The notes under the pieces: model-generated
Seen by the model: only the letters and a program-made list of their open reading frames with translations
Told to the model about the DNA's origin: nothing
Database searches by the model: none
Assembly (NCBI GenBank): GCA_043821285.1
Contig: JBDRCZ010000058.1
Span: 18,699 to 82,698, forward strand
Source of the DNA: Candidatus Omnitrophota bacterium
Lineage (GTDB): Bacteria > Omnitrophota > Gorgyraeia > B26-G9 > JBDRCZ01
Direction: 5' to 3'
Length of the DNA: 64,000 nucleotides
Shown: positions 1 to 64,000 of the stretch, in pieces
How the letters are laid out: each line of letters opens with the position of its first letter
How positions within the stretch are numbered: the stretch's first letter is position 1
Position numbers and translations under genes: made by a program

Positions 1-3000
1 AGCTAGCCGGTGGTTGTGCTTCTATCATGCGCTGGCGAAATTCCGCAATTTTACGTTCTATCACTTCAACCTCACCAGGACCAACCGAATCAAATAATAA
101 TAATAATTCCACCGGATCATTAAATGTCAGCGGTACGCTTATTTCTATAATCCGTTCATCCTGGTCGGAAACTCTTTCTAATAGATGAGGAAATCTGCGA
201 TCATCCTCTTTAAAAACTTTTACTCTAAACGGAGCGCGGTTCGCCTTATAGCTCCATCTCCTATTTTCCAAAAACACAATTGCTTCATCAATAAGTTCTG
301 AAACATCAGTAACCTGGGCAGGTTCGGAAACAGGTGAATAAAACTGTAACAAGTCCTCCATAAGTTTTCTTACCTCTTTAGTACGATAGCCACGTTGGTA
401 CCAATCATAAACCTCTTCACTATGTCCCTTCTTCAGTAAAGCTACCTTAATATTTCTAGTATCCTCAATTGATTCAATAATGCCAATGCTGTCAGGTCCA
501 GTAGATGGTGGCCTAATTAAAATATCGCCCTTATCTAAAGGGATTTGTTCTCTGGTTTCCGTCCTACCTTTTGAATACCAAACCAAAATATCATTTAATA
601 CTCCACTGCCTTCTAAAATCTCTAATGCCTCATATATAATACCACTTCTATCGCTATTTTCTAATAAAGCATCTACCTCTTTATCATTTTCCAAATCTAT
701 TGAACGTAACGCTTGATCTGCCCTGTTTAATATCTCTAATACTTCCTTTTCAAGCTCATCCAAAGACTCTAATGGTATTGTAGGTTCCGTAAAAAACTCT
801 TGCATTCTCCTATTTCCACTACTATCGACAAACCTCCCGTCTATCACTCTTTTTATCTCAATCCTTTCCCCTGTTCTATCTCGCATAGTAATACCAACAC
901 GCTTGTTGCCTGGCCAATCTACAGATGCGTCTTCATAATATATAATATTCCCTGGTTTATCTCTCTGATCCTCTGGCAGAGTCTTTGCCTTTCCTCTTAA
1001 AATTCTTAATCTATCATTTAACTCCTCTCTTAAGCTATCTCGCAGATCATCATCTCCAGCAATATAATCTCTTACTAATTTGCTCAAGGGAAGCAGTCTG
1101 CTTAAGCTTAATGTTCTTAAGCTATCTATATCTGTTACCCCTAACATCTGTAAATATACGATTAGTTCTTCTCCTGTAGGATTTGGATTTATTCTTCCGG
1201 CAGTTATCAGCAATAGTGAGCGGACACTGTTATAAGGAGTCTCTCTGGCAAGAGCGAGTATATTAAAAATATTTTCTTTAGCTGTTTGTGCATCAATCCC
1301 ACCTGATTGCACCAGATTATCTAATTTTCTCGCTGCAGATAAGGCCGGTTGTTCACCACTTGAGCTAATCTGGTCAAATAATGCTTGTAGTTGTGGGTCA
1401 TCAGTCTTAATCTCTGGAACATCCCTAAACTCAACAGCAGGTTCAGGTATAACTGGTTCTGGCTCAAACACCTTAGCTGGCACAGCAATCCAAAACATTG
1501 CCCCTTCCTCATCCTGCGAAAAATTCATCTCTCCACCAAGTGCCTCAAGCTCCATTTTTGCTTTTAGTATCCCCTGCAAAGAACGCTCGGTCTTGCCCCG
1601 CATCTCTTCTTCATCACTAAACTCCTGCTCAAATATCGCTCTTTGGATCTTACGTGTGAGCTTTGATGTATATCTTACCCCTATGACAAAAACTGGTTCC
1701 CCTTCCTGTTCCTGCCACCCCCACTCAATACTAACCCCCTTATCCTCTCCCATTAATTCTAAATATTGCTCTATCTGTTCTCTTAATTCAGCGGCTCTTA
1801 AATTATCAAACCTTTCTATGTGCCGCTTATCTTGCTCCCAGATAAAACTCTCCACATTCGCCATCTTCGCTACCCGCACTGCTTCGCTTACCCACTCTCT
1901 AACTAATCCCTGAAGGCGTTCTGTATACTCTTCTGCCTCCGCACTCGTTAGTGTCCTCTCTTCCTCTCCTGTTATCGGCACCCTCAATTCCTCACCCAGA
2001 TTATCGTCAATCTCTTGGATTTTTGTACTTGTTTCCCGGTCCCTCCTTTGAAAATTATTATTTGTTGTCGTGTACCTATCTAATCGGCTAAATTCTATGT
2101 CTTTACCTTCTTGCGGCTTTGCCTCTGGACGCGGGTCAAGGATTTCTTGCATATCAATTAGGGTGAGTTCTTCTCCCTCGCGCCGGTTAAGCTCCTCTAC
2201 CATATGGGCTAAAAGTACCTGCTCATACGCACTCAGGGCTATTCCATCTTCCTCTTGTTCTTGCTTAGCCCTTACTTCAAATACCATCCGCTCTCCTGCT
2301 CTTTTAACTATAATTGTGTCCCCTTCGTTTATCTCCCTCCATTGCTTCTGCCTAAATTCTATTAATGGCTTGCTAAATAACCTCTCCACTGCCCGGCCCA
2401 ATGGCCGCGCTCCATACTCTGCCTGATATCCCTTCTCAACCAAAAGACCATACACTGCTTCTTTTTCTTCTTTATTTTCCCCAATTTCAATATTTATCCT
2501 CTGCCGCGCCTCAAATAATCCAATCTCTACATTAAGAAAAATTTCTACCACTGCTTGCAGTAGTTCATGGGTTAAGGGGTTAAATATTACCTGCGCATCT
2601 ATCCGGTTTAAAAATTCCGGACGGAAGAATCCTTTAAATGACTCCTTTACCATCTCAGTCATCTTTTCTTTGAATGCGGCTATCCTTTCCGGGTCACGGC
2701 TCTTTATTACATCATCCATCTCTGGATATAGCGAATACACTGTCAGTACTTCTCCCCAGATCTCAACCTTACCCTCCATGCCGATATTTGAAGTAAGAAC
2801 AATTACCGCATCCTTAAGACTTACGGTCCTCCCCTGGTTAGATGTAACTCTTCCATCTTCTAATATCTGCAGCAGTATATCAAGTATCTGCTTGTCCCCT
2901 TTATCTATTTCATCAAATACAATCACAGTATTCGGATAATCTTTAAGCTGTTCAATTAATGCCCCTTCCCCGCCATTTTCATCGTATCCCACAAATCCCG

Positions 3001-6000
3001 GTGGTGCACCAATGAGTTTAGATAGATCTTCCCGCGTCTTATACTCACTCATGTTTATTATTTTTAGGTTCATCCCTAAAATCTCTGCTAATGTCTTGGC
3101 CAACTGTGTCTTCCCTACTCCTGTTGGCCCGGCAAAAATAAATGATCCGATTGGCTGATGCCGCGGCTTTAGCCCCCCCTTGGCAATCTTTACGGCATTA
3201 CAAATCGCCTCTATCGCCTCCTCTTGCCCCACGATCCTGGCCTTTAAAATCTGATCTAACTTTAATATCTTCTCTTTTTCACTCCCTTCCATTAATCCTA
3301 CATCTATCTCTACAACATTCTCTTTCCTTTCCTTTTCCTCAACATAAGATAGGGTATCTCTTCCTTCGATTATCGGTAAACTGGGTTTTGCGAATTCTTC
3401 TTTTAACTCCTCTAACTCCCGGATAAATCCGATTATCTCCTCATTATTTTGTAAATCTTCTACTGTTAAATCACCCTCTGAGTTATCAATAAGTTCCTCT
3501 AATTCAAATCGCAAATTGCCCATAATCTCGAAAATCTTACCTTGTATTCTGTTTTTTGACTGTTGCTTGTTTACAAAGAGTCCATTAAACCAGTCGTTCA
3601 ATGTTTCTAATGACGGCTGTCCGGCAAAATATCTCTCCCATAACCGCACTGCCATATCTATCGCGGCAAAGCTTATCTCGATTGCCTCTCCTTCTCCATC
3701 ATTATAATTCCTCTCAATAGTCTCTCTCATAAATAACGTAAATGTCTCAAATATATCCTCCCGCTCTAATTCTCCAACCTCAACCAATGAAAAATATTTA
3801 TCAAAATACTCCTCTGCGGCAATATTGTTCCTCGAGGTTGTCATGATAAACGATATCGTTGTCAGCCCCTTAAACATCCTTAAGAAAAACCCTAATAAAA
3901 ATGGATTTACCCGTAAACGTCTCAGTTCTTCCTTTACATCATCAAAATCCATAACAATTATTGTATTCAGTCCCTTCTCTTTTCCATCTTCTTCAATTGC
4001 ATCTACTACCTCTTTAAGCCGTGCCTCAAAATATCCAATTAATGAAAAATAATTCCTCAGTGACCCCAGTCTTAACCGTAATATCCGCGTGTTCTCAAAT
4101 CCCGCAATATCCCCCTCCCGCGCCCGCTTGGCAAAACTATCTACTATGCTCTTCTGCATTAGTAAAGACTCACTTAAGATAAATGGATAATTTCGCCGCT
4201 TTTGTTTCACTATCCGGCTAATATCTACCACTGGATCCAGCGGTGGATGGATATCCTCTACCAGCCCTTCGGCTGACCTAATCGTTAGATGTTCAAACAT
4301 CTCATTTATCTCTTTCTCTGCCTGTTCTATCTTCTCTATCTGCGCCTGTTTTGCTGCGGCAAATGCCTGCTCAGCCTCTTTATTCCGGCCCTGCTTTCTA
4401 AGTTCATATGTTTGTTTGTTCTGCTCCGCAGTTTCGATTAAGCGACGTTCATTACTAATCTCTAGATTTATCGCCTGCTTTTCTCCATCTCTTGTTGCAC
4501 TACCTAAGTCCCGCTCATACTTCCTGATATTTACCTGATATCCCTGGATTCTCTTATCCAATTCTCCTATCCGCTGTTCAATCTCTGCCTGATCCAACTC
4601 CTCCATTTCTTCATCTAAATCTTCCGGCCGGGGTAGGGTGATCATAAAACGCTTTCTGAATTCTTCAAGTGCCTCTTCTCTTTCTTCTCCTGCCTCTGCT
4701 GGCTCTACTACCTCTACTAGCTCTTCTGTCTCTGCTCCCTCTGCTGTCCCTTCTATCTCTTTTGTCTCTGCTATTTCTGGTAAATTAAGCAGGCTGCGCA
4801 CTAACCCTTCATCAAATTCTCCTCCCTGGAAAAAATTCTCTTCCAGCCTACTAATAACCTCTTCATGCTCATATAACCTCTTCTCTCCCTCGTCCTTTAC
4901 TGTATCAAACATTACTCGCCCTTCTTCAATATCCGCAAATATCTTGTCCCCTTTTTCAAATTTATCCCCTAATATTGCCGCGGAAAGCGGTGCCAGCACT
5001 ATGCGTTTTAACGCCCGGATCATTGGCCTGGCTCCATTTACTACATCATATCCTTGCCTGATTACTTCTTCCCTTAGCTCCTCTGATAATTCCAGCCCGC
5101 GATAACCTGCTTCCCCTAGTAACCCTTCATACTCGCGGATCTTTATCTCTAATATCTTCTCTAATGATTCTTTGGATAAAGGTTCAAATGTAATAATCTT
5201 TTCTAGGCCTATTCTCCCGATAAACTCTGGACGAAATTCATTCCTTACAGACTGCTCTAATTTCCTCCTGATTGCCCCCCGAATATCCTCCAGCAGGTAT
5301 TCCCGCTGCGCTTCCATGTCTTCACTACTAACCATGTCATCTAATGTTTTAAAACGATTAAGTAAATTGTCAAATTCTATCCCACTTTCTTCTTGCATCC
5401 TCTCAAGCTGTAATTGGACAATAGCACGTCTGGCTTTAAGTTCCCTCTCTACCAAAGCTCTAAGCTCCCTGTTTTCCTGTTCATCGGTTCGCACTTGTTT
5501 TACCTCAGCCAGAACCTTATATAGACTTACGATATCTAACCCGTTATAATTCTGCCAATTACTTATTTTCTGCTCAATCTTCTGAAGCAAAAAAATTCGC
5601 ATTTCCCCTTCATCTTCTACATCTAATACCGCCTGTATCTCTGCCGCGCTTTCAGCCAGATAATGCGCCTCTTCTTTATCATGGCCAATATGCTCTATTA
5701 ATTTATATATATGATTTCGTGATTTTAGTAGATCTCCCTTTAACTGCTCATCTGTTAACTTATTTATGTCCTCTTTTAGCTGCTGGAGATCCTCTATTAT
5801 CTCTTTTACCCGTGCCTCTTCTGCCCGGTCCGCGCTCGCAGTCTGGCTAAATCCCAGGTTTGAGGTCATAATGATAATTGTATTCTTAAAGTTCACTGCC
5901 CGGCCATGATTGTCTTCAAGTATCCCATCATTTAGTATCGAAAGAAATAGATCAAAAACATCGGGATATGCTTTCTCAATCTCATCAAATAATATAACAC

Positions 6001-9000
6001 TGTATGGCCGCCTCAGTACATGGTCTGTTAACTGCCCCCCGGCTTCATATCCAATATATCCCGGTGGCGCGCCAATTAGTTTGTAATGGTCCATTCTATT
6101 CATATATTCTGACATATCAAATCGTGCCATTGCCTCTTCATTGCCAAACATATGACGCGCTATTGATTTGCTAAGCTCTGTCTTGCCTACACCTGTTGGA
6201 CCTACAAAAATAAATACCCCGATTGGCTGGTTCTCTCTTACTCCACGTATCTGGCGCAGGCTAAATGCATCATATGTTGCTGTTATTGCCGGGTCTTGGC
6301 CAATAAGCATCCCTTGGATTGATTCTACGTAATTTGCTAATTTTTCATCCTCTGTCGTTGTGATTATATAAAGCGGTACCCCGCTATCTTCAGCAATCTG
6401 TTCGACTATATCATCTAATGTGATCTCCCATTTGCCTTGCTCTTTTATTCTATTAATAAATCTATCGTGCTCTTCTATTTGATTTGTAATTGCCTCATAT
6501 TCACTCAATTTTCGGTCAATCACCTCTTTGAAAAAATCAACCTCTGCCTGCTCACCGCCTAAAAGTGCTCTTTTAAGTCCTTCCGCTGCTTTGAGTAGTT
6601 TTTCCTCGTGGTCTATTAGTTCACTGTTTAGCCTTTCTAATCTTAATAATTTGTCCGTAATAATCTTATCGATTATCTCTTGCAGTTTGTTCGGCGGCGT
6701 ACCCGAGGGGTAATATTTCTCGGCTAATTTTATGGCGTCATCAATTGTCCTCCTTGATATGTTTAAACTTACTCCTTCCGGGAATATCCCTGCGTAAATA
6801 TCCGTGACCCTGAGCCTAAACTGGCGCATGATCCTGCGCATATCATACGGTGCTGGAGAAGTAAGTTCACATTTCTCAAACTTGCTCTCTAATCTTCGAT
6901 CATTTTCAAATAATCCCGCATATACCTGTTTATTCGCTATCCCCAATACGGATATGTTTTCGGCATTAAGTGCCGCCTCCAATAATAAATATAGTCCGCC
7001 AATCATTTTCCCCTTGATCTCTCCTATACTATAAAAATCCTGAAAATTAAATACTAATACTACCTGCTCCCTCCAGTAAACATTCTTTATTGAATTTATC
7101 AATTTTGCCACTTCTTCTTCAAGCTGCCCAGGCATAGCTAATTTATCTACAAAACGCGCGGTGTTAAATTCTAAAAACTTTGCCCCTTGAAGATTCGTCA
7201 ATGTGGTAACTTCCTGCTCTGACCTTACAACAATTGCCTCTAATAACCCCTCTCCTACTTCCGGGTCACCAACAATAACAACATTATTCCTTCCCCTTAC
7301 TGCAATTTGATTATTTATATTTCCTGCATCGCGCTCTAAATAATATGTATCATCTATCTTCCCTGCCCTGGCTAACTCATTAAGGTCAATTGTGTATTCT
7401 CGTATATAATCCTCTTCACTCCCTTCCTCAAATCCTGGTAACCCCACGCCTCCTTGTCCCATCACCAAGGCTACTGCTATTCCCTCAACCAAATTATCTA
7501 CCGGCATATCTACCCCAAATGCAAGATTTAATACTACACGTAGTATGCCAAACCCCAGTAATAGCCAAGCTAATGAATGTAAATGCGTCCCGCCCAAGTG
7601 GTGGTGTTGATCACTCCAGCCCCGTTGGTGGATAGCTCGATGCAGTAATTCATTTAAATATCTAATCGTCCTTGTATCATGACCAGGGCCATTTGTATCT
7701 TCCCCAGCTATTGCTGGAAGATCTTCTTCTCCTTTATTGTAAGCCGCTCTTAGCTTATCTCTCACCCCCGGCTTATTCAGTGCTGCTCTTATTGCTTCTT
7801 CATTGTCATCAGAAAGTGTTGTTTGAAGGTCACCTATAAGTGAATTGACAAATTCTTCAAAACTTTTATCCTTTTTTCCGCTCTTTAGGTATCGCGTAAG
7901 CGATTGTATGGTTATGTCTCGTATATCGTGTTTCGTTTGATCATTATCAACGTCTGTCTCCAAATCTTCATCTTCTCCTAATTCCTCAGAAAATTCATCT
8001 AAAAGTTCGCCCATCTCTTCTACTTGTGCTACTGTCCGTTCGGCATGCGCCTCTACTTCTTCTTCACTCAGTTCTTTATTTTTTAGCTCTTGTGCCTTTT
8101 GTTTTCTAAGCTCTTCCCCATAAAACATCCGGTCACATGGCAGCATTACCACCGGTATCATCCCTATGGGATTGCCTGAGATAAATAAGGCTAATCCTAA
8201 TATACTTCCCACCACTATTGCCAGTTGATTAATCCGGCTCTGCTGTTTGAAACCTGATCGTAAACCGCTAATTGTTACTTCAATCCTGCTTTTATAATTA
8301 TTCAAAAATATCTTAATATTACCCGCTATGTTCTTACTCCATTGCCAAACCCTTGGGACAATTTGTATAGATATATTTCTTGCACCAATAGCCTGAAGTT
8401 CCCAAAGCAAGGGAAGGACATCTACAAAGAGAGCTCTATCAAAATCAGTAGCTACCAAAATCGAGGACGCATCCGCTCCGGAATTAGCATAGAGTACACG
8501 TCTTGAAACACCTTGAGGATTTACAATGTTTTTTATTGCCGTATATTTGGCCATCTGTGCTTCATCTAATCTTTCCGTCTCTCCCAACTGCGTATTGGGA
8601 TTCGGCATAACAGTTACGCTTACATCTGCGGCTTCTTCGATAAAAAAACTGAGATCTTGTACAATCCTTTCATTAATTTTGAAAATAATCTCTCCGGATA
8701 ACATTCTATCTAAAATCACGTGTGTGATACCTGGGTTATCTTTTTCAAGCAGTGCTAATAACTCATTAAGCGTTATTCCCCCTGTTATAATTATTTCCTT
8801 TTCTATTGGCTGTTTTCCTAAGTCTTTCTTTTCTGACACAAAAGCACATATGGCACCATGAAAGGATAGCCTAATTTTGGTGGTATGTTTTTTTGTTATA
8901 TCACCAGTATTACCACACAACCTGTTAAAAACTTCCATATCTTCAGCACTATCTAAATTTATAGCTGGCGCAAGGTGGGTAGTTAAACCTCTCAGGTTGC

Positions 9001-9094
9001 CCCCGGCTGCCCAGGCAATGTCTAAACACAGAAAGGCGTTGATTAATATAACCGCGATTAGTTTAAAACAAATTTTATGTTTTATCTTATTCAT
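1..9094 (-). CDS. Giant secreted or membrane-anchored AAA+ protein, more than 3031 aa (3' end beyond window). It has an N-terminal signal peptide, a degenerate ClpB-NBD1-like domain, long coiled coils and two complete ClpB/Hsp104-type NBD2 plus C-terminal-domain modules.
   Basis: Hand translation of the minus strand in the frame whose codon first bases sit at + positions congruent to 1 mod 3. Start is ATG at 9094-9092, with GGTGA 4 nt upstream and an in-frame TGA just 5' of it. N-terminus is MNKIKHKICFKLIAVILINAFLCLDIAWAAGG (signal peptide). No stop was found down to position 1. The frame was checked directly at 3360-1 and at the motif regions. Around 6290-5840 it reads GQDPAITATYDAFSLRQIRGVRENQPIGVFIFVGPTGVGKTELSKS...MSEYMNRMDHYKLIGAPPGYIGYEAGGQLT...VILFDEIEKAYPDVFDLFLSILNDG. 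Around 3240-2400 it reads GQEEAIEAICNAVKIAKGGLKPRHQPIGSFIFAGPTGVGKTQLAK...LIGAPPGFVGYDENG...VIVFDEIDK...YGARPLGRAVERL. An upstream RGRNNVVIVGDPEVGEG resembles a ClpB NBD1 Walker A but lacks the Lys. Absence from the ORF track is explained by the missing stop codon inside the window. Confidence 0.8.
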   Translation of the reverse strand, partial: MNKIKHKICFKLIAVILINAFLCLDIAWAAGGNLRGLTTHLAPAINLDSAEDMEVFNRLCGNTGDITKKHTTKIRLSFHGAICAFVSEKKDLGKQPIEKEIIITGGITLNELLALLEKDNPGITHVILDRMLSGEIIFKINERIVQDLSFFIEEAADVSVTVMPNPNTQLGETERLDEAQMAKYTAIKNIVNPQGVSRRVLYANSGADASSILVATDFDRALFVDVLPLLWELQAIGARNISIQIVPRVWQWSKNIAGNIKIFLNNYKSRIEVTISGLRSGFKQQSRINQLAIVVGSILGLALFISGNPIGMIPVVMLPCDRMFYGEELRKQKAQELKNKELSEEEVEAHAERTVAQVEEMGELLDEFSEELGEDEDLETDVDNDQTKHDIRDITIQSLTRYLKSGKKDKSFEEFVNSLIGDLQTTLSDDNEEAIRAALNKPGVRDKLRAAYNKGEEDLPAIAGEDTNGPGHDTRTIRYLNELLHRAIHQRGWSDQHHHLGGTHLHSLAWLLLGFGILRVVLNLAFGVDMPVDNLVEGIAVALVMGQGGVGLPGFEEGSEEDYIREYTIDLNELARAGKIDDTYYLERDAGNINNQIAVRGRNNVVIVGDPEVGEGLLEAIVVRSEQEVTTLTNLQGAKFLEFNTARFVDKLAMPGQLEEEVAKLINSIKNVYWREQVVLVFNFQDFYSIGEIKGKMIGGLYLLLEAALNAENISVLGIANKQVYAGLFENDRRLESKFEKCELTSPAPYDMRRIMRQFRLRVTDIYAGIFPEGVSLNISRRTIDDAIKLAEKYYPSGTPPNKLQEIIDKIITDKLLRLERLNSELIDHEEKLLKAAEGLKRALLGGEQAEVDFFKEVIDRKLSEYEAITNQIEEHDRFINRIKEQGKWEITLDDIVEQIAEDSGVPLYIITTTEDEKLANYVESIQGMLIGQDPAITATYDAFSLRQIRGVRENQPIGVFIFVGPTGVGKTELSKSIARHMFGNEEAMARFDMSEYMNRMDHYKLIGAPPGYIGYEAGGQLTDHVLRRPYSVILFDEIEKAYPDVFDLFLSILNDGILEDNHGRAVNFKNTIIIMTSNLGFSQTASADRAEEARVKEIIEDLQQLKEDINKLTDEQLKGDLLKSRNHIYKLIEHIGHDKEEAHYLAESAAEIQAVLDVEDEGEMRIFLLQKIEQKISNWQNYNGLDIVSLYKVLAEVKQVRTDEQENRELRALVERELKARRAIVQLQLERMQEESGIEFDNLLNRFKTLDDMVSSEDMEAQREYLLEDIRGAIRRKLEQSVRNEFRPEFIGRIGLEKIITFEPLSKESLEKILEIKIREYEGLLGEAGYRGLELSEELREEVIRQGYDVVNGARPMIRALKRIVLAPLSAAILGDKFEKGDKIFADIEEGRVMFDTVKDEGEKRLYEHEEVISRLEENFFQGGEFDEGLVRSLLNLPEIAETKEIEGTAEGAETEELVEVVEPAEAGEEREEALEEFRKRFMITLPRPEDLDEEMEELDQAEIEQRIGELDKRIQGYQVNIRKYERDLGSATRDGEKQAINLEISNERRLIETAEQNKQTYELRKQGRNKEAEQAFAAAKQAQIEKIEQAEKEINEMFEHLTIRSAEGLVEDIHPPLDPVVDISRIVKQKRRNYPFILSESLLMQKSIVDSFAKRAREGDIAGFENTRILRLRLGSLRNYFSLIGYFEARLKEVVDAIEEDGKEKGLNTIIVMDFDDVKEELRRLRVNPFLLGFFLRMFKGLTTISFIMTTSRNNIAAEEYFDKYFSLVEVGELEREDIFETFTLFMRETIERNYNDGEGEAIEISFAAIDMAVRLWERYFAGQPSLETLNDWFNGLFVNKQQSKNRIQGKIFEIMGNLRFELEELIDNSEGDLTVEDLQNNEEIIGFIRELEELKEEFAKPSLPIIEGRDTLSYVEEKERKENVVEIDVGLMEGSEKEKILKLDQILKARIVGQEEAIEAICNAVKIAKGGLKPRHQPIGSFIFAGPTGVGKTQLAKTLAEILGMNLKIINMSEYKTREDLSKLIGAPPGFVGYDENGGEGALIEQLKDYPNTVIVFDEIDKGDKQILDILLQILEDGRVTSNQGRTVSLKDAVIVLTSNIGMEGKVEIWGEVLTVYSLYPEMDDVIKSRDPERIAAFKEKMTEMVKESFKGFFRPEFLNRIDAQVIFNPLTHELLQAVVEIFLNVEIGLFEARQRINIEIGENKEEKEAVYGLLVEKGYQAEYGARPLGRAVERLFSKPLIEFRQKQWREINEGDTIIVKRAGERMVFEVRAKQEQEEDGIALSAYEQVLLAHMVEELNRREGEELTLIDMQEILDPRPEAKPQEGKDIEFSRLDRYTTTNNNFQRRDRETSTKIQEIDDNLGEELRVPITGEEERTLTSAEAEEYTERLQGLVREWVSEAVRVAKMANVESFIWEQDKRHIERFDNLRAAELREQIEQYLELMGEDKGVSIEWGWQEQEGEPVFVIGVRYTSKLTRKIQRAIFEQEFSDEEEMRGKTERSLQGILKAKMELEALGGEMNFSQDEEGAMFWIAVPAKVFEPEPVIPEPAVEFRDVPEIKTDDPQLQALFDQISSSGEQPALSAARKLDNLVQSGGIDAQTAKENIFNILALARETPYNSVRSLLLITAGRINPNPTGEELIVYLQMLGVTDIDSLRTLSLSRLLPLSKLVRDYIAGDDDLRDSLREELNDRLRILRGKAKTLPEDQRDKPGNIIYYEDASVDWPGNKRVGITMRDRTGERIEIKRVIDGRFVDSSGNRRMQEFFTEPTIPLESLDELEKEVLEILNRADQALRSIDLENDKEVDALLENSDRSGIIYEALEILEGSGVLNDILVWYSKGRTETREQIPLDKGDILIRPPSTGPDSIGIIESIEDTRNIKVALLKKGHSEEVYDWYQRGYRTKEVRKLMEDLLQFYSPVSEPAQVTDVSELIDEAIVFLENRRWSYKANRAPFRVKVFKEDDRRFPHLLERVSDQDERIIEISVPLTFNDPVELLLLFDSVGPGEVEVIERKIAEFRQRMIEAQPPAS

Positions 9095-9224
9095 ATTTCA
9101 CCAATTGTATTTTAAAAATAAAAGATAGATTCAGAAAAATCAAAAAAAGAAAATTCCTATACTATTTGATTATTTTAAATTTATTAGAAATAAATTTAAA
9201 ATCTATTTAAAATACCGATTTTTA

Positions 9225-9253
9225 TAAGTATACCATATATTTCGGATTTGTCA
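9225..9253 (-). promoter_or_regulatory. Putative sigma70-like promoter for the giant gene (TTGACA-N17-ATACTT read on the minus strand)
   Basis: Minus-strand reading of 9253-9225 gives TTGACAaatccgaaatatatggtATACTT, about 130 nt upstream of the ATG at 9094 in an AT-rich leader. Confidence 0.25.
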
Positions 9254-9336
9254 AGGGTTGGACGGGAATTTTTTTGAAAAATACATTCTTGGAGGGAGGG
9301 TAAATTTCGTGCGTTATGTGGTTGCGTTTAGGGTTT

Positions 9337-10782
9337 TCATAATGCGTTTGAGACTATCAAGCGCCGCGCCTCAAGACGCAATTTTTTTAACCTGTTTCTA
9401 CTGATAGTCTCTAAATAGCAGCGCACAATCGGCTCGGTCCCGGAAAACCGGTACATGACCCAGCTCTGATCTTGAAGAATAAATTTAAAACCGTCAATTG
9501 TATTTATTTCTTTTACCGGTAGATTGCAAAATTCAACCGGCGGGGCGGTTTTTAGTTTGTTCAGCAGTTTTAATTTTATTTTTTCGGTAAGTGCGATATC
9601 AATCCGGTCATTGTAAAAATATCCATATTTTTTGTAAAGGTTATTTAGTATTTTTCGGATGCTTTGCCCGCGGATGGCAAGCATTTCCGCAATCAATAGA
9701 CACGCAAGTATCCCGTCTTTTTCCGGAACATGCCCATGAATGGAAAGTCCGCCGGATTCTTCTCCGCCAATAAGACACTCTCCCCCGGCTAATACCTCTC
9801 CAATATATTTAAATCCCACCGGGGTTTCTATTACCCGCATGCCATTATACCCGGCAATACCGTCAATCATGGAAGTGGTCGATAAAGTGCGCGCTACGGT
9901 TTTCATCTTTCCCCTGGTTTTAATCAAATGCTCAAATAATAGCGCAAGCACCTGATTTGCGTTGATGTAGGTACCGTCCCTGTCAATTATCCCAAACCGG
10001 TCAGCATCACCATCGCAGGCCAGACCAAGGTGCGCCCGGCTGCGCCTTAGTTCATGGATCATTGTTTTGATATATGCCGGCTTGGGCTCAGGTGGGTTTC
10101 CGCCAAAAGCAGGATTTAAATCATTATTTAAAACTACAATGTTTTTTGTACATTTTTGTAAAATATTGTCAAGATAGCCGCGGCAGGTGCCATGCATGCA
10201 GTCAATAATAATTTTTAGTTTTGCCTTTTTCAGGGCCGCAATATCGACCAATTGCCTCAACCGCTTAAGATAGTCCCGGCTTGCATCAAATACGATAATT
10301 GGACGCGGTTTGTTCTGGGGAGGTGATTTTTGGTTAAAATTTTTAGTGATTATTTTTTCAATCTCATCAGTTGCTTTTTTGGGCGCCGGGCCGCCGTAGG
10401 CCGGAGAAAATTTTATACCGTTATATTCCGGCGGATTATGACTGGCGGTAAAATTTATACCGCCATCTGCATTTTTTTTTATTATCTGATAGGCGATAAC
10501 CGGTGTGGGCACATCCCGGTCAGCTAAAAATACATCAATATTCTCCGCCGCTAAAATTTCCGCGGTAAACCGGGCGCATTCTTTGGAAAGAAATCTGGTA
10601 TCATAGCCAACTACTATTTTCGGCCTTATATTTTCAGCCTGGTTTTTTTCTTTTTTCTGCGCCTTTACATATTTTCCGATTGCCGATATAACTCTTGCCA
10701 CATTTTCAAAGGTAAATTCTTCAGCAATAACTGCCCGCCAGCCGGATGTGCCAAATTTTATCGCCATCTTCTTATCCTTCAT
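9337..10782 (-). CDS. Phosphoglucomutase/phosphomannomutase (alpha-D-phosphohexomutase family)
   Basis: 481-aa ORF with GTSGWRA and the phosphoserine loop TASHNPPEYNGIKF. AAGGA ribosome-binding site upstream. Confidence 0.85.
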   Translation of the reverse strand: MKDKKMAIKFGTSGWRAVIAEEFTFENVARVISAIGKYVKAQKKEKNQAENIRPKIVVGYDTRFLSKECARFTAEILAAENIDVFLADRDVPTPVIAYQIIKKNADGGINFTASHNPPEYNGIKFSPAYGGPAPKKATDEIEKIITKNFNQKSPPQNKPRPIIVFDASRDYLKRLRQLVDIAALKKAKLKIIIDCMHGTCRGYLDNILQKCTKNIVVLNNDLNPAFGGNPPEPKPAYIKTMIHELRRSRAHLGLACDGDADRFGIIDRDGTYINANQVLALLFEHLIKTRGKMKTVARTLSTTSMIDGIAGYNGMRVIETPVGFKYIGEVLAGGECLIGGEESGGLSIHGHVPEKDGILACLLIAEMLAIRGQSIRKILNNLYKKYGYFYNDRIDIALTEKIKLKLLNKLKTAPPVEFCNLPVKEINTIDGFKFILQDQSWVMYRFSGTEPIVRCYLETISRNRLKKLRLEARRLIVSNAL

Positions 10783-10865
10783 AAAAAAAATTCCTTGCCG
10801 CCGCTTATCCCGGTAGCAAGACCGCAGGGTATTACGCCGGTTGTATGATGCTACGCATCACCAAA

Positions 10866-10911
10866 ATCTTTTTTATCCATTTAAAAACCTATCGTGTTCA
10901 AGCTTTCCCTC
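10866..10911 (+). repeat. Intergenic mosaic repeat family, copy A (ATCTTTTTTATCCATTTAAAAACC...TTCAAGCTTTCCCTC). The hairpin part is replaced by TGATGCtacGCATCA.
   Basis: Aligns with copies at 20755, 36222, 36651, 38941 and 53624. Confidence 0.6.
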
Positions 10912-10968
10912 AATAATGTCACCCGGTAAACCAGACTATAGGAAATAGGCAAGTTTAACCGTAATGAT

Positions 10969-11577
10969 TTAGTTTTTAATTAACACCCTCCGGCCGGAAA
11001 TCTTCAACTTTCCTTTTACAAACAAGTCAATTGTCTGCGGAAGCAATTGATGTTCTAAAACATGTATTTTTTTGGCAAGTGTTTCTCTGGTGTCATTGTC
11101 TCTTACCTCAACCGGCGACTGTAAAATAATCGGACCGTGGTCCATCTGCTCATCGACAAAATGCACGGTTACCCCGGTAATTTTCGCCCCATCACAGAGT
11201 GCCGCCCCAATGCCGTCTGTACCCTTAAACGCCGGCAGGAGTGCCGGGTGGATATTTATTATCTTATTACGAAACGCACGCACAAAATAAGGACTGATCA
11301 TCCGCATAAACCCGGCAAGCACCACCATGTCAATTTTATGATGCTTAAGCTCTTTGACAACAGACTTATCATAATCAGTGCGGCTTTGATCTAGAGATGC
11401 AGCAATACATACTGCAGGAATGTTATGTTTTTCTGCCCGTTTTAAGACATAGGCATCTTGACGGTCTGAAATAACTAATGCTACTTTTGCCCCTTTGATC
11501 TTTTTACGCTTAACCGCCTGAATAATTGCCGCAAGATTTGAACCAAACCCTGAGGCAAGAACCGCTATTCTTTTCAT
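10969..11577 (-). CDS. purN: Phosphoribosylglycinamide formyltransferase
   Basis: 202 aa. MKRIAVLASGFGSNLAAII ... HPALLPAFKG matches the PurN fold. 4-bp overlap with the upstream gene. Confidence 0.85.
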   Translation of the reverse strand: MKRIAVLASGFGSNLAAIIQAVKRKKIKGAKVALVISDRQDAYVLKRAEKHNIPAVCIAASLDQSRTDYDKSVVKELKHHKIDMVVLAGFMRMISPYFVRAFRNKIINIHPALLPAFKGTDGIGAALCDGAKITGVTVHFVDEQMDHGPIILQSPVEVRDNDTRETLAKKIHVLEHQLLPQTIDLFVKGKLKISGRRVLIKN

Positions 11578-12854
11578 GCCTTTGCGGCCTTTGCCAGACG
11601 CGGCATAATCTCTACGCCTTTAATTGTACCAATACTGCCTGCCTGACAACTCTTTTCCGAAAAGTTTATTATCCCGTCTGATTTAAAACCCGGACCGCAG
11701 ATTAATAACGGCACCGGATCCGCGGAATGTGCCTTGATTAAACAACTGGTCGCATGATCTGCGGTAACACAGATGATTGTCTGATCAAGATTTATTTCCT
11801 TAAGTAAAGGTCTAAAAAAATACCGGTCAATCGCTTCAATTGATTCAAGCTTTTTCTGATAATCGCCGTCATGCGCGGGTTCATCCGGGCCTTTAATATG
11901 AATGTATAGCCCGTCAAATTCAGACTTCGTGGTTATTACCTTTTTTGCCCAGTTAAGGTAATCTTCATCTATTTTTCCGGTCTTTGGCGGAGAGGCAACT
12001 TCCCTCATCCCGGTTAACATCGCAATGCCCTTTTCTACCGGCATCTCGACGAAACAGCCAAAATTTAAATCAAATAATTCTTTCATTGTAGGAAATTTTG
12101 GCAGGTGATCTCCGGCATCACGGGTCAAAATTACATTGGCTATCCGTTTATCTAATGCATCACGTTCACGATTTACGCCGGAATTTTCTAATATTTTTCT
12201 GCTTTTTTTAATAAACTCATTGGTCAAATGTGCCGCATCTTTTGCCGCTTTACTGTGATCAAGCGGCCGGCACTCTAATAATACGTTATCAAATTTTTCC
12301 AGCGCTATGCCAAATACGCCTTTTTTGCCATAAGCCGGATCGGTATTAGAAACATTTGCCGATAAATTTCCCTGCGCACGTAACACGAGCACCCCGCGGT
12401 GGCCAATTGTACTTTTAAACTCAAAACTTGCCCCGGGAATTGATTTAAGCTTTACTTTTGCATTAAGTTCCTCAGCCAGTTCCACAGCTTCCGGTGTAGA
12501 TAAATCCCGGCCAACTCTGCGGTCAAGTATTTCATTACTGCCTTTGCCCAAGGTGGCAAAGTTAACCCTATAGGCTAAATCTCCATCATTAATTTTGAGT
12601 CCCTCGGCATGGGACTCAAGCGGCCCTCGCCCGGTATAATACTTATCTGCATCATATCCAATAATACTAATCACGGCAACATCTGACTCCGGTGCGACTT
12701 TCTCCCCAACCGTATACACACTCCCCAGCTGTCCGCAACTCGCCAAATAATCTAAATCCGGTGTCCTGGCTGCTTCAAGTGGTGTTCTGTTGTCCAGCTC
12801 AGGTATTGAGGAATCCCCTAATCCGTCAAGCACCACGTAAATAATCTTATACAT
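11574..12854 (-). CDS. apgM: Cofactor-independent phosphoglycerate mutase, archaeal type
   Basis: 426 aa, MYKIIYVVLDGLGD N-terminus, alkaline-phosphatase-superfamily metal-ligand pattern. Size and motifs typical of ApgM. Confidence 0.75.
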   Translation of the reverse strand: MYKIIYVVLDGLGDSSIPELDNRTPLEAARTPDLDYLASCGQLGSVYTVGEKVAPESDVAVISIIGYDADKYYTGRGPLESHAEGLKINDGDLAYRVNFATLGKGSNEILDRRVGRDLSTPEAVELAEELNAKVKLKSIPGASFEFKSTIGHRGVLVLRAQGNLSANVSNTDPAYGKKGVFGIALEKFDNVLLECRPLDHSKAAKDAAHLTNEFIKKSRKILENSGVNRERDALDKRIANVILTRDAGDHLPKFPTMKELFDLNFGCFVEMPVEKGIAMLTGMREVASPPKTGKIDEDYLNWAKKVITTKSEFDGLYIHIKGPDEPAHDGDYQKKLESIEAIDRYFFRPLLKEINLDQTIICVTADHATSCLIKAHSADPVPLLICGPGFKSDGIINFSEKSCQAGSIGTIKGVEIMPRLAKAAKA

Positions 12855-12879
12855 AAACTATTACCCCCCTGTAGATTAA

Positions 12880-12891
12880 GGTTCTGTCAAA
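12880..12891 (-). promoter_or_regulatory. TTTGACAGAACC motif (minus-strand sense), 25 nt upstream of the apgM ATG
   Basis: + strand GGTTCTGTCAAA. One of 4 near-identical copies at a fixed distance from start codons. Confidence 0.4.
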
Positions 12892-12920
12892 TGCATAATA
12901 TCCATGTTCGCTCGTAGTGA

Positions 12921-13304
12921 TTATCTCTTTTTCTGATTTTTAAGTAACACCGCATCGATTTTTGCTTTCAAATCAGTATAATCGACCGGCTTGTTTAAAT
13001 AATCACTTACCCCTAAATCCAATGCCTCCAGATATGTTTCCCATTCGCCGTATCCGGTAATAATAATAACCGGAAGATCCAGCCGTTTACCCGATAATTT
13101 CTTAAGCAGGCCAATCGCCGTATCATCCGGCAGCTTTAAATCCGCAACCATTAAATCATATTTTTGTTTTTCTAAATTATCAATTGCCGCCTCGATCGTA
13201 CCTGTTTCCGTGGCTAAAAATCCATCCTCCACCAGTAATTTTGCCAGGTATTTTCTAAATACCACATCATCTTCAACCAGCAATATTCTATATTTTTTTG
13301 CCAT
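12921..13304 (-). CDS. Single-domain response regulator (CheY-like receiver)
   Basis: ILLVEDD...DLMVADLKLPD receiver motifs. The start was moved to ATG 13304 (MAKKYRILLVEDD) because AAGGAGG lies 7 nt upstream. The ORF-track start at 13328 would cover the ribosome-binding site. Confidence 0.8.
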   Translation of the reverse strand: MAKKYRILLVEDDVVFRKYLAKLLVEDGFLATETGTIEAAIDNLEKQKYDLMVADLKLPDDTAIGLLKKLSGKRLDLPVIIITGYGEWETYLEALDLGVSDYLNKPVDYTDLKAKIDAVLLKNQKKR

Positions 13305-13361
13305 ACGCACACCTCCTTTAGTCCACAAGTTTTGCCAAAAATCCCGCTTTTTTTCTCATCT

Positions 13362-14051
13362 CTATTTAACCCGCCGCCCAAAGACGATAACAAATTCTCC
13401 CCGGGGCTTGTTGCGGCTAAAGTAATCTATTAAAACTGATACTTTATCTCTTAACACCTGTTCGAATTTTTTTGTCAGTTCCCGGCAAACGGCAATATCG
13501 ATATCCCCAAGCGCCTGATAAATAATCGACAGCGTCTTAAGCAGGCGGTGCGGCGATTCGTAACAAATGATCGTCTCTCCTCTTTGATGATATTCGATTA
13601 TTTTTTCTCTTTTTTTGTTTGTCTTAACCGGCAAAAAACCGCAGAAACTAAACCGGTCCGTGGCAAATCCTGATACCACTAACGCGACCGCATGTGCTAC
13701 CGCACCCGGAATTACTTCTACTTTGATATTTCTATTTATCGCTTCCTTAATCAAATGCACGCCCGGATCAGATATCCCCGGCATGCCGGCATCCGATACC
13801 AAAGCAATATTTTTCCCATCTTTAAGGTAAGCGATTAAAACTTCCTCTCTCGATAGTCGGTTGTATTGATAATAGCTAATGGTATGCTTTTTTATGCCAA
13901 AGTACTTAAGAAGTATACCTGTACGCCGGGTATCTTCACAGGCAATAATATCAACTGATTTTAATACTTCGATCGCACGAAAGGTTATATCATTAATATT
14001 ACCAATCGGTGTTGCGACAACAAATAATACACCTGTTTCTTTCTCTAACAT
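13362..14051 (-). CDS. rsmI: 16S rRNA (cytidine1402-2'-O)-methyltransferase
   Basis: VVATPIGNINDITFRAIEVLKSVDIIACEDTRRTG is a tetrapyrrole-methylase-fold RsmI signature. Confidence 0.85.
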   Translation of the reverse strand: MLEKETGVLFVVATPIGNINDITFRAIEVLKSVDIIACEDTRRTGILLKYFGIKKHTISYYQYNRLSREEVLIAYLKDGKNIALVSDAGMPGISDPGVHLIKEAINRNIKVEVIPGAVAHAVALVVSGFATDRFSFCGFLPVKTNKKREKIIEYHQRGETIICYESPHRLLKTLSIIYQALGDIDIAVCRELTKKFEQVLRDKVSVLIDYFSRNKPRGEFVIVFGRRVK

Positions 14052-14142
14052 GTATCTCTATTATAATCACCAACTTTTCTTTTGTCAATGCCGCTTATCG
14101 AAATCTTATCTCCAAAGGTTACGCAGCTTTTTACTGTTCTTA

Positions 14143-15027
14143 TTAGATCCCTATTCTTTTCAAAAAAACTCTATTTTTTCGCCAGTTTTTTTCCACCTTT
14201 ACCCAGAGATCAAGATATACCTTTTGCCCAAAATAGCCTTCAAGTTTAATCCGGCTTTTTTCACCAATACTCTTAAGTCTCATCCCCCGCTGGCCAATTA
14301 CGATTGCCTTCTGTGATGAGCGTTCAACATAAATTGTTGCTCTGATATAAAGAAGATCTTTCGCTTCTCTTCTTTTAAACTCTTCGACGACTACGGCAAC
14401 GGCATGCGGAACCTCTTCCTGCAACTGCCAGAGCGCCTCCTCACGGATTATTTCAGAAGCAATAAAACGATCATCTTTATCGGTTATCTGATCTATGGGA
14501 AAATACCTCGGACCAGGCGGTAAATATTTTTTAATTACTCCCGTGACAAAAGATACATCTTCTCGATTAAGCGCGGAAAGCGGCAGATGCTCGTCAAATT
14601 CACATATTTTTTTACATTCCTCGATTATTTTTAAAATCTTTGACTTTTGTATCAAATCAATCTTATTTATCGCCAATAGTTTATTCTGCTTCCAGTCTTT
14701 TATTTTTTTAAATAAATTTATATCATCTGAAGTTACCCCTCTTGCGTCGATAAACAATAATACAATATCCGCCTCACCCCCGGCATCCCAGGCCGCCCGA
14801 ACCATTTTACGTCCTAACTCATGCTGCGGCTTGTGGATCCCCGGGGTGTCCATAAAAATAATCTGGCAGCCGCGGTCATTATAAATACCTAAAATCCTAT
14901 TTCTGGTTGTCTCTGGCCGGTGACAGACCGCGGCAATGTGCTGTTCTAAAATATTATTTAAAAACGTTGATTTTCCGGTATTTGGACGGCCAATTATTGC
15001 CACATAACCGGATTTTATATCCTGCAT
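14143..15027 (-). CDS. era: GTPase Era
   Basis: GYVAIIGRPNTGKSTFLN G1 motif, DTPG, NKID, C-terminal KH domain. 294 aa. Confidence 0.9.
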   Translation of the reverse strand: MQDIKSGYVAIIGRPNTGKSTFLNNILEQHIAAVCHRPETTRNRILGIYNDRGCQIIFMDTPGIHKPQHELGRKMVRAAWDAGGEADIVLLFIDARGVTSDDINLFKKIKDWKQNKLLAINKIDLIQKSKILKIIEECKKICEFDEHLPLSALNREDVSFVTGVIKKYLPPGPRYFPIDQITDKDDRFIASEIIREEALWQLQEEVPHAVAVVVEEFKRREAKDLLYIRATIYVERSSQKAIVIGQRGMRLKSIGEKSRIKLEGYFGQKVYLDLWVKVEKNWRKNRVFLKRIGI

Positions 15028-15030
15028 CTT

Positions 15031-16620
15031 CTAACGTTTTTCCTTATAATTCGTCACGACAATCCCCGGACCGCCGGTAACCGGACATTTATATTCACAT
15101 ATTCCGCAGCCAATACAAGCCTCTTCATTAACATACGGTCTTTTTACGATTTTTGTCTCTTTTTCTTCAGTTATAACTTCTACCTCGGTATATGATATTG
15201 CTTTATCCGCCACCGGACAGTGTTCTTCACATTTTATGCAATTTTCATTTTTATACCACGGCAGGCAATGGTCTTTATCAAAAAACGCCGTGCCAATTTT
15301 TGAAAGACGGCGCTGTTCCTTTGTCAAATCTTTTATTGCGCCGGTTGGACAAACCTGTCCACAGCGCGTACAAACATCATCGCAATAACCAACCTGATAA
15401 TTTAACCGCGGTGTCCAAAAACCAACCAGCCCGCTTTCCAGAAAACTTGGCTGGATGACCTTTGTCGGGCAGACTTTCATGCATTGTCCGCAGCGAATAC
15501 ATTTATTTATAAACCGTTCCTCACGATCCGCACCCGGCGGACGGATCAAAAATTTTGAATTAGGGATCCATTTTACCGAGCGCATGTATCCGACAAATAA
15601 GCCGCTGCCGGCTGCCGTCAAAAGAAACTGCCGGCGTGAGGGCAGAAAATTTGACCTGCGCAAAATACCCGGCGGCATGCTCAATCCAAAAAACATCTTT
15701 TTCTTCCGGCAAATGTTAACACATTCAAAACAACGTATGCACTCTTTAGCCTGGTAGCTGTCTTTTACCGCATTAAAATTTTTGACCTGCGCGTGACAAT
15801 GCGTCAAACAAATTGCACATTCATCGCAATCTTCTCTTATTTTCCTTCGCAAAGGACTAAACTCCGAACAAATACCCAGCAGCGCCCCTAAAGGACAAAT
15901 ATTCTTACACCAAAAGCGGTGTCCAAAAATACTCAACCCAAATATAAAAACCGTGAACCCCAAAATAATTGCTGAAGTACTATAGCTGGTCATCTCTAAT
16001 GAAAAGAGGCTGTTTTCAAAATTAAAAATAAAGCTATTGTAAGCATCCCGCAAAAAAATTGTCTGCGCAAGAAGGATTTTCCCTTTGAACGTAAAATTCA
16101 AAACCGAATTAAAAATACCCAGGATCAAATTGACAATTGCCAGAAATGCCGGCAGTATTGCGGTAATAAAAAACCGCGTAATTATCGCCAAAGGATCAAA
16201 ATAGCCTGCGGTTTGTACTCCGAACACGGCCGTAATCAATATAAACAACAGGATTAGATATTTTATCCGGCGGTATCCAACCGCCAGCGGTTTTTTACGA
16301 ATCATTCCTTTACGGAACAAACGCCGTTCGGCAAAATCGATTAATGAACCCAGCGGACATGCCCAGCCGCAAAAAAATCTGCCAAAAAATAAAGTAAACG
16401 TTAATAAAACCACGGATGAGATAAATGCCGGGGGAAGCTGCCATGTCGCCAGTCCCGCGGAAAACATGATCAAGGGGTCAATCTTGAGTATAACACTGAC
16501 CGGGTAACGAATAACAAATTTATCGATTAGTGCATCATATCTGCCCTCGGTAAGCAATATCAATACCAGAAAGGCGATAAAAAACAATAATTGAAAAACG
16601 CGACGGAAAGGTCTTAACAT
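15031..16620 (-). CDS. Membrane-bound polyferredoxin (NapH/MauN-like 4Fe-4S protein)
   Basis: N-terminal transmembrane segments with CGWACPLG and CKNICPLG motifs typical of NapH/MauN, plus several C-terminal CxxCxxCxxxCP ferredoxin motifs. Confidence 0.65.
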   Translation of the reverse strand: MLRPFRRVFQLLFFIAFLVLILLTEGRYDALIDKFVIRYPVSVILKIDPLIMFSAGLATWQLPPAFISSVVLLTFTLFFGRFFCGWACPLGSLIDFAERRLFRKGMIRKKPLAVGYRRIKYLILLFILITAVFGVQTAGYFDPLAIITRFFITAILPAFLAIVNLILGIFNSVLNFTFKGKILLAQTIFLRDAYNSFIFNFENSLFSLEMTSYSTSAIILGFTVFIFGLSIFGHRFWCKNICPLGALLGICSEFSPLRRKIREDCDECAICLTHCHAQVKNFNAVKDSYQAKECIRCFECVNICRKKKMFFGLSMPPGILRRSNFLPSRRQFLLTAAGSGLFVGYMRSVKWIPNSKFLIRPPGADREERFINKCIRCGQCMKVCPTKVIQPSFLESGLVGFWTPRLNYQVGYCDDVCTRCGQVCPTGAIKDLTKEQRRLSKIGTAFFDKDHCLPWYKNENCIKCEEHCPVADKAISYTEVEVITEEKETKIVKRPYVNEEACIGCGICEYKCPVTGGPGIVVTNYKEKR

Positions 16621-17540
16621 TTTATAAGTCTTGTACGGGATAATTCCATATCCCCCAGACCCAGCTCATCGGCCCGGACAATAAACCCAATATCCTTCGG
16701 CTGATAACCAAACAATGTTGCGCCATAGGCATCCACCGCGACCAGGTCCGTACTCGCGGCCACCTGGTTCACAATCTTTACATCTTTTAAATCTCCGCCC
16801 TGTGGTCCATGCGCCGTGAGTATTCGGCTTGCATCCAATACGGTAAGGTGGGGTTTGATTATTGAATGCAGCTCCGGCAGTTTATCATGGATTTTGTCAT
16901 GCAGCACCGGCCGATCTTTTATCACCCCCATGAGATTTTTCATCCCCAGGGTTAGCGTGCTCAATCCATGTACTTTTGCGACTGGGACATTAATAAAAAC
17001 ATCACATTCTAACACCTCGCGATAGATTTCTATCTCTGGTAAAAATTTTGCCCCAGGGATTTTCGTTTTTATAAAATTATCCATATTAACATAATGAACA
17101 CGGGCACCGGCTTCGATTGCGGCTTTTTGAATCCCGCTGCGTAAATACGTATCCCGGGAATTATGACAGGTATTGTCCCACACCGAAATATGCCCGGCCC
17201 CTGCAAGATTACACATCTCGACCAATGCTGCAACAATTTCCGGATTAGTATTACCGGCCTGCTCGGGGGTTCTATTCCATGCAATATTCGGCTTAATTAC
17301 CACCCGTGCACCTTCGCGAACAAATTTTTTTATCCCCCCTAATGCATTAATAACCTGATAGGTATTCAAGGCCGGATCATTACCACTGGCAACGGCAATA
17401 TCCGCGGCCTTAGATTGCGCAAAAACTTCTGATGATAGCGGCCGAAGATTAGCAAAAACCATCCCTATGCCTGCCAAAGTCATTTTTTTAATAAAATCCC
17501 TTCTGGTTAACTGTACCATTATTTTATCCCAAAATGACAA
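16614..17540 (-). CDS. Tat-exported DUF362-family protein (putative Fe-S/redox partner)
   Basis: Twin-arginine signal MVQLTRRDFIKKMTLAGIGMVFA. DUF362-like IKPNIAW core. 7-bp overlap with the polyferredoxin gene suggests one operon. Confidence 0.5.
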   Translation of the reverse strand: MSFWDKIMVQLTRRDFIKKMTLAGIGMVFANLRPLSSEVFAQSKAADIAVASGNDPALNTYQVINALGGIKKFVREGARVVIKPNIAWNRTPEQAGNTNPEIVAALVEMCNLAGAGHISVWDNTCHNSRDTYLRSGIQKAAIEAGARVHYVNMDNFIKTKIPGAKFLPEIEIYREVLECDVFINVPVAKVHGLSTLTLGMKNLMGVIKDRPVLHDKIHDKLPELHSIIKPHLTVLDASRILTAHGPQGGDLKDVKIVNQVAASTDLVAVDAYGATLFGYQPKDIGFIVRADELGLGDMELSRTRLIKC

Positions 17541-17542
17541 TC

Positions 17543-17554
17543 GGTTCTGTCAAA
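17543..17554 (-). promoter_or_regulatory. TTTGACAGAACC motif 23 nt upstream of the DUF362 ATG
   Basis: + strand GGTTCTGTCAAA. Confidence 0.4.
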
Positions 17555-17770
17555 AGTATCCGCACATTTTTTAAAGCACTCACAGAGTACAAGCACCCAT
17601 AGGGCACAGGCAGCCACAGATTTCTCAGATTAAATTGATTTTATGCTTTTAAATCTTTCTCTCTTTTATCCACCATAGATTTATTCACCACAGATTTGCT
17701 CAGATTTCTGCTCCCCTAAAAATATGGCTCTTTCTCAGAATCTGTGGGTAAAAACAAAGGTTTATAATGG

Positions 17771-17936
17771 GGTGAAACGTTTCGTATATAGGCTATGCGT
17801 CACTTTTTAGCACATCGTAGGCAAAGCCAAGCATCAAATCTCTGCTAACCCAGTAGAACTACGCTAATAAGAATATAACTGGTCGCCAAAATAAACCGAT
17901 AGTCAATATTTAAACAACGTTTTCACCCTAACCTGA
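17771..17936. ncRNA. Candidate structured small RNA. A roughly 165-nt segment is closed by the 13-bp inverted repeat GGGTGAAAACGTT / AACGTTTTCACCC.
   Basis: Long-range inverted repeat seen at 17772-17786 and 17920-17933 inside a 630-bp non-coding gap rich in CACAGATT repeats. Identity is unknown (6S-like closing stem is one possibility). Strand undetermined. Confidence 0.15.
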
Positions 17937-18169
17937 TGAATTTTAACTAGTTCCATATTTTTAAGCAAAAAAACACCCACAGATTCTATTAACGAGGCAA
18001 AAATATTTATAACTATCTGCGTAATATTTGCGTTTCGTCTTTTTTTATCCGTGTTCAATCAGTGAAAATCTGCGGCTTTATCTTTTTCTTTTTTCTCAGG
18101 CTAACTCTCTGCATAATCTGGCTGCTTTTTAGTTTGTTATCATATTTTGACACTACTTCATAACATCTA

Positions 18170-19306
18170 TTAGACAAAGCGTTTCTTTGTTTCCTGTTTT
18201 TCCCAGAAAAGCTCTGCCATCTTTATCCGGTTTATAATTGATGGATGATCATATAGTAAAAATTCGACCCATTTCGGCGGCTGCATGTCCGCTAAATTCT
18301 GCCGGCCCAATCTAATCATTGCCGAAATAAACGCTTCCGGATCATTGGTTACCGTCAAAGCATAGAGATCCGCTTCTTTCTCCAAAAGACGCGAATAATG
18401 GCTTTCAATTGGCATGGTAATAATCCCAAACAAAAACAAAAGCAGGCAAAGTAAAGGAAAATTGGCAACATCGGAAATCCGGTAAAATCCAAAAATGTCG
18501 ATGCTATTACTAAAAACAAGGCCGACAAGGTAAAACCCGATAATTGTCCCAACCGCATTAAAAAAAATAATCCGCCACACATGTTTGTATTTTTCATGTG
18601 CTAACTCATGTGCCAAGATCACGATAATTTCTTCCAGATAAAAATTTTCAATCAAGGTATCGGTAAAAACAATCCTTTTATTTTTGCCTATTCCAATTAC
18701 CGCGGCATTTGCCTTTTTTGTTTCCCGGCTAAAATCAATTATCCCAATATTGCAGGTATTTGTCCCGGTGCGCTGGGCGAGGCTAAAGACCTTTCTTTTC
18801 AACGTTTGGTCATTCAGCGGTTTGTATTTATAAAAAAACGGCATAATCACGGTCGGGGCAATTTTTGTTAAAAATATCGAGATAACAATCCAGATAATTG
18901 CCGCTTTTAACCACCAGCTGCCTGCTGAGACACTCAAAAGAATATAAATCACCTGGGCCATGAACAATAGCACTAAAAACATAATCATCTGCTTCTTTGC
19001 TTCTTTTTTAATCCAGTCCTCGATGCGCAAGTTAGAAAGGGCAAATTTATGTTCGATAATATAGCCGCGGTAAAAATTAAGCGGCAGCATCACCAGCGTA
19101 CCAATTACAAAAAATAAAAATAAATACATTGCCACGGCAAAAAACGTATTCTCACTTATATGATAGGCGATATTTCTTAAAGATTTTGACAGATCGGTCA
19201 TTAAGCAGATTAAGAGATATAAAACGGTGAGCGTTATCTCCAAAACAAACAACTGATTTTTGACCAGATTATAAACCTTAGCCTGATTTAACTCTTCCTT
19301 CCCCAT
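18170..19306 (-). CDS. M48-family zinc metallopeptidase (Ste24/HtpX-like), polytopic membrane protein
   Basis: HELAHEKYKH HExxH motif after multiple hydrophobic segments. 378 aa. Confidence 0.75.
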   Translation of the reverse strand: MGKEELNQAKVYNLVKNQLFVLEITLTVLYLLICLMTDLSKSLRNIAYHISENTFFAVAMYLFLFFVIGTLVMLPLNFYRGYIIEHKFALSNLRIEDWIKKEAKKQMIMFLVLLFMAQVIYILLSVSAGSWWLKAAIIWIVISIFLTKIAPTVIMPFFYKYKPLNDQTLKRKVFSLAQRTGTNTCNIGIIDFSRETKKANAAVIGIGKNKRIVFTDTLIENFYLEEIIVILAHELAHEKYKHVWRIIFFNAVGTIIGFYLVGLVFSNSIDIFGFYRISDVANFPLLCLLLFLFGIITMPIESHYSRLLEKEADLYALTVTNDPEAFISAMIRLGRQNLADMQPPKWVEFLLYDHPSIINRIKMAELFWEKQETKKRFV

Positions 19307-19820
19307 CTAACTGCCTCCCATAAATTTGTCTTATGTTATTAAATATTTCAATATATTTTTGCGTACGATAGTCAGGATATGTCCATGCACAAGGGGTAAA
19401 GGTCTTATTTTTAAAACAGAGTGTAACCTCGGCATAAATACCTTTACCGATATATATCCGGTGGGCATAATCCTTAGTCGTCAGCAAAATTAATTTTGCC
19501 AGATTAACCGCTCCCGGGTCAATATTTATCCTGCGCCGTCCGCAAGTTAAGAATTTATTTTCCAGGTTATTGGTAAAAATTTTGATATCTGCCAATACCT
19601 CTAATCTAATTAACTTCTGAAAACTTACAAACTGCCGTTTAAGTATCTCCCCCATTTCCGCGGTATAATAGTCTGTAAAATCAAAATCAAAAACTGCGCT
19701 CTGATAATCAAGCGCACCAAATTTCTTAGCCAAAAAAATACTTACCTGATCAATAACCCCAGGCTGGGCAATAAATCCAACAATTAATTTAACTCTTTGC
19801 GGCTTGGTTATCTTTCCCAT
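19278..19820 (-). CDS. Hypothetical protein, DUF4416-like
   Basis: 180 aa. Resemblance to the DUF4416 family is from memory only. Confidence 0.45.
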   Translation of the reverse strand: MGKITKPQRVKLIVGFIAQPGVIDQVSIFLAKKFGALDYQSAVFDFDFTDYYTAEMGEILKRQFVSFQKLIRLEVLADIKIFTNNLENKFLTCGRRRINIDPGAVNLAKLILLTTKDYAHRIYIGKGIYAEVTLCFKNKTFTPCAWTYPDYRTQKYIEIFNNIRQIYGRQLDGEGRVKSG

Positions 19821-19958
19821 CTGAATCTTTGACTATCGTATCTAGTGCTTTGTTAAATTAGTTCTTAAAAAGATATTATTCCGAAAAACGAAAATCGAAA
19901 TTTGACCGCAATCGAGAATTTCGTCGTTCTCTCTTATTTTCTATTTTCGATTGCTCCA

Positions 19959-19995
19959 GTGCTCTGTCAAATTAATTTTTAATTTGACAGAGCAC
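19959..19995. promoter_or_regulatory. Perfect 37-bp palindrome GTGCTCTGTCAAATTAA-TTT-TTAATTTGACAGAGCAC. It overlaps the stop of the upstream gene and may be an operator or terminator stem.
   Basis: 17-bp arms with a 3-nt centre. Each arm contains the TTTGACAGA half-site that is also found upstream of four start codons. Confidence 0.5.
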
Positions 19996-20656
19996 TACAG
20001 GCACGGATACATATTCCGCAAATATGATATTTTACTCCCGCAAGCTTGGAAAAATTTCTAAGCGTTTGATAGCACTTCTCGTGTTCAAAATCTTCTCTTT
20101 TTTCCCGGATTGCCCCGGCTGGACAGACGTTTATACAACGCCGGCACTGGCCGCAATCCCGGTTTAGCGGGTTATCTCTTTTAAGCGGCAAGTTCGTCAA
20201 TATGGTTACAAATCTAAGCCTGCTGCCAAACTTGGGACTGACAATCAAATTATTCCTTCCCCACCAGCCAATCCCGGCTAAATCAGCCACATGCTTATGC
20301 GAAAGATGCGCCTTTTGCCTTTTCCAGTCCACCAATTGAGATGCGGCAATTGGTAGTGTGGAATAATTACACTCCTTTATATAATGGACTATTCTTAATG
20401 CAATTTGATCCAGTGCAGAATTTAGCTGACGGTAATGCCAGCTATAAATCAGTGTCGGATGGTCCACAATTGTTTCCACGACATCACTGGCAAGTCCCAT
20501 CCCCACACTAATCGCTGAACAATATTTATCTTTTAACCTTTCAATCTCCGGAGAAAACTCTATCCTCTGGCCGGATAACTCTGCAACCCCAAAAACATCC
20601 GCCCCCCAGGCAAGCGCCTTTGTTTTTAGTTTATTATAATTATCTATCTTATCCAT
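19979..20656 (-). CDS. 4Fe-4S cluster protein, QueG/reductive-dehalogenase-like ferredoxin-domain family (product uncertain)
   Basis: CGQCRRCINVCPAGAI plus a second Cys cluster CGICIRAC. 225 aa. Confidence 0.45.
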   Translation of the reverse strand: MDKIDNYNKLKTKALAWGADVFGVAELSGQRIEFSPEIERLKDKYCSAISVGMGLASDVVETIVDHPTLIYSWHYRQLNSALDQIALRIVHYIKECNYSTLPIAASQLVDWKRQKAHLSHKHVADLAGIGWWGRNNLIVSPKFGSRLRFVTILTNLPLKRDNPLNRDCGQCRRCINVCPAGAIREKREDFEHEKCYQTLRNFSKLAGVKYHICGICIRACSALSN

Positions 20657-20754
20657 TAAATTACTGCCTGCGGCATTAATTTAGCGCTTACCTTTTCTTT
20701 AAAAAAGAAAAGGCAGCCAAAAGAAAACTCACAACTTATTGACAGATGTTCGCA

Positions 20755-20818
20755 GATAAAAAAATTCCTTCGGACTCTTTTTATCCATTTAAAAACCTCT
20801 CGTATTCAAAACTTCCCT
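20755..20818 (+). repeat. Intergenic mosaic repeat family, copy B
   Basis: AAAAAATTCCTTCGGACTCTTTTTATCCATTTAAAAACCTCTCGTATTCAAAACTTCCCTT. Confidence 0.6.
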
Positions 20819-20958
20819 TAACGTAAAGCTCAGCGATTCGGACCGCTTAAGCACTGCAAATTCGCTGCAGCGCTTTGTTATAATTTTTTTATTCTCACAC
20901 AGAGCCGCAACGAACACAGCAAAATAACGATCCGGTGTAGCAACTTGTTATGTATTTT

Positions 20959-21336
20959 CTATCTAAATTTTGAAAAATACCTGTCTATTTCAGGTCTTAA
21001 TTCTATACCTACTCTCTCAAAGCAGTCTAATAATTCGAGATATGTGCCTATTCCTCCGAGAAAATCCCAAAATTCTTCTGCAACTTTTAATTCATTATCC
21101 AAATCCAGCATTCCTTTCAGTGTCCATCTCTCATAGGGATTTGGTTCATAAGGATTATATGGGATAGAAATATAAGAATGCACATTTGCAGTCGGATGCC
21201 CTGACAAATAAATCGCTATCCACTCTAATAATGTTCTTTTGAAGTCCTTAAAATTACTGACATTAGGCTTGGCTGTCTTTAAATTAAATAGATAAATTGT
21301 CCCATCATTACCTTTGACAAACAAATCAACTTTCAC
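20959..21336 (-). CDS. Candidate Type II restriction endonuclease (small, 125 aa)
   Basis: Lies 5 bp downstream of the MTase on the same strand inside an AT-rich islet. No recognisable family from memory. The call rests on operon context and on possible PD-(D/E)xK-like DLFVKG...E..K residues. Confidence 0.35.
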   Translation of the reverse strand: MKVDLFVKGNDGTIYLFNLKTAKPNVSNFKDFKRTLLEWIAIYLSGHPTANVHSYISIPYNPYEPNPYERWTLKGMLDLDNELKVAEEFWDFLGGIGTYLELLDCFERVGIELRPEIDRYFSKFR

Positions 21337-21341
21337 AGTTT

Positions 21342-22943
21342 TTACTTTAAGTGAAAAATTGTTTCCGCATAAGCCGTATCCCGATCTTTTTCTACCCGAT
21401 TAAGAACCGGACGTTTGAACTGATTAATTATTTTCATGTTGGATAATTCGGCAATTTTAGGATAACGATTAAATTTGTCATTAGCCACTAAAAAAACATC
21501 ATAATCGTTTTGTAAATACTTTTTACAATTTATTAAAACTCCTGCGATACCCTCTAAATATAAATCTCTCGCTTCTTTTCCTTGACCTTTGACTAAGGGG
21601 CCTATTTCCAATTCGTCTTTTCGTTTAAATTCGAACATTTCATAAGCATAAGCGTGTTGTTCATGATAATCTATAAGTCCAACATAAGGCGGGCTTGAAA
21701 AAATTCCTCTTATCTTTTGTCTGGATAATATTTTTGCAAGTTCTGGATTTGCCTTTTTAATCTCTTCGTAAATATCAATGCTTCTACTATCGCCTGTTAG
21801 ACAAATTTGAAAAGTTTCTGTTTTTAATTTATCAAATTCTTTAAGCCGATTTAAGGTGTCAAAAGTATAGGTTTGCCACCAACCGGCAATTGAAAAAATT
21901 GGCTTGCAAATTTTTCCGTGCTTTTTACAGTAATATGTTGTTATTACAGGTTCTTTTAGGGTTGCCAAATCCGCATGAGTGGTTGCTCTACAGGAACGAA
22001 CTGTTCTGCTTAAGATAACCGCTAAAACTTTTTTAATATCTTTTTTAGCTATTGTTGTTTTTAATTCCTTAAACAAAAAATCCATATCTTCTCTTACCGG
22101 ATATAAAAACCATTTATCCAAAAAAGTATCCTTTTTATCTTGTTTAATTTTTATTTGATACTTTTTTACTAAAGTATTGTAGGTGGACAAAAATTCTTTT
22201 GCTTTTTCATTGGCATATTTATTCTCATCAATTTCACCTTTTAAAACTTTTCTCTTATATTCTGGCGATGGGAAATATTTAGCATCGAATTTTGCAAGTT
22301 CTGAAAGGAGGATTTCTTCAAATGAATTATTACTTCTTGTCTTTTGAAAGTCTTTTAGCCGGGAGGTTAGTTTAGCGATGGCTTCTGCAATTAAGAGAAT
22401 ATTGTGCTTTTCAACCTTGACATTAGTAATCATCGCGTTGAAGGAAGAAATATCTATCCCAATAGCATGTATACCCAGTTCATTTGCTTGTACTAAAGTT
22501 GTCCCACTTCCACAAAAGGGGTCTAATACTATATCGTCTTCATGAAAATAAACATCTCTTTTAAACTCGTCCTTATGAGAATCAAGAAAATACTCTACCA
22601 GTTGTGGAATAAACTTTCCTTTATAAGGATGTAATCTATGCACATGCTTTGTCCTTTCTGATTCCTTGTATTCTACAAAAGACAAATGCCAATTAAGGTC
22701 TTTACCTAATATGCTTTTCCACTGTTCTTCCTTTCTAAAAGAATCGTAATAATCCTTTAACTCTTTTATGTTTAATAAAGAATTGCCATTATTACTATAC
22801 TTTCTTATTTTTCCATATTGCACTAGATATGATATGTTTGAAATGGTAACTTTACGATTTAAATATTGAGAAGCCCAAACACTTGCTTCTCTTAAACTAA
22901 AGAGTTTATCATCTTCTTTTCTAAATAATGTTAGCTGCTTCAT
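21342..22943 (-). CDS. Type II DNA methyltransferase (N6-adenine or N4-cytosine amino-MTase)
   Basis: Motif I VLDPFCGSGTT near aa 140, a long target-recognition insert, then motif IV SPPY (GIFSSPPYVGLIDY) near aa 415. Local GC is clearly lower than the flanks. Confidence 0.8.
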   Translation of the reverse strand: MKQLTLFRKEDDKLFSLREASVWASQYLNRKVTISNISYLVQYGKIRKYSNNGNSLLNIKELKDYYDSFRKEEQWKSILGKDLNWHLSFVEYKESERTKHVHRLHPYKGKFIPQLVEYFLDSHKDEFKRDVYFHEDDIVLDPFCGSGTTLVQANELGIHAIGIDISSFNAMITNVKVEKHNILLIAEAIAKLTSRLKDFQKTRSNNSFEEILLSELAKFDAKYFPSPEYKRKVLKGEIDENKYANEKAKEFLSTYNTLVKKYQIKIKQDKKDTFLDKWFLYPVREDMDFLFKELKTTIAKKDIKKVLAVILSRTVRSCRATTHADLATLKEPVITTYYCKKHGKICKPIFSIAGWWQTYTFDTLNRLKEFDKLKTETFQICLTGDSRSIDIYEEIKKANPELAKILSRQKIRGIFSSPPYVGLIDYHEQHAYAYEMFEFKRKDELEIGPLVKGQGKEARDLYLEGIAGVLINCKKYLQNDYDVFLVANDKFNRYPKIAELSNMKIINQFKRPVLNRVEKDRDTAYAETIFHLK

Positions 22944-23174
22944 CTCTTATTATCCTTGAAATAGACAATTTTCTTTTTTATTATTACACATAACAAAAAA
23001 CTCCCTCTGTGCCCTTTTAGAGTATTAATCTTTTATCCCTCCTTTTAGTCTCAACACGTTGAATGAACTTGTATCGCAGATGCCATTATCTTCCCGGTTA
23101 TCTCCTTCATCGGGCATTCATTTCGAGAACTCTGAGTATTATCTTTCTGTCTGCGTTCTTTACATCTGCGTTTT

Positions 23175-23660
23175 TCAGTAGTAATTCATAACCATATTTC
23201 TACCTATATGGTCATAAACCAGATTACCTGACACTAAATATTGTTTTTTTCCCTCGACCAGCCAAAGATTAAATTGCGGTGGTTTAATTAGCGTCTTTTT
23301 TATAATCCTTGCCAAGTTATTTGAGCGGGTAACAAATCCCTCTCGAAAAAAACTATCCTCCACCCGCGCCACAATAACATAAAACTTTTTATTACATTCT
23401 ACCGTTAACACCTCTGCTTTTAACCCATTCTCGTCAATTGCCTGCTGGAATTTTTTAACCTGTTTATCATCTATCTGATTAAATTCACTGGCTGACGGAA
23501 TAACCTTTCGCCAGAAATAAACCAGCAAAATAATTATAAGAATCGAAAGCAGAAGTAATAATTTCTTTTTCACGTTTAGAGAATGCAAAAACCTTTGCCA
23601 AAAATACAGAAAATTCCCTGATAGACCGCTAATCCGGTCAGGGATTTTCCTGTTCAGCAC
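23175..23660 (-). CDS. Hypothetical membrane-anchored protein
   Basis: 161 aa with an LLLLLSILIIILLVYFW transmembrane helix. Overlaps the pilZ stop by 23 nt. Confidence 0.5.
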   Translation of the reverse strand: MLNRKIPDRISGLSGNFLYFWQRFLHSLNVKKKLLLLLSILIIILLVYFWRKVIPSASEFNQIDDKQVKKFQQAIDENGLKAEVLTVECNKKFYVIVARVEDSFFREGFVTRSNNLARIIKKTLIKPPQFNLWLVEGKKQYLVSGNLVYDHIGRNMVMNYY

Positions 23661-24000
23661 TTAATAGCTGAAGATAAAGTTTCAAGCGGTTTTTTGTCTC
23701 CTCCGGCATCTCCAAAAACATAATCCCGCTGCGGTATAAAACTTCTCCCGTACCTTTGGATTTTTTATCTACAAAACACCAAATAATTTTCCCTTTTATA
23801 AATAAAGTAAAAAGTGTCCCGGGCAGTTTAATTTCTAGTTCAATTAATTGGCCGGGTTTGAATTCTTCCGGGATAATCAAACCTATCCCCCCCAGGCTAA
23901 CATCCCGGCTGGTACAATCTTTATATGCTTCTTCTCCTTGCTGCTTATATTTTATTTTCAACATTTGCAAAACACGCGGATGCTCACGCCGTTCGACCAT
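23638..24000 (-). CDS. PilZ-domain c-di-GMP receptor
   Basis: REHPR (RxxxR) and DVSLGGIGL (DxSxGG) motifs. 120 aa. AAGGAGG 6 nt upstream. Confidence 0.8.
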   Translation of the reverse strand: MVERREHPRVLQMLKIKYKQQGEEAYKDCTSRDVSLGGIGLIIPEEFKPGQLIELEIKLPGTLFTLFIKGKIIWCFVDKKSKGTGEVLYRSGIMFLEMPEETKNRLKLYLQLLSAEQENP

Positions 24001-24003
24001 TTA

Positions 24004-24087
24004 TTCCTCCTTAAATGAGCAGACAATTTACGAAGTGTTAACTTCATAAATTGTAGGACTACGTCCGTCTGCGAATTTAATCCGCCG
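24004..24087 (-). promoter_or_regulatory. Conserved structured 5' leader element, unit 1 (contains the ribosome-binding site of pilZ)
   Basis: Read on the minus strand: AAATTCGCAGACGGACGTAGTCCTACAATTTATGAAGTTAACACTTCGTAAATTGTCTGCTCATTTAAGGAGG. It contains a 14-bp stem ACAATTTAYGAAGT / ACTTCRTAAATTGT with loop GTTAAC, and a GGACgtaGTCC hairpin. Confidence 0.55.
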
Positions 24088-24110
24088 GTTTATTAGGCGG
24101 ATATTAACTA

Positions 24111-24192
24111 TTTCCTTAAATGAGCAGACAATTTACGAAATGTTAACTTCATAAATTGTAGGACTACGTCCGTCTGCGAATTTAATCCGCCG
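24111..24192 (-). promoter_or_regulatory. Conserved structured leader element, unit 2 (tandem copy, 108-bp period)
   Basis: About 95% identical to unit 1. A third copy precedes the HD-GYP gene at 39566. Confidence 0.55.
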
Positions 24193-24353
24193 TTGTATTA
24201 GCGGCAGACTTTGGCAGATCTTCGATTTACCGGGCAAATATTATGTTATTCCACTAACAACAAATATCACTCTTAAATCCATTTTTATCCGTGGGTAATC
24301 CGTGCTTATCCTTGGCCATATTTTATTCTTTTGCCACGGATGAAACGCGGATT

Positions 24354-24719
24354 TTAGTACAGTTTTCCTGGTTTAGAAAATAATAATTGAATATATTCTT
24401 TTAAACGTTTTCTGGTCTCTTCCGGTATTTCCGTAAACATAACCCCGACACGGTATGAAATCTTTTCCGTGTCTTTAGACCTTTTATTTACAAAACTCCA
24501 AACAATTTTTCCTTTAAGAAATAACGGTGACGATTGCCTGGGTAATTCAATCTCGAGTTCAACCAACTCCCCGGGGGTAAACGCTTCTGATACAGTTAAA
24601 CCTACTCCGCCCAGACTAATATCCCGGCTGGTGCAACTGTAGGGTGTTGCTTCTTTTTCTTTCTTATATTTTACGGCTAATACCGTTAATACCCGCGGAT
24701 GCTTGCGTCGTTCCTGCAT
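24354..24719 (-). CDS. PilZ-domain c-di-GMP receptor (paralog)
   Basis: RKHPR and DISLGGVGL motifs. About 60% identical to the 23638 paralog. Confidence 0.8.
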   Translation of the reverse strand: MQERRKHPRVLTVLAVKYKKEKEATPYSCTSRDISLGGVGLTVSEAFTPGELVELEIELPRQSSPLFLKGKIVWSFVNKRSKDTEKISYRVGVMFTEIPEETRKRLKEYIQLLFSKPGKLY

Positions 24720-24801
24720 TTTTTCTCCTTCTTTTTGCCAGTCAGTTATACCGACGGACTAAGTTTGAATATGATAGCAAAAAAACAATAGAATAATAAT
24801 C

Positions 24802-24890
24802 CCGCAAAGTCGCAAAGCACGCAAAGAAATACATAATATCATCAGAAATAATCTTATCCCCCCACAGATTAACAACTTGGCGCTCTTTGC
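24802..24890. promoter_or_regulatory. Three direct CGCAAAG heptamers (8-9 bp spacing) plus one inverted copy, upstream of pilZ-2
   Basis: cCGCAAAGtCGCAAAGcaCGCAAAG at 24802-24825. CTTTGCG at 24884-24890. Confidence 0.3.
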
Positions 24891-24995
24891 GTCTTGGCGG
24901 GAAAATAAGTATTTATGGTAATGAACGGCCATAGGCCCGTCGCTCATCTTATAAGTGAGCACTAGGCCATCTGGGGTTAATCTTTTCATATCCTT

Positions 24996-26270
24996 TCATA
25001 TTCTATTTAACACTACTTTTGGCAGTAATATTGCCGCATTAGGAATAACATATGTCTTAAAATCAACTGGTAAATATTTTTCTGCTAAGGCAAAAGCCTG
25101 TTTTATATTTTTGGCATAAATCATTGACATCAGCTCTGTATTCTTCCTTGACATTTTAGAAACGAAAATAATTCTAAATTTTTTTGTTTTAACCAAAGCC
25201 GCATATACGGTATGTCCGGGGATGGTAAATCTTTTGCGCAAGGCTGACTCAATATTTTCTGAAGTATACATCTTAAAATATTTTTCAATGCCTCTTGAGC
25301 CAAACCCCTCTCGGCACTCCGCCAGCACAATCATTACCCCGCCTTTTTTAATAACATCTTTGGCATTATCAATTGCCTTATGTACCTGAACAAAATTTAT
25401 ATCTAGGGGACGGCCGCCGGCAGAAACTATTGCCAGATCGGCTTTAAAATTAGCACGCGGACGATAAATTTTATCGATAAACTTACAGCCTTGTCGATGC
25501 GCTTTTATCAGATCTCCGGCAAAAAACTTGCAGATTTTTTTATCCTGGTTCAAAACCACATTAATCATAAAAACCGGTTTTAAAAACTTAACCGCCGCAA
25601 GCATATCCTGATTCACGGGATTACGCAAATATTCTCCCGCACGGGCACCTTTATTATGCAGGCAAAGCTGGTGATTATACCTTATCGTATCAAAACCACA
25701 AATACCAGGAAGAATACTCTTCCGTCCGCCACCATATCCGGCAAAATAATGAAAATCGATTTTTCCGGTAGCAATTAAACGGTCTACGCTTAATACCCGT
25801 CTATTTATAAAAATTTTATTGCCGTATCTGGTACGACCGACTAAGGAAAGAGCAGGTTTATTATGACAATCGTGATCAAAAACCTTAATGCGTTGGTAAA
25901 TCTCATCTCCGACTAAAAACCGCTGTTCTTTTTTTGTATGCCGGCGGTGTGCGCCGGTGGTAAAAATGATCGAAATATCGCGGTCAGGAATCCCTAACGC
26001 ATTTAAACGTTGTAAAATCCCGGGAAGATAAATTTTCGCGGTTGGCAAACGGGTAATATCAGAAACCAAAATGCCAACCTTTTGTCCGTTTTTAAAAAAT
26101 CGCTCAAACCGCAGTGTACCCGCCGGATGATTTAACACCTTGTTTAGTGCTTTATCTAAATCAACAATTGGCGGCAATGATCTGACATCTAATAACTTTA
26201 TTAAATGATTAGTTTTGATTACAAACCTTATCTTTTTACCTCCATAAGGCAAAAGTATCTCTTTCATCAT
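24996..26270 (-). CDS. LarA-like (nickel-dependent lactate racemase / DUF2088 family) protein
   Basis: ILVSDITRLP and TTGAHRRHT motifs. Start placed at MMKEILL (26270). The upstream in-frame extension overlaps the conserved upstream motif. Confidence 0.6.
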   Translation of the reverse strand: MMKEILLPYGGKKIRFVIKTNHLIKLLDVRSLPPIVDLDKALNKVLNHPAGTLRFERFFKNGQKVGILVSDITRLPTAKIYLPGILQRLNALGIPDRDISIIFTTGAHRRHTKKEQRFLVGDEIYQRIKVFDHDCHNKPALSLVGRTRYGNKIFINRRVLSVDRLIATGKIDFHYFAGYGGGRKSILPGICGFDTIRYNHQLCLHNKGARAGEYLRNPVNQDMLAAVKFLKPVFMINVVLNQDKKICKFFAGDLIKAHRQGCKFIDKIYRPRANFKADLAIVSAGGRPLDINFVQVHKAIDNAKDVIKKGGVMIVLAECREGFGSRGIEKYFKMYTSENIESALRKRFTIPGHTVYAALVKTKKFRIIFVSKMSRKNTELMSMIYAKNIKQAFALAEKYLPVDFKTYVIPNAAILLPKVVLNRI

Positions 26271-26291
26271 GAAGATACCCCTTCGCAAGCG

Positions 26292-26303
26292 GGTTCTGTC
26301 AAA
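26292..26303 (-). promoter_or_regulatory. TTTGACAGAACC motif 21 nt upstream of the larA-like ATG
   Basis: + strand GGTTCTGTCAAA. Confidence 0.4.
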
Positions 26304-26340
26304 AATCACCTACACTTTTTAATCTGAAATATTCCGCATG

Positions 26341-27483
26341 TTAGACGATAACGCCTTGTTCCTCTTCTAATAAGCTCTCATCGATCTCCTGACGGTTATT
26401 TATAATCAAGTCGCAAATCAATTTTCCGGTAATTGGGGCTAAGGTAATCCCATCTCCATTATGTCCGCAGGCATTGATAAAGTTATCTGCCGTATCCGCA
26501 TATCCTAATAAAGGCAAACCTTGCGGGTTATAAGGCCTAATCCCGGAAAACGCCCGGATGATTTTTATATCTTTTAATCCGGGAATTATTTTAATCGCAT
26601 GACTGGCAATCGCGCTTATCCCCGGCATCGTGACAATATTGCAGTGAGCGTCTTCACGCGTGGCACCAATTAATAAGTTACCATCTTTCGTCTGTTCAAT
26701 GGTTGTCCCAATGCCTTTCAACTGATCATCGAATTTTAAATTTAAATAACAGTTGCAGGCAATAAGCCGGTCAATAATCCGCTCTGCTATTTCCGTAACT
26801 AAAACCTGTCCCCGCCGCGGCTGAATCGGTAAATCAAAACCAATCATCCCGGCAAGAGCACGGCTGTCTATTCCCGCAGCATTAATTATCTTATTAAACT
26901 TTATTCTGTCCTGCTTGGTCAGTGCCTCTTCTGCTTTTGTCTTTCGCATCTTTATCGCAACCACCTCAGATCGCAGCAGCAGCAGCGCGCCGCGTTCCCT
27001 GGCCTTTTTTAAATACGCATAAACAACCCGCAGGGGATTTACCTGTGCATCATCCGGTGCATATGTTGCGCCATAAATCTGGGGACTGAGCTCTGGTTCG
27101 AGTGTGCACGCCTGATAAGTGGTTAACAGTCGCACATCGAGCTTGTTTGCCCGGTGAACAATAATCATCTTTTTACTTTCTTCAAGCTGTTTAATGTTTT
27201 CGATTATTACCAGACTTCCCTTTTTTTCATACTCAATATCTTCACCTAACTCATTGGCCAAATTCTGATACAACTGCGCTGACGTCTTTGCCAGTTTCAA
27301 ATGCCGCCCGGTCCTTTTTGACTGCATACAAATATATCCATCGCATGCGCCAGAGGCGCCGGCGGCCGGCTCGAGCTTGTCAACTAGTAAGGTGTCGACA
27401 TTATTCCGTGCAAGATAATAGGCAATGCTCGCACCGATTATTCCCCCGCCAACGATCAAAATATCAGTCCGCGTTATCCCCAC
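26341..27483 (-). CDS. FAD-dependent oxidoreductase, DAO family (HcnC / sarcosine-oxidase-beta / PdhB-like subunit)
   Basis: ILIVGGGIIGASIAYYLAR dinucleotide-binding motif. 380 aa. Confidence 0.75.
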   Translation of the reverse strand: MGITRTDILIVGGGIIGASIAYYLARNNVDTLLVDKLEPAAGASGACDGYICMQSKRTGRHLKLAKTSAQLYQNLANELGEDIEYEKKGSLVIIENIKQLEESKKMIIVHRANKLDVRLLTTYQACTLEPELSPQIYGATYAPDDAQVNPLRVVYAYLKKARERGALLLLRSEVVAIKMRKTKAEEALTKQDRIKFNKIINAAGIDSRALAGMIGFDLPIQPRRGQVLVTEIAERIIDRLIACNCYLNLKFDDQLKGIGTTIEQTKDGNLLIGATREDAHCNIVTMPGISAIASHAIKIIPGLKDIKIIRAFSGIRPYNPQGLPLLGYADTADNFINACGHNGDGITLAPITGKLICDLIINNRQEIDESLLEEEQGVIV

Positions 27484-27742
27484 CTTCTAATACTCCTAAT
27501 TTTACCGGTTCAACCGGTATGCGTTTAGTCTCCCCGGGTAGTTCTGATACTTTATAATGCAACTCACGCACAAGAATCTCCTGCACGAGCTCGGCACAAT
27601 TATGTCCTTGGCATAGTCCCATTCCGGCCCGGGTCATACGTTTTATACTGTTTATGCTTCTTGCTCCGTTTTTTATCGCCTGGAGTATTTCTTCTTCTGT
27701 TATTTCTTCACAGCGGCAGATAATCACTGGGTTTTTCTTCAT
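27464..27742 (-). CDS. BFD-like [2Fe-2S]-binding protein
   Basis: CRC ... CQGHNC cysteine pattern. 92 aa. Confidence 0.6.
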   Translation of the reverse strand: MKKNPVIICRCEEITEEEILQAIKNGARSINSIKRMTRAGMGLCQGHNCAELVQEILVRELHYKVSELPGETKRIPVEPVKLGVLEGGDNAD

Positions 27743-29325
27743 CGCATTTTTATCCCTCGTGCACTATTGGAAAATCTCTTTGGCAGGGCAATAGAAATAA
27801 CCTTTGTTTTATTGTTTTTGCGCTGATTATCCACTTTTATCACCTTTGCCTCACAGAGTATTTTCCCATTCTTATCAACGGCATCAACTACTTTGCCTTC
27901 CCGGGGAACCGGTAATAATTCATAAGGTAATTTAACCAATGAACGGTCATTTGAAAACGTATCATCAATAACAAATATTGCCAACCCCGGGCAATATGGA
28001 ATACATAGTCCACAGCCGCGGCACTTGTTTAGATCAATAGAGGGGATACTGGTGATATCTCTATCCATTTTTATTGCCGAACGATGACAAATCTTGCGGC
28101 AGGCATCACAGGGAATATCCTCATTACAGTCTAACACCGCCACGGCCCCTTTTTTACGGCGCCACCGGTCAATATCTTTTTTTCGGCATTTAGCAAACAT
28201 CTTACGGTAGGCGCGTAACTGCGCAATGTTTTTGTTGATTTCTGTTTTATATTTATTTCTTAGACGTTTGTTAACTTTACCTGATTTGGCAGCAATACTT
28301 ATTGCCGCAAGCTTCCCCTGTTCCATGGCAATACTTGCCTCTTCTGCACCGCTGGCATCTCCGGCAACGTATATATTATTTATCGTGGTTTCCATCTCAT
28401 CGTTATAAACCGGGATAACCTGATTAAGCCTGACATTATAATACATTTTACATCCGGCCACCTGACACAGCTCAGATTGCGGCTTTAGCCCTATTGCCAG
28501 ACAGATCAGGTCTGCCGGAATTTTTTTCTCGGTCTCCGGAACATATCGGCCTCTTTCCGTAACCCGGACAATCGTCACCTGTTCAACCCCGTCATTCCCT
28601 TCCGCCTCTTTAACTGTATGCGAAAAATAAAAAGGGACGTTTAAACGTTTTAATTTTGCATAATGCACATAATAACCTGAGCATTTATTCCCAAGCTCAA
28701 CAATACCGGCAACCTCCATCCCCGCCTGAATTAATTGATAACTGACAATTAATCCAACATTTCCCGAACCGACCATGAGCACGCGTTTACCGGGGATAAC
28801 TCTATGCAAATTAACCAGTGTCTGCACGGCACCGGCACCCATAATGTTCGGCAGATCCCATCCTGGGAAAGCCATTGTCTTTTCCTTTGCTCCGCTGGAG
28901 ATTATCAAATGTTTGCATTTTATCTGCTGGAGGCGTTCATTTTTAATAATACTGACCTCAATGCCTTGATCAAAAAACACCCCTGCGCAGACCGCCTCAA
29001 GCATTATCTTTACCTTGTATCGGGTACATTCCTTATAAAGCAAGTCGGCAATTTCAAACCCACGCTGCCCCGCACCATGACGGGTCGAGCCAAAAAATTT
29101 ATGTATCTGTTTATAGAGCTGGCCGCCGGCAATATCGTTTTTATCAATCAAGAGCACATCTAATTTATTTTTTGCCGCCTCAGCGGCCGCAGAAAGTCCG
29201 GCCGGACCGGCGCCAATTATTACCAGATCAATCCGGTCATCTTGTTCAATCTTTTTTGTTCCTGCCGCCGTTTTCAATTTAACGTCTTTTCTTTTTGCTG
29301 ATATCGGTTTAATTTTTTTTATCAT
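27739..29325 (-). CDS. FAD/NAD(P)-binding pyridine-nucleotide-disulfide-type oxidoreductase with a C-terminal 4Fe-4S motif (HcnB / opine-oxidase A / PdhA-like subunit)
   Basis: LVIIGAGPAGLSAAAEAAK and a second Rossmann motif LMVGSGNVGL. CRGCGLCIPYCPGLAI near the C-terminus. Confidence 0.7.
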   Translation of the reverse strand: MIKKIKPISAKRKDVKLKTAAGTKKIEQDDRIDLVIIGAGPAGLSAAAEAAKNKLDVLLIDKNDIAGGQLYKQIHKFFGSTRHGAGQRGFEIADLLYKECTRYKVKIMLEAVCAGVFFDQGIEVSIIKNERLQQIKCKHLIISSGAKEKTMAFPGWDLPNIMGAGAVQTLVNLHRVIPGKRVLMVGSGNVGLIVSYQLIQAGMEVAGIVELGNKCSGYYVHYAKLKRLNVPFYFSHTVKEAEGNDGVEQVTIVRVTERGRYVPETEKKIPADLICLAIGLKPQSELCQVAGCKMYYNVRLNQVIPVYNDEMETTINNIYVAGDASGAEEASIAMEQGKLAAISIAAKSGKVNKRLRNKYKTEINKNIAQLRAYRKMFAKCRKKDIDRWRRKKGAVAVLDCNEDIPCDACRKICHRSAIKMDRDITSIPSIDLNKCRGCGLCIPYCPGLAIFVIDDTFSNDRSLVKLPYELLPVPREGKVVDAVDKNGKILCEAKVIKVDNQRKNNKTKVISIALPKRFSNSARGIKMR

Positions 29326-29373
29326 ACGTTTCTGCTTTCCGTCTAACTGCTGCGGATGAATTTTTTTATACGC

Positions 29374-29694
29374 TCACGTTTTTTCATGTTTTTCTCTTTC
29401 AATTCTCATATCATGGCACACTTTTTCCAAGCAAATGCGTACATTACTTTTGCCATCTACTTTCATCATACAATCCGTACATCGGCCAATGGCGCAAAAA
29501 ATCCCTCTGGGAGAATGAAATTTTTTGGTAATTTTCAACACTTTAATCCCATTGGCCACAAGCGCCGCGGCCACCGGCTCTCCGGCAAACGCAGAAATCT
29601 TCCTGCCTTCAAAATAAATTGTCACCGTTCGGTGATTAGGAAGTGCATTTAGGATCGGGTGCTTTTTAATCCGCATCATTATTTCCCCACACAA
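29374..29694 (-). CDS. Small [2Fe-2S] subunit (HcnA / sarcosine-oxidase-alpha N-terminal-like)
   Basis: VTIYFEGRKISAFAGEPVAAALVANG ... CAIGRCTDCMMKVDG. 106 aa. Confidence 0.6.
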   Translation of the reverse strand: MCGEIMMRIKKHPILNALPNHRTVTIYFEGRKISAFAGEPVAAALVANGIKVLKITKKFHSPRGIFCAIGRCTDCMMKVDGKSNVRICLEKVCHDMRIEREKHEKT

Positions 29695-31139
29695 AATTGA
29701 GAGAATATTATTTCAAGCATATCTGGCGAAGTTGTCTCGCCGGTAATTTCTCCTAATATATCCAACGTTTCTTTAACATCAACCGCAGCAAGTTCTTCGG
29801 AAAAATTATCATCGATCACCTCAAGCGCCCGGGAAAGAGCGGCCTTTGCTTCCCGCAGCAGATTAGCCTGCCGAATGTTCGTAATTAATTCATCATTGTT
29901 TTGCGGGATCTGTCCATGCCAGATAAGGTGCTCAATTGCCTGTTCAATCTTTTCTAATCCGGTAAAATTTTTTGCTGAAATACGCACGAGCGATGAACCG
30001 TTGGTATGAGCGGTCAGACGCTTTTCATCTATTTTTTGTCTCAGGTCAATTTTATTTATCACAATTATTAATTTCTTATTTTTTAGAAGATTAAATATTT
30101 CCCAGTCATCCTTATGAAGCCTTTCATCTCCGGCCAAAACAAAGATTGCCAACTCGGCGATGTTTATATATTCCTTAGCCTGTGCAACACTTTCTTTTTC
30201 CAGCCAGGAAGCAGTTTCAATAATCCCGGCGGTATCAGCAATTTTAAGCGGTATCCCCCGGATATTAACCACCTCTTCAACCGCATCCCGGGTCGTTCCC
30301 GGCAAAGAAGTGACAATCATTCGATCTTTTTTTAACAAGGCATTCATTAACGAGGATTTGCCGACATTCGGACGGCCGCAGATAACCGTGCGCACGCCTT
30401 CTCTTAATGCCTGTCCACCTTCTGAATTTTTTAACAGTTGATTTATTTCTTTTAGAATATTACCCCCTCCTTTGCGCAGCATATGCCGATTTTGAATGGT
30501 TAAATCCTCATCCGGGAAATCAATCGCCGCATTAAGCTGAGCCAGCAGTTCAAGTAATTCTCGGCGGATATTGTTTATTGCCAATATCACGCGTCCTTTT
30601 AATTGATGCAGGGCAATATTCAAACACTTATCCGTTCGCGCGCGAATAACATCGAGCACGGCCTCGGCCTGGGTTAAATCTATCCTGCCGTTCATAAACG
30701 CCCGGCGGGTAAATTCACCCGGGGAGGCAATTCTGGCGCCATACGATAACACCAGCTCTAAAACTCTCCTTAGCGCGACAATCCCGCCATGACAATTTAT
30801 CTCAACCACATCTTCTTTAGTATAACTTTTCGGCGCGCGCATTACCGTGAGAATCACTTCATCAACAAAATCTGCGGGCCGGTTATTTTTCTGAACTCTG
30901 AACTCTGTTTTCTGTTTTCTGTTTTCTGTTTTCTGACCGCTGTCTTTTGAACTGTTAACGATCCATCCATAATGCGTAGTATACGTTTTATAGTGCAGAG
31001 GGGATCGCTGGTCTTTGGCGAAAAAAATCCTATCTGCGATTTGCCTGGCTTCTTTCCCGCTTATCCGCACAATCCCAATACCGCCTTCTCCCGCCGGGGT
31101 TGATATTGCCGCAATCGTATCATCTAAATTCAATTTCAT
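29679..31139 (-). CDS. mnmE: tRNA modification GTPase MnmE, with an internal low-complexity insertion
   Basis: N-terminal TrmE domain, G domain GRPNVGKSSLMNAL, C-terminal CVGK. Start placed at MKLNLDDTIAAIST so that it does not overlap folC. Confidence 0.85.
   Translation of the reverse strand: MKLNLDDTIAAISTPAGEGGIGIVRISGKEARQIADRIFFAKDQRSPLHYKTYTTHYGWIVNSSKDSGQKTENRKQKTEFRVQKNNRPADFVDEVILTVMRAPKSYTKEDVVEINCHGGIVALRRVLELVLSYGARIASPGEFTRRAFMNGRIDLTQAEAVLDVIRARTDKCLNIALHQLKGRVILAINNIRRELLELLAQLNAAIDFPDEDLTIQNRHMLRKGGGNILKEINQLLKNSEGGQALREGVRTVICGRPNVGKSSLMNALLKKDRMIVTSLPGTTRDAVEEVVNIRGIPLKIADTAGIIETASWLEKESVAQAKEYINIAELAIFVLAGDERLHKDDWEIFNLLKNKKLIIVINKIDLRQKIDEKRLTAHTNGSSLVRISAKNFTGLEKIEQAIEHLIWHGQIPQNNDELITNIRQANLLREAKAALSRALEVIDDNFSEELAAVDVKETLDILGEITGETTSPDMLEIIFSQFCVGK
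30892..30933. repeat. Heptanucleotide tandem repeat (TGAACTC x2, TGTTTTC x4) inside the mnmE coding sequence
   Basis: Read directly. Encodes QKTENRKQKTEFRV in a lineage-specific insertion between the N-terminal and helical domains. Confidence 0.7.
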
Positions 31140-31140
31140 C

Positions 31141-32487
31141 TCAAACCTCAACTCCCAAAACTTCCATTGCCTCTCCCAAGACATAACATGAGCCGGTAAT
31201 CAAAATTATATCATCACGCGCGGCAATACGTTTTGCCGCGGCGATAGATGAAGGTATGTCCATCATAACCTCCCGCCGGCCAGAATATCCATTTAGCATC
31301 TTTTTTAAATCTTCCAGGGAAAAAGCGCGGGGATTTTTTGCACTGGTGAGAATGATCTGCCCGGCAATACCGCTCAATATTTCAAGGAAACTTTTTACAT
31401 CCTTATCTTTGGACATTCCGACAATGGCAATCACTTTATTATAGACAAACACATCTCTTAATGTCTTCTTGACCGACAAAAGCGAAGCATTATTTTGTGC
31501 GGCGTCTAAAATTATATAGGGCTTTTCTCCAACCACCTGCATTCTCCCCGGCCATCTTGTATTCATTAATCCTTTTTTTATCGCCAGCGGAGAAAGAACG
31601 GTATCAAACAAACGCAGCAGTTCCACCGCACCCAGGGCCGCGGTAGCATTAACCACTTGATGATGTCCTAAAAGATGAATTTTCAATCCGCGGTAATTAT
31701 CTCTAAAAATCCCTTCGACATCGAAAAACGTCTCTTTCATATTCTGTACGACTGACCCATAAACCAGCTCTCTTCCCACTTCATATAATTTACTGTTGGT
31801 ATTTCTACAACTCTCTTGCACAACTTTTAAAACCTCTATTTGCTGCGGGGCAGTAACGACTAAGTAATTATGCTTAATAATCCCGCTTTTTTCTCTGGCA
31901 ATTTTTTCCAGACAATCACCGAGAAGTGAGGTATGATCTAAACTAATATCGGTAATAACCGCAACCTGGGCACGCACGACATTTGTCGCATCAAGCCGGC
32001 CCCCCAGTCCGGTTTCCAAAACAGCATAATCCACTCTTTTTTTTGCAAAAAACATAAATGCGATTACGGTCAAAACATCAAAGAAGCTAAATTCCCCGAT
32101 TTGCTGCTCTGTCTTAAGTTTTTCGATCTGGGGAGAAATCTCACTAATCAGCCCGGCAAACTCCTCATCTGTTATATAACTATCCTTTGTCTGCAAAGGG
32201 GTAGGAGTTGCTGCTCTTATTCTTTCTCTAAATGAAATCAGATGCGGTGAAGTATAAAGACCAACCCGATATCCGCCGGCTTTTAGAATATTATAAATAA
32301 ACGCACAGGTCGAACCTTTACCTTTTGTTCCGGCAACATGAATCAGATTAAACTTTGTCTGTGGATTTCCAATAAGCGCCAGCAGCTTTTCTACCCTTTC
32401 CAGTTTAAAGTCAGTATAAGAAAAGTCTGTCTTTTTTTCATAATCAATAAACGCATTAATATAATCAAGAGTTTGTTGATAATTCAT
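31141..32487 (-). CDS. folC: Folylpolyglutamate synthase / dihydrofolate synthase
   Basis: Mur-ligase P-loop HVAGTKGKGST. 448 aa. Confidence 0.85.
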   Translation of the reverse strand: MNYQQTLDYINAFIDYEKKTDFSYTDFKLERVEKLLALIGNPQTKFNLIHVAGTKGKGSTCAFIYNILKAGGYRVGLYTSPHLISFRERIRAATPTPLQTKDSYITDEEFAGLISEISPQIEKLKTEQQIGEFSFFDVLTVIAFMFFAKKRVDYAVLETGLGGRLDATNVVRAQVAVITDISLDHTSLLGDCLEKIAREKSGIIKHNYLVVTAPQQIEVLKVVQESCRNTNSKLYEVGRELVYGSVVQNMKETFFDVEGIFRDNYRGLKIHLLGHHQVVNATAALGAVELLRLFDTVLSPLAIKKGLMNTRWPGRMQVVGEKPYIILDAAQNNASLLSVKKTLRDVFVYNKVIAIVGMSKDKDVKSFLEILSGIAGQIILTSAKNPRAFSLEDLKKMLNGYSGRREVMMDIPSSIAAAKRIAARDDIILITGSCYVLGEAMEVLGVEV

Positions 32488-32763
32488 ATCCTAATGAATC
32501 TTCCCCGCAGCAAGCGGCGGGGCATCTTCATACACGGAAAATGTAACCATTTTCCGGTCACCCGCCTAGGCAAACTTTTATCTTTCACAAGGCGCTAGCG
32601 GATCTTCGACAATTTCGCAAAAAACAAAAACATGCTACCCCGCAGAAACTACCGGGAATAATCACGTTTATTTTTAAATTTTTTTCTATCCTCTGCATAC
32701 AACATACGATTCTCTGTATCTGCGATCATCTGTATTTTTACATCTGTGGTCATCTGCGTATCA

Positions 32764-34329
32764 TTAGTGCCGAAAATGCCTTGTTGATGTAAAGACCATA
32801 CAAATCCCGGCCGCATTTACCACGCGGACTACCTCATCATCACGCACCGAGCCACCCGGCTGAATAATACAAGACACCCCCGCCTTGATTGCCGTTTCTA
32901 CGCCATCAGCTTTAGGAAAAAATGCATCACTGGCAAGCACGGAATTCTTAGCATTAATCCCGGCTTTGCGCACCGCGATAATTACCGCATCAATTCTACT
33001 CATCTGTCCTGCACCAATACCCACGGTACGCCGGCCCTGGGCAAGAACGATCGCATTCGATTTGACATGCTTACATATCTTCCAGGCAAACATCATCGAC
33101 TGGAGCTGTTCCTCCGTCGGGCTGCGTTTTGAGACATATTTCAGGTCATTTATCATGATTGTTTTTAAGTCCCGCGACTGCACCAGCATTCCCCCAACAA
33201 CTTTTTTTATATCTAACTCTGATTCATCACGATTTGCTGTAAGCCGTGGCAGTTCTAAAATTCTTAAATTTTTCTTCTGTTTAAGCAATATGAGCGCCTT
33301 TTCCTCATAACCCGGGGCAATAACACATTCGATAAATTCTGCCAGCATTACTTCTCTTGCCGTCTCCGTATCAACGGCACGATTAAAAGCAACAATACTG
33401 CCAAAGGCCGAAAGGCGGTCGCATTCCAATGCATCAGAAAAGGCCTGTGCCAAAGCAGCGGCAGAAGCCGCGCCGCAGGGGTTATTATGTTTTATGATAC
33501 TTACTGTTGGCAGATCAAAATCTTTCACAATTTCAAGGGCCGCATTTAAATCAAGGATATTATTAAACGAAAGTTCCCTACCGTGAAGCTGTGTCGCGGT
33601 GGCCAGGCAAGGTTCCCCCACCGCCGCTTGTTTATAAAATGCCGCTTTTTGATGAGCGTTTTCTCCATAGCGCAATTCCTGCACTTTAGACAAACTAATA
33701 TTAAAAGATGGCGGAAAAATTCCTTTTTGCTGCTCGCCTGAAATAGAGCTTAAGTATCGGCTTATGGCCTGATCATAAGTTGAGGTGTGTTCAAACACTT
33801 CCCTGGCAAGAAAAAATTTCGTCTTTGCAGATAAACTGCAATCATTCCCTTTTAACTCTTTGATTATTTCCTGATAACGCACGGGATTACAGATAACCGC
33901 GACACTCTGATAATTTTTAGCTGCCGAGCGAAGCATTGCCGGCCCGCCAATATCAATATTCTCAACAGCTTCCTCAAGGGTAACGTTCGGTTTTTTTATT
34001 GTTTGCTCGAAAGGGTAGAGATTAACCACCACCAGGTCAATTAATTCAATTCGCAGCTCTTCCACCTGCTGCATATGCACCTTATCTTCCCTACGGGCTA
34101 ACAATGCCGCATGAATTTTTGGATGCAGGGTTTTTACCCGGCCATTCAATATTTCTTTAAATCCGGTATAATCAGACACCAGCCGGACATTGATATTTAA
34201 ACTTTTTATCAACTTTGCCGTACCGCCGGTAGAAAGCATCTCGACGCCCAATTTATCCAGCTCACGAACAAACTCTTCCAGTCCGGTTTTATCCGAGACA
34301 CTTATCAAAGCTCGTTTAATTTTAGCCAT
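32764..34329 (-). CDS. purH: Bifunctional AICAR transformylase / IMP cyclohydrolase
   Basis: MAKIKRALISVSDKTGL MGS-like N-terminus and an AICARFT C-terminal domain. 521 aa. Confidence 0.9.
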   Translation of the reverse strand: MAKIKRALISVSDKTGLEEFVRELDKLGVEMLSTGGTAKLIKSLNINVRLVSDYTGFKEILNGRVKTLHPKIHAALLARREDKVHMQQVEELRIELIDLVVVNLYPFEQTIKKPNVTLEEAVENIDIGGPAMLRSAAKNYQSVAVICNPVRYQEIIKELKGNDCSLSAKTKFFLAREVFEHTSTYDQAISRYLSSISGEQQKGIFPPSFNISLSKVQELRYGENAHQKAAFYKQAAVGEPCLATATQLHGRELSFNNILDLNAALEIVKDFDLPTVSIIKHNNPCGAASAAALAQAFSDALECDRLSAFGSIVAFNRAVDTETAREVMLAEFIECVIAPGYEEKALILLKQKKNLRILELPRLTANRDESELDIKKVVGGMLVQSRDLKTIMINDLKYVSKRSPTEEQLQSMMFAWKICKHVKSNAIVLAQGRRTVGIGAGQMSRIDAVIIAVRKAGINAKNSVLASDAFFPKADGVETAIKAGVSCIIQPGGSVRDDEVVRVVNAAGICMVFTSTRHFRH

Positions 34330-34350
34330 AAGTATAAACTCTCCTTTCTA

Positions 34351-34432
34351 TTTGACATTTGTCATTCTTTAGGCTATCCTCTTTCTTTTTGACATTTGTC
34401 ATTTGACATTTGTCATTCTTTAGGCTATCCTC
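34351..34432. promoter_or_regulatory. Three copies of the palindrome TGACA-TT-TGTCA (two as a 31-bp direct repeat TTTGACATTTGTCATTCTTTAGGCTATCCTC) between the BFN stop and the purH start
   Basis: Copies at 34352-34365, 34388-34401 and 34402-34415. The last overlaps the BFN stop codon. Confidence 0.5.
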
Positions 34433-34832
34433 CAAGCAGATGTATCTTTTCAAGCACTTCATCATTGACATATACCGGAGTGCCGGTACGCACGGATAAG
34501 GCAATGGCATCACTAGGACGGCAATCAATTTTTTTAGATACACTCCCGGAATTTACTAAAACCAATTTTGCATAAAAAGTACCTTCCTGTAATCCATCAA
34601 TTATCACTTTTTCCAATTTAAAACCAAGCCCTTCAATTAAATTTTTTAATAGATCGTGGGTTAAAGGCCGCGGGGGGAGGATTTTATTGATTTTCATTTT
34701 TATTGCCGCGGCTTCCGCCAAACCAATCACAATGGGCAATTCCCTTTTCTTGCCATTTTTTTCCTTCAAAACAATAATCTGCTCATCTCTCTTCTCATGT
34801 AATATTATCCTCGATAGCTTCATCTCTACCAT
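34425..34832 (-). CDS. Bifunctional nuclease (BFN/DUF151) family protein
   Basis: RPLTHDLL and DCRPSDAIALSVR motifs. 135 aa. Confidence 0.7.
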   Translation of the reverse strand: MVEMKLSRIILHEKRDEQIIVLKEKNGKKRELPIVIGLAEAAAIKMKINKILPPRPLTHDLLKNLIEGLGFKLEKVIIDGLQEGTFYAKLVLVNSGSVSKKIDCRPSDAIALSVRTGTPVYVNDEVLEKIHLLGG

Positions 34833-35083
34833 AACCAGTCTCCTAACGCCTCATTAGGTTTTGTCAAAAACTTTCGTATTTTTTAAGTACCCATACACAG
34901 ATTACAAACAATCACAGATTACAAGCAATCACAGCTTTTTACAGATTATTATTTTTTTAGCCGTGTCCAATTCGTGAAAATCTGTGGCGTTATGTCTTTC
35001 TTTTTTAATATTAACTATCTGCTTGATCCGTGCCATCCGTGGTTCTATGGTTTCATTTCTGCGCACTCATAACACTTTTGACA

Positions 35084-35689
35084 CTACACTCCCATAGAAC
35101 TAAGCAGTTTAGTGACCATTGCATCCTCGATAAAAAACGAAATTGTTCCCAGCAATGTTTTCTGCAAATCAGATAAAATAAAATCCGTTTCGATACCCAA
35201 AATCTCATTTTCTCCCAGGTATTTCTTTACAAATTCAAATAGCGAGACCTCTGTCACCATACTTATTGCGGCAGCATCCTGCAAAGCATAACTTACTCCT
35301 AACATTCTTGAAAGGGCATTACTATAGGCAAAAGCAAGCATCACGGCAAATTCTTTAAAAATTGACAATTTATCTTCATTGGTCAATATTTTTTTCTCTA
35401 ACTGGTCTATGCGCACGAAATTAGTATTAAAGATCATCGAACATTCTGGGGTAAAAAACAGTAACGTATGCGCTTTGAACTGACCCTCAATATGCACGTG
35501 TGAGGTCATAAATATCTCCCGGTTTTTTTCCACCGGGTCAGGTAATTGTTTTGGATAACGTTTTATTTTCGGCAAAGATACATCCACGGTATTATTGAGC
35601 AGTTCACTGACCAAAGTTGCCGTATTGCCAATACCAATATTACCTAATTCTTTAAGCGCCGAAAGCTGGATCTCAGTTAACTTTTGCAT
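35084..35689 (-). CDS. CheC/CheX-like chemotaxis phosphatase family protein
   Basis: SALKELGNIGIGNTATLVSELL matches the CheC (E/D)xxNIGxGxAAtAL signature. 201 aa. Confidence 0.55.
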   Translation of the reverse strand: MQKLTEIQLSALKELGNIGIGNTATLVSELLNNTVDVSLPKIKRYPKQLPDPVEKNREIFMTSHVHIEGQFKAHTLLFFTPECSMIFNTNFVRIDQLEKKILTNEDKLSIFKEFAVMLAFAYSNALSRMLGVSYALQDAAAISMVTEVSLFEFVKKYLGENEILGIETDFILSDLQKTLLGTISFFIEDAMVTKLLSSMGV

Positions 35690-36086
35690 TAACCCTTTTA
35701 TTTTTTCTCCCTTTTATTTTATTTAATATTTTTTTAAAACGGACATCCTGTTTAATGTTATCTAAATCTTTATCTCTTAACATATATTCATAATCCCGAT
35801 AACCCAGTTTTACGGCTTTTCCCAACGTTTCGATTGCTAAATCGTAAGATTTTGTTAACGCATAGCTACAGGCTAAATTATACCAGACTACCGGGTCATG
35901 CGGCCGAAGGGTTGTCAGTTTTAAATCTATGTTCAATCCTTGATCATACATCCCGCAACGCGTATAATTCTCTGCCAAAGGAAACAATGCCTCAATAAAA
36001 TCATCTTTATCTTTAATTAAATTTTTAAAAAATTCGATTTCAAAATTCAACTGCCCGTATTTAGCTTTTTTATTTGCTTTCATCAT
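35673..36086 (-). CDS. TPR-repeat protein
   Basis: Tetratricopeptide-like helix pairs (WYNLACSYALTKSYDLAIETLGKAVKLG). 137 aa. Confidence 0.55.
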   Translation of the reverse strand: MMKANKKAKYGQLNFEIEFFKNLIKDKDDFIEALFPLAENYTRCGMYDQGLNIDLKLTTLRPHDPVVWYNLACSYALTKSYDLAIETLGKAVKLGYRDYEYMLRDKDLDNIKQDVRFKKILNKIKGRKNKRVNAKVN

Positions 36087-36221
36087 CGAGGATTTTTACG
36101 ATTTTGACAACCCGTTTTGAAAAGCTCTGGGCTGCCGCTTTCAAAATGAATCTCCCCCTCCGCCGGCGGGGGGTATTTTCACCCCGGAAAACACAACGCA
36201 TTTTCCGACACAAGGAAGCCA

Positions 36222-36262
36222 ATTTTTTATCCATTTGAAAACCGCAGGTTTTCAAACTTTAA
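36222..36262 (+). repeat. Intergenic mosaic repeat family, copy C (partial; contains the near-perfect inverted repeat TTTGAAAACC-GCA-GGTTTTCAAA)
   Basis: AATTTTTTATCCATTTGAAAACCGCAGGTTTTCAAACTTT. Confidence 0.55.
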
Positions 36263-36397
36263 ATAACCCGCCATACCTTTTGGCGGAGAATTTAATCCCG
36301 TCCTGCGGCAGACAAGCCTGTCCGCCAATTCCACCAAAATACTGGCGGACATTAAGCTTATTCTTTCCCTAAACACTGTCACCCTGCAACAAAACCG

Positions 36398-36583
36398 CTA
36401 TGTAATTTTAATTGCATCTACCGGACAATCATCGGCTGCTTTCTTGGCACAATCTTCCTGTTCAGACGGTACCGGGTCAATCAATACTTTAGCCTTATCA
36501 TCATCCATCTCATATACAGCTGAACACGTATCCGCACAAAGACCGCAGCCAATACAATCATCTGCAATAACTGTAACTTTCAC
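36398..36583 (-). CDS. Ferredoxin (single [4Fe-4S] cluster)
   Basis: CIGCGLCADTC ... CPVDAI. 61 aa. Confidence 0.8.
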   Translation of the reverse strand: MKVTVIADDCIGCGLCADTCSAVYEMDDDKAKVLIDPVPSEQEDCAKKAADDCPVDAIKIT

Positions 36584-36650
36584 CTTGCTATCCCCTCCTT
36601 AAAATGCGCACGTAACTTATAGAATGCAGTGAAGATAAGTTACTATGCAA

Positions 36651-36712
36651 AATAAAAAAATTCCTTCGGAATCTTTTTATCCATTTGAAAACCGTAGGTT
36701 TTTAAACTTTCC
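36651..36712 (+). repeat. Intergenic mosaic repeat family, copy D (full: hairpin AAAAAATTCC-TTC-GGAATCTTTTT, ATCCATTT box, TTTGAAAACC-GTA-GGTTTTTAAA, CTTTCCCTCC)
   Basis: Read directly. Followed by the shared GGGAATAATTAAGTTTAATCC module at about 36745. Confidence 0.65.
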
Positions 36713-36913
36713 CTCCAAAAGATCACCCTCTATCAAGCTATAGGGAATAATTAAGTTTAATCCGCCAGCCCGCCACAACGCTTCGTGCGGGTCTTCTATT
36801 TATGAGGCAGATATTAAACAATACTGTTGTATTTTATAAATATCAGACACGGAGTATATTATTTTACCTTTTATCATTACTTTTATCAACAATTTCTTTG
36901 CAAGTTTATATTT

Positions 36914-37624
36914 TTAAACCGAAAGTCTTCCGGCGATAAAAAGGAAATATTCTCCTGTTGAAATCATTATAAATCCAAATATTTTTTTTATTTTAACCAT
37001 CCACCGGCCGGCCTTAGGGAGACTAAAGAGAAAACCGGCAAAAGTTCCTGCAATAAGTAAAATCATCCCTAGTCCCAGGGCAAATGTAAACAGTAGTGAA
37101 ATGCCAAAAATAACATTTTGTTTTGCGGCGACAAAAGTTAAAATCACCGCCAATACCGGCGCAGTACATGGACCAAGAACAAGTCCTGATGCCGCACCAA
37201 TGAAAAATGCTCCAAGGGGGCCTGGCATTTTTCTTGCCGCTCCCGGTTCTTTCAAAAATGCCGGCAGCGGCAGTTCATACACCTCGAGCATCGAAAGCCC
37301 AAGCAATATACAAACATTCGCCACAATAAAATAAGTAATTGGATTTGCCTGTCCCCGGCCAAATAATTTACCGCTCAATGCGGCCACCGCACCAAGCACA
37401 GAATAAGTTACGGCCGTACCGAGCACATAAAACACACTGAGTAAAAACCCCCGCATACGCGAACCCGCGCTCTCTGCACCAATATAGCTGACCGTAATCG
37501 GCAGGATCGGGTAGATACAGGGGGTAAAACTGGTAAAAACACCGGCAACAAACACAACCAAATAAGCAAGCAAACTCGCGGAGTTTAGATAAAACTCTAA
37601 GTTACCGGTCAAATTTTCAATCAT
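36914..37624 (-). CDS. ccdA: Cytochrome c-type biogenesis / thiol-disulfide transporter CcdA (DsbD transmembrane domain)
   Basis: Six or more transmembrane segments with paired Cys motifs SFTPCIYP and VLGPCTAPVL. Translationally coupled (ATGA) to the thioredoxin gene. Confidence 0.7.
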   Translation of the reverse strand: MIENLTGNLEFYLNSASLLAYLVVFVAGVFTSFTPCIYPILPITVSYIGAESAGSRMRGFLLSVFYVLGTAVTYSVLGAVAALSGKLFGRGQANPITYFIVANVCILLGLSMLEVYELPLPAFLKEPGAARKMPGPLGAFFIGAASGLVLGPCTAPVLAVILTFVAAKQNVIFGISLLFTFALGLGMILLIAGTFAGFLFSLPKAGRWMVKIKKIFGFIMISTGEYFLFIAGRLSV

Positions 37625-37944
37625 ACAAACTCCCGTACTTCCTTGGCCAATTGTTCTTTCGGCTGAAATCCGCTGCTTTGCTTTACAACACTGCCCTGCT
37701 TAAAAATCATAATTGTCGGAACGCTCATAATCCCGAATTTTGCTGCCAGCTCCGGACTTTCTTCGACATTAACTTTACCCACTTTTACATCATCCCCCAG
37801 AGAAACAGCCAGTTCTTCAATAACCGGCGCCATGCGTTTACACGGTGCACACCACTCGGCAAAAAAATCAACCAGCACTGGTTTATCTGATCCGAGCACT
37901 TCCGTTTGAAAATTGTGATCATTTATTTGAAAGACACCAGCCAT
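37621..37944 (-). CDS. Thioredoxin
   Basis: WCAPCK active site. 107 aa. Confidence 0.85.
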   Translation of the reverse strand: MAGVFQINDHNFQTEVLGSDKPVLVDFFAEWCAPCKRMAPVIEELAVSLGDDVKVGKVNVEESPELAAKFGIMSVPTIMIFKQGSVVKQSSGFQPKEQLAKEVREFV

Positions 37945-38232
37945 AATCCCAACCCTCCTTTAAGTTACCGACATCGTGTGGTTTTTCATAATTTCTGTAA
38001 CGATTATCTACGACATAATGAAATTCCAAAATTCAAATGACAAAATCCAAATGAATCCTCAAATATTTTAATCATAAAAGAAAAAAAATAAACCATTGAT
38101 GTTTTTTATTTGCCTGCCCGCCGTGATTTTTGGCGGGTCATTTTTTTGTTAAACGATTCATTTGCTTGTCCGCCAACGCCTTGTGGCGGAACATTTGTCA
38201 TTTCTAATACACGTGCCTCTCTCATCTACCTA

Positions 38233-38922
38233 TTAGTACGCCCGGTGTCTATTTTTTCTTACAAACAAAACACCCAAAACTATCCCGCTGGCAAATCCTC
38301 CGATATGTGCCCACCAGGCAATACCGCCTTTCATTAATGCTGCATAAGGCAAGGATACCAGCCCGTTTAAAAACTGCATAATAAACCATACTCCCAAAAA
38401 GAATACTGCCGGGACCTCGATAATTTGCCAAAAGAAAAAAATCGGAATCAAGGTAACTACCCGCGCACCGGGGAAAAATAAAAAGTAAGCACCAAGCACT
38501 GCTGCAATCGCACCGCTGGCACCCATACTTGGAATTTGCGAACCAGCATTTGAAATAACCTGGGCAATATTACCACATCCACCGCAGAGCAAGTAAAAAA
38601 TCACGAATCTAACATGCCCCATTGAATCCTCAACATTATCCCCAAATATCCAAAGATACCACATATTACTTATAAGATGCATCCATGATCCATGTAAAAA
38701 TATTGAGGTAAAAAGTGTTTTACCGGCAACAATACAACCAAACCACCCCTCATTAATACAAGCGGTTAAGGTACTGGGAACAAGGGCAAATTGTTCAATA
38801 AAATTACCCAAATTTCTACCTAAGGACACCTCATAGACAAAAATTAAGCTGTTTGCAGCAATTATGCTTAATGTAACAAACGGGAAAGTTTTCGAACAAG
38901 TATTATCTCGTAATGGGAACAT
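38233..38922 (-). CDS. Rhomboid-family intramembrane serine protease
   Basis: GASGAIAAVLGAY (GxSG) and a downstream His in transmembrane segments. 229 aa. Confidence 0.75.
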   Translation of the reverse strand: MFPLRDNTCSKTFPFVTLSIIAANSLIFVYEVSLGRNLGNFIEQFALVPSTLTACINEGWFGCIVAGKTLFTSIFLHGSWMHLISNMWYLWIFGDNVEDSMGHVRFVIFYLLCGGCGNIAQVISNAGSQIPSMGASGAIAAVLGAYFLFFPGARVVTLIPIFFFWQIIEVPAVFFLGVWFIMQFLNGLVSLPYAALMKGGIAWWAHIGGFASGIVLGVLFVRKNRHRAY

Positions 38923-38940
38923 CTTTTGTTACAATCTCAC

Positions 38941-39006
38941 AATAAAAAAATTCCTTCGGGATCTTTTTATCCATTTAAAAACCTACGGTTTTCAAACTTT
39001 CCCTTC
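38941..39006 (+). repeat. Intergenic mosaic repeat family, copy E
   Basis: AAAAAATTCCTTCGGGATCTTTTTATCCATTTAAAAACCTACGGTTTTCAAACTTTCCCTTC. Confidence 0.65.
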
Positions 39007-39565
39007 TAAATCTATCCAGGGAATAAACCCACTGTGAATTACCAAGGAAAATATTTTAACAAAATATAAAAACTAATTCAAGCAAAATCTGCAAATTTTC
39101 CTGTTTTTTTTGCAAAAAATTCATAACCCTTTATTTCATAGATAGTTATATAAAAATTGTCGGTTTACGTGAGTTTTCGTGTTTTAGTTGGTTTTTTGTT
39201 TTTCAACGAAAATTTTTATTTAGACAAAACCAGTTTCCTGATAGTTGATAAATTTATATTATAGAAAAGAATAAAAAGATATTCTTCGTATCTTGCGTAA
39301 CGTATAACTTGAACATTAACGTTATGCAACGTATAATAAAATTTTTTATAAAATATCTTGAAAATTCATAACATATGTGCTATACTTAGATTATTCTATT
39401 TTTTACTACCTTAAAAACAAAAACATGTTACCCTCTATTAAGTTAGCGGGAATAATCAAGTTTAACCTCAAGATGGATAAATTTCCCCGCCATGTTTTTT
39501 GGCGGGTCATCTAAGGATAAGCTTAATATCCCCCCAGTTTTCTAACGAAAACAAGACCGGGGGAT

Positions 39566-39638
39566 AAATTTGCAGACGGACGTTGTCCTACAATTTACGA
39601 AATTAACACTTCGTAAATTGTCTGTTCATTTAAGGATT
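39566..39638 (+). promoter_or_regulatory. Conserved structured leader element, copy 3, immediately 5' of the HD-GYP gene (ends with AAGGA ribosome-binding site; TTG start 10 nt downstream)
   Basis: AAATTTGCAGACGGACGTTGTCCTACAATTTACGAAATTAACACTTCGTAAATTGTCTGTTCATTTAAGGA is the reverse complement of the 24004-24087 unit. Compensatory changes in the stem (TTAACAC / GTGTTAA versus GTTAAC) preserve pairing. Confidence 0.55.
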
Positions 39639-39643
39639 ATTTT

Positions 39644-41110
39644 TTGAAAACGACAATTCACTTTAAACTAACTATTATCCTTATTCTCGCAGTGATACCG
39701 CTGTTTTATCTAAACGGCTATTTCCTCATCCATAATGCCAACAGCCAACTTAAAGAAGAACTGCGTCAACAGGCAATAGACGAAGAAATCTCCACGGCCA
39801 GTATTATAAGCCATGAGAGATTTCTGCATAATTTTAACAACTTAATCACTATTGCCGCAATCATCATATTAATCATCATCGCCAGTATATTATATGCCAA
39901 ATTTACCCGCCCGATATCCGAATTAAATAAAGGAATAACGCGCCTGCTTGCGGGTGATTTTAATTATACTATTCCCATAAAAACTACTGATGAACTTGGG
40001 AACCTGGTAAAAAATTTCAATCTCATGGTCGAGCATCTCAAACAACGATTCGAAGAACAATCTGCGCTTTATGAAGTTACCCAGGGATTAACGGCCATAA
40101 CAGAATTGGATCAGCTATTAAATAAAATCCTGGAAACTGCGATAAAACTGCTAAATGCCGAAAATGGCTCAATCATGTTAATTGACCAAAAAACAAAGAA
40201 CCTGACGATTAAGGCGGCAAAGGGACTTGATATAAATATTATAAAATCAACCCAGCGCAAAATTGGTGAAGGAATTAGCGGGTGGGTGGCTCGGGAAAAT
40301 ACACCGCTTATAATATCGGCAAAATCGGAAAATGCCTTGCCGGTCAGCTTTATTAAAAAAGAAAATATCAAGAATGCAATATGTGTACCTTTAGATATTA
40401 ACGATAAGGTAATCGGTATATTAAATATCAGCAACAAACAAGATGCTGAAAATTTTAATTGGGATCACCTAAATCTTCTCTCTTCCTTTGCCAGTGATGT
40501 GGCAATAAATATTGAAAACGCACGGGTATACCACAAAATACACCGTGATTTTTTAAATACGATTTTCGCACTTGCCGAAGCAATCGATGCGCGTACTCCT
40601 GATATGCACGGCCATTCAGAAAAAGTAACCACCGATGCCTTAAAGATTGCCACTAAACTCAACTTCAATGCGCAGAAACTTGAAGAGCTTCAAATCTCAG
40701 CAATCTTACATGACATCGGCAAAATCGGCATATCTGATAAAATACTATTTAAATCCGATAAATTAACCCCAGCAGAATACGCAATAATAAAAACCCACCC
40801 TGAACAGGGAATAAAAATGCTTGCCCGTGCAAGTCTTTCGGAGAAAATAATTGATTCCGTTCTCCATCATCACGAACGTTATGATGGTCTGGGATATCCT
40901 AAAAGGCTTGCGGGAACAAATATTCCCTTATTTTCCCGGATCATTGCCATTGCGGATAGTTTTATCGCGATGACCTCGAAACGTCCATATAATAAAACAT
41001 TGAACACTGAAGAAGCCTTAGAGGAAATCGTCCACTCATCCGGCACACAATTTGACCCGCATTTAGTAAGAGTCTACTACGATATTAAAATTAATGAAGA
41101 TATCCTGTAA
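39644..41110 (+). CDS. Membrane HAMP-GAF-HD-GYP protein (c-di-GMP phosphodiesterase of the HD-GYP class)
   Basis: Two transmembrane segments, a HAMP-like linker and a GAF domain. HD domain with HDIGK and HHHERYDGLGYP (GYP motif). TTG start per the ORF track. Confidence 0.8.
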   Translation: MKTTIHFKLTIILILAVIPLFYLNGYFLIHNANSQLKEELRQQAIDEEISTASIISHERFLHNFNNLITIAAIIILIIIASILYAKFTRPISELNKGITRLLAGDFNYTIPIKTTDELGNLVKNFNLMVEHLKQRFEEQSALYEVTQGLTAITELDQLLNKILETAIKLLNAENGSIMLIDQKTKNLTIKAAKGLDINIIKSTQRKIGEGISGWVARENTPLIISAKSENALPVSFIKKENIKNAICVPLDINDKVIGILNISNKQDAENFNWDHLNLLSSFASDVAINIENARVYHKIHRDFLNTIFALAEAIDARTPDMHGHSEKVTTDALKIATKLNFNAQKLEELQISAILHDIGKIGISDKILFKSDKLTPAEYAIIKTHPEQGIKMLARASLSEKIIDSVLHHHERYDGLGYPKRLAGTNIPLFSRIIAIADSFIAMTSKRPYNKTLNTEEALEEIVHSSGTQFDPHLVRVYYDIKINEDIL

Positions 41111-41129
41111 CAAGCTACAGGATATCTTC
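41096..41129 (+). terminator. Perfect 14-bp stem-loop (GAAGATATCCTGTA-acaagc-TACAGGATATCTTC) spanning the HD-GYP stop codon
   Basis: Read directly. No U-tract follows, so its role as an intrinsic terminator is uncertain. Confidence 0.35.
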
Positions 41130-41317
41130 ATCTACAGAAAAAGATTACATTTTCCCATCATCCGCCAAGGCGGGTGAAAAAACTTTTGTCCTGTAGCAAC
41201 CTACTGGTAATACTATATTTAAAATTCGTGTAGATTTGTGCAATTCGTGGTTAGAGTTTTAGTTTTTTTCTTTTTTAACACCGGCGCAAAGCGTGCCAAG
41301 TTTTTTTTATAATTATT

Positions 41318-41346
41318 TTCAAAAATTTGCCAGTGTCTGCTATAAT
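41318..41346 (+). promoter_or_regulatory. Near-consensus sigma70-type promoter TTCAAA-N17-TATAAT
   Basis: ttcaaaAATTTGCCAGTGTCTGCtataat. About 50 nt upstream of the downstream + gene. Confidence 0.45.
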
Positions 41347-41392
41347 ATGTCATTGTGTAGATATTTTTTGACAAAACCCTTTTTTTAAAGAG

Positions 41393-42898
41393 GTGTGCTT
41401 TGTGCCTGGAAAAATATTTAACTCATTAGGGAAACATCTAATATCCCCGGTTATTTTTACTATCTGCCTTATAATTTCACAACCGCAACAAATCTTAGCG
41501 GTGAATCAGCAGCCAGATACTAACAAACATCTGCGCAATATTGCACCTAATCATTACATTAAACTATCCATTGATTCATCTACGCATCGTAATTATGGGT
41601 TAGCTTATCCAATAACACATACCTTTTCTTTACCTGCAACATTTTCGGCCTTAAAAGCATACAAAAGACATCGGCAAACCCAGCCCTGGAGAGAAATCAC
41701 AGAGAAGACATCCCGTGATTTTTTTAATGGTATTGAAGCGGTACGATTTGACTATTTAAATAATATAGCTTATATTTCGCTATCCTTTGATTGCTTAAGT
41801 GATGAAATTCACTTAAAGATACTTGACTCTTCTGGCAAGGCGGTCAACGCAACCTATCAGGGAATTTCCGACTATTATGACAATCGCGATGCGGCAATCG
41901 TAGCTACAGCTGATGATTGGGATGGCTATGAACCTAATAATACGGGATTTAAGATGGCCTGCGATGCATTTACTCAGAGAAAAATTTGGCTCACTGTAGG
42001 TATAACCACCCATGGACAAGTAAATTTGAAAGTAGTTCCCCATCAGTTCTGGTCCGCGGTAATCTGGGATGAAGTGCAATCAAAAGTAGATGCCGGCTAC
42101 ATTGAAGTAGCTTCTCATTCCCTGACGCATCCTGGACCTGGGTGTGGCCATTTCTATAAATACACCGGTCCCCATACTGGTACTGATAACCAGAGGTTTG
42201 TACTTGAAGACAAGCGTGCAAATAATGGAATGGGTTTTCCTTCAAGTGACAAAAGCTATCTTGTGGGTCTGCGGGTTAAAAATACTACTGACAAGAGTTC
42301 CGGAATAATAACATCGAATACTAACTCAACAATTACCTGTGCTGCCGGGCTATCTGGCGGAACCGGTAATTGTTGGAATAAAGGTGACACCTATAGTATT
42401 TCGCTTTACGATTCTGAAATTGGGACATCAAAAGATGAAATCATTACAAACCTCAATCTGCCATATGCCCAGGGAAGCAACGAATATGTTTATGCCTGGT
42501 TCGAGCCTTGCTGCTACTCTGACCACACCGTACTCACTAAGCTTGGACAATTTAAATATTTAGTTGACCGGAACTCAATCCCCGGGGCACAAACTTTTGC
42601 TCCTTGGAGCCAAACACCTAAAATCTTTGGGCCAACTGGCTGCTCCTTATGGATAGAAAACAGCGCACTGGCAGCGGCAAATAAGAAATTCGACAATATG
42701 GTGTCTCGGGGAAATATTTATCACATATGCATGCATCCCCGGGATGTTGATTGGTCGGACGACTCATGGATATATGATCATTTAAACTATATTCACGGAA
42801 GAACAAACTTATGGTATGTTGGTCTCGGGCATTTATATTTATATCATTATGTCAATAAACTCAACAAAATTACCGTCGAAAAGATAGCAGGGGAGTAG
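41393..42898 (+). CDS. Secreted polysaccharide-deacetylase-like (CE4/NodB-homology) protein
   Basis: Signal peptide. TADDWDG (like TFDDG) and SHSLTHP (H-S/T-xxHP) NodB motifs. The likely true start is GTG 41402, 9 nt after AAAGAGG. The CE4 assignment is tentative. Confidence 0.45.
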   Translation: MCFVPGKIFNSLGKHLISPVIFTICLIISQPQQILAVNQQPDTNKHLRNIAPNHYIKLSIDSSTHRNYGLAYPITHTFSLPATFSALKAYKRHRQTQPWREITEKTSRDFFNGIEAVRFDYLNNIAYISLSFDCLSDEIHLKILDSSGKAVNATYQGISDYYDNRDAAIVATADDWDGYEPNNTGFKMACDAFTQRKIWLTVGITTHGQVNLKVVPHQFWSAVIWDEVQSKVDAGYIEVASHSLTHPGPGCGHFYKYTGPHTGTDNQRFVLEDKRANNGMGFPSSDKSYLVGLRVKNTTDKSSGIITSNTNSTITCAAGLSGGTGNCWNKGDTYSISLYDSEIGTSKDEIITNLNLPYAQGSNEYVYAWFEPCCYSDHTVLTKLGQFKYLVDRNSIPGAQTFAPWSQTPKIFGPTGCSLWIENSALAAANKKFDNMVSRGNIYHICMHPRDVDWSDDSWIYDHLNYIHGRTNLWYVGLGHLYLYHYVNKLNKITVEKIAGE

Positions 42899-44327
42899 TG
42901 TTTATGGGTTTTATCATCGGACGAAATCCTAATCTCTCAACCTTGCCCCAACTCTTAACACCTTGCAATTTTTTAAAAAATGCCAGGATCCGCGAAAAAA
43001 TAACAATCTGACGATACCCGAGGTATTCCAATAAAGAAAAGACTAACATTCTTAAAAACACCCATTTGTTTCTGTATGTTTTAAAGACTACTTCTTCGAT
43101 AATAATCGCACAAACTGTCAACAACATTGTTATCCCTGCCGTGGAAAAGAGAAAAATCATCACGAAATTATAATTAATCACTCCTATTAACAATCCGGTA
43201 ATCATCGTTATAACCCCAGCACATTCCATAATCGGCGCAAACATTTCTCCGGCCGCGTAAAAGGGAAATGAAATAAGTCCTACGGCTTTATATCGCGGGT
43301 TAAAAAACATTATCTTGTGTCTTTGAATTGTATCAATCAGCCCGCGATGCCAGCGTTCTCGCTGTTTGACTAATGATGCTATGTTTGGCGGCGCCTCGGT
43401 CCAGGCAATCGGGTCGGAGACAAATATTACACGACAGCGCCGGCCTTTTTCCCGAAGCTTGCGGTGCATGCGCACGGTTAGTTCTATATCTTCGCCTACG
43501 GTATTTATCTCATAACCACCACACGCAACTACCTGGTCCTTTCTAAAGAATCCAAACGCCCCGGAAATAATCAAATCTCCGCCGAATCTATTCCAGCCCA
43601 GCTTACCAAACAAAAATATCCGCAAGTATTCGATTGCCTGAACTGCCGGGAAAATATCTGTGGGAAAACGCGTACGCATTATTTCTCCCTTCTCGATGTT
43701 ACAACCATTGGCAATGCGTATTGTCCCGCATATTGCAGCAGCGTCCTTTTCGGTCAACATCGCCCTGACCAAAGGCTGCAGCGCACCTTTTTCAATAATC
43801 GTATCCGCATCGACCGCTAAAAAATATCGGCTGGCCGCCACACTTATTCCGACATTTAAGGCATCTCCTTTACCGCCGTTTTGTTTATCGATTAAAATCA
43901 GATTCGGATAAATTTTCGAACGATAACTTTCTTTTATCGGCTGGGTTGCCTTAAAATTGTGTTCGGGCAATTGAATTTTTACCATTTGAAACGTGCTTAC
44001 CAGATATGGTAAAGTGGCATCCGCTGAGCCGTCATTTACAACAATTACTTCAAACTTAGGATAAGAAAGATTTAAAACTGCCTGGACGCTGACTATAATA
44101 TTCGCGGCTTCATTATATGCCGGGATAATAATACTTACTGGCGGGCAATCTATAGGATTCAAAACTTGTTTATCATCTTTGCGGCTTTGTTTATATCGGC
44201 AATATAACTGCGGTATTGAAAGCAGCAAGAGCAAAGCATAGAACGAATTAATCGCCAGAAAATAGCCCAATAAAACATTATTTAGCAAATATACTATATC
44301 ACGCATATCGTTTTTTGTTAGGCTCAA
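42870..44327 (-). CDS. Processive family-2 glycosyltransferase (PgaC / IcaA / cellulose-synthase-like)
   Basis: N-terminal transmembrane segment, IIIPAYNE ... VNDGSAD ... DADT ... QRERWHRG (QxxRW), C-terminal transmembrane bundle. Start TTGA-overlaps or lies 18 nt after the RHS gene stop. Confidence 0.75.
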   Translation of the reverse strand: MSLTKNDMRDIVYLLNNVLLGYFLAINSFYALLLLLSIPQLYCRYKQSRKDDKQVLNPIDCPPVSIIIPAYNEAANIIVSVQAVLNLSYPKFEVIVVNDGSADATLPYLVSTFQMVKIQLPEHNFKATQPIKESYRSKIYPNLILIDKQNGGKGDALNVGISVAASRYFLAVDADTIIEKGALQPLVRAMLTEKDAAAICGTIRIANGCNIEKGEIMRTRFPTDIFPAVQAIEYLRIFLFGKLGWNRFGGDLIISGAFGFFRKDQVVACGGYEINTVGEDIELTVRMHRKLREKGRRCRVIFVSDPIAWTEAPPNIASLVKQRERWHRGLIDTIQRHKIMFFNPRYKAVGLISFPFYAAGEMFAPIMECAGVITMITGLLIGVINYNFVMIFLFSTAGITMLLTVCAIIIEEVVFKTYRNKWVFLRMLVFSLLEYLGYRQIVIFSRILAFFKKLQGVKSWGKVERLGFRPMIKPINTTPLLSFRR

Positions 44328-47300
44328 AAGGGAAGTGGTTCAAACATTATTTTATCCACATACACCGCGCCCGCGGACATAGGCGACCATTCAAAAACAA
44401 AAGATATATTTTTCAGGCACCTTAAGTCAACTCCCTGAACCGCAAAATCTCTCAAAGGAATTCTCACCTTTTCCCACTGGGTTGAAGACTTTAAATACTG
44501 CTCTAAGTTTATGTATTTCCGTGTAGTACCATCATCCAGATACACATTAGGGGTTTCGCTCCCGTGAACCCTTTTGAATTTGAAAGAGAGAACCGGATAC
44601 TCACAAACATCAATATTATTCAAATCTACTATCCATCCCGCCCATGATTCTTTATCTCTTGAAGAGAAAATATCCGCATAATGTAAAAGCGAGCCCAATT
44701 GATCATAAAATGCGTTAATCCGGGCATTATTTGTCTTAAATGTCTTACAATCCCGGCCCCAGACATTCCGGCCAGCTCCGTCAGAACAGTTAGCAGCAAT
44801 TAACGGCACCACATCCATTTCAAAAGTAATATCGTCAATAAATATAACGCCGGTACTGTTTTTGAACCGATTTTCCAGGGTAAAATTAATATTCTCCAGA
44901 GAGGAAAAATCTTCTATTGTGCTAAAGCCCGCCAGAGGAATTGAAACCTTTTGCCACTCATTGGTAATGCCCATGGTTAAATAAGAACCAACCAAAATCT
45001 TATCTTCATGTCCATGCTTATCCATTAACCCCACCTGCACAACCGGGTTATCTATTTCACCCTTTATCCAGAAACAAAGAGTTCGATAAGCCGAGAGATC
45101 AATATTACGTAATAGCTTATAGTATCCGGCATAATCATCTTTCTCAGAAACATCGTAAGTCAATTTTAAACATGGCCCGCGTTCCGAATCATGTTCTATG
45201 GCCGTAGATATTTTGCTGTGAAAATCATTTTTCTGAAATAATCCCGCATCCGGGCCAAGGCCATTGGCATACAGGCTATGCTCAAAACCGGCTACCAACA
45301 AGGCGTCTTTTTTTGCCACCGGCTTTTCTGGAGGGTGTTTATCTTTTTCAATTATGAAATTATCAATGTAATACGTTGCTCCTTTCTTATTTTTGCCATA
45401 AACTAATTTCATGTAACCCTGCGCGTCCCAGTCTGCCATAACCATCTCTTGAATAACAAAGTTATCTCTTCCAACAATCGGGGGGTAGTTTTGCAACAGA
45501 GCATAGAGATTAAAACCGGCGGTATGCCATTTATTATCCACGATTACATTTTCAATCTGTCCTATCCGTTCCATATTCAGGCGCTTATATTCTTTTACTG
45601 CATCCGTAAACTCAATCTCATACCATCGCTCATCCATCTTAACGAGAAAATTAATATTTACCTGTTTTGGTATTTTATAGTCAAACCGAACAGTTGGGTA
45701 TTCTTTGGCATTAAACGGGAGGTCAAAGATTGTACTGGCAAAGTTACCGCCATGGTTTTTATTTGTTAACTTCAGGCAATAACCGCTGTCTAAATCTTTC
45801 CTTTGCTCCAATGTTAAATCAGCGCCAACATCACTATTGCGGTTAGTCCACTGTTCTATGCTCTGTTCAAATGTATTGGCAATCAAAAATTTCTCTTTTG
45901 AATTGATGCTTTTCTTCGATAACCCTAACTGATGTGCTGCGGGTTTATCAGCTGCGTATCTTGACCGGGATAGAGCTGTCCCTAAGTTTATGCCTTCAAA
46001 CACGGCAAAATAGGCATTGCCATGCGGCAGTCCGTGTAAATATGCGCAAAGTTCATTTGCCGCTTTATCAAAAAATGCCGGTAAATACTCCCATTGTTTT
46101 GCCTGAGAGTTGAACGCGTAGATTCCTAATTTTTCTGTGCTTAAATCCTTGAAACAATCCTCTGGAAGCTTTATTCCCAAAGTAGCATCTCTGGTAAAGC
46201 TCTCCCCCGCGGGTCTCATCTCATAGACTTTTCCTACAAGAGCACCCTCCTCGGGGAAAGGCAAGGTTTCATCCTCTAAAGGTTTAATTGTAATTATCCG
46301 AAACGGCTCTCTTAACGCGTGTTCCGGCACATCAAGCACAACCATCCCGTCAGTACTTATGGCTTTCCCCCCATAAATATTTGGGATTACCCGGCCAACC
46401 TCAACGGTCACGCGGTCCTCTGCAACAGCACCATGAATATTCGTTACAAGCAGCCGTATTGTATATACCCCCGCTAAATCTATAGGGTGGTCTTGCTGAT
46501 ACTCATCACCATAGGTATAATTTTTTAACCCGGTATCAAAAGTCGCCAGATTACCATAAATTGTCTGGTCGGATGAATCATCCAACATAACCGGAGCAGT
46601 ATCTTTTAGTTGTGGAATAGTAGATGTGGTAATATTCACCCATTCTCTTGGATTATCACCCTGTCCATAGTCTACACGATACTCTCTAAATGCCTCACCA
46701 TAGGCGACGCCGAAGATAGGAACTTTAGCGCGCACAAGTGCGTCCGCAAAAGGCACAGATATTTTTGCAATTAAGCCATTTGTTTTTTGGACAGCTTTAT
46801 GCTGCTGCGGACGTTTTTCTATACATTGAATAAACGTCGGCTCTCCACAAGATACATCTCTGTTTTGATCTATCGTAATATTCGACATAGGTTCATCAAC
46901 CGGTCCTTCATAATAATCCGGTTCAGGAATATTCTGTGCTATTTCCCATACCGCATAGGTCATCACTGTCCAAGACGCAGCAAATATTCCCCCAAAAATG
47001 TCGCCAGAAGCCAAAAATCCGCCCACAAAACTTGCTGCAACGTCATAATAAAATCTGTTTTCATCAAATAATCCACTTGGATCTGTGAAATTAACCGGAT
47101 TATTTTTTACATAACTATAAAAATTCATTCCCCCCTCGAACCCAATTGGATCAGGGGATAAAAACCTTCCGATTGCCGGGCTATAATATCTCGCCCGGTA
47201 ATAATAAAGCCCGGCCTCAGGCTCATATTCTCTTCCCGTAAACAAGTAGGGGTTGCCAATGCTACTTACCTTATTAGGAACGCCATAGGCATCGTAGGAA

Positions 47301-50300
47301 AAGGATTCTACAACATTCTCTGATTTATCTATAATATTAGTCACACTTCCCATTCCATCATAGCAGTAGAAATAATCCGTACCATTTCTTTTCATCACCA
47401 GTATCTCATCTATTCCTCGACCATAAACATAAGTTGCCTGGACCACACCTCTTTTATCCTTCTCCAGAATAACCCTGCTTTGGTCGTGTATATACTCGGT
47501 TATTGCTGCCGGGGTTATCTTAGAGGTTCTTCTTCCTAATGGATCATATACATATTTAATTATCTCCCCCGGCGTATTTACGCGGATGAGCTGATTTTCA
47601 AAATCATAGGCAAAGGTTGTTATTCCGGAAACCGCAGCAACTTCTATAAGGTTGCCATTGTTATCATAGGTATAAACATCCTCATCTATGTTTGTATATT
47701 GATTTAACATGTTTGTGGTGTATGTAGTGGTATCGCCATTTTTTGTTAAGGTGAGCCGGTTGCCAGCCTGATCATGGGTATATTCTGCTAATTCGCCGTC
47801 CGGCGATATTACTTTACTAAGCTGATAAATATTATCATAAACATACTCGGTCAAACCCTCTGGAGTAATCATGGTCAGTCTGTTACCAACAGCGTCATAA
47901 GTATAGGCAAAAGATGAAATAATTTCTGTGTTAGATTTTCTATTGACCAAAAACCCCAGACGTCCAAGAAAATCATAACTAAACTCAGTATAAACATTAT
48001 GTTGCAAATCCTTTCGGATAACCCGGCTCATGGCATCATAAGTATACGCGGCAATGGTTTGGCTTGAAGAATTTATCTGTATAAGTCTATTCACATCATC
48101 ATAAACATATTCCAGTTTTGTTCCATCGGGATAAACAAGCTGCGTGAGGTTTCCGGTTTTATCATAGCGATAACGTATTTTATCTTTTCCCGGACAGGTT
48201 ACCTTACTCAGCCTATTTGCCCGGTCATACTTAAATCTGAGCACACCGTTTCTGCCTTTTATCCTAATTAAATTCCCATAGTTATCATAGCTAAATACAT
48301 CTTTACGGCCATCAGGAAATATTTTTTCTCTGAGCTTACCTCTGGGGGTATAGCAAAATTTAATCTTCTGGCCATTTCTATCTGTCTTTCGCACTAGATT
48401 GCCTGCATCGTCATAGCGGTAACGTTCTCTACTCCCATCCGGATAAATCACGGTAATAAGATTACCATTACTATCATATGCAAAACTTGTTGTATTTCCC
48501 CGAGGGGTAGTAATACTGGATATTTGATTATATTGCGCTTCATAGGTCAACACAGTAACATTCCCCTGAGCGTCAGTTTTGGTTAAAATATTCCCACGGT
48601 TATCATAAGTAAAAAATATCTGGTTGCCATTAGCATCTCTGGTGCTTACTAAATTAGAATTATTATCATAGACACGTTCACTTATATTGCCTAACGTATC
48701 TTCTTTACAAATAATCAATCCATTATTGTTATAGATATAGCGTGTTTGCCTTCCCATGTTATCTGTCACTTTTTTTTCATGGGAAAGTTCACTATATTCG
48801 TAAAAAAGCCGGTTATTGCCTTCTTCATTGCTATATTCTTTAAGACGGCCATCTTCATATATTGTAAAAAACGTCTGCCGGCCGCAGGGATCACTAATCA
48901 GTATAAGATTGTGTTTTTGATCATAGGCATACGTGGTCTTAAATCCGCCAATATCCGTTACCGCGGATAGATTCCCCTCTTGGTCATATTCATACCATAC
49001 CCTTTGCCCAAATGGTCCTTCTATAGATGTAACTCGATTATTTTCATCATAATAAAAAAAAGTTATTTGGCCTGAGGTGTCCGTGATTGTTTTGAGGCGA
49101 TTATCCGGATCATATAAAAAAACTAATGCATTTCCGTTTCGATCTTCTATACGTGTTAATTTGCCTTGGCGGTTAAAATAAAAGACTTTTCCGTATTTTT
49201 CTGTTAACAGATAGGTGCCGTCAGCATTTTTTGTGAGTATTCGAAAATCACCTTTAGAAGACTCATATTCTCCCGGGGCCTTTGGTTTAAAAAAACTGCC
49301 GGTGCCGTTAGCATTAAATATCTCCACCAGCCCATCGGAGGTTTCTACAACATGCATGAGATAAGTATGCGTCCATCCGTATCCCAAGTATTTATCATAA
49401 CCGGAATACAAAGTATAAACCCTTTCTATTTGCACTGAGATACCTTGGGCCGGCATACTAAAGTCTATTTGGCGAACTAATTGTCTATCCGGGGAAGGAT
49501 TTGGCATTAAGGTAATCACTAAAGAACTATCGCGGATTAGCCGGCCATGGAAATCCGTAAGCTCAATATCTACCGTATAATCCTTGCCAGGATTAAGGTC
49601 CGTGGTATCCCATTGATAAAAAACCGGATAATCCATGGTTAAATTTTGCACACCGCTGTCATACCCATGGGAATTAGAGGTTATTCTTATTGAACCGCTG
49701 GTAATATTCGTTAGGTCAAAATTTCCTCTAACTTCAATCTTGATCATTTTACCGGTAGTATATCTATTGCCGGTCCTGGCAAATAAGCGGGCAACCACAT
49801 CTAAAACTATGGGTTCAGAATAAACCAAGGCACGATTATTATAACCATCGGCAACATAGAGCCATGTACCGTCACCATAAACAGAAATTGGCCCAGAAAG
49901 GCTACTAGCGGTAACCCCGTTAAAATTGCCGGCATTTGTGGAAAAATCCAGCTGTCCAAGAACCGCATCCGCGGACTGATTATTCTCCGTGGGGATCTGG
50001 GCATAGAGCAATATTCGATTATTGGCCTGATCCGCAACAAACAAGGATTCTCCGTTGCTATAAACAGCAAACGGCACATAAAAACTACTTGCACTTACAC
50101 CTCCATTATTTATTACATTCGAAGAAAAATTTGGCTGGCCTAAAACTATGTCCGCGGGTTGAAAATTATTCGTAGGAATTTGATTATGAATCAGCACTCT
50201 GTGATTGCCTTGGTCAGCGATATACACACGTATCCCATCACTAAAAACACGGGCCACTCCCCAAAGACTCTGGCTCGTTACCCCGCCGTTATTTGGGAGA

Positions 50301-51016
50301 TTACTGGTAAAATCCGGCTGGCCAAGAACAATATCCGCCTCCGCAAAATTCTCCGTGGGGATGCTATTATAGATTAACACCCGATTATTCGCAGCATCTG
50401 TAACATACAAGCACACTCCGTCGCTATGCACATCAGTAGGTGCTAATAGACTCTGGCTCGTTACCCCGCCGTTATTTGGGAGATTACTGGTAAAATCCGG
50501 CTGGCCAAGAACAATATCTGCCTCCGCAAAATTCTCCGTGGGGATGCTATTATAGATTAAGACTCGATGATTAAAATGGTCCGCAACATACAAACGTTCT
50601 CCGTCACTATATGCGGCCATTGGGCCCCAGAGGCTCTGCGAACTAATATTGCCATTATTGGCAAGATTGCTCGTAAAGTCAGGCTGTCCAATAACAACAT
50701 CCGCCGGCTGATTATTAGTTGCCGGGATATTATTATAGATTAGCACCCGGTTATTAAAATAGTCCGCGACATACAAGTGCACTCCGTCTGTAGAAACAGT
50801 ACCTGGGCGCGACAAGCTACTTGCACTTAACCCTCCATAGTTACTATCATTAGTCGTAAAATCCAACTGTCCCAACACAAGTTGAGCTTCTTGAGGCTCT
50901 TCAAACGCAAAACTTGATAGGGATGGTGGACTAAGGCATACAACAATCCCGGCCACAATACTTGTAAAAATCATCAAAACTTTCATTCCCGCTTCTTTTA
51001 TGCGATGAATATACAT
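44324..51016 (-). CDS. 2230-aa secreted NHL-repeat plus RHS/YD-repeat protein with an approximately 840-aa C-terminal extension (PKD-like and carbohydrate-binding-like domains) after the RHS core
   Basis: Signal peptide. Six NHL-type repeats ([14 protein letters not shown]). Dozens of YD repeats (YxYDxxGNL). RHS core [43 protein letters not shown] at about aa 1350-1390. Then a PKD-like segment [23 protein letters not shown] and repeated jelly-roll-like segments. AAGGAGAG ribosome-binding site 6 nt before the ATG. Confidence 0.85.
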   Translation of the reverse strand: [2230 protein letters not shown]

Positions 51017-51039
51017 ATATCTCTCCTTATCTGAATTCT

Positions 51040-51051
51040 AGTTCTGTCAAA
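51040..51051 (-). promoter_or_regulatory. TTTGACAGAAC motif 24 nt upstream of the RHS gene ATG
   Basis: + strand AGTTCTGTCAAA. Confidence 0.4.
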
Positions 51052-51390
51052 TACTTAACCGCAGATTATCACAGATATTAAACATATATTTCCCTGAAGA
51101 AAAAAGCAAAACACCACGGATTAACACTGAGTTATCCGTGGCTGAAAAAATCTAAAATTCTGTTTCAGGTTCAAAAACTAATCAGATTAAATTTAATCAT
51201 CAGCCAAATAACTATGGCCGCGACTATCCCGAGGATAAGAAAAAATTTAAATATCTTTCCGATAATATTCAAAACAACAATTAATACGACTATTGCAGCA
51301 AAACAAAAAGATTTTTTGTCCCGCTTGATTCGTAGTGGTTACAATCAATTCTTTTATGGATTCTTGACACTACCTCGTAATAATTCAGCG

Positions 51391-53391
51391 TTAAAACTTA
51401 CAGGTAAATGTACCAGTTATCCTCCGTCCTACACTCGAAGTATCCATGGGATAATCATCATATCCTTTTTTAAACAGGTTAAACACGGCCAGGGAAACTT
51501 CGGCCGGATTTTCCCAGAGGAAGAATTTATACCCTAAGCGCAGGTTCGTAATAATATATTTCGATGTCTTTCCTCCACCGATTGTTGTGCCGCGCGGGTC
51601 AGGTATGTATCCGCACCAGGTATATGTGGGTGTCCAAAATGTCGAACCGCGGTAAAGTGCACTAATATTTGCGGAAAAACCATTGTCAAAATATGCTCTT
51701 AACTGAGCATTTACCATGTTCTGCGGTGTGCCGGCAACAAGCGCGTATGTATTTGCATCTCCTTCATCCTCCCATTGCTCAAGATTAGTATGGTTAATCA
51801 ACACGCTAAGCCAATTATTAAATAAATAACGCATTTCTATCTCTGTGCCGATTTGTGCCGCATCTGCTATATTTCGATATTCTTCGGTCCAATGAATATA
51901 GGGAGCAGTGGGAATTATAGAAATCGGTGAAACCTTATAATAAATCGGGTCGATTAGTTTTGTATAAAACACATTCGCCTCTACTTGAAAATTGTTCGTC
52001 CAGTCCCCTTTATAACCCAGTTCGAGTGTTTCTACCTGTTCTGGCTTATTGTCTTCATATCCATAAACATCATAGTAAGCTGTAGCCAAATACAAGTAGT
52101 TTTCCATAAAATCAGGGTTACGAAAGGCACTACTGTACGAAAAACGAAAGTGATGCTTTTGCCAAGGAGAATAAAGTAGGGCCAAACGATGAGAAAGACT
52201 ATCACCGGCGTTCGGGTGGTGGTCATATCGCAATCCGGTATTAAGACTAAGGTTATCCTGAAATTTATAGGTATTATCCACAAATATTCCTCTTAAATCA
52301 TGTCTGCGTTTACCACCCACCATCGTAGTATTGATATTATGCGTAGTAAAATTACCTCCCCAAACTAAAATATCTTGCTCCAACAGCTCTAAGGTGTGCT
52401 GAAATTCAATTATTTTCGTCCCCATAGTAATATCTGCAATTGGCACACCAAGAGCATCTGTGCTCATCGCTTGACTACGTAAATAGGCACGTAATATCAT
52501 ATCCGGCTCTTTAGACGCGTAAGTAACTGATGCAAGATAAGCCTCGTCATTTCCTAAATCATAGGGCCCGGCGCCTGGACTAAAAGAATACCACTGCTTT
52601 CGATCAATATAACTTCCAGAAAGGATTATCTCAGAATTATCATCAATCGCCCAGTCAATATTGGCATTTCCCCTTAAGTATCTATTTATGGGATTATTAA
52701 GGTAAGAAACAAAACCATCACTCCAATTGTCTCTATCATCATGGGATAAGGAAATACGATAATTGATTTTATCTTTTACTGAGCCACCATAGAGATAAGT
52801 ACCGATGCGTGTTTCTAGTTCTCCTCCAGTAAGGGAGAGCATACTTCCTTGTGTATCGTTAGGTTTTTTGGTGATAAGATTTACTATGCCAAACATAGCA
52901 TCCGGACCGTACAAAGATGACCCAGGTCCACGTAGTATTTCTATTCTTTCAATTTCTTCTAACGCTATCGGGAGATAATTAAACATGGGCATGGTAGTCA
53001 CTTCATACACCCACGGTATTCCATCAATTAAAAGTATTGCTTTCCGGGGTGGCATTATATTAAATCCCCTGATACCGCCTACTTCCATATTCCCCGCGGT
53101 GGCATATCCCATATGCACCCCAGGAACCATTCTTAATACCTCACCAAGCAGCGTTGCTCCAGATTGTTTAATATCTTCCGCCGTAATAACAGTCATTGCT
53201 GCCGGGGCTTCGGTTATCGCCTGTTCTCTTTTTGCCGCAGTAATTACCGTGGGGATCTCCATAAACAACATTGCCTCAGGAGAAACATACTCTTCAATCT
53301 GTGCCGATACGTTAGGAACTATCGGACTAGATAATAATACTAATATCAGCGATACAATGATAAATAGACTTTTTCTTATAATATTAACCAT
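51391..53391 (-). CDS. TonB-dependent outer-membrane receptor
   Basis: Plug domain (TVITAEDIKQSGATLLGEVLRMVPGV), a 22-strand-barrel-sized body, C-terminal ...TFTCKF ending in Phe. Start moved to MVNIIRK (53391), which has AAGGAGGGGG upstream. Confidence 0.8.
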   Translation of the reverse strand: MVNIIRKSLFIIVSLILVLLSSPIVPNVSAQIEEYVSPEAMLFMEIPTVITAAKREQAITEAPAAMTVITAEDIKQSGATLLGEVLRMVPGVHMGYATAGNMEVGGIRGFNIMPPRKAILLIDGIPWVYEVTTMPMFNYLPIALEEIERIEILRGPGSSLYGPDAMFGIVNLITKKPNDTQGSMLSLTGGELETRIGTYLYGGSVKDKINYRISLSHDDRDNWSDGFVSYLNNPINRYLRGNANIDWAIDDNSEIILSGSYIDRKQWYSFSPGAGPYDLGNDEAYLASVTYASKEPDMILRAYLRSQAMSTDALGVPIADITMGTKIIEFQHTLELLEQDILVWGGNFTTHNINTTMVGGKRRHDLRGIFVDNTYKFQDNLSLNTGLRYDHHPNAGDSLSHRLALLYSPWQKHHFRFSYSSAFRNPDFMENYLYLATAYYDVYGYEDNKPEQVETLELGYKGDWTNNFQVEANVFYTKLIDPIYYKVSPISIIPTAPYIHWTEEYRNIADAAQIGTEIEMRYLFNNWLSVLINHTNLEQWEDEGDANTYALVAGTPQNMVNAQLRAYFDNGFSANISALYRGSTFWTPTYTWCGYIPDPRGTTIGGGKTSKYIITNLRLGYKFFLWENPAEVSLAVFNLFKKGYDDYPMDTSSVGRRITGTFTCKF

Positions 53392-53623
53392 TTCCCCCTC
53401 CTTATTTTTGCGGAGCAAAAAATATAATCCGTCTCGGCAGATGGTCTATTATCCAATTGTCTATTTTCAAAAATCTTCATTCCTCTCTGAATAATCCCAC
53501 GTTGCTTTTCGGTTTTTTATCATCCTTTTTACCTATATTCCTCCCTTTTTTTAGCTTATTAGTTTTCTGATATAATCTTTTTATATTTGATAACATCCTA
53601 CGCTGAAAATCATACAATGTCAA

Positions 53624-53694
53624 ATAAAAAAATTCCTGCGGAATCTTTTTATCCATTTAAAAACCTCTCGTGTTCAAACCTTCCCTATAACAAT
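53624..53694 (+). repeat. Intergenic mosaic repeat family, copy F
   Basis: AAAAAATTCCTGCGGAATCTTTTTATCCATTTAAAAACCTCTCGTGTTCAAACCTTCCCTAT. Confidence 0.65.
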
Positions 53695-54074
53695 GAATTA
53701 AATATATCAAACTATACCCCAAGTCCCAAGTTAGCCACAGATTGAAATCTTATTGTTCTTTGTTGAAAGAATAGCGGTTGATCTTGAGATTAGAGCTTGA
53801 CGGAAAGACTTACAGGATAGAAACAGAAATAATCTAAAAAAGAATGATCTTTGAGGCTAACTGCGGAACTTGAGTTAACAGTAAACGCAGCATATAAGAC
53901 ATAGTATAACAGAGTGAAAGCAAATAAAAACCAGTAAGAACCACAGATTACTCAGATTATACAGATATGAAAAGAATTTTAATTTTATCTGAGTTATCCG
54001 TGCTATCTGCGGCCAAAAAATCTATTGACTCTTACGTACACATAAGAAAATTTTTTATTTGTCTCGCACTCTGT

Positions 54075-57000
54075 TTAGTTGGCCGGGGCAAAAGTGAAAT
54101 AATTGACATTGAAACCACTGACGTCCACAACTAATCTTACGCTATGGTCTCCGGAACTTATATTTACGGTGGGACCATCCGCCCACCCCCAGATCTGCCA
54201 GCCGCCGGTAGCCGGAAGGTTAATCCTGCCAGTTACATTTACGCCATCTATTTCAATATGACACTGACCATCGGAAATTCCCGCATAGCGGATTCTGATT
54301 GTATATCTTCCTCCTTCACTTGCACGGAGTTGATAATTTAGCCATTCACCCGCATAGATCCAGCCAACATTATAGCCGCCTTCCGAGCATACCTCAATAT
54401 CCACTCCTTGGTTTCGATATTGACCGCCGGAATTGACTGCATCAGTGTCGTGATAGTCTCTCTCCGCGGCAGCTACGTGCCCGCTATCGTAGTCCTCAGC
54501 TTCAAATTTGATAACTGCTTTTGCCCCAGGATAACCGTAGACTTCAAATTCCGGGATCCTTACGGCCCAGTCACCGATAAAATTAGGCACCACTGCTCTG
54601 ATTCTCACATAGCGCAGAGTTTTCGGAGAACTATAGCGCTCGGTATTCACCGGGATATCACTATTGTTGTTTATGTGAAACTCCTCTGACCATGGTCCCT
54701 GTAGAGAAGGCGCTGATTCAATATAAAACTCCTTGGTGTTAAAATATGTTGGCTCTCCGCTAGTTGAAGCATGTTTTACCACATAACCCGTTACTTTTGT
54801 ATCTGAACCTAAATCATAAGTTAAGATGTGATCACCATGTGTTGAAATACTATTATGCAGACAGCACCATTTTGTGGAAACATCTCCATCCTTACAATAC
54901 AGACCCCGTTGATTTTCATCATTGTGACCACATTCTATATAAGTAGCCGCATCCAGAGCTAAGTTCCGCTCAAAGCTGAAGTAGTTAATGTTAAATCCTG
55001 AGGAATCCATAATTAATTTTACAATATGATCACCCGCCGTCAATTCTATATCTCCGGCGCTTTTCCATGCCCATGTCTGCCAAGCACCTGTAGCCGGAAG
55101 AGTAATAATTCCGGTTACATCTATGCCATCTATTTCAATATGACACTGCCCATTGGAAACTGCTGCATAGCGGATGTATATCTGGTATTTACCACTAGTG
55201 TCTAAGCGGAATTTTAGCCACTCCCCGGCACTTATCCAGCCAACATTATATCCGCTTTCAGAACAGGTTTCAATATCTACATCCTCTTTCCGGTACTGTC
55301 CCCCGGAATTGCCGGATGTAATATCGAAATAATCCGTACCTTGCGCAGCATTGGCTCCGGCATCATAATCTTCCGCTTCAAACTTAATAGCGCCTTTAAT
55401 CCCTTTATACCCCCAAATCTCAATCTCAGGAATTCTCACAGCCCAGTCCCCGGCATAATTGGGATCAGTAATCCTGATTCTGATATACTGTAAATTCTTC
55501 GGAGTGTCATAAATAAGGGTATTCTGAGATTCCTGATTAGTATTTACCACGTAAAATTCCTGGGTCCAGGGACCTTGCAGCGAAGGTGCAGATTCGATAT
55601 AGAATTTTTCTGTATTAAAAATTGTTGGTTCACCCCCGGTTGAAGAATGTTTAATGATGTAGCCGGTCAAGGTACAAGTCGTGCCTAAATCAAAGCGCAA
55701 AGTATGATCCCCTGATGTCCAAAACCCATTATGCAAACAGCACCATTTTGTAGAGAGGTTACCATCTTTTGCCGCTAACCCATATTGCCCTGGTTCATTA
55801 TGCCCACATTCAACATAAGTAACTGCATCTAACGCGAGGTTCTGTCCGGTTAGTCCACTAATTCCCAAGGAGAATGTATAAGTCCCAGTTCCAGCTGCAC
55901 TATAGACATTAATCCGTATTCTCCACTGTCCAGCCATATCTGCGGTATAAATTATATTCTCAACAACGTTCCCGTCTAAAGCAGCTGATGCTTTTAAGAC
56001 TGCTGTGGGATCATAGAGGTAAAGATCATAGTCATAGTAAGGTGGCGGGGTCATGGATATTGTGATATCCTGACCAGCAGAGACATTAAACGCATAGTAA
56101 TCATTAGGATCTATCCCTTTATCCAGCCAACCCGAATAATTCCCTGGTGAAATAAATGTTGCAGCAGCAAAATCATTACCAGCATCGCTACCGGTGCCGG
56201 CATCATTTTGCCCGGGGGGACCAGCAGAAATTTCTCCCGCAGGATAACGTAAATCTACGGTTTGCTCAAATGCTGTATAAAGGTCTCCGGAGTTGCCATA
56301 GGGATTACCATTATCTTTCCAATATTCAAGCGCATATCCATCCCATGCACTGGCTGCCTGCTGATTATTATCGTACACAAACCAGGTCATACAGATGATA
56401 TCGTGGTTTCCCGCGGTCTGGTTCCAGTTATTAACATCCGCAAACGCATCGCGTAAAAACTGTGCGGTCTGGGCTTCCTCACCTGAATTACCTGGCGCAG
56501 CATACCTGTTCCATTCCGTCATATAAATTGGTTTATTGGAAAATCCTTTACTGTCAATAATTGCAATCTGACTGGCATACACATTGTGAAAATCAGCAAC
56601 CGAACCTCCGTAGGAATGGATTGCAAAACCATCAACTTCACCAGGGGTAAGATAATCCAACATTTGCGAAAGATACTCTGTCCCGCTCATCCATCGCTCT
56701 CCCCCTACTCCTCCAGGGCTAACTGGCGCTAATAAAACAACATGCTCACCAGGCGCACCTACAAGCGCACTATTATGAATTGCGCTGCGCACATTTTTGT
56801 AGATCGCGGCCATTTCTGCCGGCGGAATTTTACGATTTGGCCATTGACTGCCTGTCCCCATCAGCAAGTTTTGCTCATTACCTACCACCCAGATATGGCT
56901 TTGATTATAAAGCACATTTACCGCCTCTGATACCACCTTTGCCGGCCATGCGGAATAATTGGGGTCACTTGGGGCAGGAACCGTATCTCCCCAGGTATAA

Positions 57001-57311
57001 TCTACGCGGGTAATTATCGTCATATTCTTATTATTGTAGAGCTCCTGATAAAGACCTGTAAAATAACCTGCCGCCCACCACCAGCCAGAATTTGTCAGCA
57101 CTGTCTCTACATCCCATGCCGAGCACGCCGGCACATCTAATAAACTTGCCGGGGCATCATCCACCGGCTGTCCTTCTGTATACCCCCACCAATGAATACC
57201 ATACAGATACCGTGAGTCTTCTGCTAATACATCGTTAGAGAAAACTACTATCGAACTAAATACCCCTAACACCAAACACAACATTATTCTTGAAAATCTC
57301 ACACATATCAC
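54075..57311 (-). CDS. Secreted multidomain glycoside hydrolase: GH-A-clan TIM-barrel catalytic domain, PPC domain, then (F5/8 type C - CBM6) x2
   Basis: Signal peptide. VGNEQN (acid/base NE) and MTEWN (nucleophile E) GH-A signatures. Pre-peptidase C-terminal-like segment DPNDYYAFNVSAGQ. Two discoidin-like (KWCCLHN) and two CBM6-like (IKFEAEDYD) modules. Confidence 0.65.
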   Translation of the reverse strand: MICVRFSRIMLCLVLGVFSSIVVFSNDVLAEDSRYLYGIHWWGYTEGQPVDDAPASLLDVPACSAWDVETVLTNSGWWWAAGYFTGLYQELYNNKNMTIITRVDYTWGDTVPAPSDPNYSAWPAKVVSEAVNVLYNQSHIWVVGNEQNLLMGTGSQWPNRKIPPAEMAAIYKNVRSAIHNSALVGAPGEHVVLLAPVSPGGVGGERWMSGTEYLSQMLDYLTPGEVDGFAIHSYGGSVADFHNVYASQIAIIDSKGFSNKPIYMTEWNRYAAPGNSGEEAQTAQFLRDAFADVNNWNQTAGNHDIICMTWFVYDNNQQAASAWDGYALEYWKDNGNPYGNSGDLYTAFEQTVDLRYPAGEISAGPPGQNDAGTGSDAGNDFAAATFISPGNYSGWLDKGIDPNDYYAFNVSAGQDITISMTPPPYYDYDLYLYDPTAVLKASAALDGNVVENIIYTADMAGQWRIRINVYSAAGTGTYTFSLGISGLTGQNLALDAVTYVECGHNEPGQYGLAAKDGNLSTKWCCLHNGFWTSGDHTLRFDLGTTCTLTGYIIKHSSTGGEPTIFNTEKFYIESAPSLQGPWTQEFYVVNTNQESQNTLIYDTPKNLQYIRIRITDPNYAGDWAVRIPEIEIWGYKGIKGAIKFEAEDYDAGANAAQGTDYFDITSGNSGGQYRKEDVDIETCSESGYNVGWISAGEWLKFRLDTSGKYQIYIRYAAVSNGQCHIEIDGIDVTGIITLPATGAWQTWAWKSAGDIELTAGDHIVKLIMDSSGFNINYFSFERNLALDAATYIECGHNDENQRGLYCKDGDVSTKWCCLHNSISTHGDHILTYDLGSDTKVTGYVVKHASTSGEPTYFNTKEFYIESAPSLQGPWSEEFHINNNSDIPVNTERYSSPKTLRYVRIRAVVPNFIGDWAVRIPEFEVYGYPGAKAVIKFEAEDYDSGHVAAAERDYHDTDAVNSGGQYRNQGVDIEVCSEGGYNVGWIYAGEWLNYQLRASEGGRYTIRIRYAGISDGQCHIEIDGVNVTGRINLPATGGWQIWGWADGPTVNISSGDHSVRLVVDVSGFNVNYFTFAPAN
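54078..55880. repeat. Tandem duplication (about 900 bp x2) encoding the two F5/8-CBM6 units inside the GH gene
   Basis: Protein segments at aa 478-770 and 771-1078 are about 65% identical. Confidence 0.7.
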
Positions 57312-57445
57312 CTCTTTTTATTATTCGCAATACGCGGTACGCAATACCCCGAAAAACCGCCTTACAACAACGGGGCACACGCATCACGAATTAATATCTG
57401 TGATCATCCCCGCCACAAATCGTCGGCGGGCAGGTGTGTATAACA

Positions 57446-60400
57446 CTACTCCATATCTCGCTCAACTAAATTTACATCCCACTCATTTATCACCCCATCC
57501 CCATTTACATCCGCCCAGGGCAGGAAGCCATCAATCACAATCTGCCGGTCTTTCTCATCTACTTCTCCGTCGCGGTTTAAATCCGTATGCGGTAGATAAC
57601 GTTCTATATGCACAGTCATTTTATGATAATCAACCTTTACGATCTCAAAATCATCATAATCAATGGTCCCGTCTCTATTTATATCTGCTTCCGGCTTAGC
57701 TGCTGCCCCTTGACTCAAAAATCTTGCAATAACACCAAAATCCGCGATGTTCACCTGACCGTCTTTATTAATATCAGCAATAAGCATACCTTGCTTGCCA
57801 AAATCTATGGAAAGTAAAATCTCGTCAATTGTATTAACCTCATTATCCCCATTAAGATCCGCACGCGGGTCATTAAGGGGAGATTTTTGATAATTATCCA
57901 TGAAGATATATAAATCCGGCATATTTACTGCTCCATCCCGGTTAATATCCGCAAGCAGATATTGCCCCACTGCCTGCCAGACCGTAAAAACACAATTAGC
58001 ATAGCTTCTGCCTGTAGGTGTCTCTACTATAACCTGACCACTGGTTGCTCCAACCGGAACTTTTACTTGAATCTCACTATCTGACCAGCTTAAATAATCC
58101 GTTACCGCTATTCCATTAAAGGTAACTCTAGATGTACCTTGATTTGAGCCAAAGTTCTGACCAGTGATGGTGACCTTAGTGGTAATGTAGCCGCCTGAAC
58201 GGGAAAGGGAATTAACCATAGGTGATGGATAACAGCCAGTATGCTGCGGGTCATGGCAGAATTGTGGCCAAGGAAAATAAGTTTTCTCAACCGCTCCTTC
58301 ATTGTTATGGTCAAGGGCAAATATTTTCCCATCATAGTTAGAAGCAATTACCTCAACATCATTATCACCATCTAAATCCCCTAATGCACAAGTCTGAAGG
58401 GCCCAAAGAGTACCGCCTATAGCAATAGGATATCCCGCGATTCTTGTTCCATCATGATGCCATGCATAAATTGACTTTGAATAAAAAGCCGTAACCATAA
58501 CCTCTAAATCTCCATCCCCATCAATATCTCCAATCACAGGATTAGGCAAAGGAACGGCTACTTCTCTTGGCCATCCGGTAAGTGGCTGACCCAAGTGGTT
58601 AAAGGCTATCACTTGGGTATCCGTGGTATCGATTATATCAAGATATCCATCATTATCTAAATCCGCAACAGCAGGATACGAATAAGGACAAAAATTAGCG
58701 GATGTAGTCTCTATTGGCCAACTACCCTCTACTAAGGACCCATCACCATTAAAGGCATAAAAAAGGTGTTCATCTATATAATAGCCACTCCCGTCGATAA
58801 ATTTACTTTGCTTGATAATAATCTCGTTTTGGCTATCATTGTCGATATCAGCCAGGACAGGCTTTTGAAGAAGCGCTCCTTCTTTAACAAGTTTAGACCA
58901 GACTTCACTGCCATCAGGATTAAAGACATAAAGATAGCCCTGATATGTGGCAATGACAATTTCTAACTCAGGGTCATTGTCAATATTACCCACTGCTGGC
59001 GGGGCACTAATAATTTGACCCAAGTTCTTTGGCCACTGATTGGAATAAAGATTACCCTCGCGATCCCAGACATAGAGTCTATCCCTATTGGAAAATATTA
59101 CCTCTGGCTGGCTATCTTGATTAATGTCAGCTACGACTACTGTCTGAAATAAATTATAGCTTGAACCTCCGGTTACAGCCTGTGGCCATTTTCCATTGAT
59201 AAATTCCGTTCCATCCATATGGAAAACATGGACCGTAGCAGAATAGTACACAATAATCTCATCCCCAGGATAATTCGGATCAATGTCAGCAATAGAAGGA
59301 ATTACGGAGAGGGCATTAATATCAGTAACAATATCTACCGGCCATCCGGGTAAAGGATGTCCCTGGTAATCAAAAACCTCTAACCTCGAAAAAACAGATG
59401 TAATAACCTCCATTCTACCATCGTGATCTAAGTCTGCTACTACAGGATTAGCCTCAACTATAATATCACTCGCTTGAACTGGCCAACCTGCTTGATAATG
59501 AATATTGTTAATCCGGATTAAAACCCGGTCCTCAAACTGATTGCCTAGATTATCAGTTACCACAAGCCGGATTATATAATCCCCTAGCAAACCATGGGTA
59601 TCCCAGGGCAGCAATAAATCACCATTTTCTACTGGGGTGGAAAAGCTTCCCAATGTTATCCAAGAGGTAGGAATTTCACCAACACCATATTCAACTCTAT
59701 AGCTTTGAAACCCTGTTCCATAGGCAGAACCTGTAATGGAAAGAACCCAATTGTCTGTAAGTTCTCCTACATTTATATTGGTCAATGGCGAGGTTATCTT
59801 GGCTACACAAGCGGTGTCAGTTTGTAGAGCTCTATAAGCATTCAGCCTTCCATAGCCTGAGTCTTCATCCCATCCAGGTGCTCCTACATCATCTGCTGAT
59901 GTCCTAAGAACCTGCCGTACTTGTTCTGCATTAAACTCAGGATGTTTGGATAAAATCAAAGCTGCTGCTCCTGCCACATGGGGACAGGCCATTGATGTCC
60001 CTCTAACACGATAATAGTTTGTGTCAACAACATTTTTACCGTCACCATACATATCTGTATTGGAAGCGCGCAAAGAAAGAATATTGGCATATGTTCTATT
60101 AATATCATCCGACCAACTATCTCCTCCAGGGGCAGCTACATCTATCTTTAGTCCATAGTTAGAAAAGTCAGCCTTCTGGTCATTATGGTCGGTTGCTGCT
60201 ACCGTAATTACCTTATTATGATTTGCAGGAGAGTAATAACTTACCTCATCGTTGCTGTTCCCGGCAGCAGCTACTAATACACATCCTATATTATAAGCAT
60301 AATCTAAGACTTCAGTTATAAGTTGAAAATCTGCTGCGCCACCCCAAGAATTACTAATTACATCAGCACCATTGTCAGCAGCATATCTTAAGGCATTGGC

Positions 60401-61438
60401 TAAACTTGATTCATAGCCCGAACCACCATCATCAAGCCCTTTTACTGCCATCGCCTTAGCATTAGGAGCTACCCCAATCACACCTTTAGCGTTGTTACCT
60501 ATTGCCGCAATGGTCCCAGCACAATGTGTGCCATGGCCATGGCCATCTTGAGGATCGTTATCCCCATAAGCAAAATCATACCCGTAGCAGTCATCTATAA
60601 ACCCATTTCCATCATCATCAATACCATTACCAAGAATTTCACCCGGATTAATCCATATATTAGCAGCAATATCTTCATGATTATAGTCTATGCCGGTATC
60701 TATTACCGCAACAACCACTCCTTCGCCCTGGGCAATATCCCAGGCCGGTTCACAGTTTAATTTATCCTGTTTCAATCCCCATAAGTCATCATAGTCCTGT
60801 CCCCAGGCGCCACTTGAGGAATAATACGGATCATTGGGAACCATTTGTATCATGGCAATATAATTCGGCTCTGCATATTCTACATTGGGGTCTTTCTTAT
60901 ATTGCTCACAGATCGCTAAGATATTTGCGTCTTTGTCTTCCATGGTGAGTTTGTAGATATTTGTCAGATTAGGAACCTTTTTATCTTTTGGCGCACGTGC
61001 TGCCCGTTTAGGAAATTTTGCCTTTATCTCTTCATTATAAGCTGTCATACTCATCCCTGTAGACATCATCTTTTTCTTTAAAGCCTTAAATACTGGTGCT
61101 ATTTTCTTAACCTTATGTTTGTAATTAAGGTTATCTATGGAACTAATACCAGTTGCAGTTGTTGATAAACTTAGGTCTACAGGTGTTAATTTTTTATTTA
61201 ATACCTGACCTGCCTCATCTTTAAACTTAACAATTATCTCCCCTGGTGCGTATTCTGGCTTAAGTATTCCGCTTCCAGAATGCTGCCCTCTTATGTCGAG
61301 CGGATCAACTGACTGTTCTCCAGTTGCTGTAAGTTCTTCTTCCTTTACTAATCCTCTTGCCTGCAGGGTTGTTACACCAATAATCACCAACCCTAATATC
61401 AAAACCATTATCATTTGTCTAAATCTATTCTTTCCCAT
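57446..61438 (-). CDS. Secreted subtilisin-like serine protease (S8) with an 8-bladed FG-GAP/VCBS-like propeller, an IPT/TIG domain and 5-6 dockerin-like Ca-binding repeats
   Basis: Signal peptide. I9-like propeptide. Catalytic triad motifs DTGIDYNHEDI, HGTHCAGTIAA, GTSMACPHVAG. Repeats of the form (V/I)ADLDxDG. IPT (VTITGQNFGSNQGTSRVTFNG). DINRDGAVN / DLNGDNEVN / DINKDGQVN / DINRDGTID / DLNRDGEVD / DVNGDGVIN loops. C-terminal tail LPWADVNGDGVINEWDVNLVERDME. Confidence 0.85.
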   Translation of the reverse strand: MGKNRFRQMIMVLILGLVIIGVTTLQARGLVKEEELTATGEQSVDPLDIRGQHSGSGILKPEYAPGEIIVKFKDEAGQVLNKKLTPVDLSLSTTATGISSIDNLNYKHKVKKIAPVFKALKKKMMSTGMSMTAYNEEIKAKFPKRAARAPKDKKVPNLTNIYKLTMEDKDANILAICEQYKKDPNVEYAEPNYIAMIQMVPNDPYYSSSGAWGQDYDDLWGLKQDKLNCEPAWDIAQGEGVVVAVIDTGIDYNHEDIAANIWINPGEILGNGIDDDGNGFIDDCYGYDFAYGDNDPQDGHGHGTHCAGTIAAIGNNAKGVIGVAPNAKAMAVKGLDDGGSGYESSLANALRYAADNGADVISNSWGGAADFQLITEVLDYAYNIGCVLVAAAGNSNDEVSYYSPANHNKVITVAATDHNDQKADFSNYGLKIDVAAPGGDSWSDDINRTYANILSLRASNTDMYGDGKNVVDTNYYRVRGTSMACPHVAGAAALILSKHPEFNAEQVRQVLRTSADDVGAPGWDEDSGYGRLNAYRALQTDTACVAKITSPLTNINVGELTDNWVLSITGSAYGTGFQSYRVEYGVGEIPTSWITLGSFSTPVENGDLLLPWDTHGLLGDYIIRLVVTDNLGNQFEDRVLIRINNIHYQAGWPVQASDIIVEANPVVADLDHDGRMEVITSVFSRLEVFDYQGHPLPGWPVDIVTDINALSVIPSIADIDPNYPGDEIIVYYSATVHVFHMDGTEFINGKWPQAVTGGSSYNLFQTVVVADINQDSQPEVIFSNRDRLYVWDREGNLYSNQWPKNLGQIISAPPAVGNIDNDPELEIVIATYQGYLYVFNPDGSEVWSKLVKEGALLQKPVLADIDNDSQNEIIIKQSKFIDGSGYYIDEHLFYAFNGDGSLVEGSWPIETTSANFCPYSYPAVADLDNDGYLDIIDTTDTQVIAFNHLGQPLTGWPREVAVPLPNPVIGDIDGDGDLEVMVTAFYSKSIYAWHHDGTRIAGYPIAIGGTLWALQTCALGDLDGDNDVEVIASNYDGKIFALDHNNEGAVEKTYFPWPQFCHDPQHTGCYPSPMVNSLSRSGGYITTKVTITGQNFGSNQGTSRVTFNGIAVTDYLSWSDSEIQVKVPVGATSGQVIVETPTGRSYANCVFTVWQAVGQYLLADINRDGAVNMPDLYIFMDNYQKSPLNDPRADLNGDNEVNTIDEILLSIDFGKQGMLIADINKDGQVNIADFGVIARFLSQGAAAKPEADINRDGTIDYDDFEIVKVDYHKMTVHIERYLPHTDLNRDGEVDEKDRQIVIDGFLPWADVNGDGVINEWDVNLVERDME

Positions 61439-61607
61439 CTTCCCTCTCCTCCTTATTTTTTGCTTCGCAAAAAATAGAGCAATTGATAATTGACAGTTCC
61501 TGCCTGCAGGCAGGGAAAATAAAATGTGCCTTCTATTGCTCAGTTTTTTATTTCCAAAGCAGTTCTCTACACTATATACTATATCCTATATACGACATAC
61601 GATTAAA

Positions 61608-64000
61608 CTACTCCATATCTCTCTCAACCAAGTTCACATCCCACGCATTTATCACCCCATCTCCATTTACATCTGCCCAGGGCAGGAGCCCATCAATTAC
61701 AACTCGCAGGTCATTTGTATCTACACTGCCGTCGCGGTTTAAGTCCGTATCCAGCAAATAGCGCGTTATATCAGCGATAGTCTTAGTAAAATCCACTTTC
61801 ACAATCTCTAAGTCATCAAAGCCAATATTTCCATCTCTATTTACATCTGCCCGCGGCTTAGCTGATACACTCTGTCCAAGAAATTCTGATAGAATATCAT
61901 GATCCGCTATATTGACCTGTCCGTCTTTGTTAATATCAGTAATAAGGGTACCTTGCTTAAGATAATCCTTCATCAGCAAGCCAAAGTCTACGATATTTAC
62001 CTGCCCATTACCATTGATATCCGCTCGAATGCGCTCAGGATCAATCATCGCTCCTATTTTCAAATACTGGCTGACTAAGATGCCAAAATCAGCTATATTT
62101 ACCTGTCCATCCCGGTTAATATCACTAATCAGATATTGTCCCACTGCCTGCCAGACCGTAAAGACCTTATCTGTATTACTTGTGCCAGTAACTGTCGCTG
62201 CCACAACCGGGCCAATAGTTGTTCCAGCAGGCACCTTAACCTCTATCTGGTTACCTGTCCAACTGAGATAATCCGTTGCCTCAACGCCATTGAAGGTAAC
62301 TTTGGATGCACCTTGAGTGGCGCCAAAGCCTTGGCCGGTAATGGTAACATTGGTTTGGATATAGCCTTGGTTGGGATAAAGGGAAGAAATAATCACTGTC
62401 GATCCTGAATATTCTGCATGTAAAGCAAGTTCAGGATCTCCAAATAAATTGAGTTCAAGATAACACAATCTGTTCTGATTATAATTTAAATAGGGAATAT
62501 TATCTTCTTTAGAATCTTGATTTGCCCTGCCCAGATTTAATATGCCCTCCCCTAAAACCGCATCCCAGAATTGCCGGTTATAATACTGCGAAGAACCGTT
62601 AGTCGAATTCAGTACACCATACCCATAGCGAGAATTACCAATAAAGGCAAAAGCCCCATACCTGCCAGTAGTAAGATGTTCAAGGATACAGTCATTTGGT
62701 AAAAAATACTCTTGTGCATATGGTGCACGATTATTAAAAGCACCTGCATAGCAGCCCTGACTATAGCCAAAGAAATATTCTTCGTTATTAAGCATGGTAT
62801 CTACATCACTATTGCTCATCTTCATTATATGCGTTACGTTGGCGTGACCCAAATGATTAATAATATGTACATGATTATTAAGGATATTGATTAAATCTTC
62901 TTTAGGCCAAGAATAGTCTTTATCATATAGAGTTTTTACATCAAAAAAACTGTTGTCTACAAAACCAGTGGTTGTGTAGCCGTGATTATCAGAGCCTAAT
63001 CTAATCTCCTCCATATAATCAGCACCATAAGTAGGAGGATCACTTGCCCATAATAATTCACCTGCCATATAAACATTTTGCAGGTAAGAAGAGTTAGAAT
63101 TATCATAGGCAATGGTTTTATTTACAAAATTCTCAACCTCGGTAACCGAATCAACAGGCGCCCTTCCCACATAAACCTCCGCCAGTAAATCTATCTCTCC
63201 GCCGGCCACTCCATCGTTGTATGAGCCATAACGACCATCGCCATCGTAATCAAAACTACCATCTAAACATGCATAATAGAGGTCAGAAGCATGATAATAT
63301 AGAACCCTTGCAGGAATAATATTATCTCCACTCTCACCACCCACATCTGCTCCATCACCATCACCACCTAAAAGCACATACTTCGTATGCCAGTTATGGT
63401 AGGCATCGATAATGAAATTGCGGATTTTTGTCTGATTATCCACTCCCCCATCGGGTCTAGTCCCATCGTAGTGGGCATATATCCATTCGGTAGTTACCAT
63501 GGTTGCGGTGATACCTTTTTCTATCTTATAATCAATAAGCGGCTGAAAGGCATCGCTAAATTCCTCTTTGGTGATAAGCACATATTGATAATTACCCGGG
63601 GCAGCAAGGGTAGTTAATGTGCTTTCTGTCTGGATCGTCGCCGCATTAAGTTCGATAATATTTTCTTCTTTATTATAAGTACTTATCGTCTGGGGATTAT
63701 CGACATATTCAAGTAATCTCTGTTTATCATCATCCATGGCACGCAATCTTTGCTTTATCTCTGTAGGAGAAATGACCTCTCCTGTAGCACTAAGGGTTCT
63801 GGCCACTAATACGGGTTCGGTAGTTACGATTAACGTCATACTCCTATAATAGGCAAGCCTTCCTGAAAGAGGACAATACTCTACCGGATGAAGATTTATA
63901 ACAGCAATATCATAGCCAAGTATCACCTGTTTGGTCGGTAATTTAGCTACGCGGATATCTGGATATATATCGTCTCTCTCGTATATTCCCTTATTAGGTA
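61608..64000 (-). CDS. Clan-CD cysteine peptidase, gingipain (C25)-like, with an IPT/TIG domain and dockerin-like repeats. The 5' end lies beyond the window.
   Basis: GHANVTH (catalytic His) and YSQGCYAGAF (catalytic Cys) caspase-fold motifs. IPT (VTITGQGFGATQGASKVTFNG). Six DxNxDGxVN loops. Identical tail LPWADVNGDGVINAWDVNLVERDME. The reading frame stays open from 63926 to 64000, so the true start is upstream of the window. Confidence 0.75.
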   Translation of the reverse strand, partial: PNKGIYERDDIYPDIRVAKLPTKQVILGYDIAVINLHPVEYCPLSGRLAYYRSMTLIVTTEPVLVARTLSATGEVISPTEIKQRLRAMDDDKQRLLEYVDNPQTISTYNKEENIIELNAATIQTESTLTTLAAPGNYQYVLITKEEFSDAFQPLIDYKIEKGITATMVTTEWIYAHYDGTRPDGGVDNQTKIRNFIIDAYHNWHTKYVLLGGDGDGADVGGESGDNIIPARVLYYHASDLYYACLDGSFDYDGDGRYGSYNDGVAGGEIDLLAEVYVGRAPVDSVTEVENFVNKTIAYDNSNSSYLQNVYMAGELLWASDPPTYGADYMEEIRLGSDNHGYTTTGFVDNSFFDVKTLYDKDYSWPKEDLINILNNHVHIINHLGHANVTHIMKMSNSDVDTMLNNEEYFFGYSQGCYAGAFNNRAPYAQEYFLPNDCILEHLTTGRYGAFAFIGNSRYGYGVLNSTNGSSQYYNRQFWDAVLGEGILNLGRANQDSKEDNIPYLNYNQNRLCYLELNLFGDPELALHAEYSGSTVIISSLYPNQGYIQTNVTITGQGFGATQGASKVTFNGVEATDYLSWTGNQIEVKVPAGTTIGPVVAATVTGTSNTDKVFTVWQAVGQYLISDINRDGQVNIADFGILVSQYLKIGAMIDPERIRADINGNGQVNIVDFGLLMKDYLKQGTLITDINKDGQVNIADHDILSEFLGQSVSAKPRADVNRDGNIGFDDLEIVKVDFTKTIADITRYLLDTDLNRDGSVDTNDLRVVIDGLLPWADVNGDGVINAWDVNLVERDME

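Follow-up and report, generated by a model that had tools for sequence, protein, structure and literature searches.

A 4955-residue Omnitrophota protein carrying two tandem ClpB-like ATPase units behind a predicted membrane-tethered N-terminus

We have analysed a 64,000-nucleotide stretch of DNA from a Candidatus Omnitrophota metagenome-assembled genome (the window), the left end of which is occupied by a single long gene read, like every feature for which coordinates are given below, from the minus strand. Exact translation from the ATG at 9094 to base 2 yields 3031 codons with zero stops, and an in-frame stop at 9100-9098, two codons 5' of this ATG, makes it the earliest possible start. The remaining two minus-strand frames contain ∼23-38 stops per 300 codons throughout the stretch, codon-position composition displays a GC1>GC2/GC3 periodicity that is even over the whole open frame and, taking ∼10% stops per codon, the probability of so long an open run is ∼1e-139. 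The longest plus-strand ORFs opposite the frame are ≤155 aa. A sequence-only reading had proposed a single giant gene opposed by short plus-strand ORFs, and both proposals hold: the coding signal is uniform, exact computation from 9094 to base 2 detected neither an in-frame stop nor a frameshift, and the full-length product is present at NCBI as MFH1777257.1, a protein of 4955 aa from a Candidatus Omnitrophota MAG that is 100% identical across the window portion. With this length, the gene extends ∼5.8 kb past the left window edge. Its description as a hidden gene is not sustained, as the protein already carries the NCBI label 'AAA family ATPase'. A candidate sigma-70-like promoter (TTGACA-16-TATACT with a TG-extended -10; 9227..9254), matching the consensus at 11/12 positions and assigned by consensus match only, lies ∼130 nt 5' of the start codon.

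Approximately 16 related protein clusters of 619-7819 aa were detected, several of them incomplete, including the largest, a partial sequence of 7819 aa. The relatives have in common a collinear core of ∼2270 aa, at 38% identity and beyond, which starts with a TM helix, then an invariant Cys and a novel helical domain, followed by a His cluster and a short hydrophobic hairpin; next come two units, each composed of a pseudo-NBD1 and an NBD2, and finally a degenerate histidine-kinase-like domain. The extensions at both termini differ from one relative to another. Independent assemblies show the same collinear core in single ORFs, and at locus L002 the ORF is complete, spanning 4369 aa between two stops. 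A chimeric MAG assembly, the merging of several neighbouring genes or a pseudogene in decay could be envisaged for the window gene, its source being a metagenome-assembled genome and its 90%-identity cluster consisting of a single member on a single contig. Such an artefact is nevertheless extremely improbable in view of a frame free of stops and frameshifts, the uniform codon-position composition, nine independent long relatives with identical domain order within single ORFs and motif conservation consistent with purifying selection. The family is rare, a scan of 185,579 representative genomes with one motif having yielded 5 confirmed loci; locus L006 (Cloacimonadota) was rejected as a member, since it encodes a conventional ClpC in which Clp_N, UVR and an active NBD1 are all present. 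Conserved neighbour genes, sought at the window, L002 and L005, were not found. The neighbours are housekeeping genes that differ from locus to locus, and thus no operon partner hints at function. The view that the protein belongs to no described family is in agreement with our failure to find the family in the literature that could be searched.

The first ATPase unit, unit a, begins with a domain, pseudo-NBD1a (aa 558-830; 6605..7423), that matched residues 156-432 of Hsp104 in a PDB sequence search (E 4e-13) and gives a weak AAA_lid_9 match in Pfam. As the sequence-only reading had noted, its Walker A motif has lost the Lys (GDPEVGEG at aa 609); the Walker A Thr, the Walker B DE (NFQD), the pore-loop Tyr and the Arg fingers are also missing. 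A helical segment assigned by position and sequence to the place of the ClpB M-domain (aa 831-930; 6305..6604) leads into an active-type NBD2a (aa 931-1400; 4895..6304; Pfam AAA_2 1.4e-54, ClpB_D2-small 1.5e-14), in which Walker A (GPTGVGKT, 965), the pore loop (GAPPGYIG, 1008), Walker B (VILFDE, 1033), sensor-1 (TSN, 1077), the Arg finger (FRPEFIGR, 1287) and, within a D2-small at 1306-1385, sensor-2 (GARP, 1354) are all present. NBD2a also contains a helical insertion of ∼195 aa (aa 1091-1285) which is conserved in the family, being found in P0002, P0003, P0005 and others.

An acidic helical linker with a net charge of -28 and no Pfam match (aa 1401-1600; 4295..4894) joins unit a to unit b, the first domain of which, pseudo-NBD1b (aa 1601-1850; 3545..4294), was identified by a match to ClpB NBD1 (E 6e-6) and by alignment A1. 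It presents SESLLMQKS at the Walker A position and DFDD at Walker B, has neither pore Tyr nor Arg finger, and shows the strongest conservation of all family-specific stretches (NPFLLGFFLRMFKG..ISFIMTTS). A second helical segment at the M-domain position (aa 1851-1950; 3245..3544) aligns with the first, both units therefore having a helix-prone segment of ∼100 aa at this point, and is followed by an active-type NBD2b with its D2-small (aa 1951-2270; 2285..3244; Pfam AAA_2 7.9e-44, ClpB_D2-small 9.1e-8; GPTGVGKT 1989, GAPPGFVG 2029, VIVFDE 2057, TSN 2101, FRPEFLNR 2157, GARP 2228). Thus, the two full ClpB-type NBD2 plus D2-small modules proposed from the sequence were recovered by the HMM search, AAA_2 and ClpB_D2-small each appearing twice, and every motif that had been quoted was located (GDPEVGEG; GPTGVGKT twice; GAPPGY and GAPPGF; GARP twice). 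The proposed layout of one NBD1 and two NBD2s requires revision, as it overlooked the second pseudo-NBD1; the interval between the NBD2 modules is ∼560 aa and not ∼900 aa, and rather than being of unknown content it is composed of the acidic linker, this second degenerate NBD1 and a helical segment.

Units a and b are 32% identical across 320 aligned columns, including both helical segments. NBD2a and NBD2b are 40% identical to each other, each is 46% identical to ordinary Clp proteins and the two form separate clades. This lower mutual identity, combined with the separate clades, suggests that the units are old and non-redundant. A motif table indicated that both NBD1-like domains lack Walker A, Walker B, the pore Tyr and the Arg fingers in every family member, while both NBD2s retain the Walker A/B, sensor-1/2, Arg-finger and pore-loop motifs in all complete relatives. 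Judged by these sequences, the protein is built of two complete ClpB-like units in tandem, each with a pseudo-NBD1, a helical segment, an active-type NBD2 and a D2-small, and the NBD1-type domain of each unit is a predicted ancient pseudo-ATPase.

One functional reading of such units would be an ordinary cytosolic ClpB-type disaggregase fused to unrelated domains and having no membrane-directed role. The nearest sequence relatives of all AAA+ parts are indeed ClpB, Hsp104, ClpC and ClpA, long Omnitrophota proteins are often multi-domain mosaics, and the terminal extensions differ widely among relatives. For disaggregation coupled to DnaK, canonical ClpB depends on an active NBD1 together with its N-terminal domain and its M-domain. 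In the Omnitrophota protein no Clp_N match was obtained with the whole protein or its segments, even at E≤1, whereas an ordinary ClpC scanned likewise as a control returned Clp_N at 2e-24. The ClpB equivalog model TIGR03346 scored 623.5 bits, in five separate stretches, and did not reach its cut-off of 1232.1. Together with NBD1s that are dead in all members and a ∼2270-aa core in which the N-module, the hairpin and the histidine-kinase-like domain are collinear and conserved, these results make an ordinary disaggregase unlikely.

The region preceding unit a bears on where the ATPases are located. The N-terminus (aa 1-29; 9008..9094, with the start codon at 9092-9094) resembles a signal peptide, as had been recognised previously: inspection revealed a charged MNKIKHK, a hydrophobic core (I8-A28) and AWA|AGG, with a Kyte-Doolittle peak of 2.4-2.6, and relatives P0002, P0010, P0016 and P0018 have comparable N-termini. 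It is followed by an orphan domain, probably extracytoplasmic (aa 30-286; 8237..9007), which does not align with P0002; a homologue search using the N-terminal 290 aa returned nothing. A ThiS/beta-grasp match at aa 96-150 (E 6.7e-4, 20.6 bits) was rejected, being under the Pfam cut-off of 22.5 bits. TM helix 1 (aa 287-319; 8138..8236; hydropathy 2.0-2.4) marks the point at which the BLASTP alignment with P0002 begins, and a hydrophobic segment directly before the Cys motif is found in 13/16 members, P0004, P0006 and P0010 being the exceptions. The succeeding family-specific helical domain (aa 320-460; 7715..8137; alignment A3) opens with an invariant Cys320 (PCDRMFY), contains an invariant His389 (KHDIR...KSGKKDK) and is modelled by AlphaFold2 with a pLDDT of 81-96. 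Foldseek comparison of the N-module model with the PDB gave no significant fold match (best E 0.49). A lipobox at Cys320 was considered and ruled out, as the residues at positions -1 to -3 (P, I, G, V, W) are unfit. A linker, a His cluster (HHH, aa 497-499) and a two-segment hydrophobic hairpin (aa 504-555), delimited by hydropathy and alignment (7430..7714), complete the module, the hairpin stopping ∼10 aa ahead of the first AAA+ unit. Since it is weakly hydrophobic in P0005 and missing in P0010, the hairpin is unlikely to represent a single crossing, that is, an odd number. In the predicted layout, the N-terminal substrate-binding domain of ClpB is replaced by a TM helix, a Cys/His helical domain, a His cluster and a hairpin.

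Read from hydropathy alone, the bulk of the ATPase would most simply be cytoplasmic and kept close against the inner membrane, leaving no more than some 260 residues (aa ∼30-286) outside. The count of a signal segment, TM helix 1 and a two-segment hairpin gives the cytoplasm for what follows, and three observations on the relatives point in the same direction: both NBD2s keep their ATP-hydrolysis motifs in every complete member, P0002 has acetyl-CoA-dependent GNAT domains downstream of its ATPases, and in P0005, P0007 and P0016 an M50 site-2 protease is located N-terminal to the core, which comes directly after the protease domain that replaces the N-terminal anchor. In SpoIVFB-type S2Ps the C-terminus is cytoplasmic, and we know of no periplasmic ATP pool in bacteria. 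The window protein itself has no HExxH and no Pfam M50 match. Counts of hydrophobic segments across relatives disagree for P0004, P0010 and P0016, the first two having a signal-like N-terminus but no TM helix 1 and the third a signal-like segment in addition to six M50 segments. An ATPase part that is wholly exported, forming the secreted or periplasmic remodelling machine that the sequence-only reading had favoured, would agree with the Sec-like signal peptide and with P0010, in which no further TM is detectable ahead of the ATPases, and were the hairpin at 504-555 one TM, the ATPases of the window protein would lie outside. Signal peptides combined with TM helices are predicted in 39% of long Omnitrophota proteins (10.64898/2026.06.07.730766). 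Export is nevertheless quite unlikely, as the signal-like segment is followed by the strong TM helix at 287-319 and by the hairpin, the resulting segment count places the ATPases in the cytoplasm, NBD2 pore-loop motifs are retained along with those for ATP hydrolysis in all complete members, and the GNAT domains of P0002 are contiguous with the ATPases.

C-terminal to unit b lies a conserved domain of the core (aa ∼2385-2545; 1460..1942) delineated by alignment A2, AlphaFold2 and Foldseek. Its fold, which comes after a long helix, was modelled with a pLDDT of 87.7 and a pTM of 0.80, and the top Foldseek matches in the PDB were all histidine-kinase CA domains (LvrB, RetS, ChpT and CheA P4; E 2e-4 to 5e-3, with moderate TM values of 0.3-0.47). 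A profile of the domain matched PDB sequences weakly (E 0.19). The N-box Asn, G1 DxGxG and G2 GxGxG were absent from alignment A2 and from a MAFFT alignment, and no Pfam HATPase_c match was found. On this model, the domain is a degenerate histidine-kinase-like (Bergerat) fold without recognisable ATP-binding boxes. The remainder of the frame within the window (aa 2546-3031; 2..1459) begins the variable C-terminal extension, is not alignable with P0002 and has no Pfam match. Beyond the window, to aa 4955, the protein contains HEAT repeats (∼3100-3400), a WD40 propeller (∼4140-4340) and TPR-like repeats (∼4770-4830); across the family, C-terminal parts include HEAT, WD40, NHL, TPR and GNAT domains.

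C-terminal WD40/TPR repeats are reminiscent of the sensor regions in defence NTPases of the STAND type. Their presence here could indicate a conflict or defence protein in which a Dodola (DolB)-like ATPase, or one from a candidate defence cluster, is coupled to C-terminal sensors. Both NBD2 regions are matched by the PADLOC models PDC-M37B (E 4e-59) and DolB (E 1e-42), and an RHS toxin-like gene is present elsewhere in the window. The PADLOC matches are, however, confined to the generic AAA_2 domain, the ATPase is of the Clp and not the STAND type, and the adjacent genes are housekeeping genes with neither a DolA-like gene nor any other partner among them, so that we regard a defence role as very unlikely.

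We consider it somewhat probable that the locus encodes, in one real gene, a 4955-aa inner-membrane-tethered polypeptide-threading ATPase of the Clp/Hsp100 type. Sec-dependent insertion would leave only aa ∼30-286 outside the cell, and the ATPase stack would be cytoplasmic, its entry (NBD1) face kept close against the membrane in the manner of FtsH or Msp1. Assembly could take either of two forms, a hexamer with a four-tier channel (pseudo-D1a, D2a, pseudo-D1b, D2b) or a trimer in which a and b units alternate in one ring, as in Pex1/Pex6. In both cases the two NBD2 tiers would use ATP to pull membrane-associated polypeptides through their aromatic pore loops, and the C-terminal scaffolds may recruit substrates or partners. 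Replacement of the N-terminal anchor by M50 in three relatives suggests that the ATPase cassette acts on membrane proteins, in extraction, processing or quality control. The more ambitious proposal, a new Hsp100 class with fused, anciently diverged a and b units and an entry face that the Cys/His helical module and the hairpin clamp to the inner membrane, functioning as a trimer (a pseudo-hexamer of alternating units) or as a hexamer as a motor for membrane-protein extraction or processing and fused to M50 in some lineages, is put forward as a tentative possibility that we find doubtful as a whole.

Few protein machines have been studied as thoroughly as the Clp/Hsp100 unfoldases and, as far as known, a natural chain with two complete units, dead first rings and a membrane tether in place of the N-domain is undescribed in the searchable literature. 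Should the proposed mechanism be true, the protein would provide a natural single-chain hetero-tandem in which to study the contribution of inactive AAA+ tiers and alternating subunits to threading, a Clp-clade addition to the membrane-protein extraction machines (FtsH, Msp1, Pex1/6, Cdc48), and a functional handle on one class of otherwise opaque long Omnitrophota proteins. The relatives fused to a site-2 protease suggest that intramembrane proteolysis may be linked to an attached unfoldase, a possibility open to test.

Several known systems invite comparison. Long Omnitrophota proteins with a signal peptide, TM helices, domain mosaics and HEAT/WD40/TPR scaffolds have been described, as have classes with an embedded SecA DEAD-like motor or an N-terminal peptidase, and membrane-anchored yet mostly cytoplasmic examples are documented (10.1101/2023.11.21.568195; 10.64898/2026.06.07.730766; PMC10066038). 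The present protein belongs to the same phylum, has a signal-peptide-like N-terminus and predicted TM helices and shares the mosaic organisation and repeat scaffolds, but at 4955 aa is below the size that the surveys take (≥10-20 kaa; ≥10 kaa or ORFs >20 kb), and ClpB, AAA_2 or a tandem Hsp100 cassette are not mentioned in these surveys (10.1101/2023.11.21.568195, 10.64898/2026.06.07.730766, PMC10066038). ClpB and Hsp104 are the best sequence matches and have the same order of NBD1, helical middle, NBD2 and D2-small, which is here present twice, with AAA_2-type NBD2s in which every catalytic motif is retained, as is an aromatic pore loop. Unlike them, the Omnitrophota protein has no Clp_N, two units per chain with both NBD1s dead, a 195-aa insertion in NBD2a and a predicted membrane anchor at the N-terminus, and continues with a histidine-kinase-like domain and ∼2400 aa of repeats. 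By inspection, neither unit contains a ClpP-docking (I/L/V)G(F/L) tripeptide between sensor-1 and the Arg finger, whereas ordinary ClpC-like sequences have LGF, VGF or FGF 12-15 residues past TSNxG; in unit a the position of the ClpP loop is the start of the 195-aa helical insertion.

Skd3 (human CLPB), a disaggregase of ∼700 aa in the mitochondrial intermembrane space, has interaction repeats and a hydrophobic, membrane-associated N-terminal stretch before a single NBD2-type ring, with no NBD1 remnant and no tandem unit. The AAA_2 domain is common to both proteins, and the predicted reliance on NBD2-type ATPases and the N-terminal hydrophobic stretch are points of resemblance, while NBD1 remnants and tandem units set the Omnitrophota protein apart. 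FtsH, Msp1/ATAD1 and Bcs1 have an N-terminal anchor directly ahead of AAA+, with the ring entry toward the bilayer. The predicted anchor of the present protein is placed likewise, but FtsH, Msp1/ATAD1 and Bcs1 have a single AAA+ tier and belong to another clade; furthermore, FtsH has its own protease, whereas here M50 is fused only in some relatives. Pex1/Pex6 form a membrane-held double ring of alternating diverged subunits with a degenerate D1 and an active D2 that extracts protein. For units a and b, which form separate old clades, Pex1/Pex6 may serve as a working analogy, with the difference that Pex1 and Pex6, members of the NSF/Cdc48 clade, are two distinct polypeptides and the partners are here fused and of the Clp clade. 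If it is real, the Hsp100 class tentatively proposed above would be the Clp-clade functional counterpart of FtsH or Pex1/Pex6.

The minus strand is open from the ATG at 9094 to base 2, exact translation giving 3031 codons with zero stops, and an in-frame stop two codons 5' of this ATG makes 9094 the earliest possible start. The remaining two minus-strand frames contain ~23–38 stops per 300 codons along the entire stretch, a density at which an open run this long has a chance probability of roughly 0.9^3031 (~1e-139); the frame is therefore not open by chance. GC content is higher at codon position 1 than at positions 2 and 3 all along the ORF, neither this measure nor the stop counts gave any sign of a frameshift over the 3031 codons, and plus-strand ORFs across the region reach 155 aa at most. 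A candidate sigma-70-type promoter with a near-consensus match (TTGACA, 16 nt, TG-extended TATACT; minus strand, 9254–9227) lies ~130 nt upstream of the ATG. The portion in the window is 100% identical to a deposited 4955-aa protein, P0001 (NCBI MFH1777257.1, 'MAG: AAA family ATPase [Candidatus Omnitrophota bacterium]', contig of 91,280 nt), and the window thus covers the first 61% of the gene, whose sequence is already deposited but under a generic name only. One giant gene in a minus-strand frame open for >9 kb, as the sequence-only reading had proposed, is therefore upheld, with neither an in-frame stop nor a frameshift between 9094 and the window edge. That the region represents several adjacent genes or an assembly chimera is ruled out by a relative at genomic locus L002, a complete 4369-aa member with stops at both ends and unrelated genes around it. 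Almost certainly, this is a single real gene having the architecture described here.

Judged by sequence, P0001 consists of Clp/Hsp100-clade domains arranged as two entire ClpB-like units in tandem, each comprising a pseudo-NBD1, a helical segment and a predicted active NBD2, as units a and b align from the NBD1 lid through NBD2 (32% identity). In unit a, pseudo-NBD1a (aa 558–830; Hsp104/ClpB NBD1 homologue, E 4e-13) has GDPEVGEG as Walker A and NFQD as Walker B, the loss of the Walker A Lys having been recognized correctly from the sequence. It is followed by a helical segment in the ClpB M-domain position (aa 831–930) and a complete NBD2a (aa 931–1400; AAA_2 1.4e-54, then ClpB_D2-small). An acidic linker (aa 1401–1600, net charge -28) leads to unit b, composed of pseudo-NBD1b (aa 1601–1850; E 6e-6 to T. 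thermophilus ClpB residues 161–260), with SESLLMQKS at the P-loop position, another helical segment where the M-domain would be (aa 1851–1950) and a second complete NBD2 with D2-small, NBD2b (aa 1951–2270). Two ClpB-like modules had been proposed, and both complete NBD2 plus D2-small cassettes are present, although pseudo-NBD1b had been overlooked. Both NBD2s retain GPTGVGKT (Walker A), DE (Walker B), TSN (sensor-1), the Arg finger FRPEF(I/L)xR and sensor-2 GARP, with an aromatic pore loop reading GYIG in NBD2a and GFVG in NBD2b; by these motifs P0001 combines two NBD2s predicted to be competent for threading with a pair of dead NBD1s. Inspection of the NBD2s revealed no ClpP-docking loop, and a 195-aa helical insertion in NBD2a, between sensor-1 and the Arg finger, sits where ClpA and ClpC have this loop. 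No Clp_N domain was found in P0001, its place being taken by a predicted membrane-associated module immediately N-terminal of unit a.

When 1.84 billion representative proteins were searched exhaustively by phmmer with aa 277–950 as query, 16 clusters matched both the family-specific N-module and pseudo-NBD1a (E 2e-139 to 5e-17); below these, scores fall abruptly to ordinary Clp proteins matching the NBD1 part only (~70 bits). A collinear ~2270-aa core is common to the long members (clusters P0002, P0003, P0005, P0010, P0012, P0013, P0014 and P0017), P0002 being 38% identical to P0001 aa 277–2547. Complete members all have exactly two active NBD2s, together with two NBD1-like domains that lack Walker A GK[TS], Walker B DE, pore-loop Tyr and Arg fingers. 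Since both NBD1-like domains are degenerate in every complete member, the degeneration is evidently ancient, and their good conservation (e.g. NPFxLGYFLRxFKG..SFxMTTS) suggests selection on the pseudo-domains for a non-catalytic role. In a neighbour-joining tree of ~150 positions, which is indicative only, NBD2a and NBD2b form separate clades, and they are 40% identical to each other compared with 46% for either against ordinary Clp NBD2s, an indication that units a and b are old and not interchangeable. C-terminal extensions in the family carry NHL, WD40, HEAT or GNAT domains. P0003 (NCBI MFC1675042.1, locus L001), a 7819-aa partial protein with its ClpB-like cassette at the C-terminal end, has ~5500 aa of sequence with many TM segments and enzyme-like parts upstream of the core, and the chain ends just past the histidine-kinase-like domain; a near-identical stretch of roughly 700 aa ('QALGLAYSPQDAVTDCVAERDGGDAGYMQAVGSKN...') is present twice. 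In P0009 (locus L003) the N-module, consisting of an acidic helical domain, His cluster and hydrophobic hairpin, occurs twice in tandem before pseudo-NBD1a. Scanning one genome per GTDB species with a single pseudo-NBD1b motif gave six loci, four of them labelled Candidatus Omnitrophota. A fifth, L004 (CAZOWS010000305.1, 42% identity to pseudo-NBD1b), lies on a contig of 6.7 kb that was assigned to 'uncultured Actinomycetota', probably through mis-binning, as the remaining confirmed loci are all Omnitrophota. The sixth was a false positive, an ordinary ClpC.

The N-terminal part of P0001 comprises a signal-peptide-like segment (aa 1–29, sequence and hydropathy), an orphan domain (aa 30–286) without a homologue in the search and with a sub-threshold ThiS-like match only, a strong TM helix, TM1 (aa 287–319, hydropathy), and a confidently predicted all-helical domain (aa 320–460, pLDDT 81–96) for which no structural relative was found in the PDB. 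This domain opens with an invariant Cys (PCDRMFY) and holds an invariant His (KHDIR..KSGKKDK). A His cluster (aa 497–499) and a hydrophobic hairpin of two short segments separated by a 6-residue turn (aa 504–555) follow, the hairpin ending about ten residues before pseudo-NBD1a. Speculatively, the invariant Cys and His and the His cluster might form a metal site at the membrane face. The signal segment, TM1 and two-segment hairpin together predict that aa 30–286 likely lie outside and everything past aa 555 is cytoplasmic. Thus, the signal-like N-terminus of the sequence-only reading stands, but the secreted or periplasmic machine built upon it does not agree with the hydropathy count for the bulk of the protein. 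An exported location is also difficult to reconcile with the family-wide conservation of the full ATP-hydrolysis apparatus in both NBD2s, as bacteria are not known to have a periplasmic ATP supply, or with P0002, in which acetyl-CoA-dependent GNAT domains lie downstream of the ATPases with no strong TM between. In three relatives the invariant Cys is directly preceded by a Peptidase_M50 (site-2 protease) domain bearing HExxH, placing the core after the last protease TM, and the end following the last TM of SpoIVFB-type enzymes is cytoplasmic. By hydropathy, the hairpin of P0005 stays under the TM threshold and P0010 has none; it is therefore hardly a single crossing that fixes the side of a homologous 2000-aa module. 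Against the cytoplasmic placement, a simple TM count fails to close for P0004, P0010 and P0016. On balance, P0001 is probably cytoplasmic and membrane-tethered rather than exported.

After NBD2b, a conserved ~160-aa domain (aa 2385–2545; AlphaFold2 pLDDT 87.7, pTM 0.80) has no Pfam match and lacks the ATP-binding boxes in alignments. All top Foldseek matches of the model are histidine-kinase catalytic domains (E 2e-4 to 5e-3, TM 0.3–0.47), including the degenerate RetS and ChpT, and we take it to be a putative pseudo-CA domain with a long helix ahead of it. The window portion of aa 2546–4955 gave no Pfam matches; past the window are HEAT repeats, a WD40 propeller and TPR-like repeats. By eye, a short motif, 'GD(I/S)(I/V)(L/V)...', recurs in this extension (aa ~2860–2900, ~3690 and ~3860) and in those of P0002 and P0012, and might mark a small SH3-like beta-barrel.

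Taken as a whole, a membrane-directed threading motor is a mechanism we consider slightly better than an even proposition. The AAA+ stack would be clamped by its entry face against the inner membrane, ATP would be burned by the NBD2 tiers only, with the pseudo-NBD1 tiers as structural or regulatory rings comparable to the D1 ring of Pex1/Pex6, and membrane-associated polypeptides would be drawn through the pore while C-terminal scaffolds bring in substrates or partners. A hexamer with four stacked tiers is conceivable, as is a trimer with a and b units alternating within one double ring, in which the 200-aa linker would lead from the base of NBD2a back up to the top of pseudo-NBD1b. The M50 fusions in relatives suggest that what the family has in common is the processing or extraction of membrane proteins.

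No conserved neighbours were found among the window locus, L002 and L005, which are flanked by PGM, PurN, apgM and others, by GH3, GT87 and aminotransferase genes, and by a sigma-54 activator, respectively. The same-strand housekeeping genes upstream (9337–19820, minus strand; PGM/PMM, PurN, iPGM-like, response regulator, RsmI-like methylase, Era, poly-ferredoxin, DUF362, M48 peptidase and DUF4416) suggested no candidate functional partner. Elsewhere in the window, a HAMP-GAF-HD-GYP-type signalling protein (39644–41110) adjoins a 501-aa ORF without a Pfam match, among the few plus-strand genes (41393–42898), and a 2230-aa RHS-repeat/YD-shell protein with NHL, DUF6531, CBM11 and CBM30 (44324–51016, minus strand) has the appearance of a surface protein of polymorphic-toxin-like type. 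A run of three large proteins that look secreted (54075–63926, minus strand) consists of a 1078-aa protein with CBM6/CBM35/F5_F8-type-C and a glycosyl-hydrolase core, a 1330-aa S8 subtilase carrying FG-GAP, TIG and dockerin, and a gingipain-like C25 peptidase of 772 aa in which TIG is accompanied by two dockerins; enzymes with dockerins are in keeping with the surface arsenal that has been discussed for Omnitrophota.

Long Omnitrophota proteins have been described as mosaics anchored in the membrane, in which SecA domains are embedded or peptidase domains stand at the N-terminus (10.1101/2023.11.21.568195; 10.64898/2026.06.07.730766; PMC10066038), with no mention in that literature of ClpB, of AAA_2 or of an Hsp100 cassette in tandem, and targeted searching found no description of such a family. 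The case is one of sequence inference, for a rare family, and from Omnitrophota extravagant mosaic proteins are already familiar. To AAA+ specialists the arrangement would nevertheless come as a surprise, and it lends itself to experiment. P0001 is not ClpB proper, as its equivalog score (623) is below the cut-off (1232), Clp_N is missing and both NBD1s are inactive. In how it may work, it resembles Skd3/CLPB, whose motor is NBD2-only and whose N-terminus is hydrophobic, Pex1/Pex6, in which diverged subunits alternate, the D1 tier is dead and the complex is held at a membrane, and FtsH and Msp1 in having an N-terminal anchor that would place the ring entry at the membrane.

Follow-up and report, generated by a model that had tools for sequence, protein, structure and literature searches.

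Results and Discussion

The window, the whole 64 kb stretch of an Omnitrophota MAG that was analysed, carries six copies (A to F) of a modular hairpin-forming DNA element. The family lies between housekeeping genes in this uncultured Omnitrophota bacterium and in two other organisms, is previously undescribed and is akin to BIME/BOX/ERIC repeats. An earlier note on this DNA had listed six copies, all in gaps 5' of minus-strand genes, and both points proved right. The core of about 40 nt is present without indels on a single strand (nhmmer E 3e-13 to 4e-16), giving a density of 6 per 64 kb, and a 57-nt core HMM, with which the six score in this same range, found no seventh copy in the window. 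A repeat search of the window returned the core as TTTTTATCCATTTRAAAACC-N4-GTNTTYAA-ctTTCCC (37–73 nt), six times and always on the plus strand (10870, 20778, 36224, 36674, 38964 and 53646). The hairpin pattern AAAAAATTCC-N3-GGAATCTTTTT occurs at 4 sites (8 strand-matches) against 0.03 expected. A contiguous A-run, hairpin and T-run, ascribed by the note to all six copies, is seen in four of them (20759, 36655, 38945 and 53627), whereas in copy A the arms are about 65 nt apart and copy C has none.

Copy A (10783..10960; this and all following window copies are on the minus strand) is a long form of about 178 nt and fills nearly all of the 186-nt spacer between purN and PGM. In minus-strand order it shows module 2 (10950-10960), a P1-type hairpin, GGGTGAC, GAGGGAAAG, a degenerate P2, TGGATAAAAAAG and P3, the outer stem of which pairs 10866-10875 with 10783-10797 and holds a two-hairpin insert of about 65 nt inside its loop (10798-10865). 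Its T8 directly abuts the PGM ATG (10782), and over 104 nt the copy is 80.8% identical to the long form at a locus from another genome, L084. The archetypal short form is copy D (36652..36763, 112 nt, 124 bits with covariance model R1), which is located 68 nt 5' of the gene for a 61-aa ferredoxin with a sigma-70-like site (36889->36861) upstream. It is composed of module 2 (36743-36763), P1 (36726-36745), CTTTCCC/GGGAAAG (36707-36713), the P2 palindrome (36684-36706), TGGAT (36679-36683) and the A-run/hairpin/T-run of P3 (36654-36678). Copies B (20756..20817) and F (53624..53685) are short forms with the subfamily-1 core, in B GGGAAGTTTTGAATACGAGAGGTTTTTAAATGGATAAAAAG + AGTCC-GAA-GGAAT + T7. 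The former lies 100 nt 5' of an Fe-S protein gene (19979..20656, minus strand) and has no recognisable module 2 or P1, the latter lies 205 nt 5' of a TonB-dependent receptor gene, has a degenerate P1 remnant reaching to about 53720 and is immediately followed by a promoter-like TTGACA-17-TAGGAT (53623->53595). Copy E (38942..39029), a short form with its 5' part truncated to GGGTTTATTCCCTGG, occupies the divergent region between a rhomboid gene (ATG at 38922, 19 nt past the T-run) and an HD-GYP gene, where transcription from a sigma-70-like site (39081->39053) would make the element the first part of the rhomboid 5' UTR.

Copy C (36223..36397) begins directly after a ferredoxin stop codon (36398) and has a perfect P2 palindrome (36234-36256) but no P3 hairpin. 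A nested insertion of about 100 nt (36261-36362) with AAAG on either side separates GGGAAAG/CTTTCCC (36363-36369) from the core, so that in this copy CTTTCCC does not follow the palindrome as had been claimed for all. The insertion itself consists of modules found elsewhere, namely a CCCGCC..GGCGG hairpin and TAAGCTTAAT, and the copy scores only 29.5 bits with model R1. Two 5' modules (AAACTTGATTATTCCC plus hairpin P1) stand alone without a core, both flanked by CAAAAACATGYTACCC. The one at 32620..32672 (AAACGTGATTATTCCC, P1 hairpin, GGGGTAGCATGTTTTTG) also lacks P3 and lies between purH and a Mur-ligase-like gene, sense to both; the other at 39413..39467 (AAACTTGATTATTCCC, P1 hairpin, GGGTAACATGTTTTTG) falls within what is presumably the 5' UTR of the HD-GYP gene, which is on the plus strand, and is thus antisense to that gene. 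The second module that the note had seen in A, in D, near 39447 and 32652 and partially near 38975 is well founded, as GGGAATAATCAAGTTTAACC is found at 10941, 36743 and 39448 (3 matches against 0.02 expected) and partially at 32654 and 39019.

Taken together, the full unit would correspond to the long form of about 175 nt, read on the gene-sense strand. It would open with module 2 (AAACTTGATTATTCCC), followed by hairpin P1, GGGTGAY and GAGGGAAAG, then by P2, a predicted hairpin TTTGAAAACC-N3-GGTTTTCAAA with TGGATAAAAAG behind it, and finally by P3, a putative long A/U-rich stem (ATTCC...GGAAT) around two more hairpins, and T7-AT. The short form, the common one at about 110 nt, may be this unit minus the P3 interior, and further derivatives would either miss the 5' module or consist of it. 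The forms seen are long, short, solo and with nested insertion. Within the window the core identity is 73–95%, and 8 copies (the six of the window, L084 and a further locus, L060) have no indel over 41 nt; these are the 8 distinct loci in all, and because there are only 8 the element boundaries are weakly defined. The P1 stems differ yet still pair (CUAU/AUAG, CUGC/GCAG, UGCG/CGUA, GUAG/CUGC). For P2, described earlier as perfect in C and degenerate elsewhere, this holds for C and for A, B and F, in which the left arm is degenerate (6–7 of 10 Watson–Crick pairs) but the right arm and TGGATAAAA do not vary, whereas D (A.C) and E (G.U) are off at one position only. The copies share no ORF in a consistent frame, and an Rfam search gave no match, even at E<=5.

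Beyond the window the element is present in two other organisms (47% and 52% GC) with a core identity of 93–95%. The identity between these genomes of 40%, 47% and 52% GC is at least as high as within the window. Thus the family is neither absent elsewhere nor a known IS-derived MITE, and it matches nothing known. Six related Omnitrophota (160 kb fetched, about 120 kb non-redundant) gave 0 matches with the HMM or model R1. In three of these six (L085, L086 and L091) the purN stop overlaps or abuts the PGM start, and the 186-nt spacer of the window is essentially copy A. Likewise, the spacer between rplQ and an aminotransferase gene is filled by the element in the L060 organism, and the L087, L089 and L090 spacers are without it. 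The L060 copy, antisense to both neighbouring genes, is unchanged in all nine strain contigs spanning the spacer, and at L084 a long form follows a cobalamin riboswitch and its terminator and precedes the operon's first gene. Orientation to the genes is variable, as the L060 copy and the solo module at 39413 are antisense, and 7 of the 8 distinct loci are sense to, and near, a downstream start codon, a statistic that is weak with only 8 loci.

These data show that copies entered short spacers between genes or within operons by insertion and that their distribution among genomes is patchy. Because of the empty sites in relatives, this patchy distribution, the long, short and solo forms and the nested insertion, we consider the family a dispersed mosaic repeat. 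In its best reading, which we hold with about even confidence, it is a modular non-autonomous repeat of the BIME/BOX/ERIC type, transcribed together with the adjoining genes and closed by a terminator-like hairpin that is weak and leaky. It would spread by insertion at the DNA level, catalysed in trans by an enzyme encoded outside the window, for which the hairpins on one single strand may serve as recognition sites. The REP/MITE-like assignment of the note thus stands as far as the dispersed mosaic intergenic repeat is concerned and falls for the MITE part. A classical IS-derived MITE with terminal inverted repeats and target-site duplications would be 110–180 nt long, intergenic and multicopy with empty sites in relatives, just as found here, but we regard it as hardly credible. 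In A, D, L084 and L060 the 40-nt ends align at 5–7, inside the shuffle range (mean 5.1–6.7, maximum 9–13), the flanks have no common direct repeat, the window has no transposase, and plasmid, phage and viral-contig collections gave no match. Accordingly, the classical definition was rejected for these four copies. Neither a REP-type GTAG palindrome nor a RAYT was seen in the window, and the preferred dispersed-repeat reading itself has to account for the lack of a mobilising enzyme, terminal inverted repeats, target duplication or a common flanking target in the window and the copies compared.

As RNA, P3 folds better on the sense strand (-11.7 kcal/mol) than on the other (-6.6), and P2 plus P3 contain 11 G.U pairs in sense against 3 in antisense. 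The note had proposed a combined terminator and operator. The A-run, short GC clamp and T-run of P3 are indeed in the style of the apparent bidirectional terminator of L085, but P3 has 2 G-C pairs only and is passed over by the terminator scan. The distance from T-run to gene start is 0 nt in A, 6 nt at L084 and 19 nt in E, so the element must be read through at these three loci and termination cannot be efficient there. The palindrome of the supposed operator is degenerate in half the copies. The copies are probably co-transcribed with the neighbouring genes, and the terminal hairpin and U-tract would terminate transcription in both directions, though weakly and with leakage, or stabilise RNA ends, and would not be a full stop. 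Alternatively, and in line with the small-RNA option of the note, the element could be a transcript-end module that yields small RNAs, being a short primary transcript or serving the upstream unit as 3' UTR and terminator, and the product would be a stable RNA of 60–110 nt (P2, A/U-rich linker, P3, U-tail) that acts in trans like sibling sRNAs. The sense strand is indeed laid out like the 3' end of an sRNA (a hairpin, then an A/U-rich single strand and a hairpin with U7), A and C start 0–8 nt past the upstream stop codon, the core is kept across genomes and P3 resembles the apparent terminator of L085. Nevertheless we find this improbable, given the density, far below which known sibling-sRNA families stay, the lack of a conserved promoter or promoter position, a 5' part that varies or is missing in B, E and F, copy C without a terminator, the weak P3, the required read-through into three downstream genes and the antisense L060 copy.

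Slightly less probable still is a function as promoter and operator at the DNA level, with TTGAAA-N18-GATAAA as the promoter of the downstream gene and the 10-3-10 palindrome as the operator of a dimeric regulator. The spacing from GGGAAAG/TTGAAA to GGATAAAA is strictly fixed in 8 copies, the element is found upstream of genes, several neighbours are iron-related (TonB-dependent receptor, ExbBD-BtuF, ferredoxin, Fe-S protein) and a palindromic operator, being orientation-independent, could accommodate L060. However, the T that is conserved at position 6 is missing from the candidate -10, and the sigma-70 scan passes over it, placing canonical TTGAYA-17-TAAAAT sites next to D and E instead. A transcript from there would open with the P3 hairpin and U7 and at L084 would escape the riboswitch, and in A, B and F the left arm of the palindrome is degenerate beside an invariant right arm plus TGGATAAAA.

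One argument against a dispersed repeat is its conservation. An indel-free core with 93–95% identity between genomes is not what neutral selfish copies would display unless a co-transferred enzyme keeps the same master, and the three invariant blocks AGGGAA, ATGGATAAAA and AAGGAATT, each with A(N)GGA, hint at an RNA function at the level of the host. The element could accordingly work in cis, as an RNA leader or attenuator cassette. The sense transcript would fold into P1-P2-P3, and a trans factor bound to the three motifs (a CsrA-like GGA-binding protein, an antiterminator or the 30S subunit) would decide whether the P3 terminator is read through and/or whether the SD-like AAGGA in the P3 3' arm is accessible. 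In our view this is unlikely, though the conservation and the motifs count in its favour. The prevailing sense orientation, the T-runs close to the start codons in A, E and L084, the AAGGA of copy A 9 nt before the PGM ATG, the better sense-strand folding, the promoter-like sites upstream of D and E and the tandem arrangement after the riboswitch at L084 would all fit. On the other hand, the downstream genes are heterogeneous (PGM, Fe-S protein, TPR protein, ferredoxin, rhomboid, TonB-dependent receptor, UppP) and in relatives do without the element, the antisense L060 copy is kept in its nine contigs, the better promoter-like site of F is downstream of the element, P2 and P3 show no pair with a compensatory double change, and the binding factor is hypothetical.

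Comparison with known systems

Among known systems, bidirectional intrinsic terminators share with P3 the A-run, short stem-loop and T-run readable on either strand, a style also seen in the apparent terminator AAAAAATCCCC-ATAA-GGGGATTTTTT at L085, whereas P3, with its 2 G-C pairs and uncalled by the scan, is merely the last module of a larger conserved unit. Correia elements (CREE/NEMIS) from Neisseria are similar in size (about 100–150 nt), density (near one per 10 kb), closeness to gene starts and, presumably, co-transcription, and can act as terminators or carry expression signals, but their 26-bp terminal inverted repeats and TA duplication have no counterpart in the Omnitrophota family. 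IS200/IS605-derived PATEs and other substrates of HUH/Y1 transposases also have neither terminal inverted repeats nor duplicated targets. Near the ends of the long form are two similar hairpins in direct orientation (P1 type and inner P3 hairpin), folding and G.T/G.U tolerance favour one strand, and the window copies have the same orientation in one replichore. Unlike in these systems no TnpA, TnpB or RAYT gene and no conserved tetranucleotide target beside the ends were found, and the L060 copy is reversed relative to its ribosomal-protein genes. We take this likeness as a resemblance only.

BIME/REP sequences from Enterobacteria are co-transcribed, and their hairpins modulate mRNA 3'-end stability and termination. 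They too are short hairpin-forming intergenic mosaics of few modules, found about once per 10 kb where operons end or between genes that are transcribed together. They show no sequence similarity to the element, which has no 20–40-nt REP palindrome with 5' GTAG, inverted pairs (REPIN) or RAYT, is longer (110–175 nt) and has a core conserved across very different GC, whereas REP sequences are species-specific. BOX (boxA-boxB-boxC of Streptococcus pneumoniae) and ERIC/IRU differ in sequence and phylum, and the Omnitrophota family ends in a terminator-like A-run/hairpin/T-run module and has a strong single-strand orientation in the window. Like it, both are modular, 100–200 nt long, variable in their internal part and without a known transposase, BOX also has no classical terminal inverted repeats or target duplications, and both are located near gene starts, give a stably folded RNA if co-transcribed and can influence how neighbouring genes are expressed.

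Results and Discussion

Repeat finding in the window gave a 73-nt family with five members and a 37-nt family with six, and the core copies, starting at 10870, 20778, 36224, 36674, 38964 and 53646 and called A to F in this order, are all located on the plus strand. Using a 57-nt core HMM we recovered the same six copies (E 3e-13 to 4e-16) and no match in the window beyond them. The hairpin pattern AAAAAATTCC-N3-GGAATCTTTTT was found at four sites in the window against 0.03 expected, and the second module GGGAATAATCAAGTTTAACC at three against 0.02; the repeat family is real and far exceeds chance. Repeat finding and HMM thus confirm the six-copy family at the places where an earlier note had put it. 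The hairpin, which this note had described for all six copies, is contiguous in four of them; in copy A its arms are about 65 nt apart and in copy C it is absent. CTTTCCC, described as attached to the core, has been pushed away in copy C by an insertion of about 100 nt.

As all but two of the neighbouring genes are on the minus strand, we read the element on that strand. From 5' to 3' it is composed of module 2 (AAACTTGATTATTCCC), the hairpin P1, GGGTGAY, GAGGGAAAG, the hairpin P2 (TTTGAAAACC-N3-GGTTTTCAAA), TGGATAAAAAG, the stem P3 (ATTCC-GAA-GGAAT, lengthened by pairing of an A-run with a T-run) and T7-AT at the 3' end. P3 folds much more stably on the sense strand (−11.7 versus −6.6 kcal/mol on the other strand), where its extended stem reaches −7.9 to −11.7 kcal/mol and is followed by a U7 tract, and P2 and P3 together contain 11 G·U pairs in sense versus 3 in antisense. 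With only two G-C pairs, P3 was not called by the terminator scan, the minimum of which is three. A long form is present in copy A and in L084, a contig of another organism described below (80.8% identity over 104 nt), with about 60–65 nt extra in the P3 loop holding two more hairpins, one of which resembles P1. Derivatives without the 5' part are B, F and partly E, while the 5' part stands alone at 32620-32672 and 39413-39467. The nested insertion in copy C is flanked on both sides by AAAG, the sole such flank pair. It also contains one of three copies of a GC-rich hairpin, CCCGCC-N7-GGCGGG (repeat family D14; 36267-36291, 38117-38141 and 39486-39510), two of which were called as plus-strand terminators, with the nearby genes on the minus strand.

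Some of these features leave room for a functional RNA leader or attenuator. The stretch from GGGAAAG to GGATAAAAA (41 nt) shows zero indels in the eight distinct copies, AGGTTTTYAAATGGATAAAA is invariant across them, and the core has three invariant blocks each with A(N)GGA (AGGGAA, AUGGAU and AAGGAA), the last of them SD-like and paired within P3. In P1 the stem sequences vary by copy with the pairing kept (CUAU/AUAG, CUGC/GCAG, UGCG/CGUA and GUAG/CUGC); compensatory double changes in P2 and P3 amount to 0 of 23 pairs. The setting too is in keeping with a leader, seven of the eight loci lying in sense a short way from a start codon, yet the downstream genes at the eight loci are heterogeneous in function.

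The family inserts inside operons and right before start codons. Copy A (about 10783-10960) fills the purN-PGM spacer and lies within this operon junction, starting 8 nt past the purN stop codon and with its T-run abutting the PGM ATG. The window is from a Candidatus Omnitrophota MAG; its PGM protein is 100% identical to an NCBI protein, with the next relatives at only 58%. Copy B (about 20756-20817) lies 100 nt 5' of an Fe-S protein gene, copy C (about 36223-36397) starts at a ferredoxin stop codon and copy D (about 36652-36763) is found 68 nt 5' of a ferredoxin gene. Copy E (about 38942-39029), in a region of divergent promoters, precedes the rhomboid ATG by 19 nt, and copy F (about 53624-53685) precedes a TonB-dependent receptor gene by 205 nt. 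The scanned genes of the window are housekeeping or envelope genes. The promoter scan listed sigma-70-like sites ahead of D and E and another directly downstream of F. Copy B lies just downstream of a 125-aa ORF (20959-21336, minus strand) that adjoins an N6/N4 DNA methylase gene (21342-22943, minus strand). The match of this ORF to the TdeIII restriction endonuclease model is confined to the C-terminal half of the model (133-242 of 242), and the ORF is probably a truncated restriction gene.

In a scan of genome contigs with an 18-mer, L060 was the only true match among the matches listed, the others being due to chance, and in metagenomes a 27-nt degenerate pattern matched three times, one of the matches (L082) again being due to chance. 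Two other organisms carry the element. Two assemblies from Stordalen Mire contain it, the fen_1318 MAG (WGS prefix PMCS01, contig PMCS01000022.1) and GCA_003154645.1 (prefix PMEA01). In the first (L060/L083, MAG fen_1318, 47% GC) the short form exactly fills the rplQ-aminotransferase spacer (L093 9884-10004) in antisense to both genes. Nine of nine spacer-spanning strain contigs of this organism from other samples match the core HMM with an identical score of 54.2 bits and the tenth, L102, ends inside the element; no second copy was found in the ten strain-level contigs, nor in about 27 kb of this organism. On L093, from the same organism, three extra genes coding for proteins of 116 aa, 537 aa and 253 aa (the last with ankyrin repeats) are inserted between rpoA and rplQ (5967-9182), which are direct neighbours in the relatives L087 to L090. 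In the second organism (L084/L103, 52% GC) the long form lies in sense before a uppP-exbB-exbD-btuF-like operon, inserted between uppP and the terminator of the cobalamin riboswitch (L084 3393-3664, minus strand; RF00174, 67 bits) that precedes this operon, with 6 nt from the end of the T-run to the uppP ATG.

Between genomes the core is 93–95% identical versus 73–95% inside the window, and cores from genomes of 40%, 47% and 52% GC resemble each other as closely as those of a single genome do. This similarity likewise leaves room for an RNA leader, against which stand the antisense L060 copy, present in every spacer-spanning strain contig, and the relatives that lack the element and have the same genes; taken together we regard a leader or attenuator as unlikely. 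In the same gene regions of six other Omnitrophota (160 kb fetched, about 120 kb non-redundant) neither the HMM nor the covariance model found a copy. purN and PGM overlap or abut in three of the six, and the rplQ-aminotransferase spacer holds unrelated sequence in three. The missing copies, the contiguous purN and PGM and the unrelated rplQ spacers show the element to be a patchily distributed insertion and not an ancestral regulatory region. A pattern scan of viral contigs gave no match, and blastn against plasmids and phages no relevant one. Weak covariance-model matches at L085 16104-16260, window 41090-41210 and L093 11208-11236 are generic terminators of A-run, hairpin and T-run and were not counted as members.

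We then compared the element with known classes. The 40-nt ends of A, D, L084 and L060 (first versus reverse complement of last) gave local alignment scores of 5–7, within the range of shuffled sequences (mean 5.1–6.7, maximum 9–13), and no direct repeat is common to the flanks of these four copies. As terminal inverted repeats and target duplications are absent, the IS-derived MITE considered in the earlier note was dropped. No Pfam transposase, integrase or HUH family was matched among the scanned window genes, a set that leaves aside the 2230-aa ORF and several small ORFs. Compared to a REP palindrome (20–40 nt, 5' GTAG, inverted pairs), P1, P2 and P3 share no GTAG head, nor do they form inverted pairs of a single palindrome. 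Rfam 15 gave no match in the window at gathering score. With the cut-off relaxed to E ≤ 5, copies C, D and E with their surroundings and the L084 long form yielded nothing but noise, scoring 23 bits or less with E ≥ 0.16.

Promoter/operator and small RNA gene readings are weaker. A sigma-70-type promoter needs −35/−10 hexamers at 16–18 nt spacing and a −10 with A as its second and T as its sixth base. In the core sequence TTGAAA-N18-GATAAA this T is missing, and the scan that lists the sites beside D, E and F does not report it as a promoter. By eye, parS, Fur/Zur box, sigma-28, sigma-54 and ECF promoter readings show wrong spacing or miss key bases, and TTATCCATT fits the DnaA box consensus at seven of nine positions with the CA positions wrong. 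A small protein gene was dropped because the frames are inconsistent: open frames on the plus strand differ between D and E, and ahead of the shared minus-strand reading ...RFSNG* most copies carry stops or lack a start. An integron attC would need paired core sites at both ends, R''(RYYYAAC) and R'(GTTRRRY); the element has one such site only (GTTTAAC, in module 2) with no partner at the other end, and the flanking genes are housekeeping genes and not cassettes.

The window contains further repeats and leaders. Immediately before SD and start codon lies a conserved, structured leader with a Y shape and a length of about 90 nt, GCAGAC-[GGAC GUA GUCC]-[ACAAUUUAYGAAGU UAAC ACUUCGUAAAUUGU]-CUGC, with two tandem copies (24008-24096 and 24113-24201, minus strand) before a PilZ-domain gene and one (39556-39636, plus strand) before an HD-GYP/GAF/HAMP gene, both gene types belonging to c-di-GMP signalling. 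It has no Rfam match at gathering score and resembles only freshwater-2 RNA, and this weakly (23.9 bits, threshold 49.9); it is possibly a new c-di-GMP-related riboswitch or leader. Intergenic arrays of heptamer-like repeats, direct and inverted, are found in the window (17560-18100, 24280-24340, 34880-35060 and 53930-54020; ATCTGTG/ATCCGTG/CACAGAT) and in the relatives L087 (9870-10000; CGCGAAT/ATTCGCG), L089 (9845-10000; CACAGAT/ATCTGTG) and L090 (9865-10000; CACGAAT/ATTCGTG). Their position, for example after rplQ, and symmetric layout are constant and the word is species-specific, which suggests a fast-co-evolving DNA-binding factor. Counting k-mers for heptamer over-representation gave a signal drowned by coding bias. 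Repeat family D7 (18040, 24280, 34952) belongs to these arrays, and TTGAACACG...GGATAAAAA is common with the subfamily-1 core. A 65-nt module at 32493-32556 and 36145-36207 (77% identity), each time after a piece of the main repeat and directly 5' of a Mur-ligase-like gene and a TPR gene, consists of a CGGAAAAUG...UUUUCCG hairpin, a CCCCGCCG..CGGGG hairpin and AGAUUCAUU.

Several large proteins are also encoded. An ORF of more than 3032 codons (1-9094, minus strand) runs off the left window end. About 950 residues into it there is an AAA_2 (Cdc48-type) ATPase domain, and it apparently codes for one of the giant proteins of Omnitrophota. The 2230-aa ORF (44324-51016, minus strand) carries 183-nt (61-aa) repeats at 49899-50793 that are 66–90% identical, three in tandem and the fourth one unit farther off. 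Three large secreted-type proteins follow in a row on the minus strand: a glycoside-hydrolase-like protein with CBM6/CBM35/F5_F8 (54075-57311), a subtilase S8 with FG-GAP, TIG and dockerin domains (57446-61438) and a peptidase C25 with TIG and dockerin domains (61608-63926). The latter two have C-terminal segments of about 300 nt in common (73–74% identity), and dockerin domains are notable in an Omnitrophota genome.

Conclusion

Of the readings considered, a modular, non-autonomous dispersed repeat comparable to BIME, BOX or ERIC fits the element best. We base this on its mosaic forms and solo modules, on the nested insertion in copy C, on empty sites in relatives and patchiness among genomes, and on two cases of antisense placement. 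From the interpretation in the earlier note the dispersed mosaic repeat therefore stands, the MITE does not, and a terminator would be at most leaky. Since three downstream starts lie 0–19 nt past the T-run, copy A sits in an operon that runs without a gap in relatives and the L084 copy follows a riboswitch, the terminal hairpin has to be read through, and the element would be co-transcribed with its flanking genes. It may act as a weak, leaky terminator or as a stabiliser of RNA ends. The apparent terminator of L085 has the same A-run/clamp/T-run style as P3, which has just the two G-C pairs.

A more far-reaching idea is a horizontally mobile regulatory RNA cassette, a transposable 5'-leader or attenuator whose three invariant A(N)GGA motifs and P3-sequestered SD-like AAGGA would be binding sites for a conserved host factor, either a CsrA-like protein or the ribosome, so that each insertion would connect the gene behind it to a global post-transcriptional circuit. 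It would explain why the core is 93–95% identical in genomes of 40–52% GC despite non-orthologous insertion sites; we consider it very improbable.

Omnitrophota are an uncultured and widespread phylum, and in full-text literature searches we found no described non-coding elements for it; the family is new and the kind of element is known. The repeat can serve as a marker of horizontal exchange among the organisms that carry it, and for annotation it is relevant that copies could pass for terminators, promoters or small ORFs. If the leader reading were true, it would be an example of regulatory wiring carried by a mobile element, and if it is just a selfish repeat, the finding is an ordinary one in a new phylum.

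Like REP/BIME elements, the family is a mosaic of a few modules in intergenic regions, occurring as long, short and solo forms and in copy C with a nested insertion. It is also a candidate substrate for a mobilising enzyme, and here it is reminiscent of the single-strand substrates of HUH/Y1 transposases: it has no terminal inverted repeats or target duplications, and it shows two similar direct hairpins, a preference to fold on one strand and a uniform orientation in the window. By this analogy, spread by an HUH/Y1 transposase is a lead.

Follow-up and report, generated by a model that had tools for sequence, protein, structure and literature searches.

The 2230-aa ORF on the reverse strand of the stretch of DNA analysed here (64,000 nt, hereafter the window) encodes a genuine Sec-exported RHS-cage protein of Candidatus Omnitrophota, which carries behind its cage a conserved module of ~835 aa with carbohydrate-binding-like domains and whose gene is directly followed by that of a membrane-embedded glycosyltransferase of the GT2 type (Table 1). 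As judged from homologous sequences, this RHS-module arrangement recurs across about ten phyla. We infer from this in silico analysis that the protein is probably tied to the sugar coat of its own producer, and we assign a probability of about one half to the more specific reading that the module binds the glycan made by the partner synthase and in this way tethers the RHS cage to that glycan.

Table 1. Features of the RHS-GT2 locus, with positions in the window; aa numbers refer to the RHS protein unless stated otherwise
Feature	Position	Strand	Basis
Convergent secreted CE4-like ORF, 501 aa	41393..42898	(+)	100% match to NCBI Candidatus Omnitrophota protein
Membrane-embedded processive GT2, 485 aa from TTG	42870..44327	(-)	Glyco_tranf_2_3, Glyco_trans_2_3
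RHS ORF, 2230 aa	44324..51016	(-)	ORF list
Start codon, upstream AAGGAG Shine-Dalgarno and Sec-type signal peptide, aa 1-37 (ending ...SFA, followed by FEE)	50906..51016	(-)	sequence
Six-bladed NHL-type beta-propeller, aa 40-400	49817..50899	(-)	Pfam NHL E 5e-8
Spacer of ~115 aa, propeller to plug, candidate all-beta	49475..49816	(-)	sequence only, by eye
DUF6531 N-terminal plug of RHS cage, aa 515-572	49301..49474	(-)	Pfam PF20148, 29.1 bits vs cut-off 24.1
RHS/YD-repeat shell, aa 573-1240	47297..49300	(-)	RHS_repeat 229 bits, spread over 10 stretches of the protein; YD_repeat_2x 195 bits
RHS-associated core with predicted self-cleavage site, aa 1241-1316	47069..47296	(-)	TIGR03696 (Rhs_assc_core), 96.5 bits
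Variable linker, candidate encapsulated segment, aa 1317-1390	46847..47068	(-)	not alignable among family members
Boundary motif G-E-P-T-F-I-Q, aa 1391-1397, then basic cluster	46826..46846	(-)	family conservation
FN3/Ig-like beta-sandwich, ~aa 1410-1545	46382..46789	(-)	
ZU5-fold domain, ~aa 1550-1674	45995..46369	(-)	
CBM-like jelly roll 'a', ~aa 1710-1890	45347..45889	(-)	
CBM-like jelly roll 'b', ~aa 1905-2065	44822..45304	(-)	Pfam CBM_11; PDB profile match 1v0a
CBM-like jelly roll 'c', ~aa 2066-2230, protein C-terminus	44327..44821	(-)	Pfam CBM30; PDB profile matches 2c24, 1wmx, E 5e-7
Hairpin ccacggat...atccgtgg and T-run, upstream of RHS gene	51100..51141	(-)	sequence by eye

The N-terminal half bears out the first-pass annotation, which had described a giant RHS/YD protein with an NHL N-terminus: the ORF, the composition of which is even along its whole length, and the matches to RHS_repeat, YD_repeat_2x and NHL all agree with it. 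A hydrophobic stretch (aa 8-38) lies at the N-terminus, and the propeller blades follow an exact period of 61 aa over aa 49-400, with the motifs GQPDFTSN and NxRVLIY repeated at that spacing. The spacer behind them has no family match in Pfam, and the DUF6531 plug is common to all RHS-module fusions scanned. From plug to core the protein spans ~800 aa, long enough for a closed shell as in RHS/YD toxins. The nearest solved cages to the RHS part are 7q97 (E 6e-74) and 8h8a; the solved teneurin-like protein (TLP) 9pt5 matches more weakly (E 3e-42), and TEN_YD-shell scores 26.8 bits, below its cut-off of 50. PAAR, SpvB or VgrG were not found in the protein with Pfam, its N-terminus consisting of the Sec signal and the NHL propeller, and no toxin delivery determinant was revealed by the domain scan, in which the giant ORF that opens the window and the genes from 32.7 kb up to 64 kb were included.

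The tail is longer than the ~840 aa described earlier and begins before aa 1390. The core ends with DPSGL at L1316, the string previously quoted corresponding to aa 1289-1316, and is followed by 914 aa; 838 aa lie between PTFIQ (aa 1393) and the C-terminus. This motif, with the family consensus PTF[IV]Q, sits 825-842 aa before the C-terminus in every family member. In line with the carbohydrate-binding-like repeats claimed for the extension, three CBM-like jelly rolls follow the FN3-like and ZU5 domains, and no toxin family was matched anywhere in the protein with Pfam or NCBIfam. Jelly roll 'a' is the best-conserved portion of the module. Jelly rolls 'b' and 'c', which align with each other in hhalign (99.7%), have the beta-jelly-roll fold and score above the Pfam gathering thresholds of CBM_11 (aa 1929-2047, 30.7 bits vs cut-off 27) and CBM30 (aa 2138-2206, 36.6 bits vs cut-off 27), respectively; the assignment of the jelly rolls to the CBM4/11/30 type is drawn from fold similarity and borderline Pfam scores. 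Jelly rolls can also serve protein-protein contacts. The ZU5 domain is probably non-cleaving, since AYFAV stands in place of the HFS autocleavage motif (AYFAV / YYALMAS). With the ZU5 autopeptidases of polymorphic toxins it shares the fold within a large RHS protein; there, however, the domain is typically catalytic and N-terminal to the RHS repeats, whereas here it follows the core. ZU5 also occurs in surface proteins acting on extracellular polymers (Zhang et al. 2012, PMC3482391).

The module forms a family of its own. At E<1e-30 it is matched by 596 proteins, and those examined comprise 94 cluster representatives (50% identity) with the full-length module, 25 of which carry an RHS shell and core in front of it. 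Its identity across phyla is 31-43% over 835 aa, and homologues with 37-42% identity over ~91% of the tail have unrelated N-termini. Other passengers at the N-terminus are Laminin_G_3, FG-GAP with PKD, PASTA with Glucodextran_B, TIG, a bare lipoprotein signal and, by JGI's name only, GH17; dockerins stand at the N-terminus of five fusions, where a cohesin gene lies downstream. Reduced to its minimum, as in P0013 and the 901-aa forms of Nitrospirales, the module protein is a lipoprotein or signal-anchored. Since the module occurs with so many extracellular passengers, the RHS cage is an add-on to a glycan-associated module, and it follows that the cage does not have the tail as its cargo, as the first-pass annotation had maintained. 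RHS-module fusions are present at 13 of the 22 GTDB species loci, their hosts including Gammaproteobacteria, Nitrospinae, Nitrospirota, Desulfobacterium, Planctomycetota, Armatimonadota, Verrucomicrobia, Acidobacteriota and Clostridia. We found no published description of this fusion family.

The downstream gene had been recognised as a QxxRW glycosyltransferase overlapping, or just past, the RHS stop, which motifs and junction both corroborate. The catalytic motifs NDGS, DAD, GED and QRERW are flanked by TM helices, as in processive membrane GT2s of the BcsA/PgaC/NodC/OpgH type; the Pfam scores are 77 bits for Glyco_tranf_2_3 and 47 bits for Glyco_trans_2_3, and BcsA matches over aa 240-383 of the GT2 (QxxRW/TM region). 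Assignment as a PgaC/IcaA PNAG synthase was rejected (TIGR03937, 130.5 bits, far under the cut-off of 422.3), and no PgaA/B/D-like genes were found among the scanned window neighbours. Read from its TTG start, the GT2 gene shares 4 nt with the RHS gene at the stop of the latter (ttTTGa); an alternative ATG at 44306, 17 nt past the stop, corresponds to the NCBI call of 478 aa. The terminator scan gave no terminator-like site at this junction, and both genes would be co-transcribed and probably translationally coupled. As the GT2 gene abuts the stop, no space is left for a small ORF: no immunity-like gene follows the RHS gene, and neither a C-terminal toxin domain nor an overlooked small immunity ORF was found. 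Within the gap of 374 nt that precedes the RHS gene lies a hairpin, absent from the list of the terminator scan owing to its loop of 12 nt. It is plausibly the terminator of the TonB-receptor gene, in which case RHS and GT2 would form their own two-gene unit.

The 3′-end of the convergent ORF overlaps the GT2 gene by 29 nt. Of the earlier description as a CE4-like neighbour, the convergent position stands; the identity, i.e. a divergent polysaccharide deacetylase-like protein, is plausible, and a conserved partnership is contradicted by the absence of the gene from all other module loci. The 501-aa protein has no match in Pfam or NCBIfam. PF01522 is present in a few of its homologues, the family profile yields weak PDB matches on the HxxxH motif (6go1, E 1.6e-3; 4hd5, E ~2e-3), and TADDWDG and HSLTHP are invariant in the family; the NodB homology domain of CE4 enzymes has its Asp-His-His metal triad in the motifs TFDD and H[ST]xxH. 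It is not PgaB-like (Pfam, PDB profile).

The coupling of RHS and GT2, in turn, is no local accident and represents a synteny conserved across about ten phyla. A processive, synthase-type GT2 is encoded within 4.4 kb of the module at 21 of 25 loci and directly adjoins it (within 30 nt) at 11; one of the four loci without GT2 lies at a contig end and two contain only partial modules. The partners belong to different subfamilies (MdoH-like at locus L005, CelA-like and PgaC-like), and the nearest homologues of the window GT2 do not have the module among their neighbours, which makes the link one of functional recruitment and not of shared descent of one operon.

In the mechanism that we propose, the functional partner of the neighbouring GT2 would be the constant module and not the RHS cage. 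The GT2 would polymerise and extrude a glycan, probably of beta-linked gluco- or GlcNAc-type, the three CBM-like domains would bind the extruded chain, and the N-terminal passenger, here the NHL propeller with the closed RHS cage, would in this way be attached to the polysaccharide layer of the producing cell. Against this stands the diversity of the partner GT2s, given which there is no obvious single common ligand; the MdoH-like partner would suggest a periplasmic glucan and not a surface one.

The long array of non-toxin domains, the lack of an immunity gene and the conserved GT2 agree with the first-pass annotation, which had envisaged a surface or exopolysaccharide-associated structural protein; its exclusion of a toxin, however, is unproven. 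The aspartyl-protease residues R1276, D1289 and D1312 are intact, and the R/D/D triad is kept in 12/12 RHS-module fusions compared. Metazoan teneurins, which are structural proteins and, like the family described here, carry large folded domains after the shell and necessarily outside it, have lost the autoprotease. A purely structural role offers no explanation for the retained triad. Moreover, the ~76-aa linker between L1316 and PTFIQ is hydrophobic, with a Gly-rich stretch at aa 1326-1360 (KD19 maximum 1.47), and the core-to-module segment of the fusions (64-175 aa) is hypervariable in sequence and length between conserved flanks, of usual cargo size and often hydrophobic, with a stretch of KD19 >= 1.4 in 7/12 linkers. 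The protein may consequently still be primarily a toxin, the cage of which self-cleaves after L1316 and encloses the linker as membrane-damaging cargo, whereas the module would only anchor or target the loaded cage, on the producer's coat or on prey glycan. This reading, which carries a minor yet appreciable likelihood, would fit the T6SS-type toxin cages being nearest to the RHS part, and the linker resembles the CTD of BiTLP, a bacterial teneurin-like protein, in being hydrophobic; for this CTD a TM region is predicted, and E. coli is permeabilised by it (PMC13018210). It is at odds with the 4-nt overlap of the GT2 in place of an immunity gene, with the missing toxin match, and with the occurrence of the module without a cage. 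In addition, several linkers resemble simple spacers, those of L021, L022 and L015 containing Gly runs, that of L002 being Cys-rich and that of L008 acidic and rich in Pro, and two near-identical Clostridia fusions differ mainly by Gly-rich indels. We know of no bacterial toxin in which cargo is covalently continuous with an external module of 835 aa.

TLPs likewise combine a secreted NHL propeller with a YD shell and a hydrophobic post-core segment. However, their superfold is defined by an FN-plug that precedes first the NHL and then the YD-shell (Raoelijaona et al. 2026, PMC13018210), whereas here the NHL propeller is followed by spacer, DUF6531 plug and shell. A TIP domain is N-terminal in 96% of TLPs, and their CTDs are polymorphic, on average ~15 kDa in size and accompanied by immunity genes (PMC13018210); the 914-aa tail does not conform to such a small CTD, while the 76-aa linker could, again with no immunity gene.

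We give a somewhat smaller chance to the possibility that the module is an extracytoplasmic or periplasmic co-subunit of the synthase, which as an analogue of BcsB receives and guides the nascent chain or is required by the GT2 for its activity; the cage and the other N-terminal domains would be accessory. This would account for the tight adjacency to GT2s of different subfamilies, the genes of which often overlap that of the module protein or lie no more than 30 nt from it. The minimal lipoprotein or signal-anchored forms would then sit at the membrane beside the synthase; BcsB (4HG6) likewise consists of jelly-roll carbohydrate-binding domains plus a membrane anchor, and the MdoH-like partner in L005 fits a periplasmic site. 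However, the GT2s most closely related to that of the window function in loci without the module, and the synthase therefore does not need it; the passengers (dockerin, Laminin_G, FG-GAP, PKD) are typical extracellular adhesion and display domains, and no similarity of the module to BcsB was found in either sequence or fold. With the Bcs cellulose, Pga PNAG and OpgH systems the locus shares the processive QxxRW GT2, the TM helices and a coupled extracytoplasmic jelly-roll protein, with a CE4-like gene and that of a HAMP-GAF-HD protein also nearby in the window. It differs from them in that the window GT2 scores far under every equivalog cut-off, homologues of BcsB, PgaA, PgaB and PgaD are lacking, the partner protein has an RHS cage and the GT2 subfamily varies by locus.

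As a general rule, bacterial RHS proteins are toxins, and both core and plug are canonical here. Nevertheless, the reading as a canonical polymorphic RHS toxin, in which a toxin domain would have escaped recognition at the very C-terminus and the downstream gene would confer immunity, is highly improbable and already contradicted: the C-terminus is conserved and CBM30-like instead of polymorphic, the downstream gene encodes a multi-pass GT2 with intact catalytic motifs, and, by inference from solved cages, 914 aa are too large for a cage of ~800 aa. Compared with the Rhs/YD toxins (Rhs1 of the P. laumondii T6SS, 7Q97; RhsP of V. parahaemolyticus, 8H8A; TcC of ABC toxins), plug, YD shell, DPxGL core and R/D/D triad are shared, but a Sec signal and NHL propeller replace PAAR/VgrG or TcB. 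Where the toxins have polymorphic 100-300 aa, a toxin domain and an immunity gene, the protein has a post-core region conserved across phyla, in which only the linker is variable, and a polysaccharide synthase as operon partner. A mis-assembly or read-through fusion of two genes, favoured by nothing except that the window's large protein lacks a 100% match in the protein collection, can practically be discarded, given that the continuous fusion was independently called in no fewer than 13 genomes and 25 clusters of proteins, that the ORF composition is uniform and that the neighbouring window genes are identical to the NCBI record.

The proposed tethering of the RHS cage to the producer's glycan would follow the logic of matrix adhesins (V. 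cholerae Bap1, RbmC and RbmA, P. aeruginosa CdrA) and of SLH anchoring, i.e. a secreted protein held on a self-made glycan. The adhesins are also alike in having a beta-propeller with lectin- or FN3-like domains, albeit without sequence relationship. In contrast to these systems, the anchor is a fixed five-domain module of 835 aa that is combined with many passengers and encoded beside the synthase. Taken together, an RHS cage, which in bacteria is as a rule met solely in toxins, here bears a conserved carbohydrate-binding-like tail beside a polysaccharide synthase.

The window's large protein is encoded by a single open reading frame of 2230 aa with an ATG start and, as read from the sequence, an AAGGAG Shine-Dalgarno motif upstream. 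R1276, D1289 and D1312, which by the YenC2 and TccC3 offsets correspond to the catalytic Arg and both Asp residues, are all present in its RHS-associated core, and the core string reported by the first-pass annotation was found at aa 1289-1316. In a search of solved structures the cage was closest to T6SS-type Rhs cages (7q97, E 6e-74; 8h8a); the match to 9pt5, a bacterial teneurin-like protein (TLP) of solved structure, was weaker (E 3e-42). Pfam and NCBIfam scans detected no toxin family in any part of the protein.

Features of the RHS-GT2 region in the window and at related loci encoding the module (L numbers)
Feature	Position	Strand	Basis
ORF of at least 3031 aa, continuing beyond the window start	2..9094	-	
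HAMP-GAF-HD protein	39644..41110	+	PF13487 HD_5, HD-GYP-type family
Convergent 501-aa ORF, CE4-like	41393..42898	+	
Processive GT2, 485 aa	42870..44327	-	
RHS protein, 2230 aa	44324..51016	-	
Sec-type signal peptide	hydrophobic stretch aa 8-38	-	hydropathy
Six NHL-type blades	aa 49-400	-	Pfam NHL; exact 61-aa period from motif positions
Spacer of ~115 aa	between NHL propeller and DUF6531 plug	-	without family assignment
DUF6531 plug	aa 515-572	-	Pfam
RHS/YD repeats	between plug and core	-	RHS_repeat 229 bits, YD_repeat_2x 195 bits
RHS-associated core	aa 1241-1316	-	TIGR03696, 96.5 bits
GEPTFIQ motif with basic cluster after it	aa 1391-1397; 46826..46846	-	sequence
Row of secretome genes upstream of the RHS gene	51391..63926	-	
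Motif look-alike region	L003 8651-10047		
Cohesin-like domain, gene directly downstream of fusion	L011 12569-13501		Pfam Cohesin
Cohesin-like domain, downstream gene	L012 6703-9075; L013 9229-10521; L015 14221-15441		sequence similarity
Nitrospirales ORF before the module	L006 8948-9703; L007 2629-3375; L009 8660-9406; L010 8870-9628; L025 3-854		

The region following DPSGL comprises 914 aa and not the approximately 840 aa annotated at first. It opens with a Gly-rich, moderately hydrophobic linker (aa 1317-1390; KD19 maximum 1.47), which is followed by the PTFIQ motif and a module containing an FN3-like domain, a ZU5 domain and three jelly rolls. The last two jelly rolls correspond to Pfam CBM_11 and CBM30, barely exceeding the gathering scores, and hhalign finds the two homologous (99.7%); the whole-module profile matched only CBM30 and CBM11 among PDB sequences. 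Since the HFS autocleavage position of ZU5 reads AYFAV in the window protein and (H/Y)YALMAS in homologues, this domain is probably not a peptidase.

Searching with the 914-aa tail yielded homologues that are 37-42% identical over ~91% of its length and whose N-termini are unrelated, as well as one fragment preceded by the same RHS core. With a profile, 596 module proteins were retrieved at E<1e-30 from 1.84 billion representatives. Among the sequences examined, 94 contain all module parts, 25 of them behind an RHS shell and core, and in none of these 25 did we find an NHL region like that of the window protein. The other passengers comprise Laminin_G_3, FG-GAP plus PKD, PASTA plus Glucodextran_B, TIG, ZU5 with MopE-type Cys repeats, a bare lipoprotein signal, DUF4214 by reading of the sequence and, by JGI's name only, one GH17 domain. 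A GTDB sample of one genome per species contained 22 module loci, 13 of them with RHS fusions (1888-2386 aa), the fusion hosts including Gammaproteobacteria, Nitrospinae, Nitrospirota, Desulfobacterium, Planctomycetota, Armatimonadota, Verrucomicrobia, Acidobacteriota and Clostridia. An assembly artefact is rejected by the same continuous fusion in at least 13 genomes. What stays constant is the FN3-ZU5-3xCBM module with its neighbouring synthase, and the RHS cage is one N-terminal passenger among many, albeit the commonest. The earlier proposal that the tail is not cargo of the cage is supported by this conserved module with its many unrelated passengers.

The DUF6531 plug was present in every fusion scanned, and five fusions (L011, L012, L015, L016 and L021) begin with a type I dockerin. 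Together with the cohesin-like domains encoded downstream at four loci, these dockerins imply, at the level of domain content, that the cage end is putatively held by a dockerin-cohesin tether. Nitrospirales encode the module as a protein of its own (901-1000 aa), preceded by a lipoprotein-like ORF of 250 aa, which resembles the plug region and RHS repeats of the window protein and is apparently the remnant of a collapsed cage. At L024, positions 4228-10528 of another Candidatus Omnitrophota locus, a 778-aa ORF has its PTFIQ motif 78 aa before its end, and the FN3-ZU5 part opens the following ORF (1324 aa; P0004 family with Y_Y_Y and Big_13); this arrangement may be a split or frameshifted variant. 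A GT2 was not found within ~6.5 kb upstream or 8 kb downstream of this module.

The R/D/D triad is retained in all 12 fusions compared, allowing one indel in L011, and their linkers are unalignable, vary from 64 to 175 aa and contain a hydrophobic stretch in seven cases; the remainder show Gly runs or are Cys-rich or acidic. The motif [C/D/E]-P-T-F-[I/V]-Q is located 825-842 aa from the C-terminus in these 12 proteins and is followed by a basic cluster. The module protein of L003 lacks it, and two small secreted proteins encoded directly upstream end in GGGGDFFFIQ plus Lys/Arg. We know of no family for the PTFIQ motif, which is possibly a docking strand or a processing signal.

The gene following the RHS gene encodes a membrane-embedded processive GT2, in which the motifs NDGS, DAD, GED and QRERW are readable. 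It matches Glyco_tranf_2_3 and Glyco_trans_2_3 and is BcsA-like over the QxxRW/TM region; PgaC/IcaA is its best named relative, yet with 130 bits versus a cut-off of 422. From its TTG start, the gene overlaps the RHS stop by 4 nt, and the ATG chosen by NCBI (478 aa) is located 17 nt past this stop. We found neither a Shine-Dalgarno sequence before the GT2 gene nor a terminator-like site at the junction, and the 374-nt gap upstream of the RHS gene holds a hairpin with a T-run. By these signals, the two genes look like a single unit with translational coupling.

A processive GT2, identified by Pfam Glyco_trans_2_3 where scanned, is encoded no more than 4.4 kb from the module gene in 21 of the 25 related loci, and in 11 it lies within 30 nt or overlaps, which supports the GT2 coupling proposed in the first-pass annotation. 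Of the four loci without a GT2, one is cut by a contig end and two hold partial modules only. The partners are MdoH/OpgH-like in L005, the locus of the window protein's closest relative, CelA-like in L001, L011 and L015, and PgaC-like in the window and L014. The GT2s of L001-L003 are 21-24% identical to that of the window, and apart from them no accessory gene of these three loci matched a window gene. One clade (L001, L006-L010, L008, L020, L023) encodes a conserved trio consisting of a CelA-like GT2 of 507-568 aa, a ~300-aa protein that is GH17-like by eye without a Pfam or NCBIfam match, and a 228-aa protein whose C-terminal stretch is hydrophobic; provided that the GH17 reading is correct, the trio points to a glycan of the beta-1,3-glucan type. 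No RHS or module neighbours were found for the closest homologues of the window GT2 (46-49% identity), and simple vertical inheritance of the pair is ruled out by their location in module-free loci. Judged from gene content, the module is associated with synthase-type GT2s in general, and the diversity of the partners together with the module-free nearest homologues indicates that this association was re-formed repeatedly, which argues for function and against inheritance of one operon.

Among the CE4-like gene, the TonB receptor gene and the other window neighbours, none recurs in the 25 loci; the GT2 alone does. The convergent ORF is 100% identical to an NCBI protein from a Candidatus Omnitrophota MAG, which gives the organism. 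Its designation as CE4-like is plausible but not proven: TADDWDG and HSxTH motifs are kept and invariant in its family, a few homologues carry PF01522, its profile weakly matches solved polysaccharide deacetylases (E 1.6e-3), and the protein itself has no Pfam or NCBIfam match. Between HSxTH and the conserved YDSEI segment it contains a Gly/Ser/Thr-rich insertion of ~90 aa (aa ~250-340) that is missing from the family consensus, and many of its relatives end in T9SS sorting domains. Directly upstream on the same strand, the HAMP-GAF-HD protein could be a c-di-GMP phosphodiesterase governing polysaccharide production. The secretome genes upstream of the RHS gene, on its strand, include those for a TonB-dependent receptor, for a 1078-aa protein combining a glycosyl-hydrolase core with CBM6/CBM35 and F5/8-C, and for two peptidases that both carry TIG and dockerin, namely an S8 subtilase, which also has FG-GAP, and a C25 peptidase. 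At the window start, an unusually large multi-AAA+ protein contains two ClpB-like units (AAA_2 plus ClpB_D2-small) and, near aa 1985, an AAA_5/AAA unit; giant genes have been reported for Omnitrophota (bioRxiv 10.1101/2023.11.21.568195).

We infer function here from sequence, predicted folds and gene order. In the reading that we favor, at roughly even odds (about 0.5), the synthase would make and extrude a beta-linked glycan, and the CBM-like domains of the module would hold this chain, so that the passenger becomes attached to the polysaccharide layer that the cell itself makes.

The earlier verdict that the protein is not a toxin is not established by these data, as the triad is conserved and the linker is variable, cargo-sized and often hydrophobic. 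A toxin cage that cleaves itself after L1316 and encloses the linker as membrane-damaging cargo would account for an autoprotease triad conserved across phyla, which a purely structural role leaves unexplained, and for the sole variable piece being a cargo-sized, often hydrophobic segment right after the predicted cleavage site; moreover, the linker resembles the membrane-permeabilising C-terminal domain of the Bacillus TLP (PMC13018210). However, no immunity gene lies beside the RHS protein and several linkers look like plain spacers, and we regard this explanation as rather unlikely. Improbable, too, is a role of the module as a BcsB-like co-synthase; related synthases found without the module, and passengers resembling domains for extracellular display, weaken this reading. 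A canonical toxin with its immunity protein is rejected by the conserved tail, the lack of a toxin family and the GT2 as the downstream gene.

The anchoring reading may extend, tentatively and with considerable doubt, to a general, hitherto unrecognised platform for surface display or anchoring, made up of the GT2, the glycan that it produces and the FN3-ZU5-3xCBM module led by PTFIQ, in which RHS passengers would be glycan-anchored cages still able to release a membrane-active peptide on contact. Such a platform would carry diverse passengers, a quarter of them closed RHS cages keeping the autoprotease; a short hydrophobic segment would be enclosed before the polypeptide exits the cage, and PTFIQ would serve as docking or processing signal. 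To our knowledge, no such exit topology has so far been described outside metazoan teneurins, and the animal teneurin is the sole cage with large external domains behind it that has been studied well; bacterial RHS/YD cages have been viewed solely as containers holding small polymorphic toxins.

The window protein shares shell, plug and core with RHS toxins but lacks their short polymorphic toxin domain, immunity gene and delivery determinant. It is not a TLP as defined in 2026, because its domain order differs and TEN_YD-shell remains below cut-off, whereas large domains after the shell are shared with metazoan teneurins. The ZU5 domain of RHS toxins has been described as an N-terminal autopeptidase (PMC3482391); in contrast, that of the window protein follows the core and looks inactive. 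In the literature on RHS/YD repeats with glycosyltransferase, EPS, CBM, dockerin, cohesin, cellulose synthase, teneurin or Omnitrophota, we found no published description of an RHS cage combined with a glycan module and a GT2.

Taken together, a post-core region that is long, conserved, CBM-like with predicted binding, spread over many phyla and near a synthase in 21/25 loci inverts the rule of a conserved N-terminus and a variable C-terminus. If the tethering holds true, bacterial RHS cages would have a first role outside toxicity, or a dual use, and the 835-aa unit would represent a new glycan-associated module in roughly 100 or more protein clusters. It would likewise offer a starting point for identifying what several uncharacterised subfamilies of synthase GT2s produce in uncultured phyla, e.g. 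Omnitrophota and Nitrospirota, and a bacterial model of polypeptide exit from an RHS shell.

Follow-up and report, generated by a model that had tools for sequence, protein, structure and literature searches.

The same cassette is found on three neighbouring Omnitrophota protease genes, namely an S8 subtilase and a C25 peptidase inside the window (the whole stretch of DNA analysed, 64,000 nucleotides) and P0137 just outside it. In the shared region, a conserved junction (VFTVWQAVGQY) links a TIG domain to three type I dockerins in tandem. On balance we favour its interpretation as a mobile, non-catalytic docking cassette that tethers the neighbouring proteases, the last F-hand of which forms the conserved tail of both window proteins.

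The initial annotation had read the two genes as adjacent secreted proteases and had proposed an HMM scan; the open reading frames, which adjoin on the minus strand, bear out this assignment, and TIG, dockerin, S8 and C25 domains all score above their Pfam gathering thresholds. The subtilase gene (57446..61438, minus strand; 1330 aa; NCBI MFH1777297.1, P0014, from a Candidatus Omnitrophota MAG) encodes, in order, a signal peptide, a fervidolysin-like prodomain, the S8 catalytic domain, an FG-GAP β-propeller region, the TIG domain and three dockerins, with Pfam scores of 224 bits for Peptidase_S8, 84 for FG-GAP_3, 36.8 for TIG and 51.2 for Dockerin_1. Its predicted Sec signal peptide (residues 1–27, MGKNRFRQMIMVLILGLVIIGVTTLQA; 61358..61438, minus strand) displays, upon inspection of the translation by eye, a basic n-region, a hydrophobic core and an LQA motif. 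The catalytic domain (residues 238–530; 59849..60727, minus strand) matches PF00082 over its full length (profile positions 1–288 of 288, E = 2.9e-66), and the translation contains motifs for the triad residues Asp (VIDTG), His (HGTH) and Ser (GTSMA). FG-GAP_3 matches the FG-GAP/VCBS-type propeller region in three stretches (approximate limits, residues ~640–1047; 58298..59521, minus strand), and the S8-propeller architecture recurs in more than 100 homologues identified by homology search. Further Pfam hints of FG-GAP and Beta-prop_CGLA were seen in this region. A terminator-like hairpin and T-run follow the S8 stop codon (57357..57373, minus strand), and a counterpart 3' of the C25 gene is absent.

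The gingipain-family C25 cysteine peptidase gene (61608..64000, minus strand; ORF 61608..>63998) is open at the window edge, a truncation already noted in the initial annotation and now resolved by the full 912-aa protein (NCBI MFH1777298.1, P0135), of which 796 codons lie inside the window. Among the 116 N-terminal residues beyond the edge are a signal peptide and some of the C25 propeptide, and in the full protein Pfam recognizes both Propeptide_C25 and Peptidase_C25. The catalytic domain (62421..63584, minus strand) again matches its profile over the full length (PF01364, positions 1–374 of 374, E = 2.7e-61) and contains candidate catalytic His (HLGHAN) and Cys (SQGCYAG) motifs.

The cassette common to both proteins spans ~265 C-terminal residues, and in a BLASTP alignment the last 292 aa of the two are 56% identical (E = 5e-96). 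An IPT/TIG domain followed by five to six dockerin-type loops had been suggested for each protein; Pfam and the loop positions establish for both a single TIG domain plus six loops of the DxNxDG type. The TIG/IPT Ig-like domain occupies residues 1073–1152 of the S8 protease (57983..58222, minus strand; PF01833, E = 4e-9, 36.8 bits) and 62169..62393 (minus strand; PF01833, E = 1e-9, 38.7 bits) in the C25 gene, against a cut-off of 20.9 bits. The six loop/helix repeats, equivalent to three type I dockerins, extend over residues 1164–1330 of the S8 protease (57449..57949, minus strand), where they match the cassette profile at 1–187, and over 61611..62123 (minus strand) of the C25 gene. Dockerin_1 matches these arrays in two to three stretches at 51 bits (S8) and 71 bits (C25; 70.8 bits in three stretches), the cut-off being 22.9 bits. 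Judged from their sequence, the repeats would be Ca2+-binding loop–helix F-hands (DxNxDGxxxxxD followed by a helix). Structural comparison gave a similar picture. When searched against the PDB the cassette profile matched solved dockerins (E = 1e-6 to 1e-3), and in an AlphaFold model of the C25 cassette, built upon an input alignment of six sequences (pLDDT 74.6), each of the six loops is followed by one helix; the model including the TIG domain reached a pLDDT of 32. The top Foldseek matches to the cassette model were the C. thermocellum double-dockerin of S8 protease Clo1313_0689 (PDB 8x39) and single dockerins, among them 2y3n_B (rmsd 1.3 Å over 57 columns, target-normalised TM 0.84), and X-module-dockerin (XDoc) complexes also appeared among the matches. 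Among the three paralogues, conservation is highest at the TIG-dockerin junction.

A profile search of 1.84 billion proteins found full-length cassette matches only in P0014, P0135, P0137, P0138 and P0134, and an alignment of the six cassette copies stays in register, each copy retaining all six loops. The suspicion that more family members lie past the window edge proved correct: the contig that carries both genes (91,280 bp) also encodes P0137 (MFH1777300.1), a PD40/C25-like protein whose accession number follows that of the C25 gene by two and which likewise bears the cassette of TIG domain and six loops. Here the cassette is internal (residues 189–374 of 1338), with another dockerin (the fourth) and a C25-like domain beyond it. 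P0134/P0138 is a C25 homologue, 45% identical, with at least four tandem cassettes and a C11 protease at its end. P0121, an S8/propeller homologue, itself carries a cohesin domain, while P0136 and L092 contain tandem Dockerin_1 arrays resembling those of Omnitrophota giant proteins; long arrays of this type match the cassette profile weakly, repeat by repeat. S8 proteases carrying 8–10 tandem dockerins occur in Patescibacteria, likewise ultra-small host-dependent bacteria.

The last 25 residues of the two window proteins, LPWADVNGDGVIN(E/A)WDVNLVERDME, match at 24 of 25 positions, in keeping with the near-identical tail first reported. In the S8 protease (LPWADVNGDGVINEWDVNLVERDME; 57449..57523, minus strand) the tail runs from a linker through the sixth Ca loop (DVNGDGVINEWD) into the last helix, and its C25 equivalent (LPWADVNGDGVINAWDVNLVERDME; 61611..61685, minus strand) was delineated by translation, BLASTP and the AlphaFold model, which places a helix at residues 176–186 of the cassette. 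The tail is thus the sixth F-hand, the end of the third dockerin, rather than a separate signal. An earlier proposal treats it as a novel C-terminal signal for secretion or anchoring, comparable to T9SS CTDs or PEP-CTERM; in its favour are the tail's position at the very end of both window proteins, the 24 matching residues and a tail dN/dS of ~0.06. However, the segment has the canonical form of a dockerin loop with its helix, is acidic (net charge −5/−6) and hydrophilic with no transmembrane stretch, and matches none of the sorting-domain models of Pfam and NCBIfam. Moreover, once the third paralogue is included, conservation of repeat 6 does not exceed that of repeats 4 and 5 or of the junction. 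Since P0137 and every tandem copy of P0134/P0138 have the homologous segment at an internal position, the tail does not constitute a novel C-terminal sorting signal; these internal occurrences already largely refute that proposal, to which we assign hardly any probability.

A second explanation for the near-identity of the tails, namely that it stems not from selection but from recent duplication or recent gene conversion involving the two genes, also fared poorly. In its favour, the last 81 nt of the genes are 90% identical, the longest exact DNA match in the whole cassette (23 nt) falls at the TIG-dockerin junction, and the proportion of synonymous differences in the tail (pS 0.375; six differences in 16 synonymous sites) is somewhat below the 0.58 of the remaining cassette. 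This last difference is not significant (binomial p = 0.078), and whereas a recent conversion tract would show dS close to 0, the tail has a dS of 0.52 (dN 0.033), the last 26 codons differing at eight nucleotides, of which six are synonymous changes. Divergence across the cassette is higher still (dS 1.04, dN 0.28). In the DNA alignment similarity fades no more than a few bases from the stop codon, and ungapped identity over the 60 nt downstream of the stops is 30%, the chance level, so that the downstream flanks are unrelated; the similarity once perceived in the 3' flank arose because the coordinates given for it overlap the last coding codons. Recent exchange is accordingly very unlikely. 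The tail dN/dS of ~0.06 points to purifying selection, and these sequence comparisons suggest that the cassette spread long ago through domain duplication or shuffling (dS ~1) and has probably been maintained through purifying selection on the protein.

How might such a cassette function? The proteases would be exported via Sec, as their visible signal peptides suggest, and Ca2+ binding would then allow the dockerins to fold and to hold endopeptidases of both classes, serine and cysteine, on one shared partner at the cell surface. This partner may be a receptor or scaffold of the cohesin type or some other surface ligand. Proteolytic activities would thereby be kept together close to the cell, substrate or host. 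In this scheme we infer Ca2+ binding, the crossing of the outer membrane and the binding partner. A tenable though rather less probable alternative dispenses with cohesin, the dockerin array acting as a Ca2+-stabilised adhesin or spacer that either binds a non-cohesin ligand (a host or prey surface protein, glycan or S-layer) or distances the catalytic domain from the cell. The same role has been proposed for 'non-cellulosomal' dockerins. Indeed, none of the ORFs in the 64-kb window showed a cohesin domain, and homologous S8-propeller-dockerin genes in other genomes have housekeeping neighbours, with no cohesin found nearby. In the Omnitrophota literature searched (PMC10066038; bioRxiv 10.1101/2023.11.21.568195) dockerins, including those of giant proteins, are seen as 'non-cellulosomal' adhesin-like repeats, and a cohesin scaffoldin is unreported. 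The long dockerin arrays of the Patescibacteria proteases, and the cassettes forming a long linker between C25 and C11 protease in P0134/P0138, would also suit a spacer. On the other hand, all solved bacterial dockerins matched here bind cohesin, family member P0121 has one, and the absence of cohesin near the two genes pertains to 64 kb. The presence of one cassette on three distinct proteases in a single cluster also fits a shared specific receptor.

Proteolytic complexes resembling cellulosomes have been proposed before (PMC8542988, PMC6461901, PMC12484212), dockerin-bearing S8/C25 proteases and multi-dockerin proteases having been described in Clostridium thermocellum and Cloacimonadota, and the shared cassette is a variant of this known way of tethering enzymes. 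The best Foldseek match, and also a match in the PDB sequence search, is Clo1313_0689, a subtilisin-family protease with tandem type I dockerins (dDoc_0689; PDB 8x39/8x3a; Chen et al. 2024). As this work is summarised in a review (PMC12484212), the C. thermocellum double-dockerin protease binds the cell-bound scaffoldin ScaD, and cohesin-mediated anchoring of the protease at the cell surface was proposed. That protein, however, belongs to a Firmicute cellulosome producer with known cohesins and has two dockerins rather than three and no TIG domain, whereas here a single cassette is shared by three proteases, drawn from two catalytic classes, of a diderm Omnitrophota bacterium, with cohesin seen for none. 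[quoted passage not shown] In the uncultured anaerobe Ca. Stygibacter (Cloacimonadota), signal-peptide-bearing S8/S53 serine and C25 gingipain-like peptidases likewise carry C-terminal dockerins, and together with a cohesin scaffoldin were read as a biopolymer- and protein-degrading complex (PMC8542988). There the scaffoldin (3,755 aa, with tandem cohesins) was found, in contrast to the cohesin-free window, and a TIG plus triple-dockerin cassette is not described in that paper. The 'planctosome' of freshwater Planctomycetes (Nemodlikiaceae) is similarly a hypothetical non-cellulolytic cohesin-dockerin assembly tethering peptidases at the outer membrane, but it involves metallopeptidases (M12B, M14), single dockerins, and cohesins in anchoring and adaptor proteins (PMC6461901). 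An Ig-like β-sandwich directly N-terminal to a dockerin is also typical of X-module-dockerin dyads (type II/III, e.g. CipA XDoc), and the XDoc of an R. flavefaciens cysteine peptidase binds ScaE (PMC12484212); the Ig-like domain here is TIG/IPT according to Pfam and not an X-module, so that this is a resemblance only. Within the same phylum, tandem Dockerin_1 repeats occur on extracellular giant proteins (bioRxiv 10.1101/2023.11.21.568195; PMC10066038), but these form long generic arrays, unlike the defined six-loop unit found here on proteases of ordinary size.

The S8 subtilase gene (57446..61438, minus strand, 1330 aa) and the adjoining C25 peptidase gene (61608..>63998, minus strand, open to the window edge) were described in the initial annotation as sharing a C-terminal module, and this is correct far beyond chance, with the last 292 residues of the two proteins 56% identical (BLASTP, E 5e-96). 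The S8 protein (P0014) is 100% identical to NCBI entry MFH1777297.1 ('MAG: S8 family serine peptidase [Candidatus Omnitrophota bacterium]', encoded on a 91,280-bp contig), and the full C25 protein (P0135, MFH1777298.1) has 912 residues, including a signal peptide and a C25 propeptide. The proposed domain assignments are likewise upheld by Pfam matches that all exceed their gathering thresholds. Specifically, the S8 protein contains Peptidase_S8 (224 bits, profile positions 1-288 of 288, with the DTG, HGTH and GTSMA motifs of the Asp/His/Ser triad in the translation), FG-GAP_3 repeats, TIG (36.8 bits) and two stretches of Dockerin_1 (51.2 bits). Its neighbor contains Peptidase_C25 (208 bits, positions 1-374 of 374, preceded by Propeptide_C25 in full-length P0135), TIG (38.7 bits) and three stretches of Dockerin_1 (70.8 bits), the cut-offs being 20.9 bits for IPT/TIG (PF01833) and 22.9 bits for type I dockerin (PF00404). 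The C25 protein also has candidate His and Cys motifs, whose catalytic assignment is by inspection only, and signal-peptide-like sequences were recognized by eye at the N-termini of the proteases. Identification of the C25 protein as a PorU-type T9SS sortase was rejected, as its PorU match of 59 bits falls far under the cut-off of 420.

Beyond the TIG domain, each protease displays six DxNxDGxxxxxD loops conforming to the F-hand duplication of dockerins, in which paired 12-residue Ca-binding loops (D1, N/D3, D/N5, D12) are each followed by a helix. An AlphaFold model of the dockerin part, based on a six-sequence alignment and of moderate confidence (pLDDT 74.6, pTM 0.57), shows every one of the six loops followed by a helix, the last helix spanning residues 176-186 (WDVNLVERDME). 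The fold of this model resembles that of solved dockerins. Its top Foldseek match in the PDB is 8x39, the crystal structure of a double-dockerin module from the C. thermocellum S8 protease Clo1313_0689, and the other best matches are single dockerins, among them 2y3n_B with an rmsd of 1.3 A over 57 columns and a target-normalized TM-score of 0.84; as each target spans only a third of the query, the Foldseek E-values are weak, at about 1e-2. Profile-versus-PDB sequence matches are also exclusively dockerins. Thus, the shared cassette is a TIG domain followed by three tandem type I dockerins, and the C-terminal 25 residues common to both proteases are the sixth F-hand. The position of the Ig-like TIG directly before the first dockerin, with a junction 69% invariant among paralogues, bears a resemblance to the X-dockerin dyad of type II/III systems, in which an Ig-like X module packs on the dockerin and contributes to cohesin binding; the AlphaFold model of TIG plus dockerins from a two-sequence alignment was of unusable quality (pLDDT 32).

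The final 25 residues, LPWADVNGDGVIN(E/A)WDVNLVERDME, differ at one position between the S8 and C25 proteins, and had been put forward as a possible new C-terminal secretion or anchoring signal. Such signals are defined by an obligatory location at the extreme C-terminus together with either a beta-sandwich CTD or a motif followed by a transmembrane helix and a basic tail. The tail is acidic (net charge -5/-6), hydrophilic and helical in the AlphaFold model, and does not belong to the T9SS CTD, PEP-CTERM or LPXTG-type classes; Pfam and NCBIfam searches found no T9SS, PEP-CTERM or similar sorting domain. Moreover, homologous segments are internal in P0137, a third protease of the same contig (...PWADVNGDGQVNILDITLIERDLPFITGDVNFDGD...), and in every tandem copy within P0134/P0138, a carrier on another contig (...RADVNLNGYINSYDANLVIRDMIKSQ...). 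On the internal copies, the dockerin fold and the acidic composition, the reading as a sorting signal was rejected. Conservation does not single out the tail either, since among three paralogues 57% of positions are invariant in the sixth repeat, against 53-58% in repeats 4 and 5 and 69% at the TIG-dockerin junction.

A second suggestion, that recent duplication or gene conversion keeps the module uniform, fails on the synonymous divergence, which is not low. By the Nei-Gojobori method the S8 and C25 cassettes differ with a dS of 1.04 and a dN of 0.28, and the last 26 codons with a dS of 0.52 and a dN of 0.033, from eight nucleotide differences of which six are synonymous and two are not. The tail does not lie significantly below the rest of the cassette in synonymous divergence (binomial p = 0.078), and the longest identical DNA stretch in the cassette measures 23 nt. 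Nor does DNA similarity continue into the 3' flanks as had been reported: the ungapped identity of the 60 nt downstream of the stop codons is 30%, the chance level, the alignment fades no more than a few bases past the stop codon, and the coordinates assigned to the flank overlap the final coding codons. As judged from these substitution patterns, the spread of the cassette is an old duplication or domain shuffle held by purifying selection. The three paralogous cassettes of the contig resemble each other more closely (64%) than they do the copies of the other contig (46-50%), a likeness that fits spread inside the lineage.

A profile of the 187-aa dockerin part, searched against 1.84 billion representative proteins, returned 3132 matches at E <= 1e-3, nearly all of them generic dockerin proteins, and only five full-length high-scoring ones (P0014, P0135, P0137, P0138 and P0134). 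The expectation that further family members lie past the window edge was confirmed by P0137 (MFH1777300.1), located on the same contig two accession numbers past the C25 gene, in which PD40-like repeats are followed by TIG and then, at residues 189-374 of 1338, by the six-loop unit; beyond this lie one more dockerin, the fourth, and a C25-like domain of divergent sequence. Several dockerin-bearing enzymes predicted to be secreted, as cellulosome-like (cohesin-dockerin) multi-enzyme systems have them, are encoded in this genome, three proteases (P0014, P0135, P0137) on one contig. P0138 and P0134, annotated as two partial proteins, are halves of a single gene on contig JBFMHJ010000109.1 (locus L105, 1686..7226), split by a 100-N scaffold gap (4645..4744) inside a collapsed repeat. 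This gene encodes, in order, a C25 propeptide, a C25 domain, TIG, at least four tandem six-loop units and a C11 clostripain domain, and P0138 is colinear with the window C25 protein (45% identity over 906 residues). Dockerin_1 is matched in four stretches of P0137 and eight of P0134, and an alignment of six copies of the six-loop unit is in register, every loop being conserved. The contig of P0138/P0134, with a GC content of 0.31-0.36, is binned in a Candidatus Thermoplasmatota archaeon MAG (GCA_040753035.1), a label that may reflect mis-binning or cross-domain transfer. Scans of genome collections and metagenomes with the cassette yielded no relatives of it; all that they retrieved were TIG domains, arrays of generic dockerins and a single giant-gene fragment from Omnitrophota (L092), and in the metagenome relatives the TIG part alone was matched. 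Word-index homologue searches returned only generic short multi-dockerin proteins, and as they missed P0014, P0135 and P0137, all present in the collection, their silence is no argument for rarity.

How the cassette functions must be weighed against these data. In the reading we favor as the probable one, it is a docking or tethering element predicted to bind a specific receptor that is most likely cohesin-like. The proteases would be exported, their dockerins would fold with Ca2+ and tether the enzymes to a common partner, and this tethering would bring serine and cysteine endopeptidases together on the cell surface. P0121, an S8-propeller homologue, itself carries a cohesin, and the closest structural match of the cassette is a dockerin module of a clostridial protease. 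The rival view of the cassette as a cohesin-independent adhesin or spacer is possible and clearly the less likely of the two; it sits well with Omnitrophota studies in which dockerins are regarded as non-cellulosomal, adhesin-like repeats (PMC10066038; bioRxiv 10.1101/2023.11.21.568195). A cellulosome-like system would also include a scaffoldin or anchoring protein with cohesin domains, and no match to Cohesin (PF00963) was found in the 37 ORFs scanned across the 64-kb window. The S8-FG-GAP-dockerin homologues at three loci of other genomes (L103, L106 and L107) occur singly amid housekeeping genes, one of them between mreB and mreC, with no C25 neighbor and no cohesin gene within 10 kb, and these three neighborhoods, as well as that of the S8-cohesin homologue, contained no conserved S8/C25 pair and no adjoining cohesin gene.

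A bolder and improbable proposal holds that TIG and the six-F-hand 'triple dockerin' form a self-contained new superdomain working without any cohesin, a grappling module, dependent on Ca2+, with which predatory or host-dependent Omnitrophota would fix serine and cysteine proteases on the surface of a partner or prey, and which was possibly exchanged with archaea. Were this so, the Thermoplasmatota-binned contig, the only other carrier, would reflect gene exchange between bacteria and archaea. Returning to the tethering role, the presence of one TIG and triple-dockerin cassette on three adjacent proteases points to co-localized surface proteolysis, and the cassette (about 190-265 aa) offers a concrete bait for its receptor. 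If these genomes are without cohesin, it becomes a tractable case for establishing what 'non-cellulosomal' dockerins bind.

The literature already contains S8 and C25 proteases that bear dockerins, proteases with several dockerins, and 'proteolytic cellulosome-like' complexes. Dockerin-tethered proteases are known from clostridial cellulosomes and have been proposed for Cloacimonadota and Planctomycetes: Ca. Stygibacter (Cloacimonadota) encodes S8 and C25 peptidases with C-terminal dockerins alongside a 3,755-aa cohesin scaffoldin (PMC8542988), the 'planctosome' of freshwater Planctomycetes is a further precedent (PMC6461901), and triple to septuple dockerins occur in other bacteria (reviewed in PMC12484212). 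New here are the phylum and the defined TIG and six-loop unit, for which 1.84 billion representatives yielded only two sources. Also new are its occurrence on three adjacent proteases and, on a contig binned as archaeal, the tandem copies of it that link two cysteine proteases. Dockerin-tethered proteases would thereby be extended to Omnitrophota, an ultra-small, partly predatory or host-dependent phylum whose surface machinery is poorly understood. In six proteins of the Patescibacteria group (P0139-P0143 and P0148, ~1100 aa), a membrane anchor at the N-terminus and an S8 protease at the C-terminus flank 8-10 tandem dockerins; proteases with multiple dockerins seem to recur among bacteria that are ultra-small and host-dependent.

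Directly downstream of the S8 protease lies a gene (54075..57311, minus strand) for a secreted 1078-aa protein with a weak glycosyl-hydrolase core, a PPC domain and two units of discoidin plus CBM6/CBM35, in which no dockerin was found; it shares its domain vocabulary with 'dockerin-type' giant proteins of Omnitrophota (bioRxiv 10.1101/2023.11.21.568195). An RHS/YD-repeat protein of 2230 aa (44324..51016, minus strand) has its RHS-associated core at residues 1241-1316, followed by ~900 aa with CBM11/CBM30-like matches and no short toxin domain. A gene for an N6/N4 DNA methylase is overlapped by a fragment of a TdeIII-like restriction endonuclease, with two PilZ-domain ORFs nearby (20962..22943 and 23641..24758, minus strand). 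The window, which encodes a TonB-dependent receptor and many Fe-S proteins, fits a diderm anaerobe. Its minus strand holds 28 of the 31 ORFs of at least 150 aa over the 64 kb, and GC skew is uniformly negative throughout, reaching its strongest values (-0.33 to -0.36) in the stretch with an ORF rich in AAA domains (2..9097, minus strand, at least 3032 aa, open to the left edge). This ORF contains two ClpB-like AAA_2/D2-small units and an AAA_5 domain of the dynein/MoxR type, and may belong to a giant gene of the Omnitrophota type.
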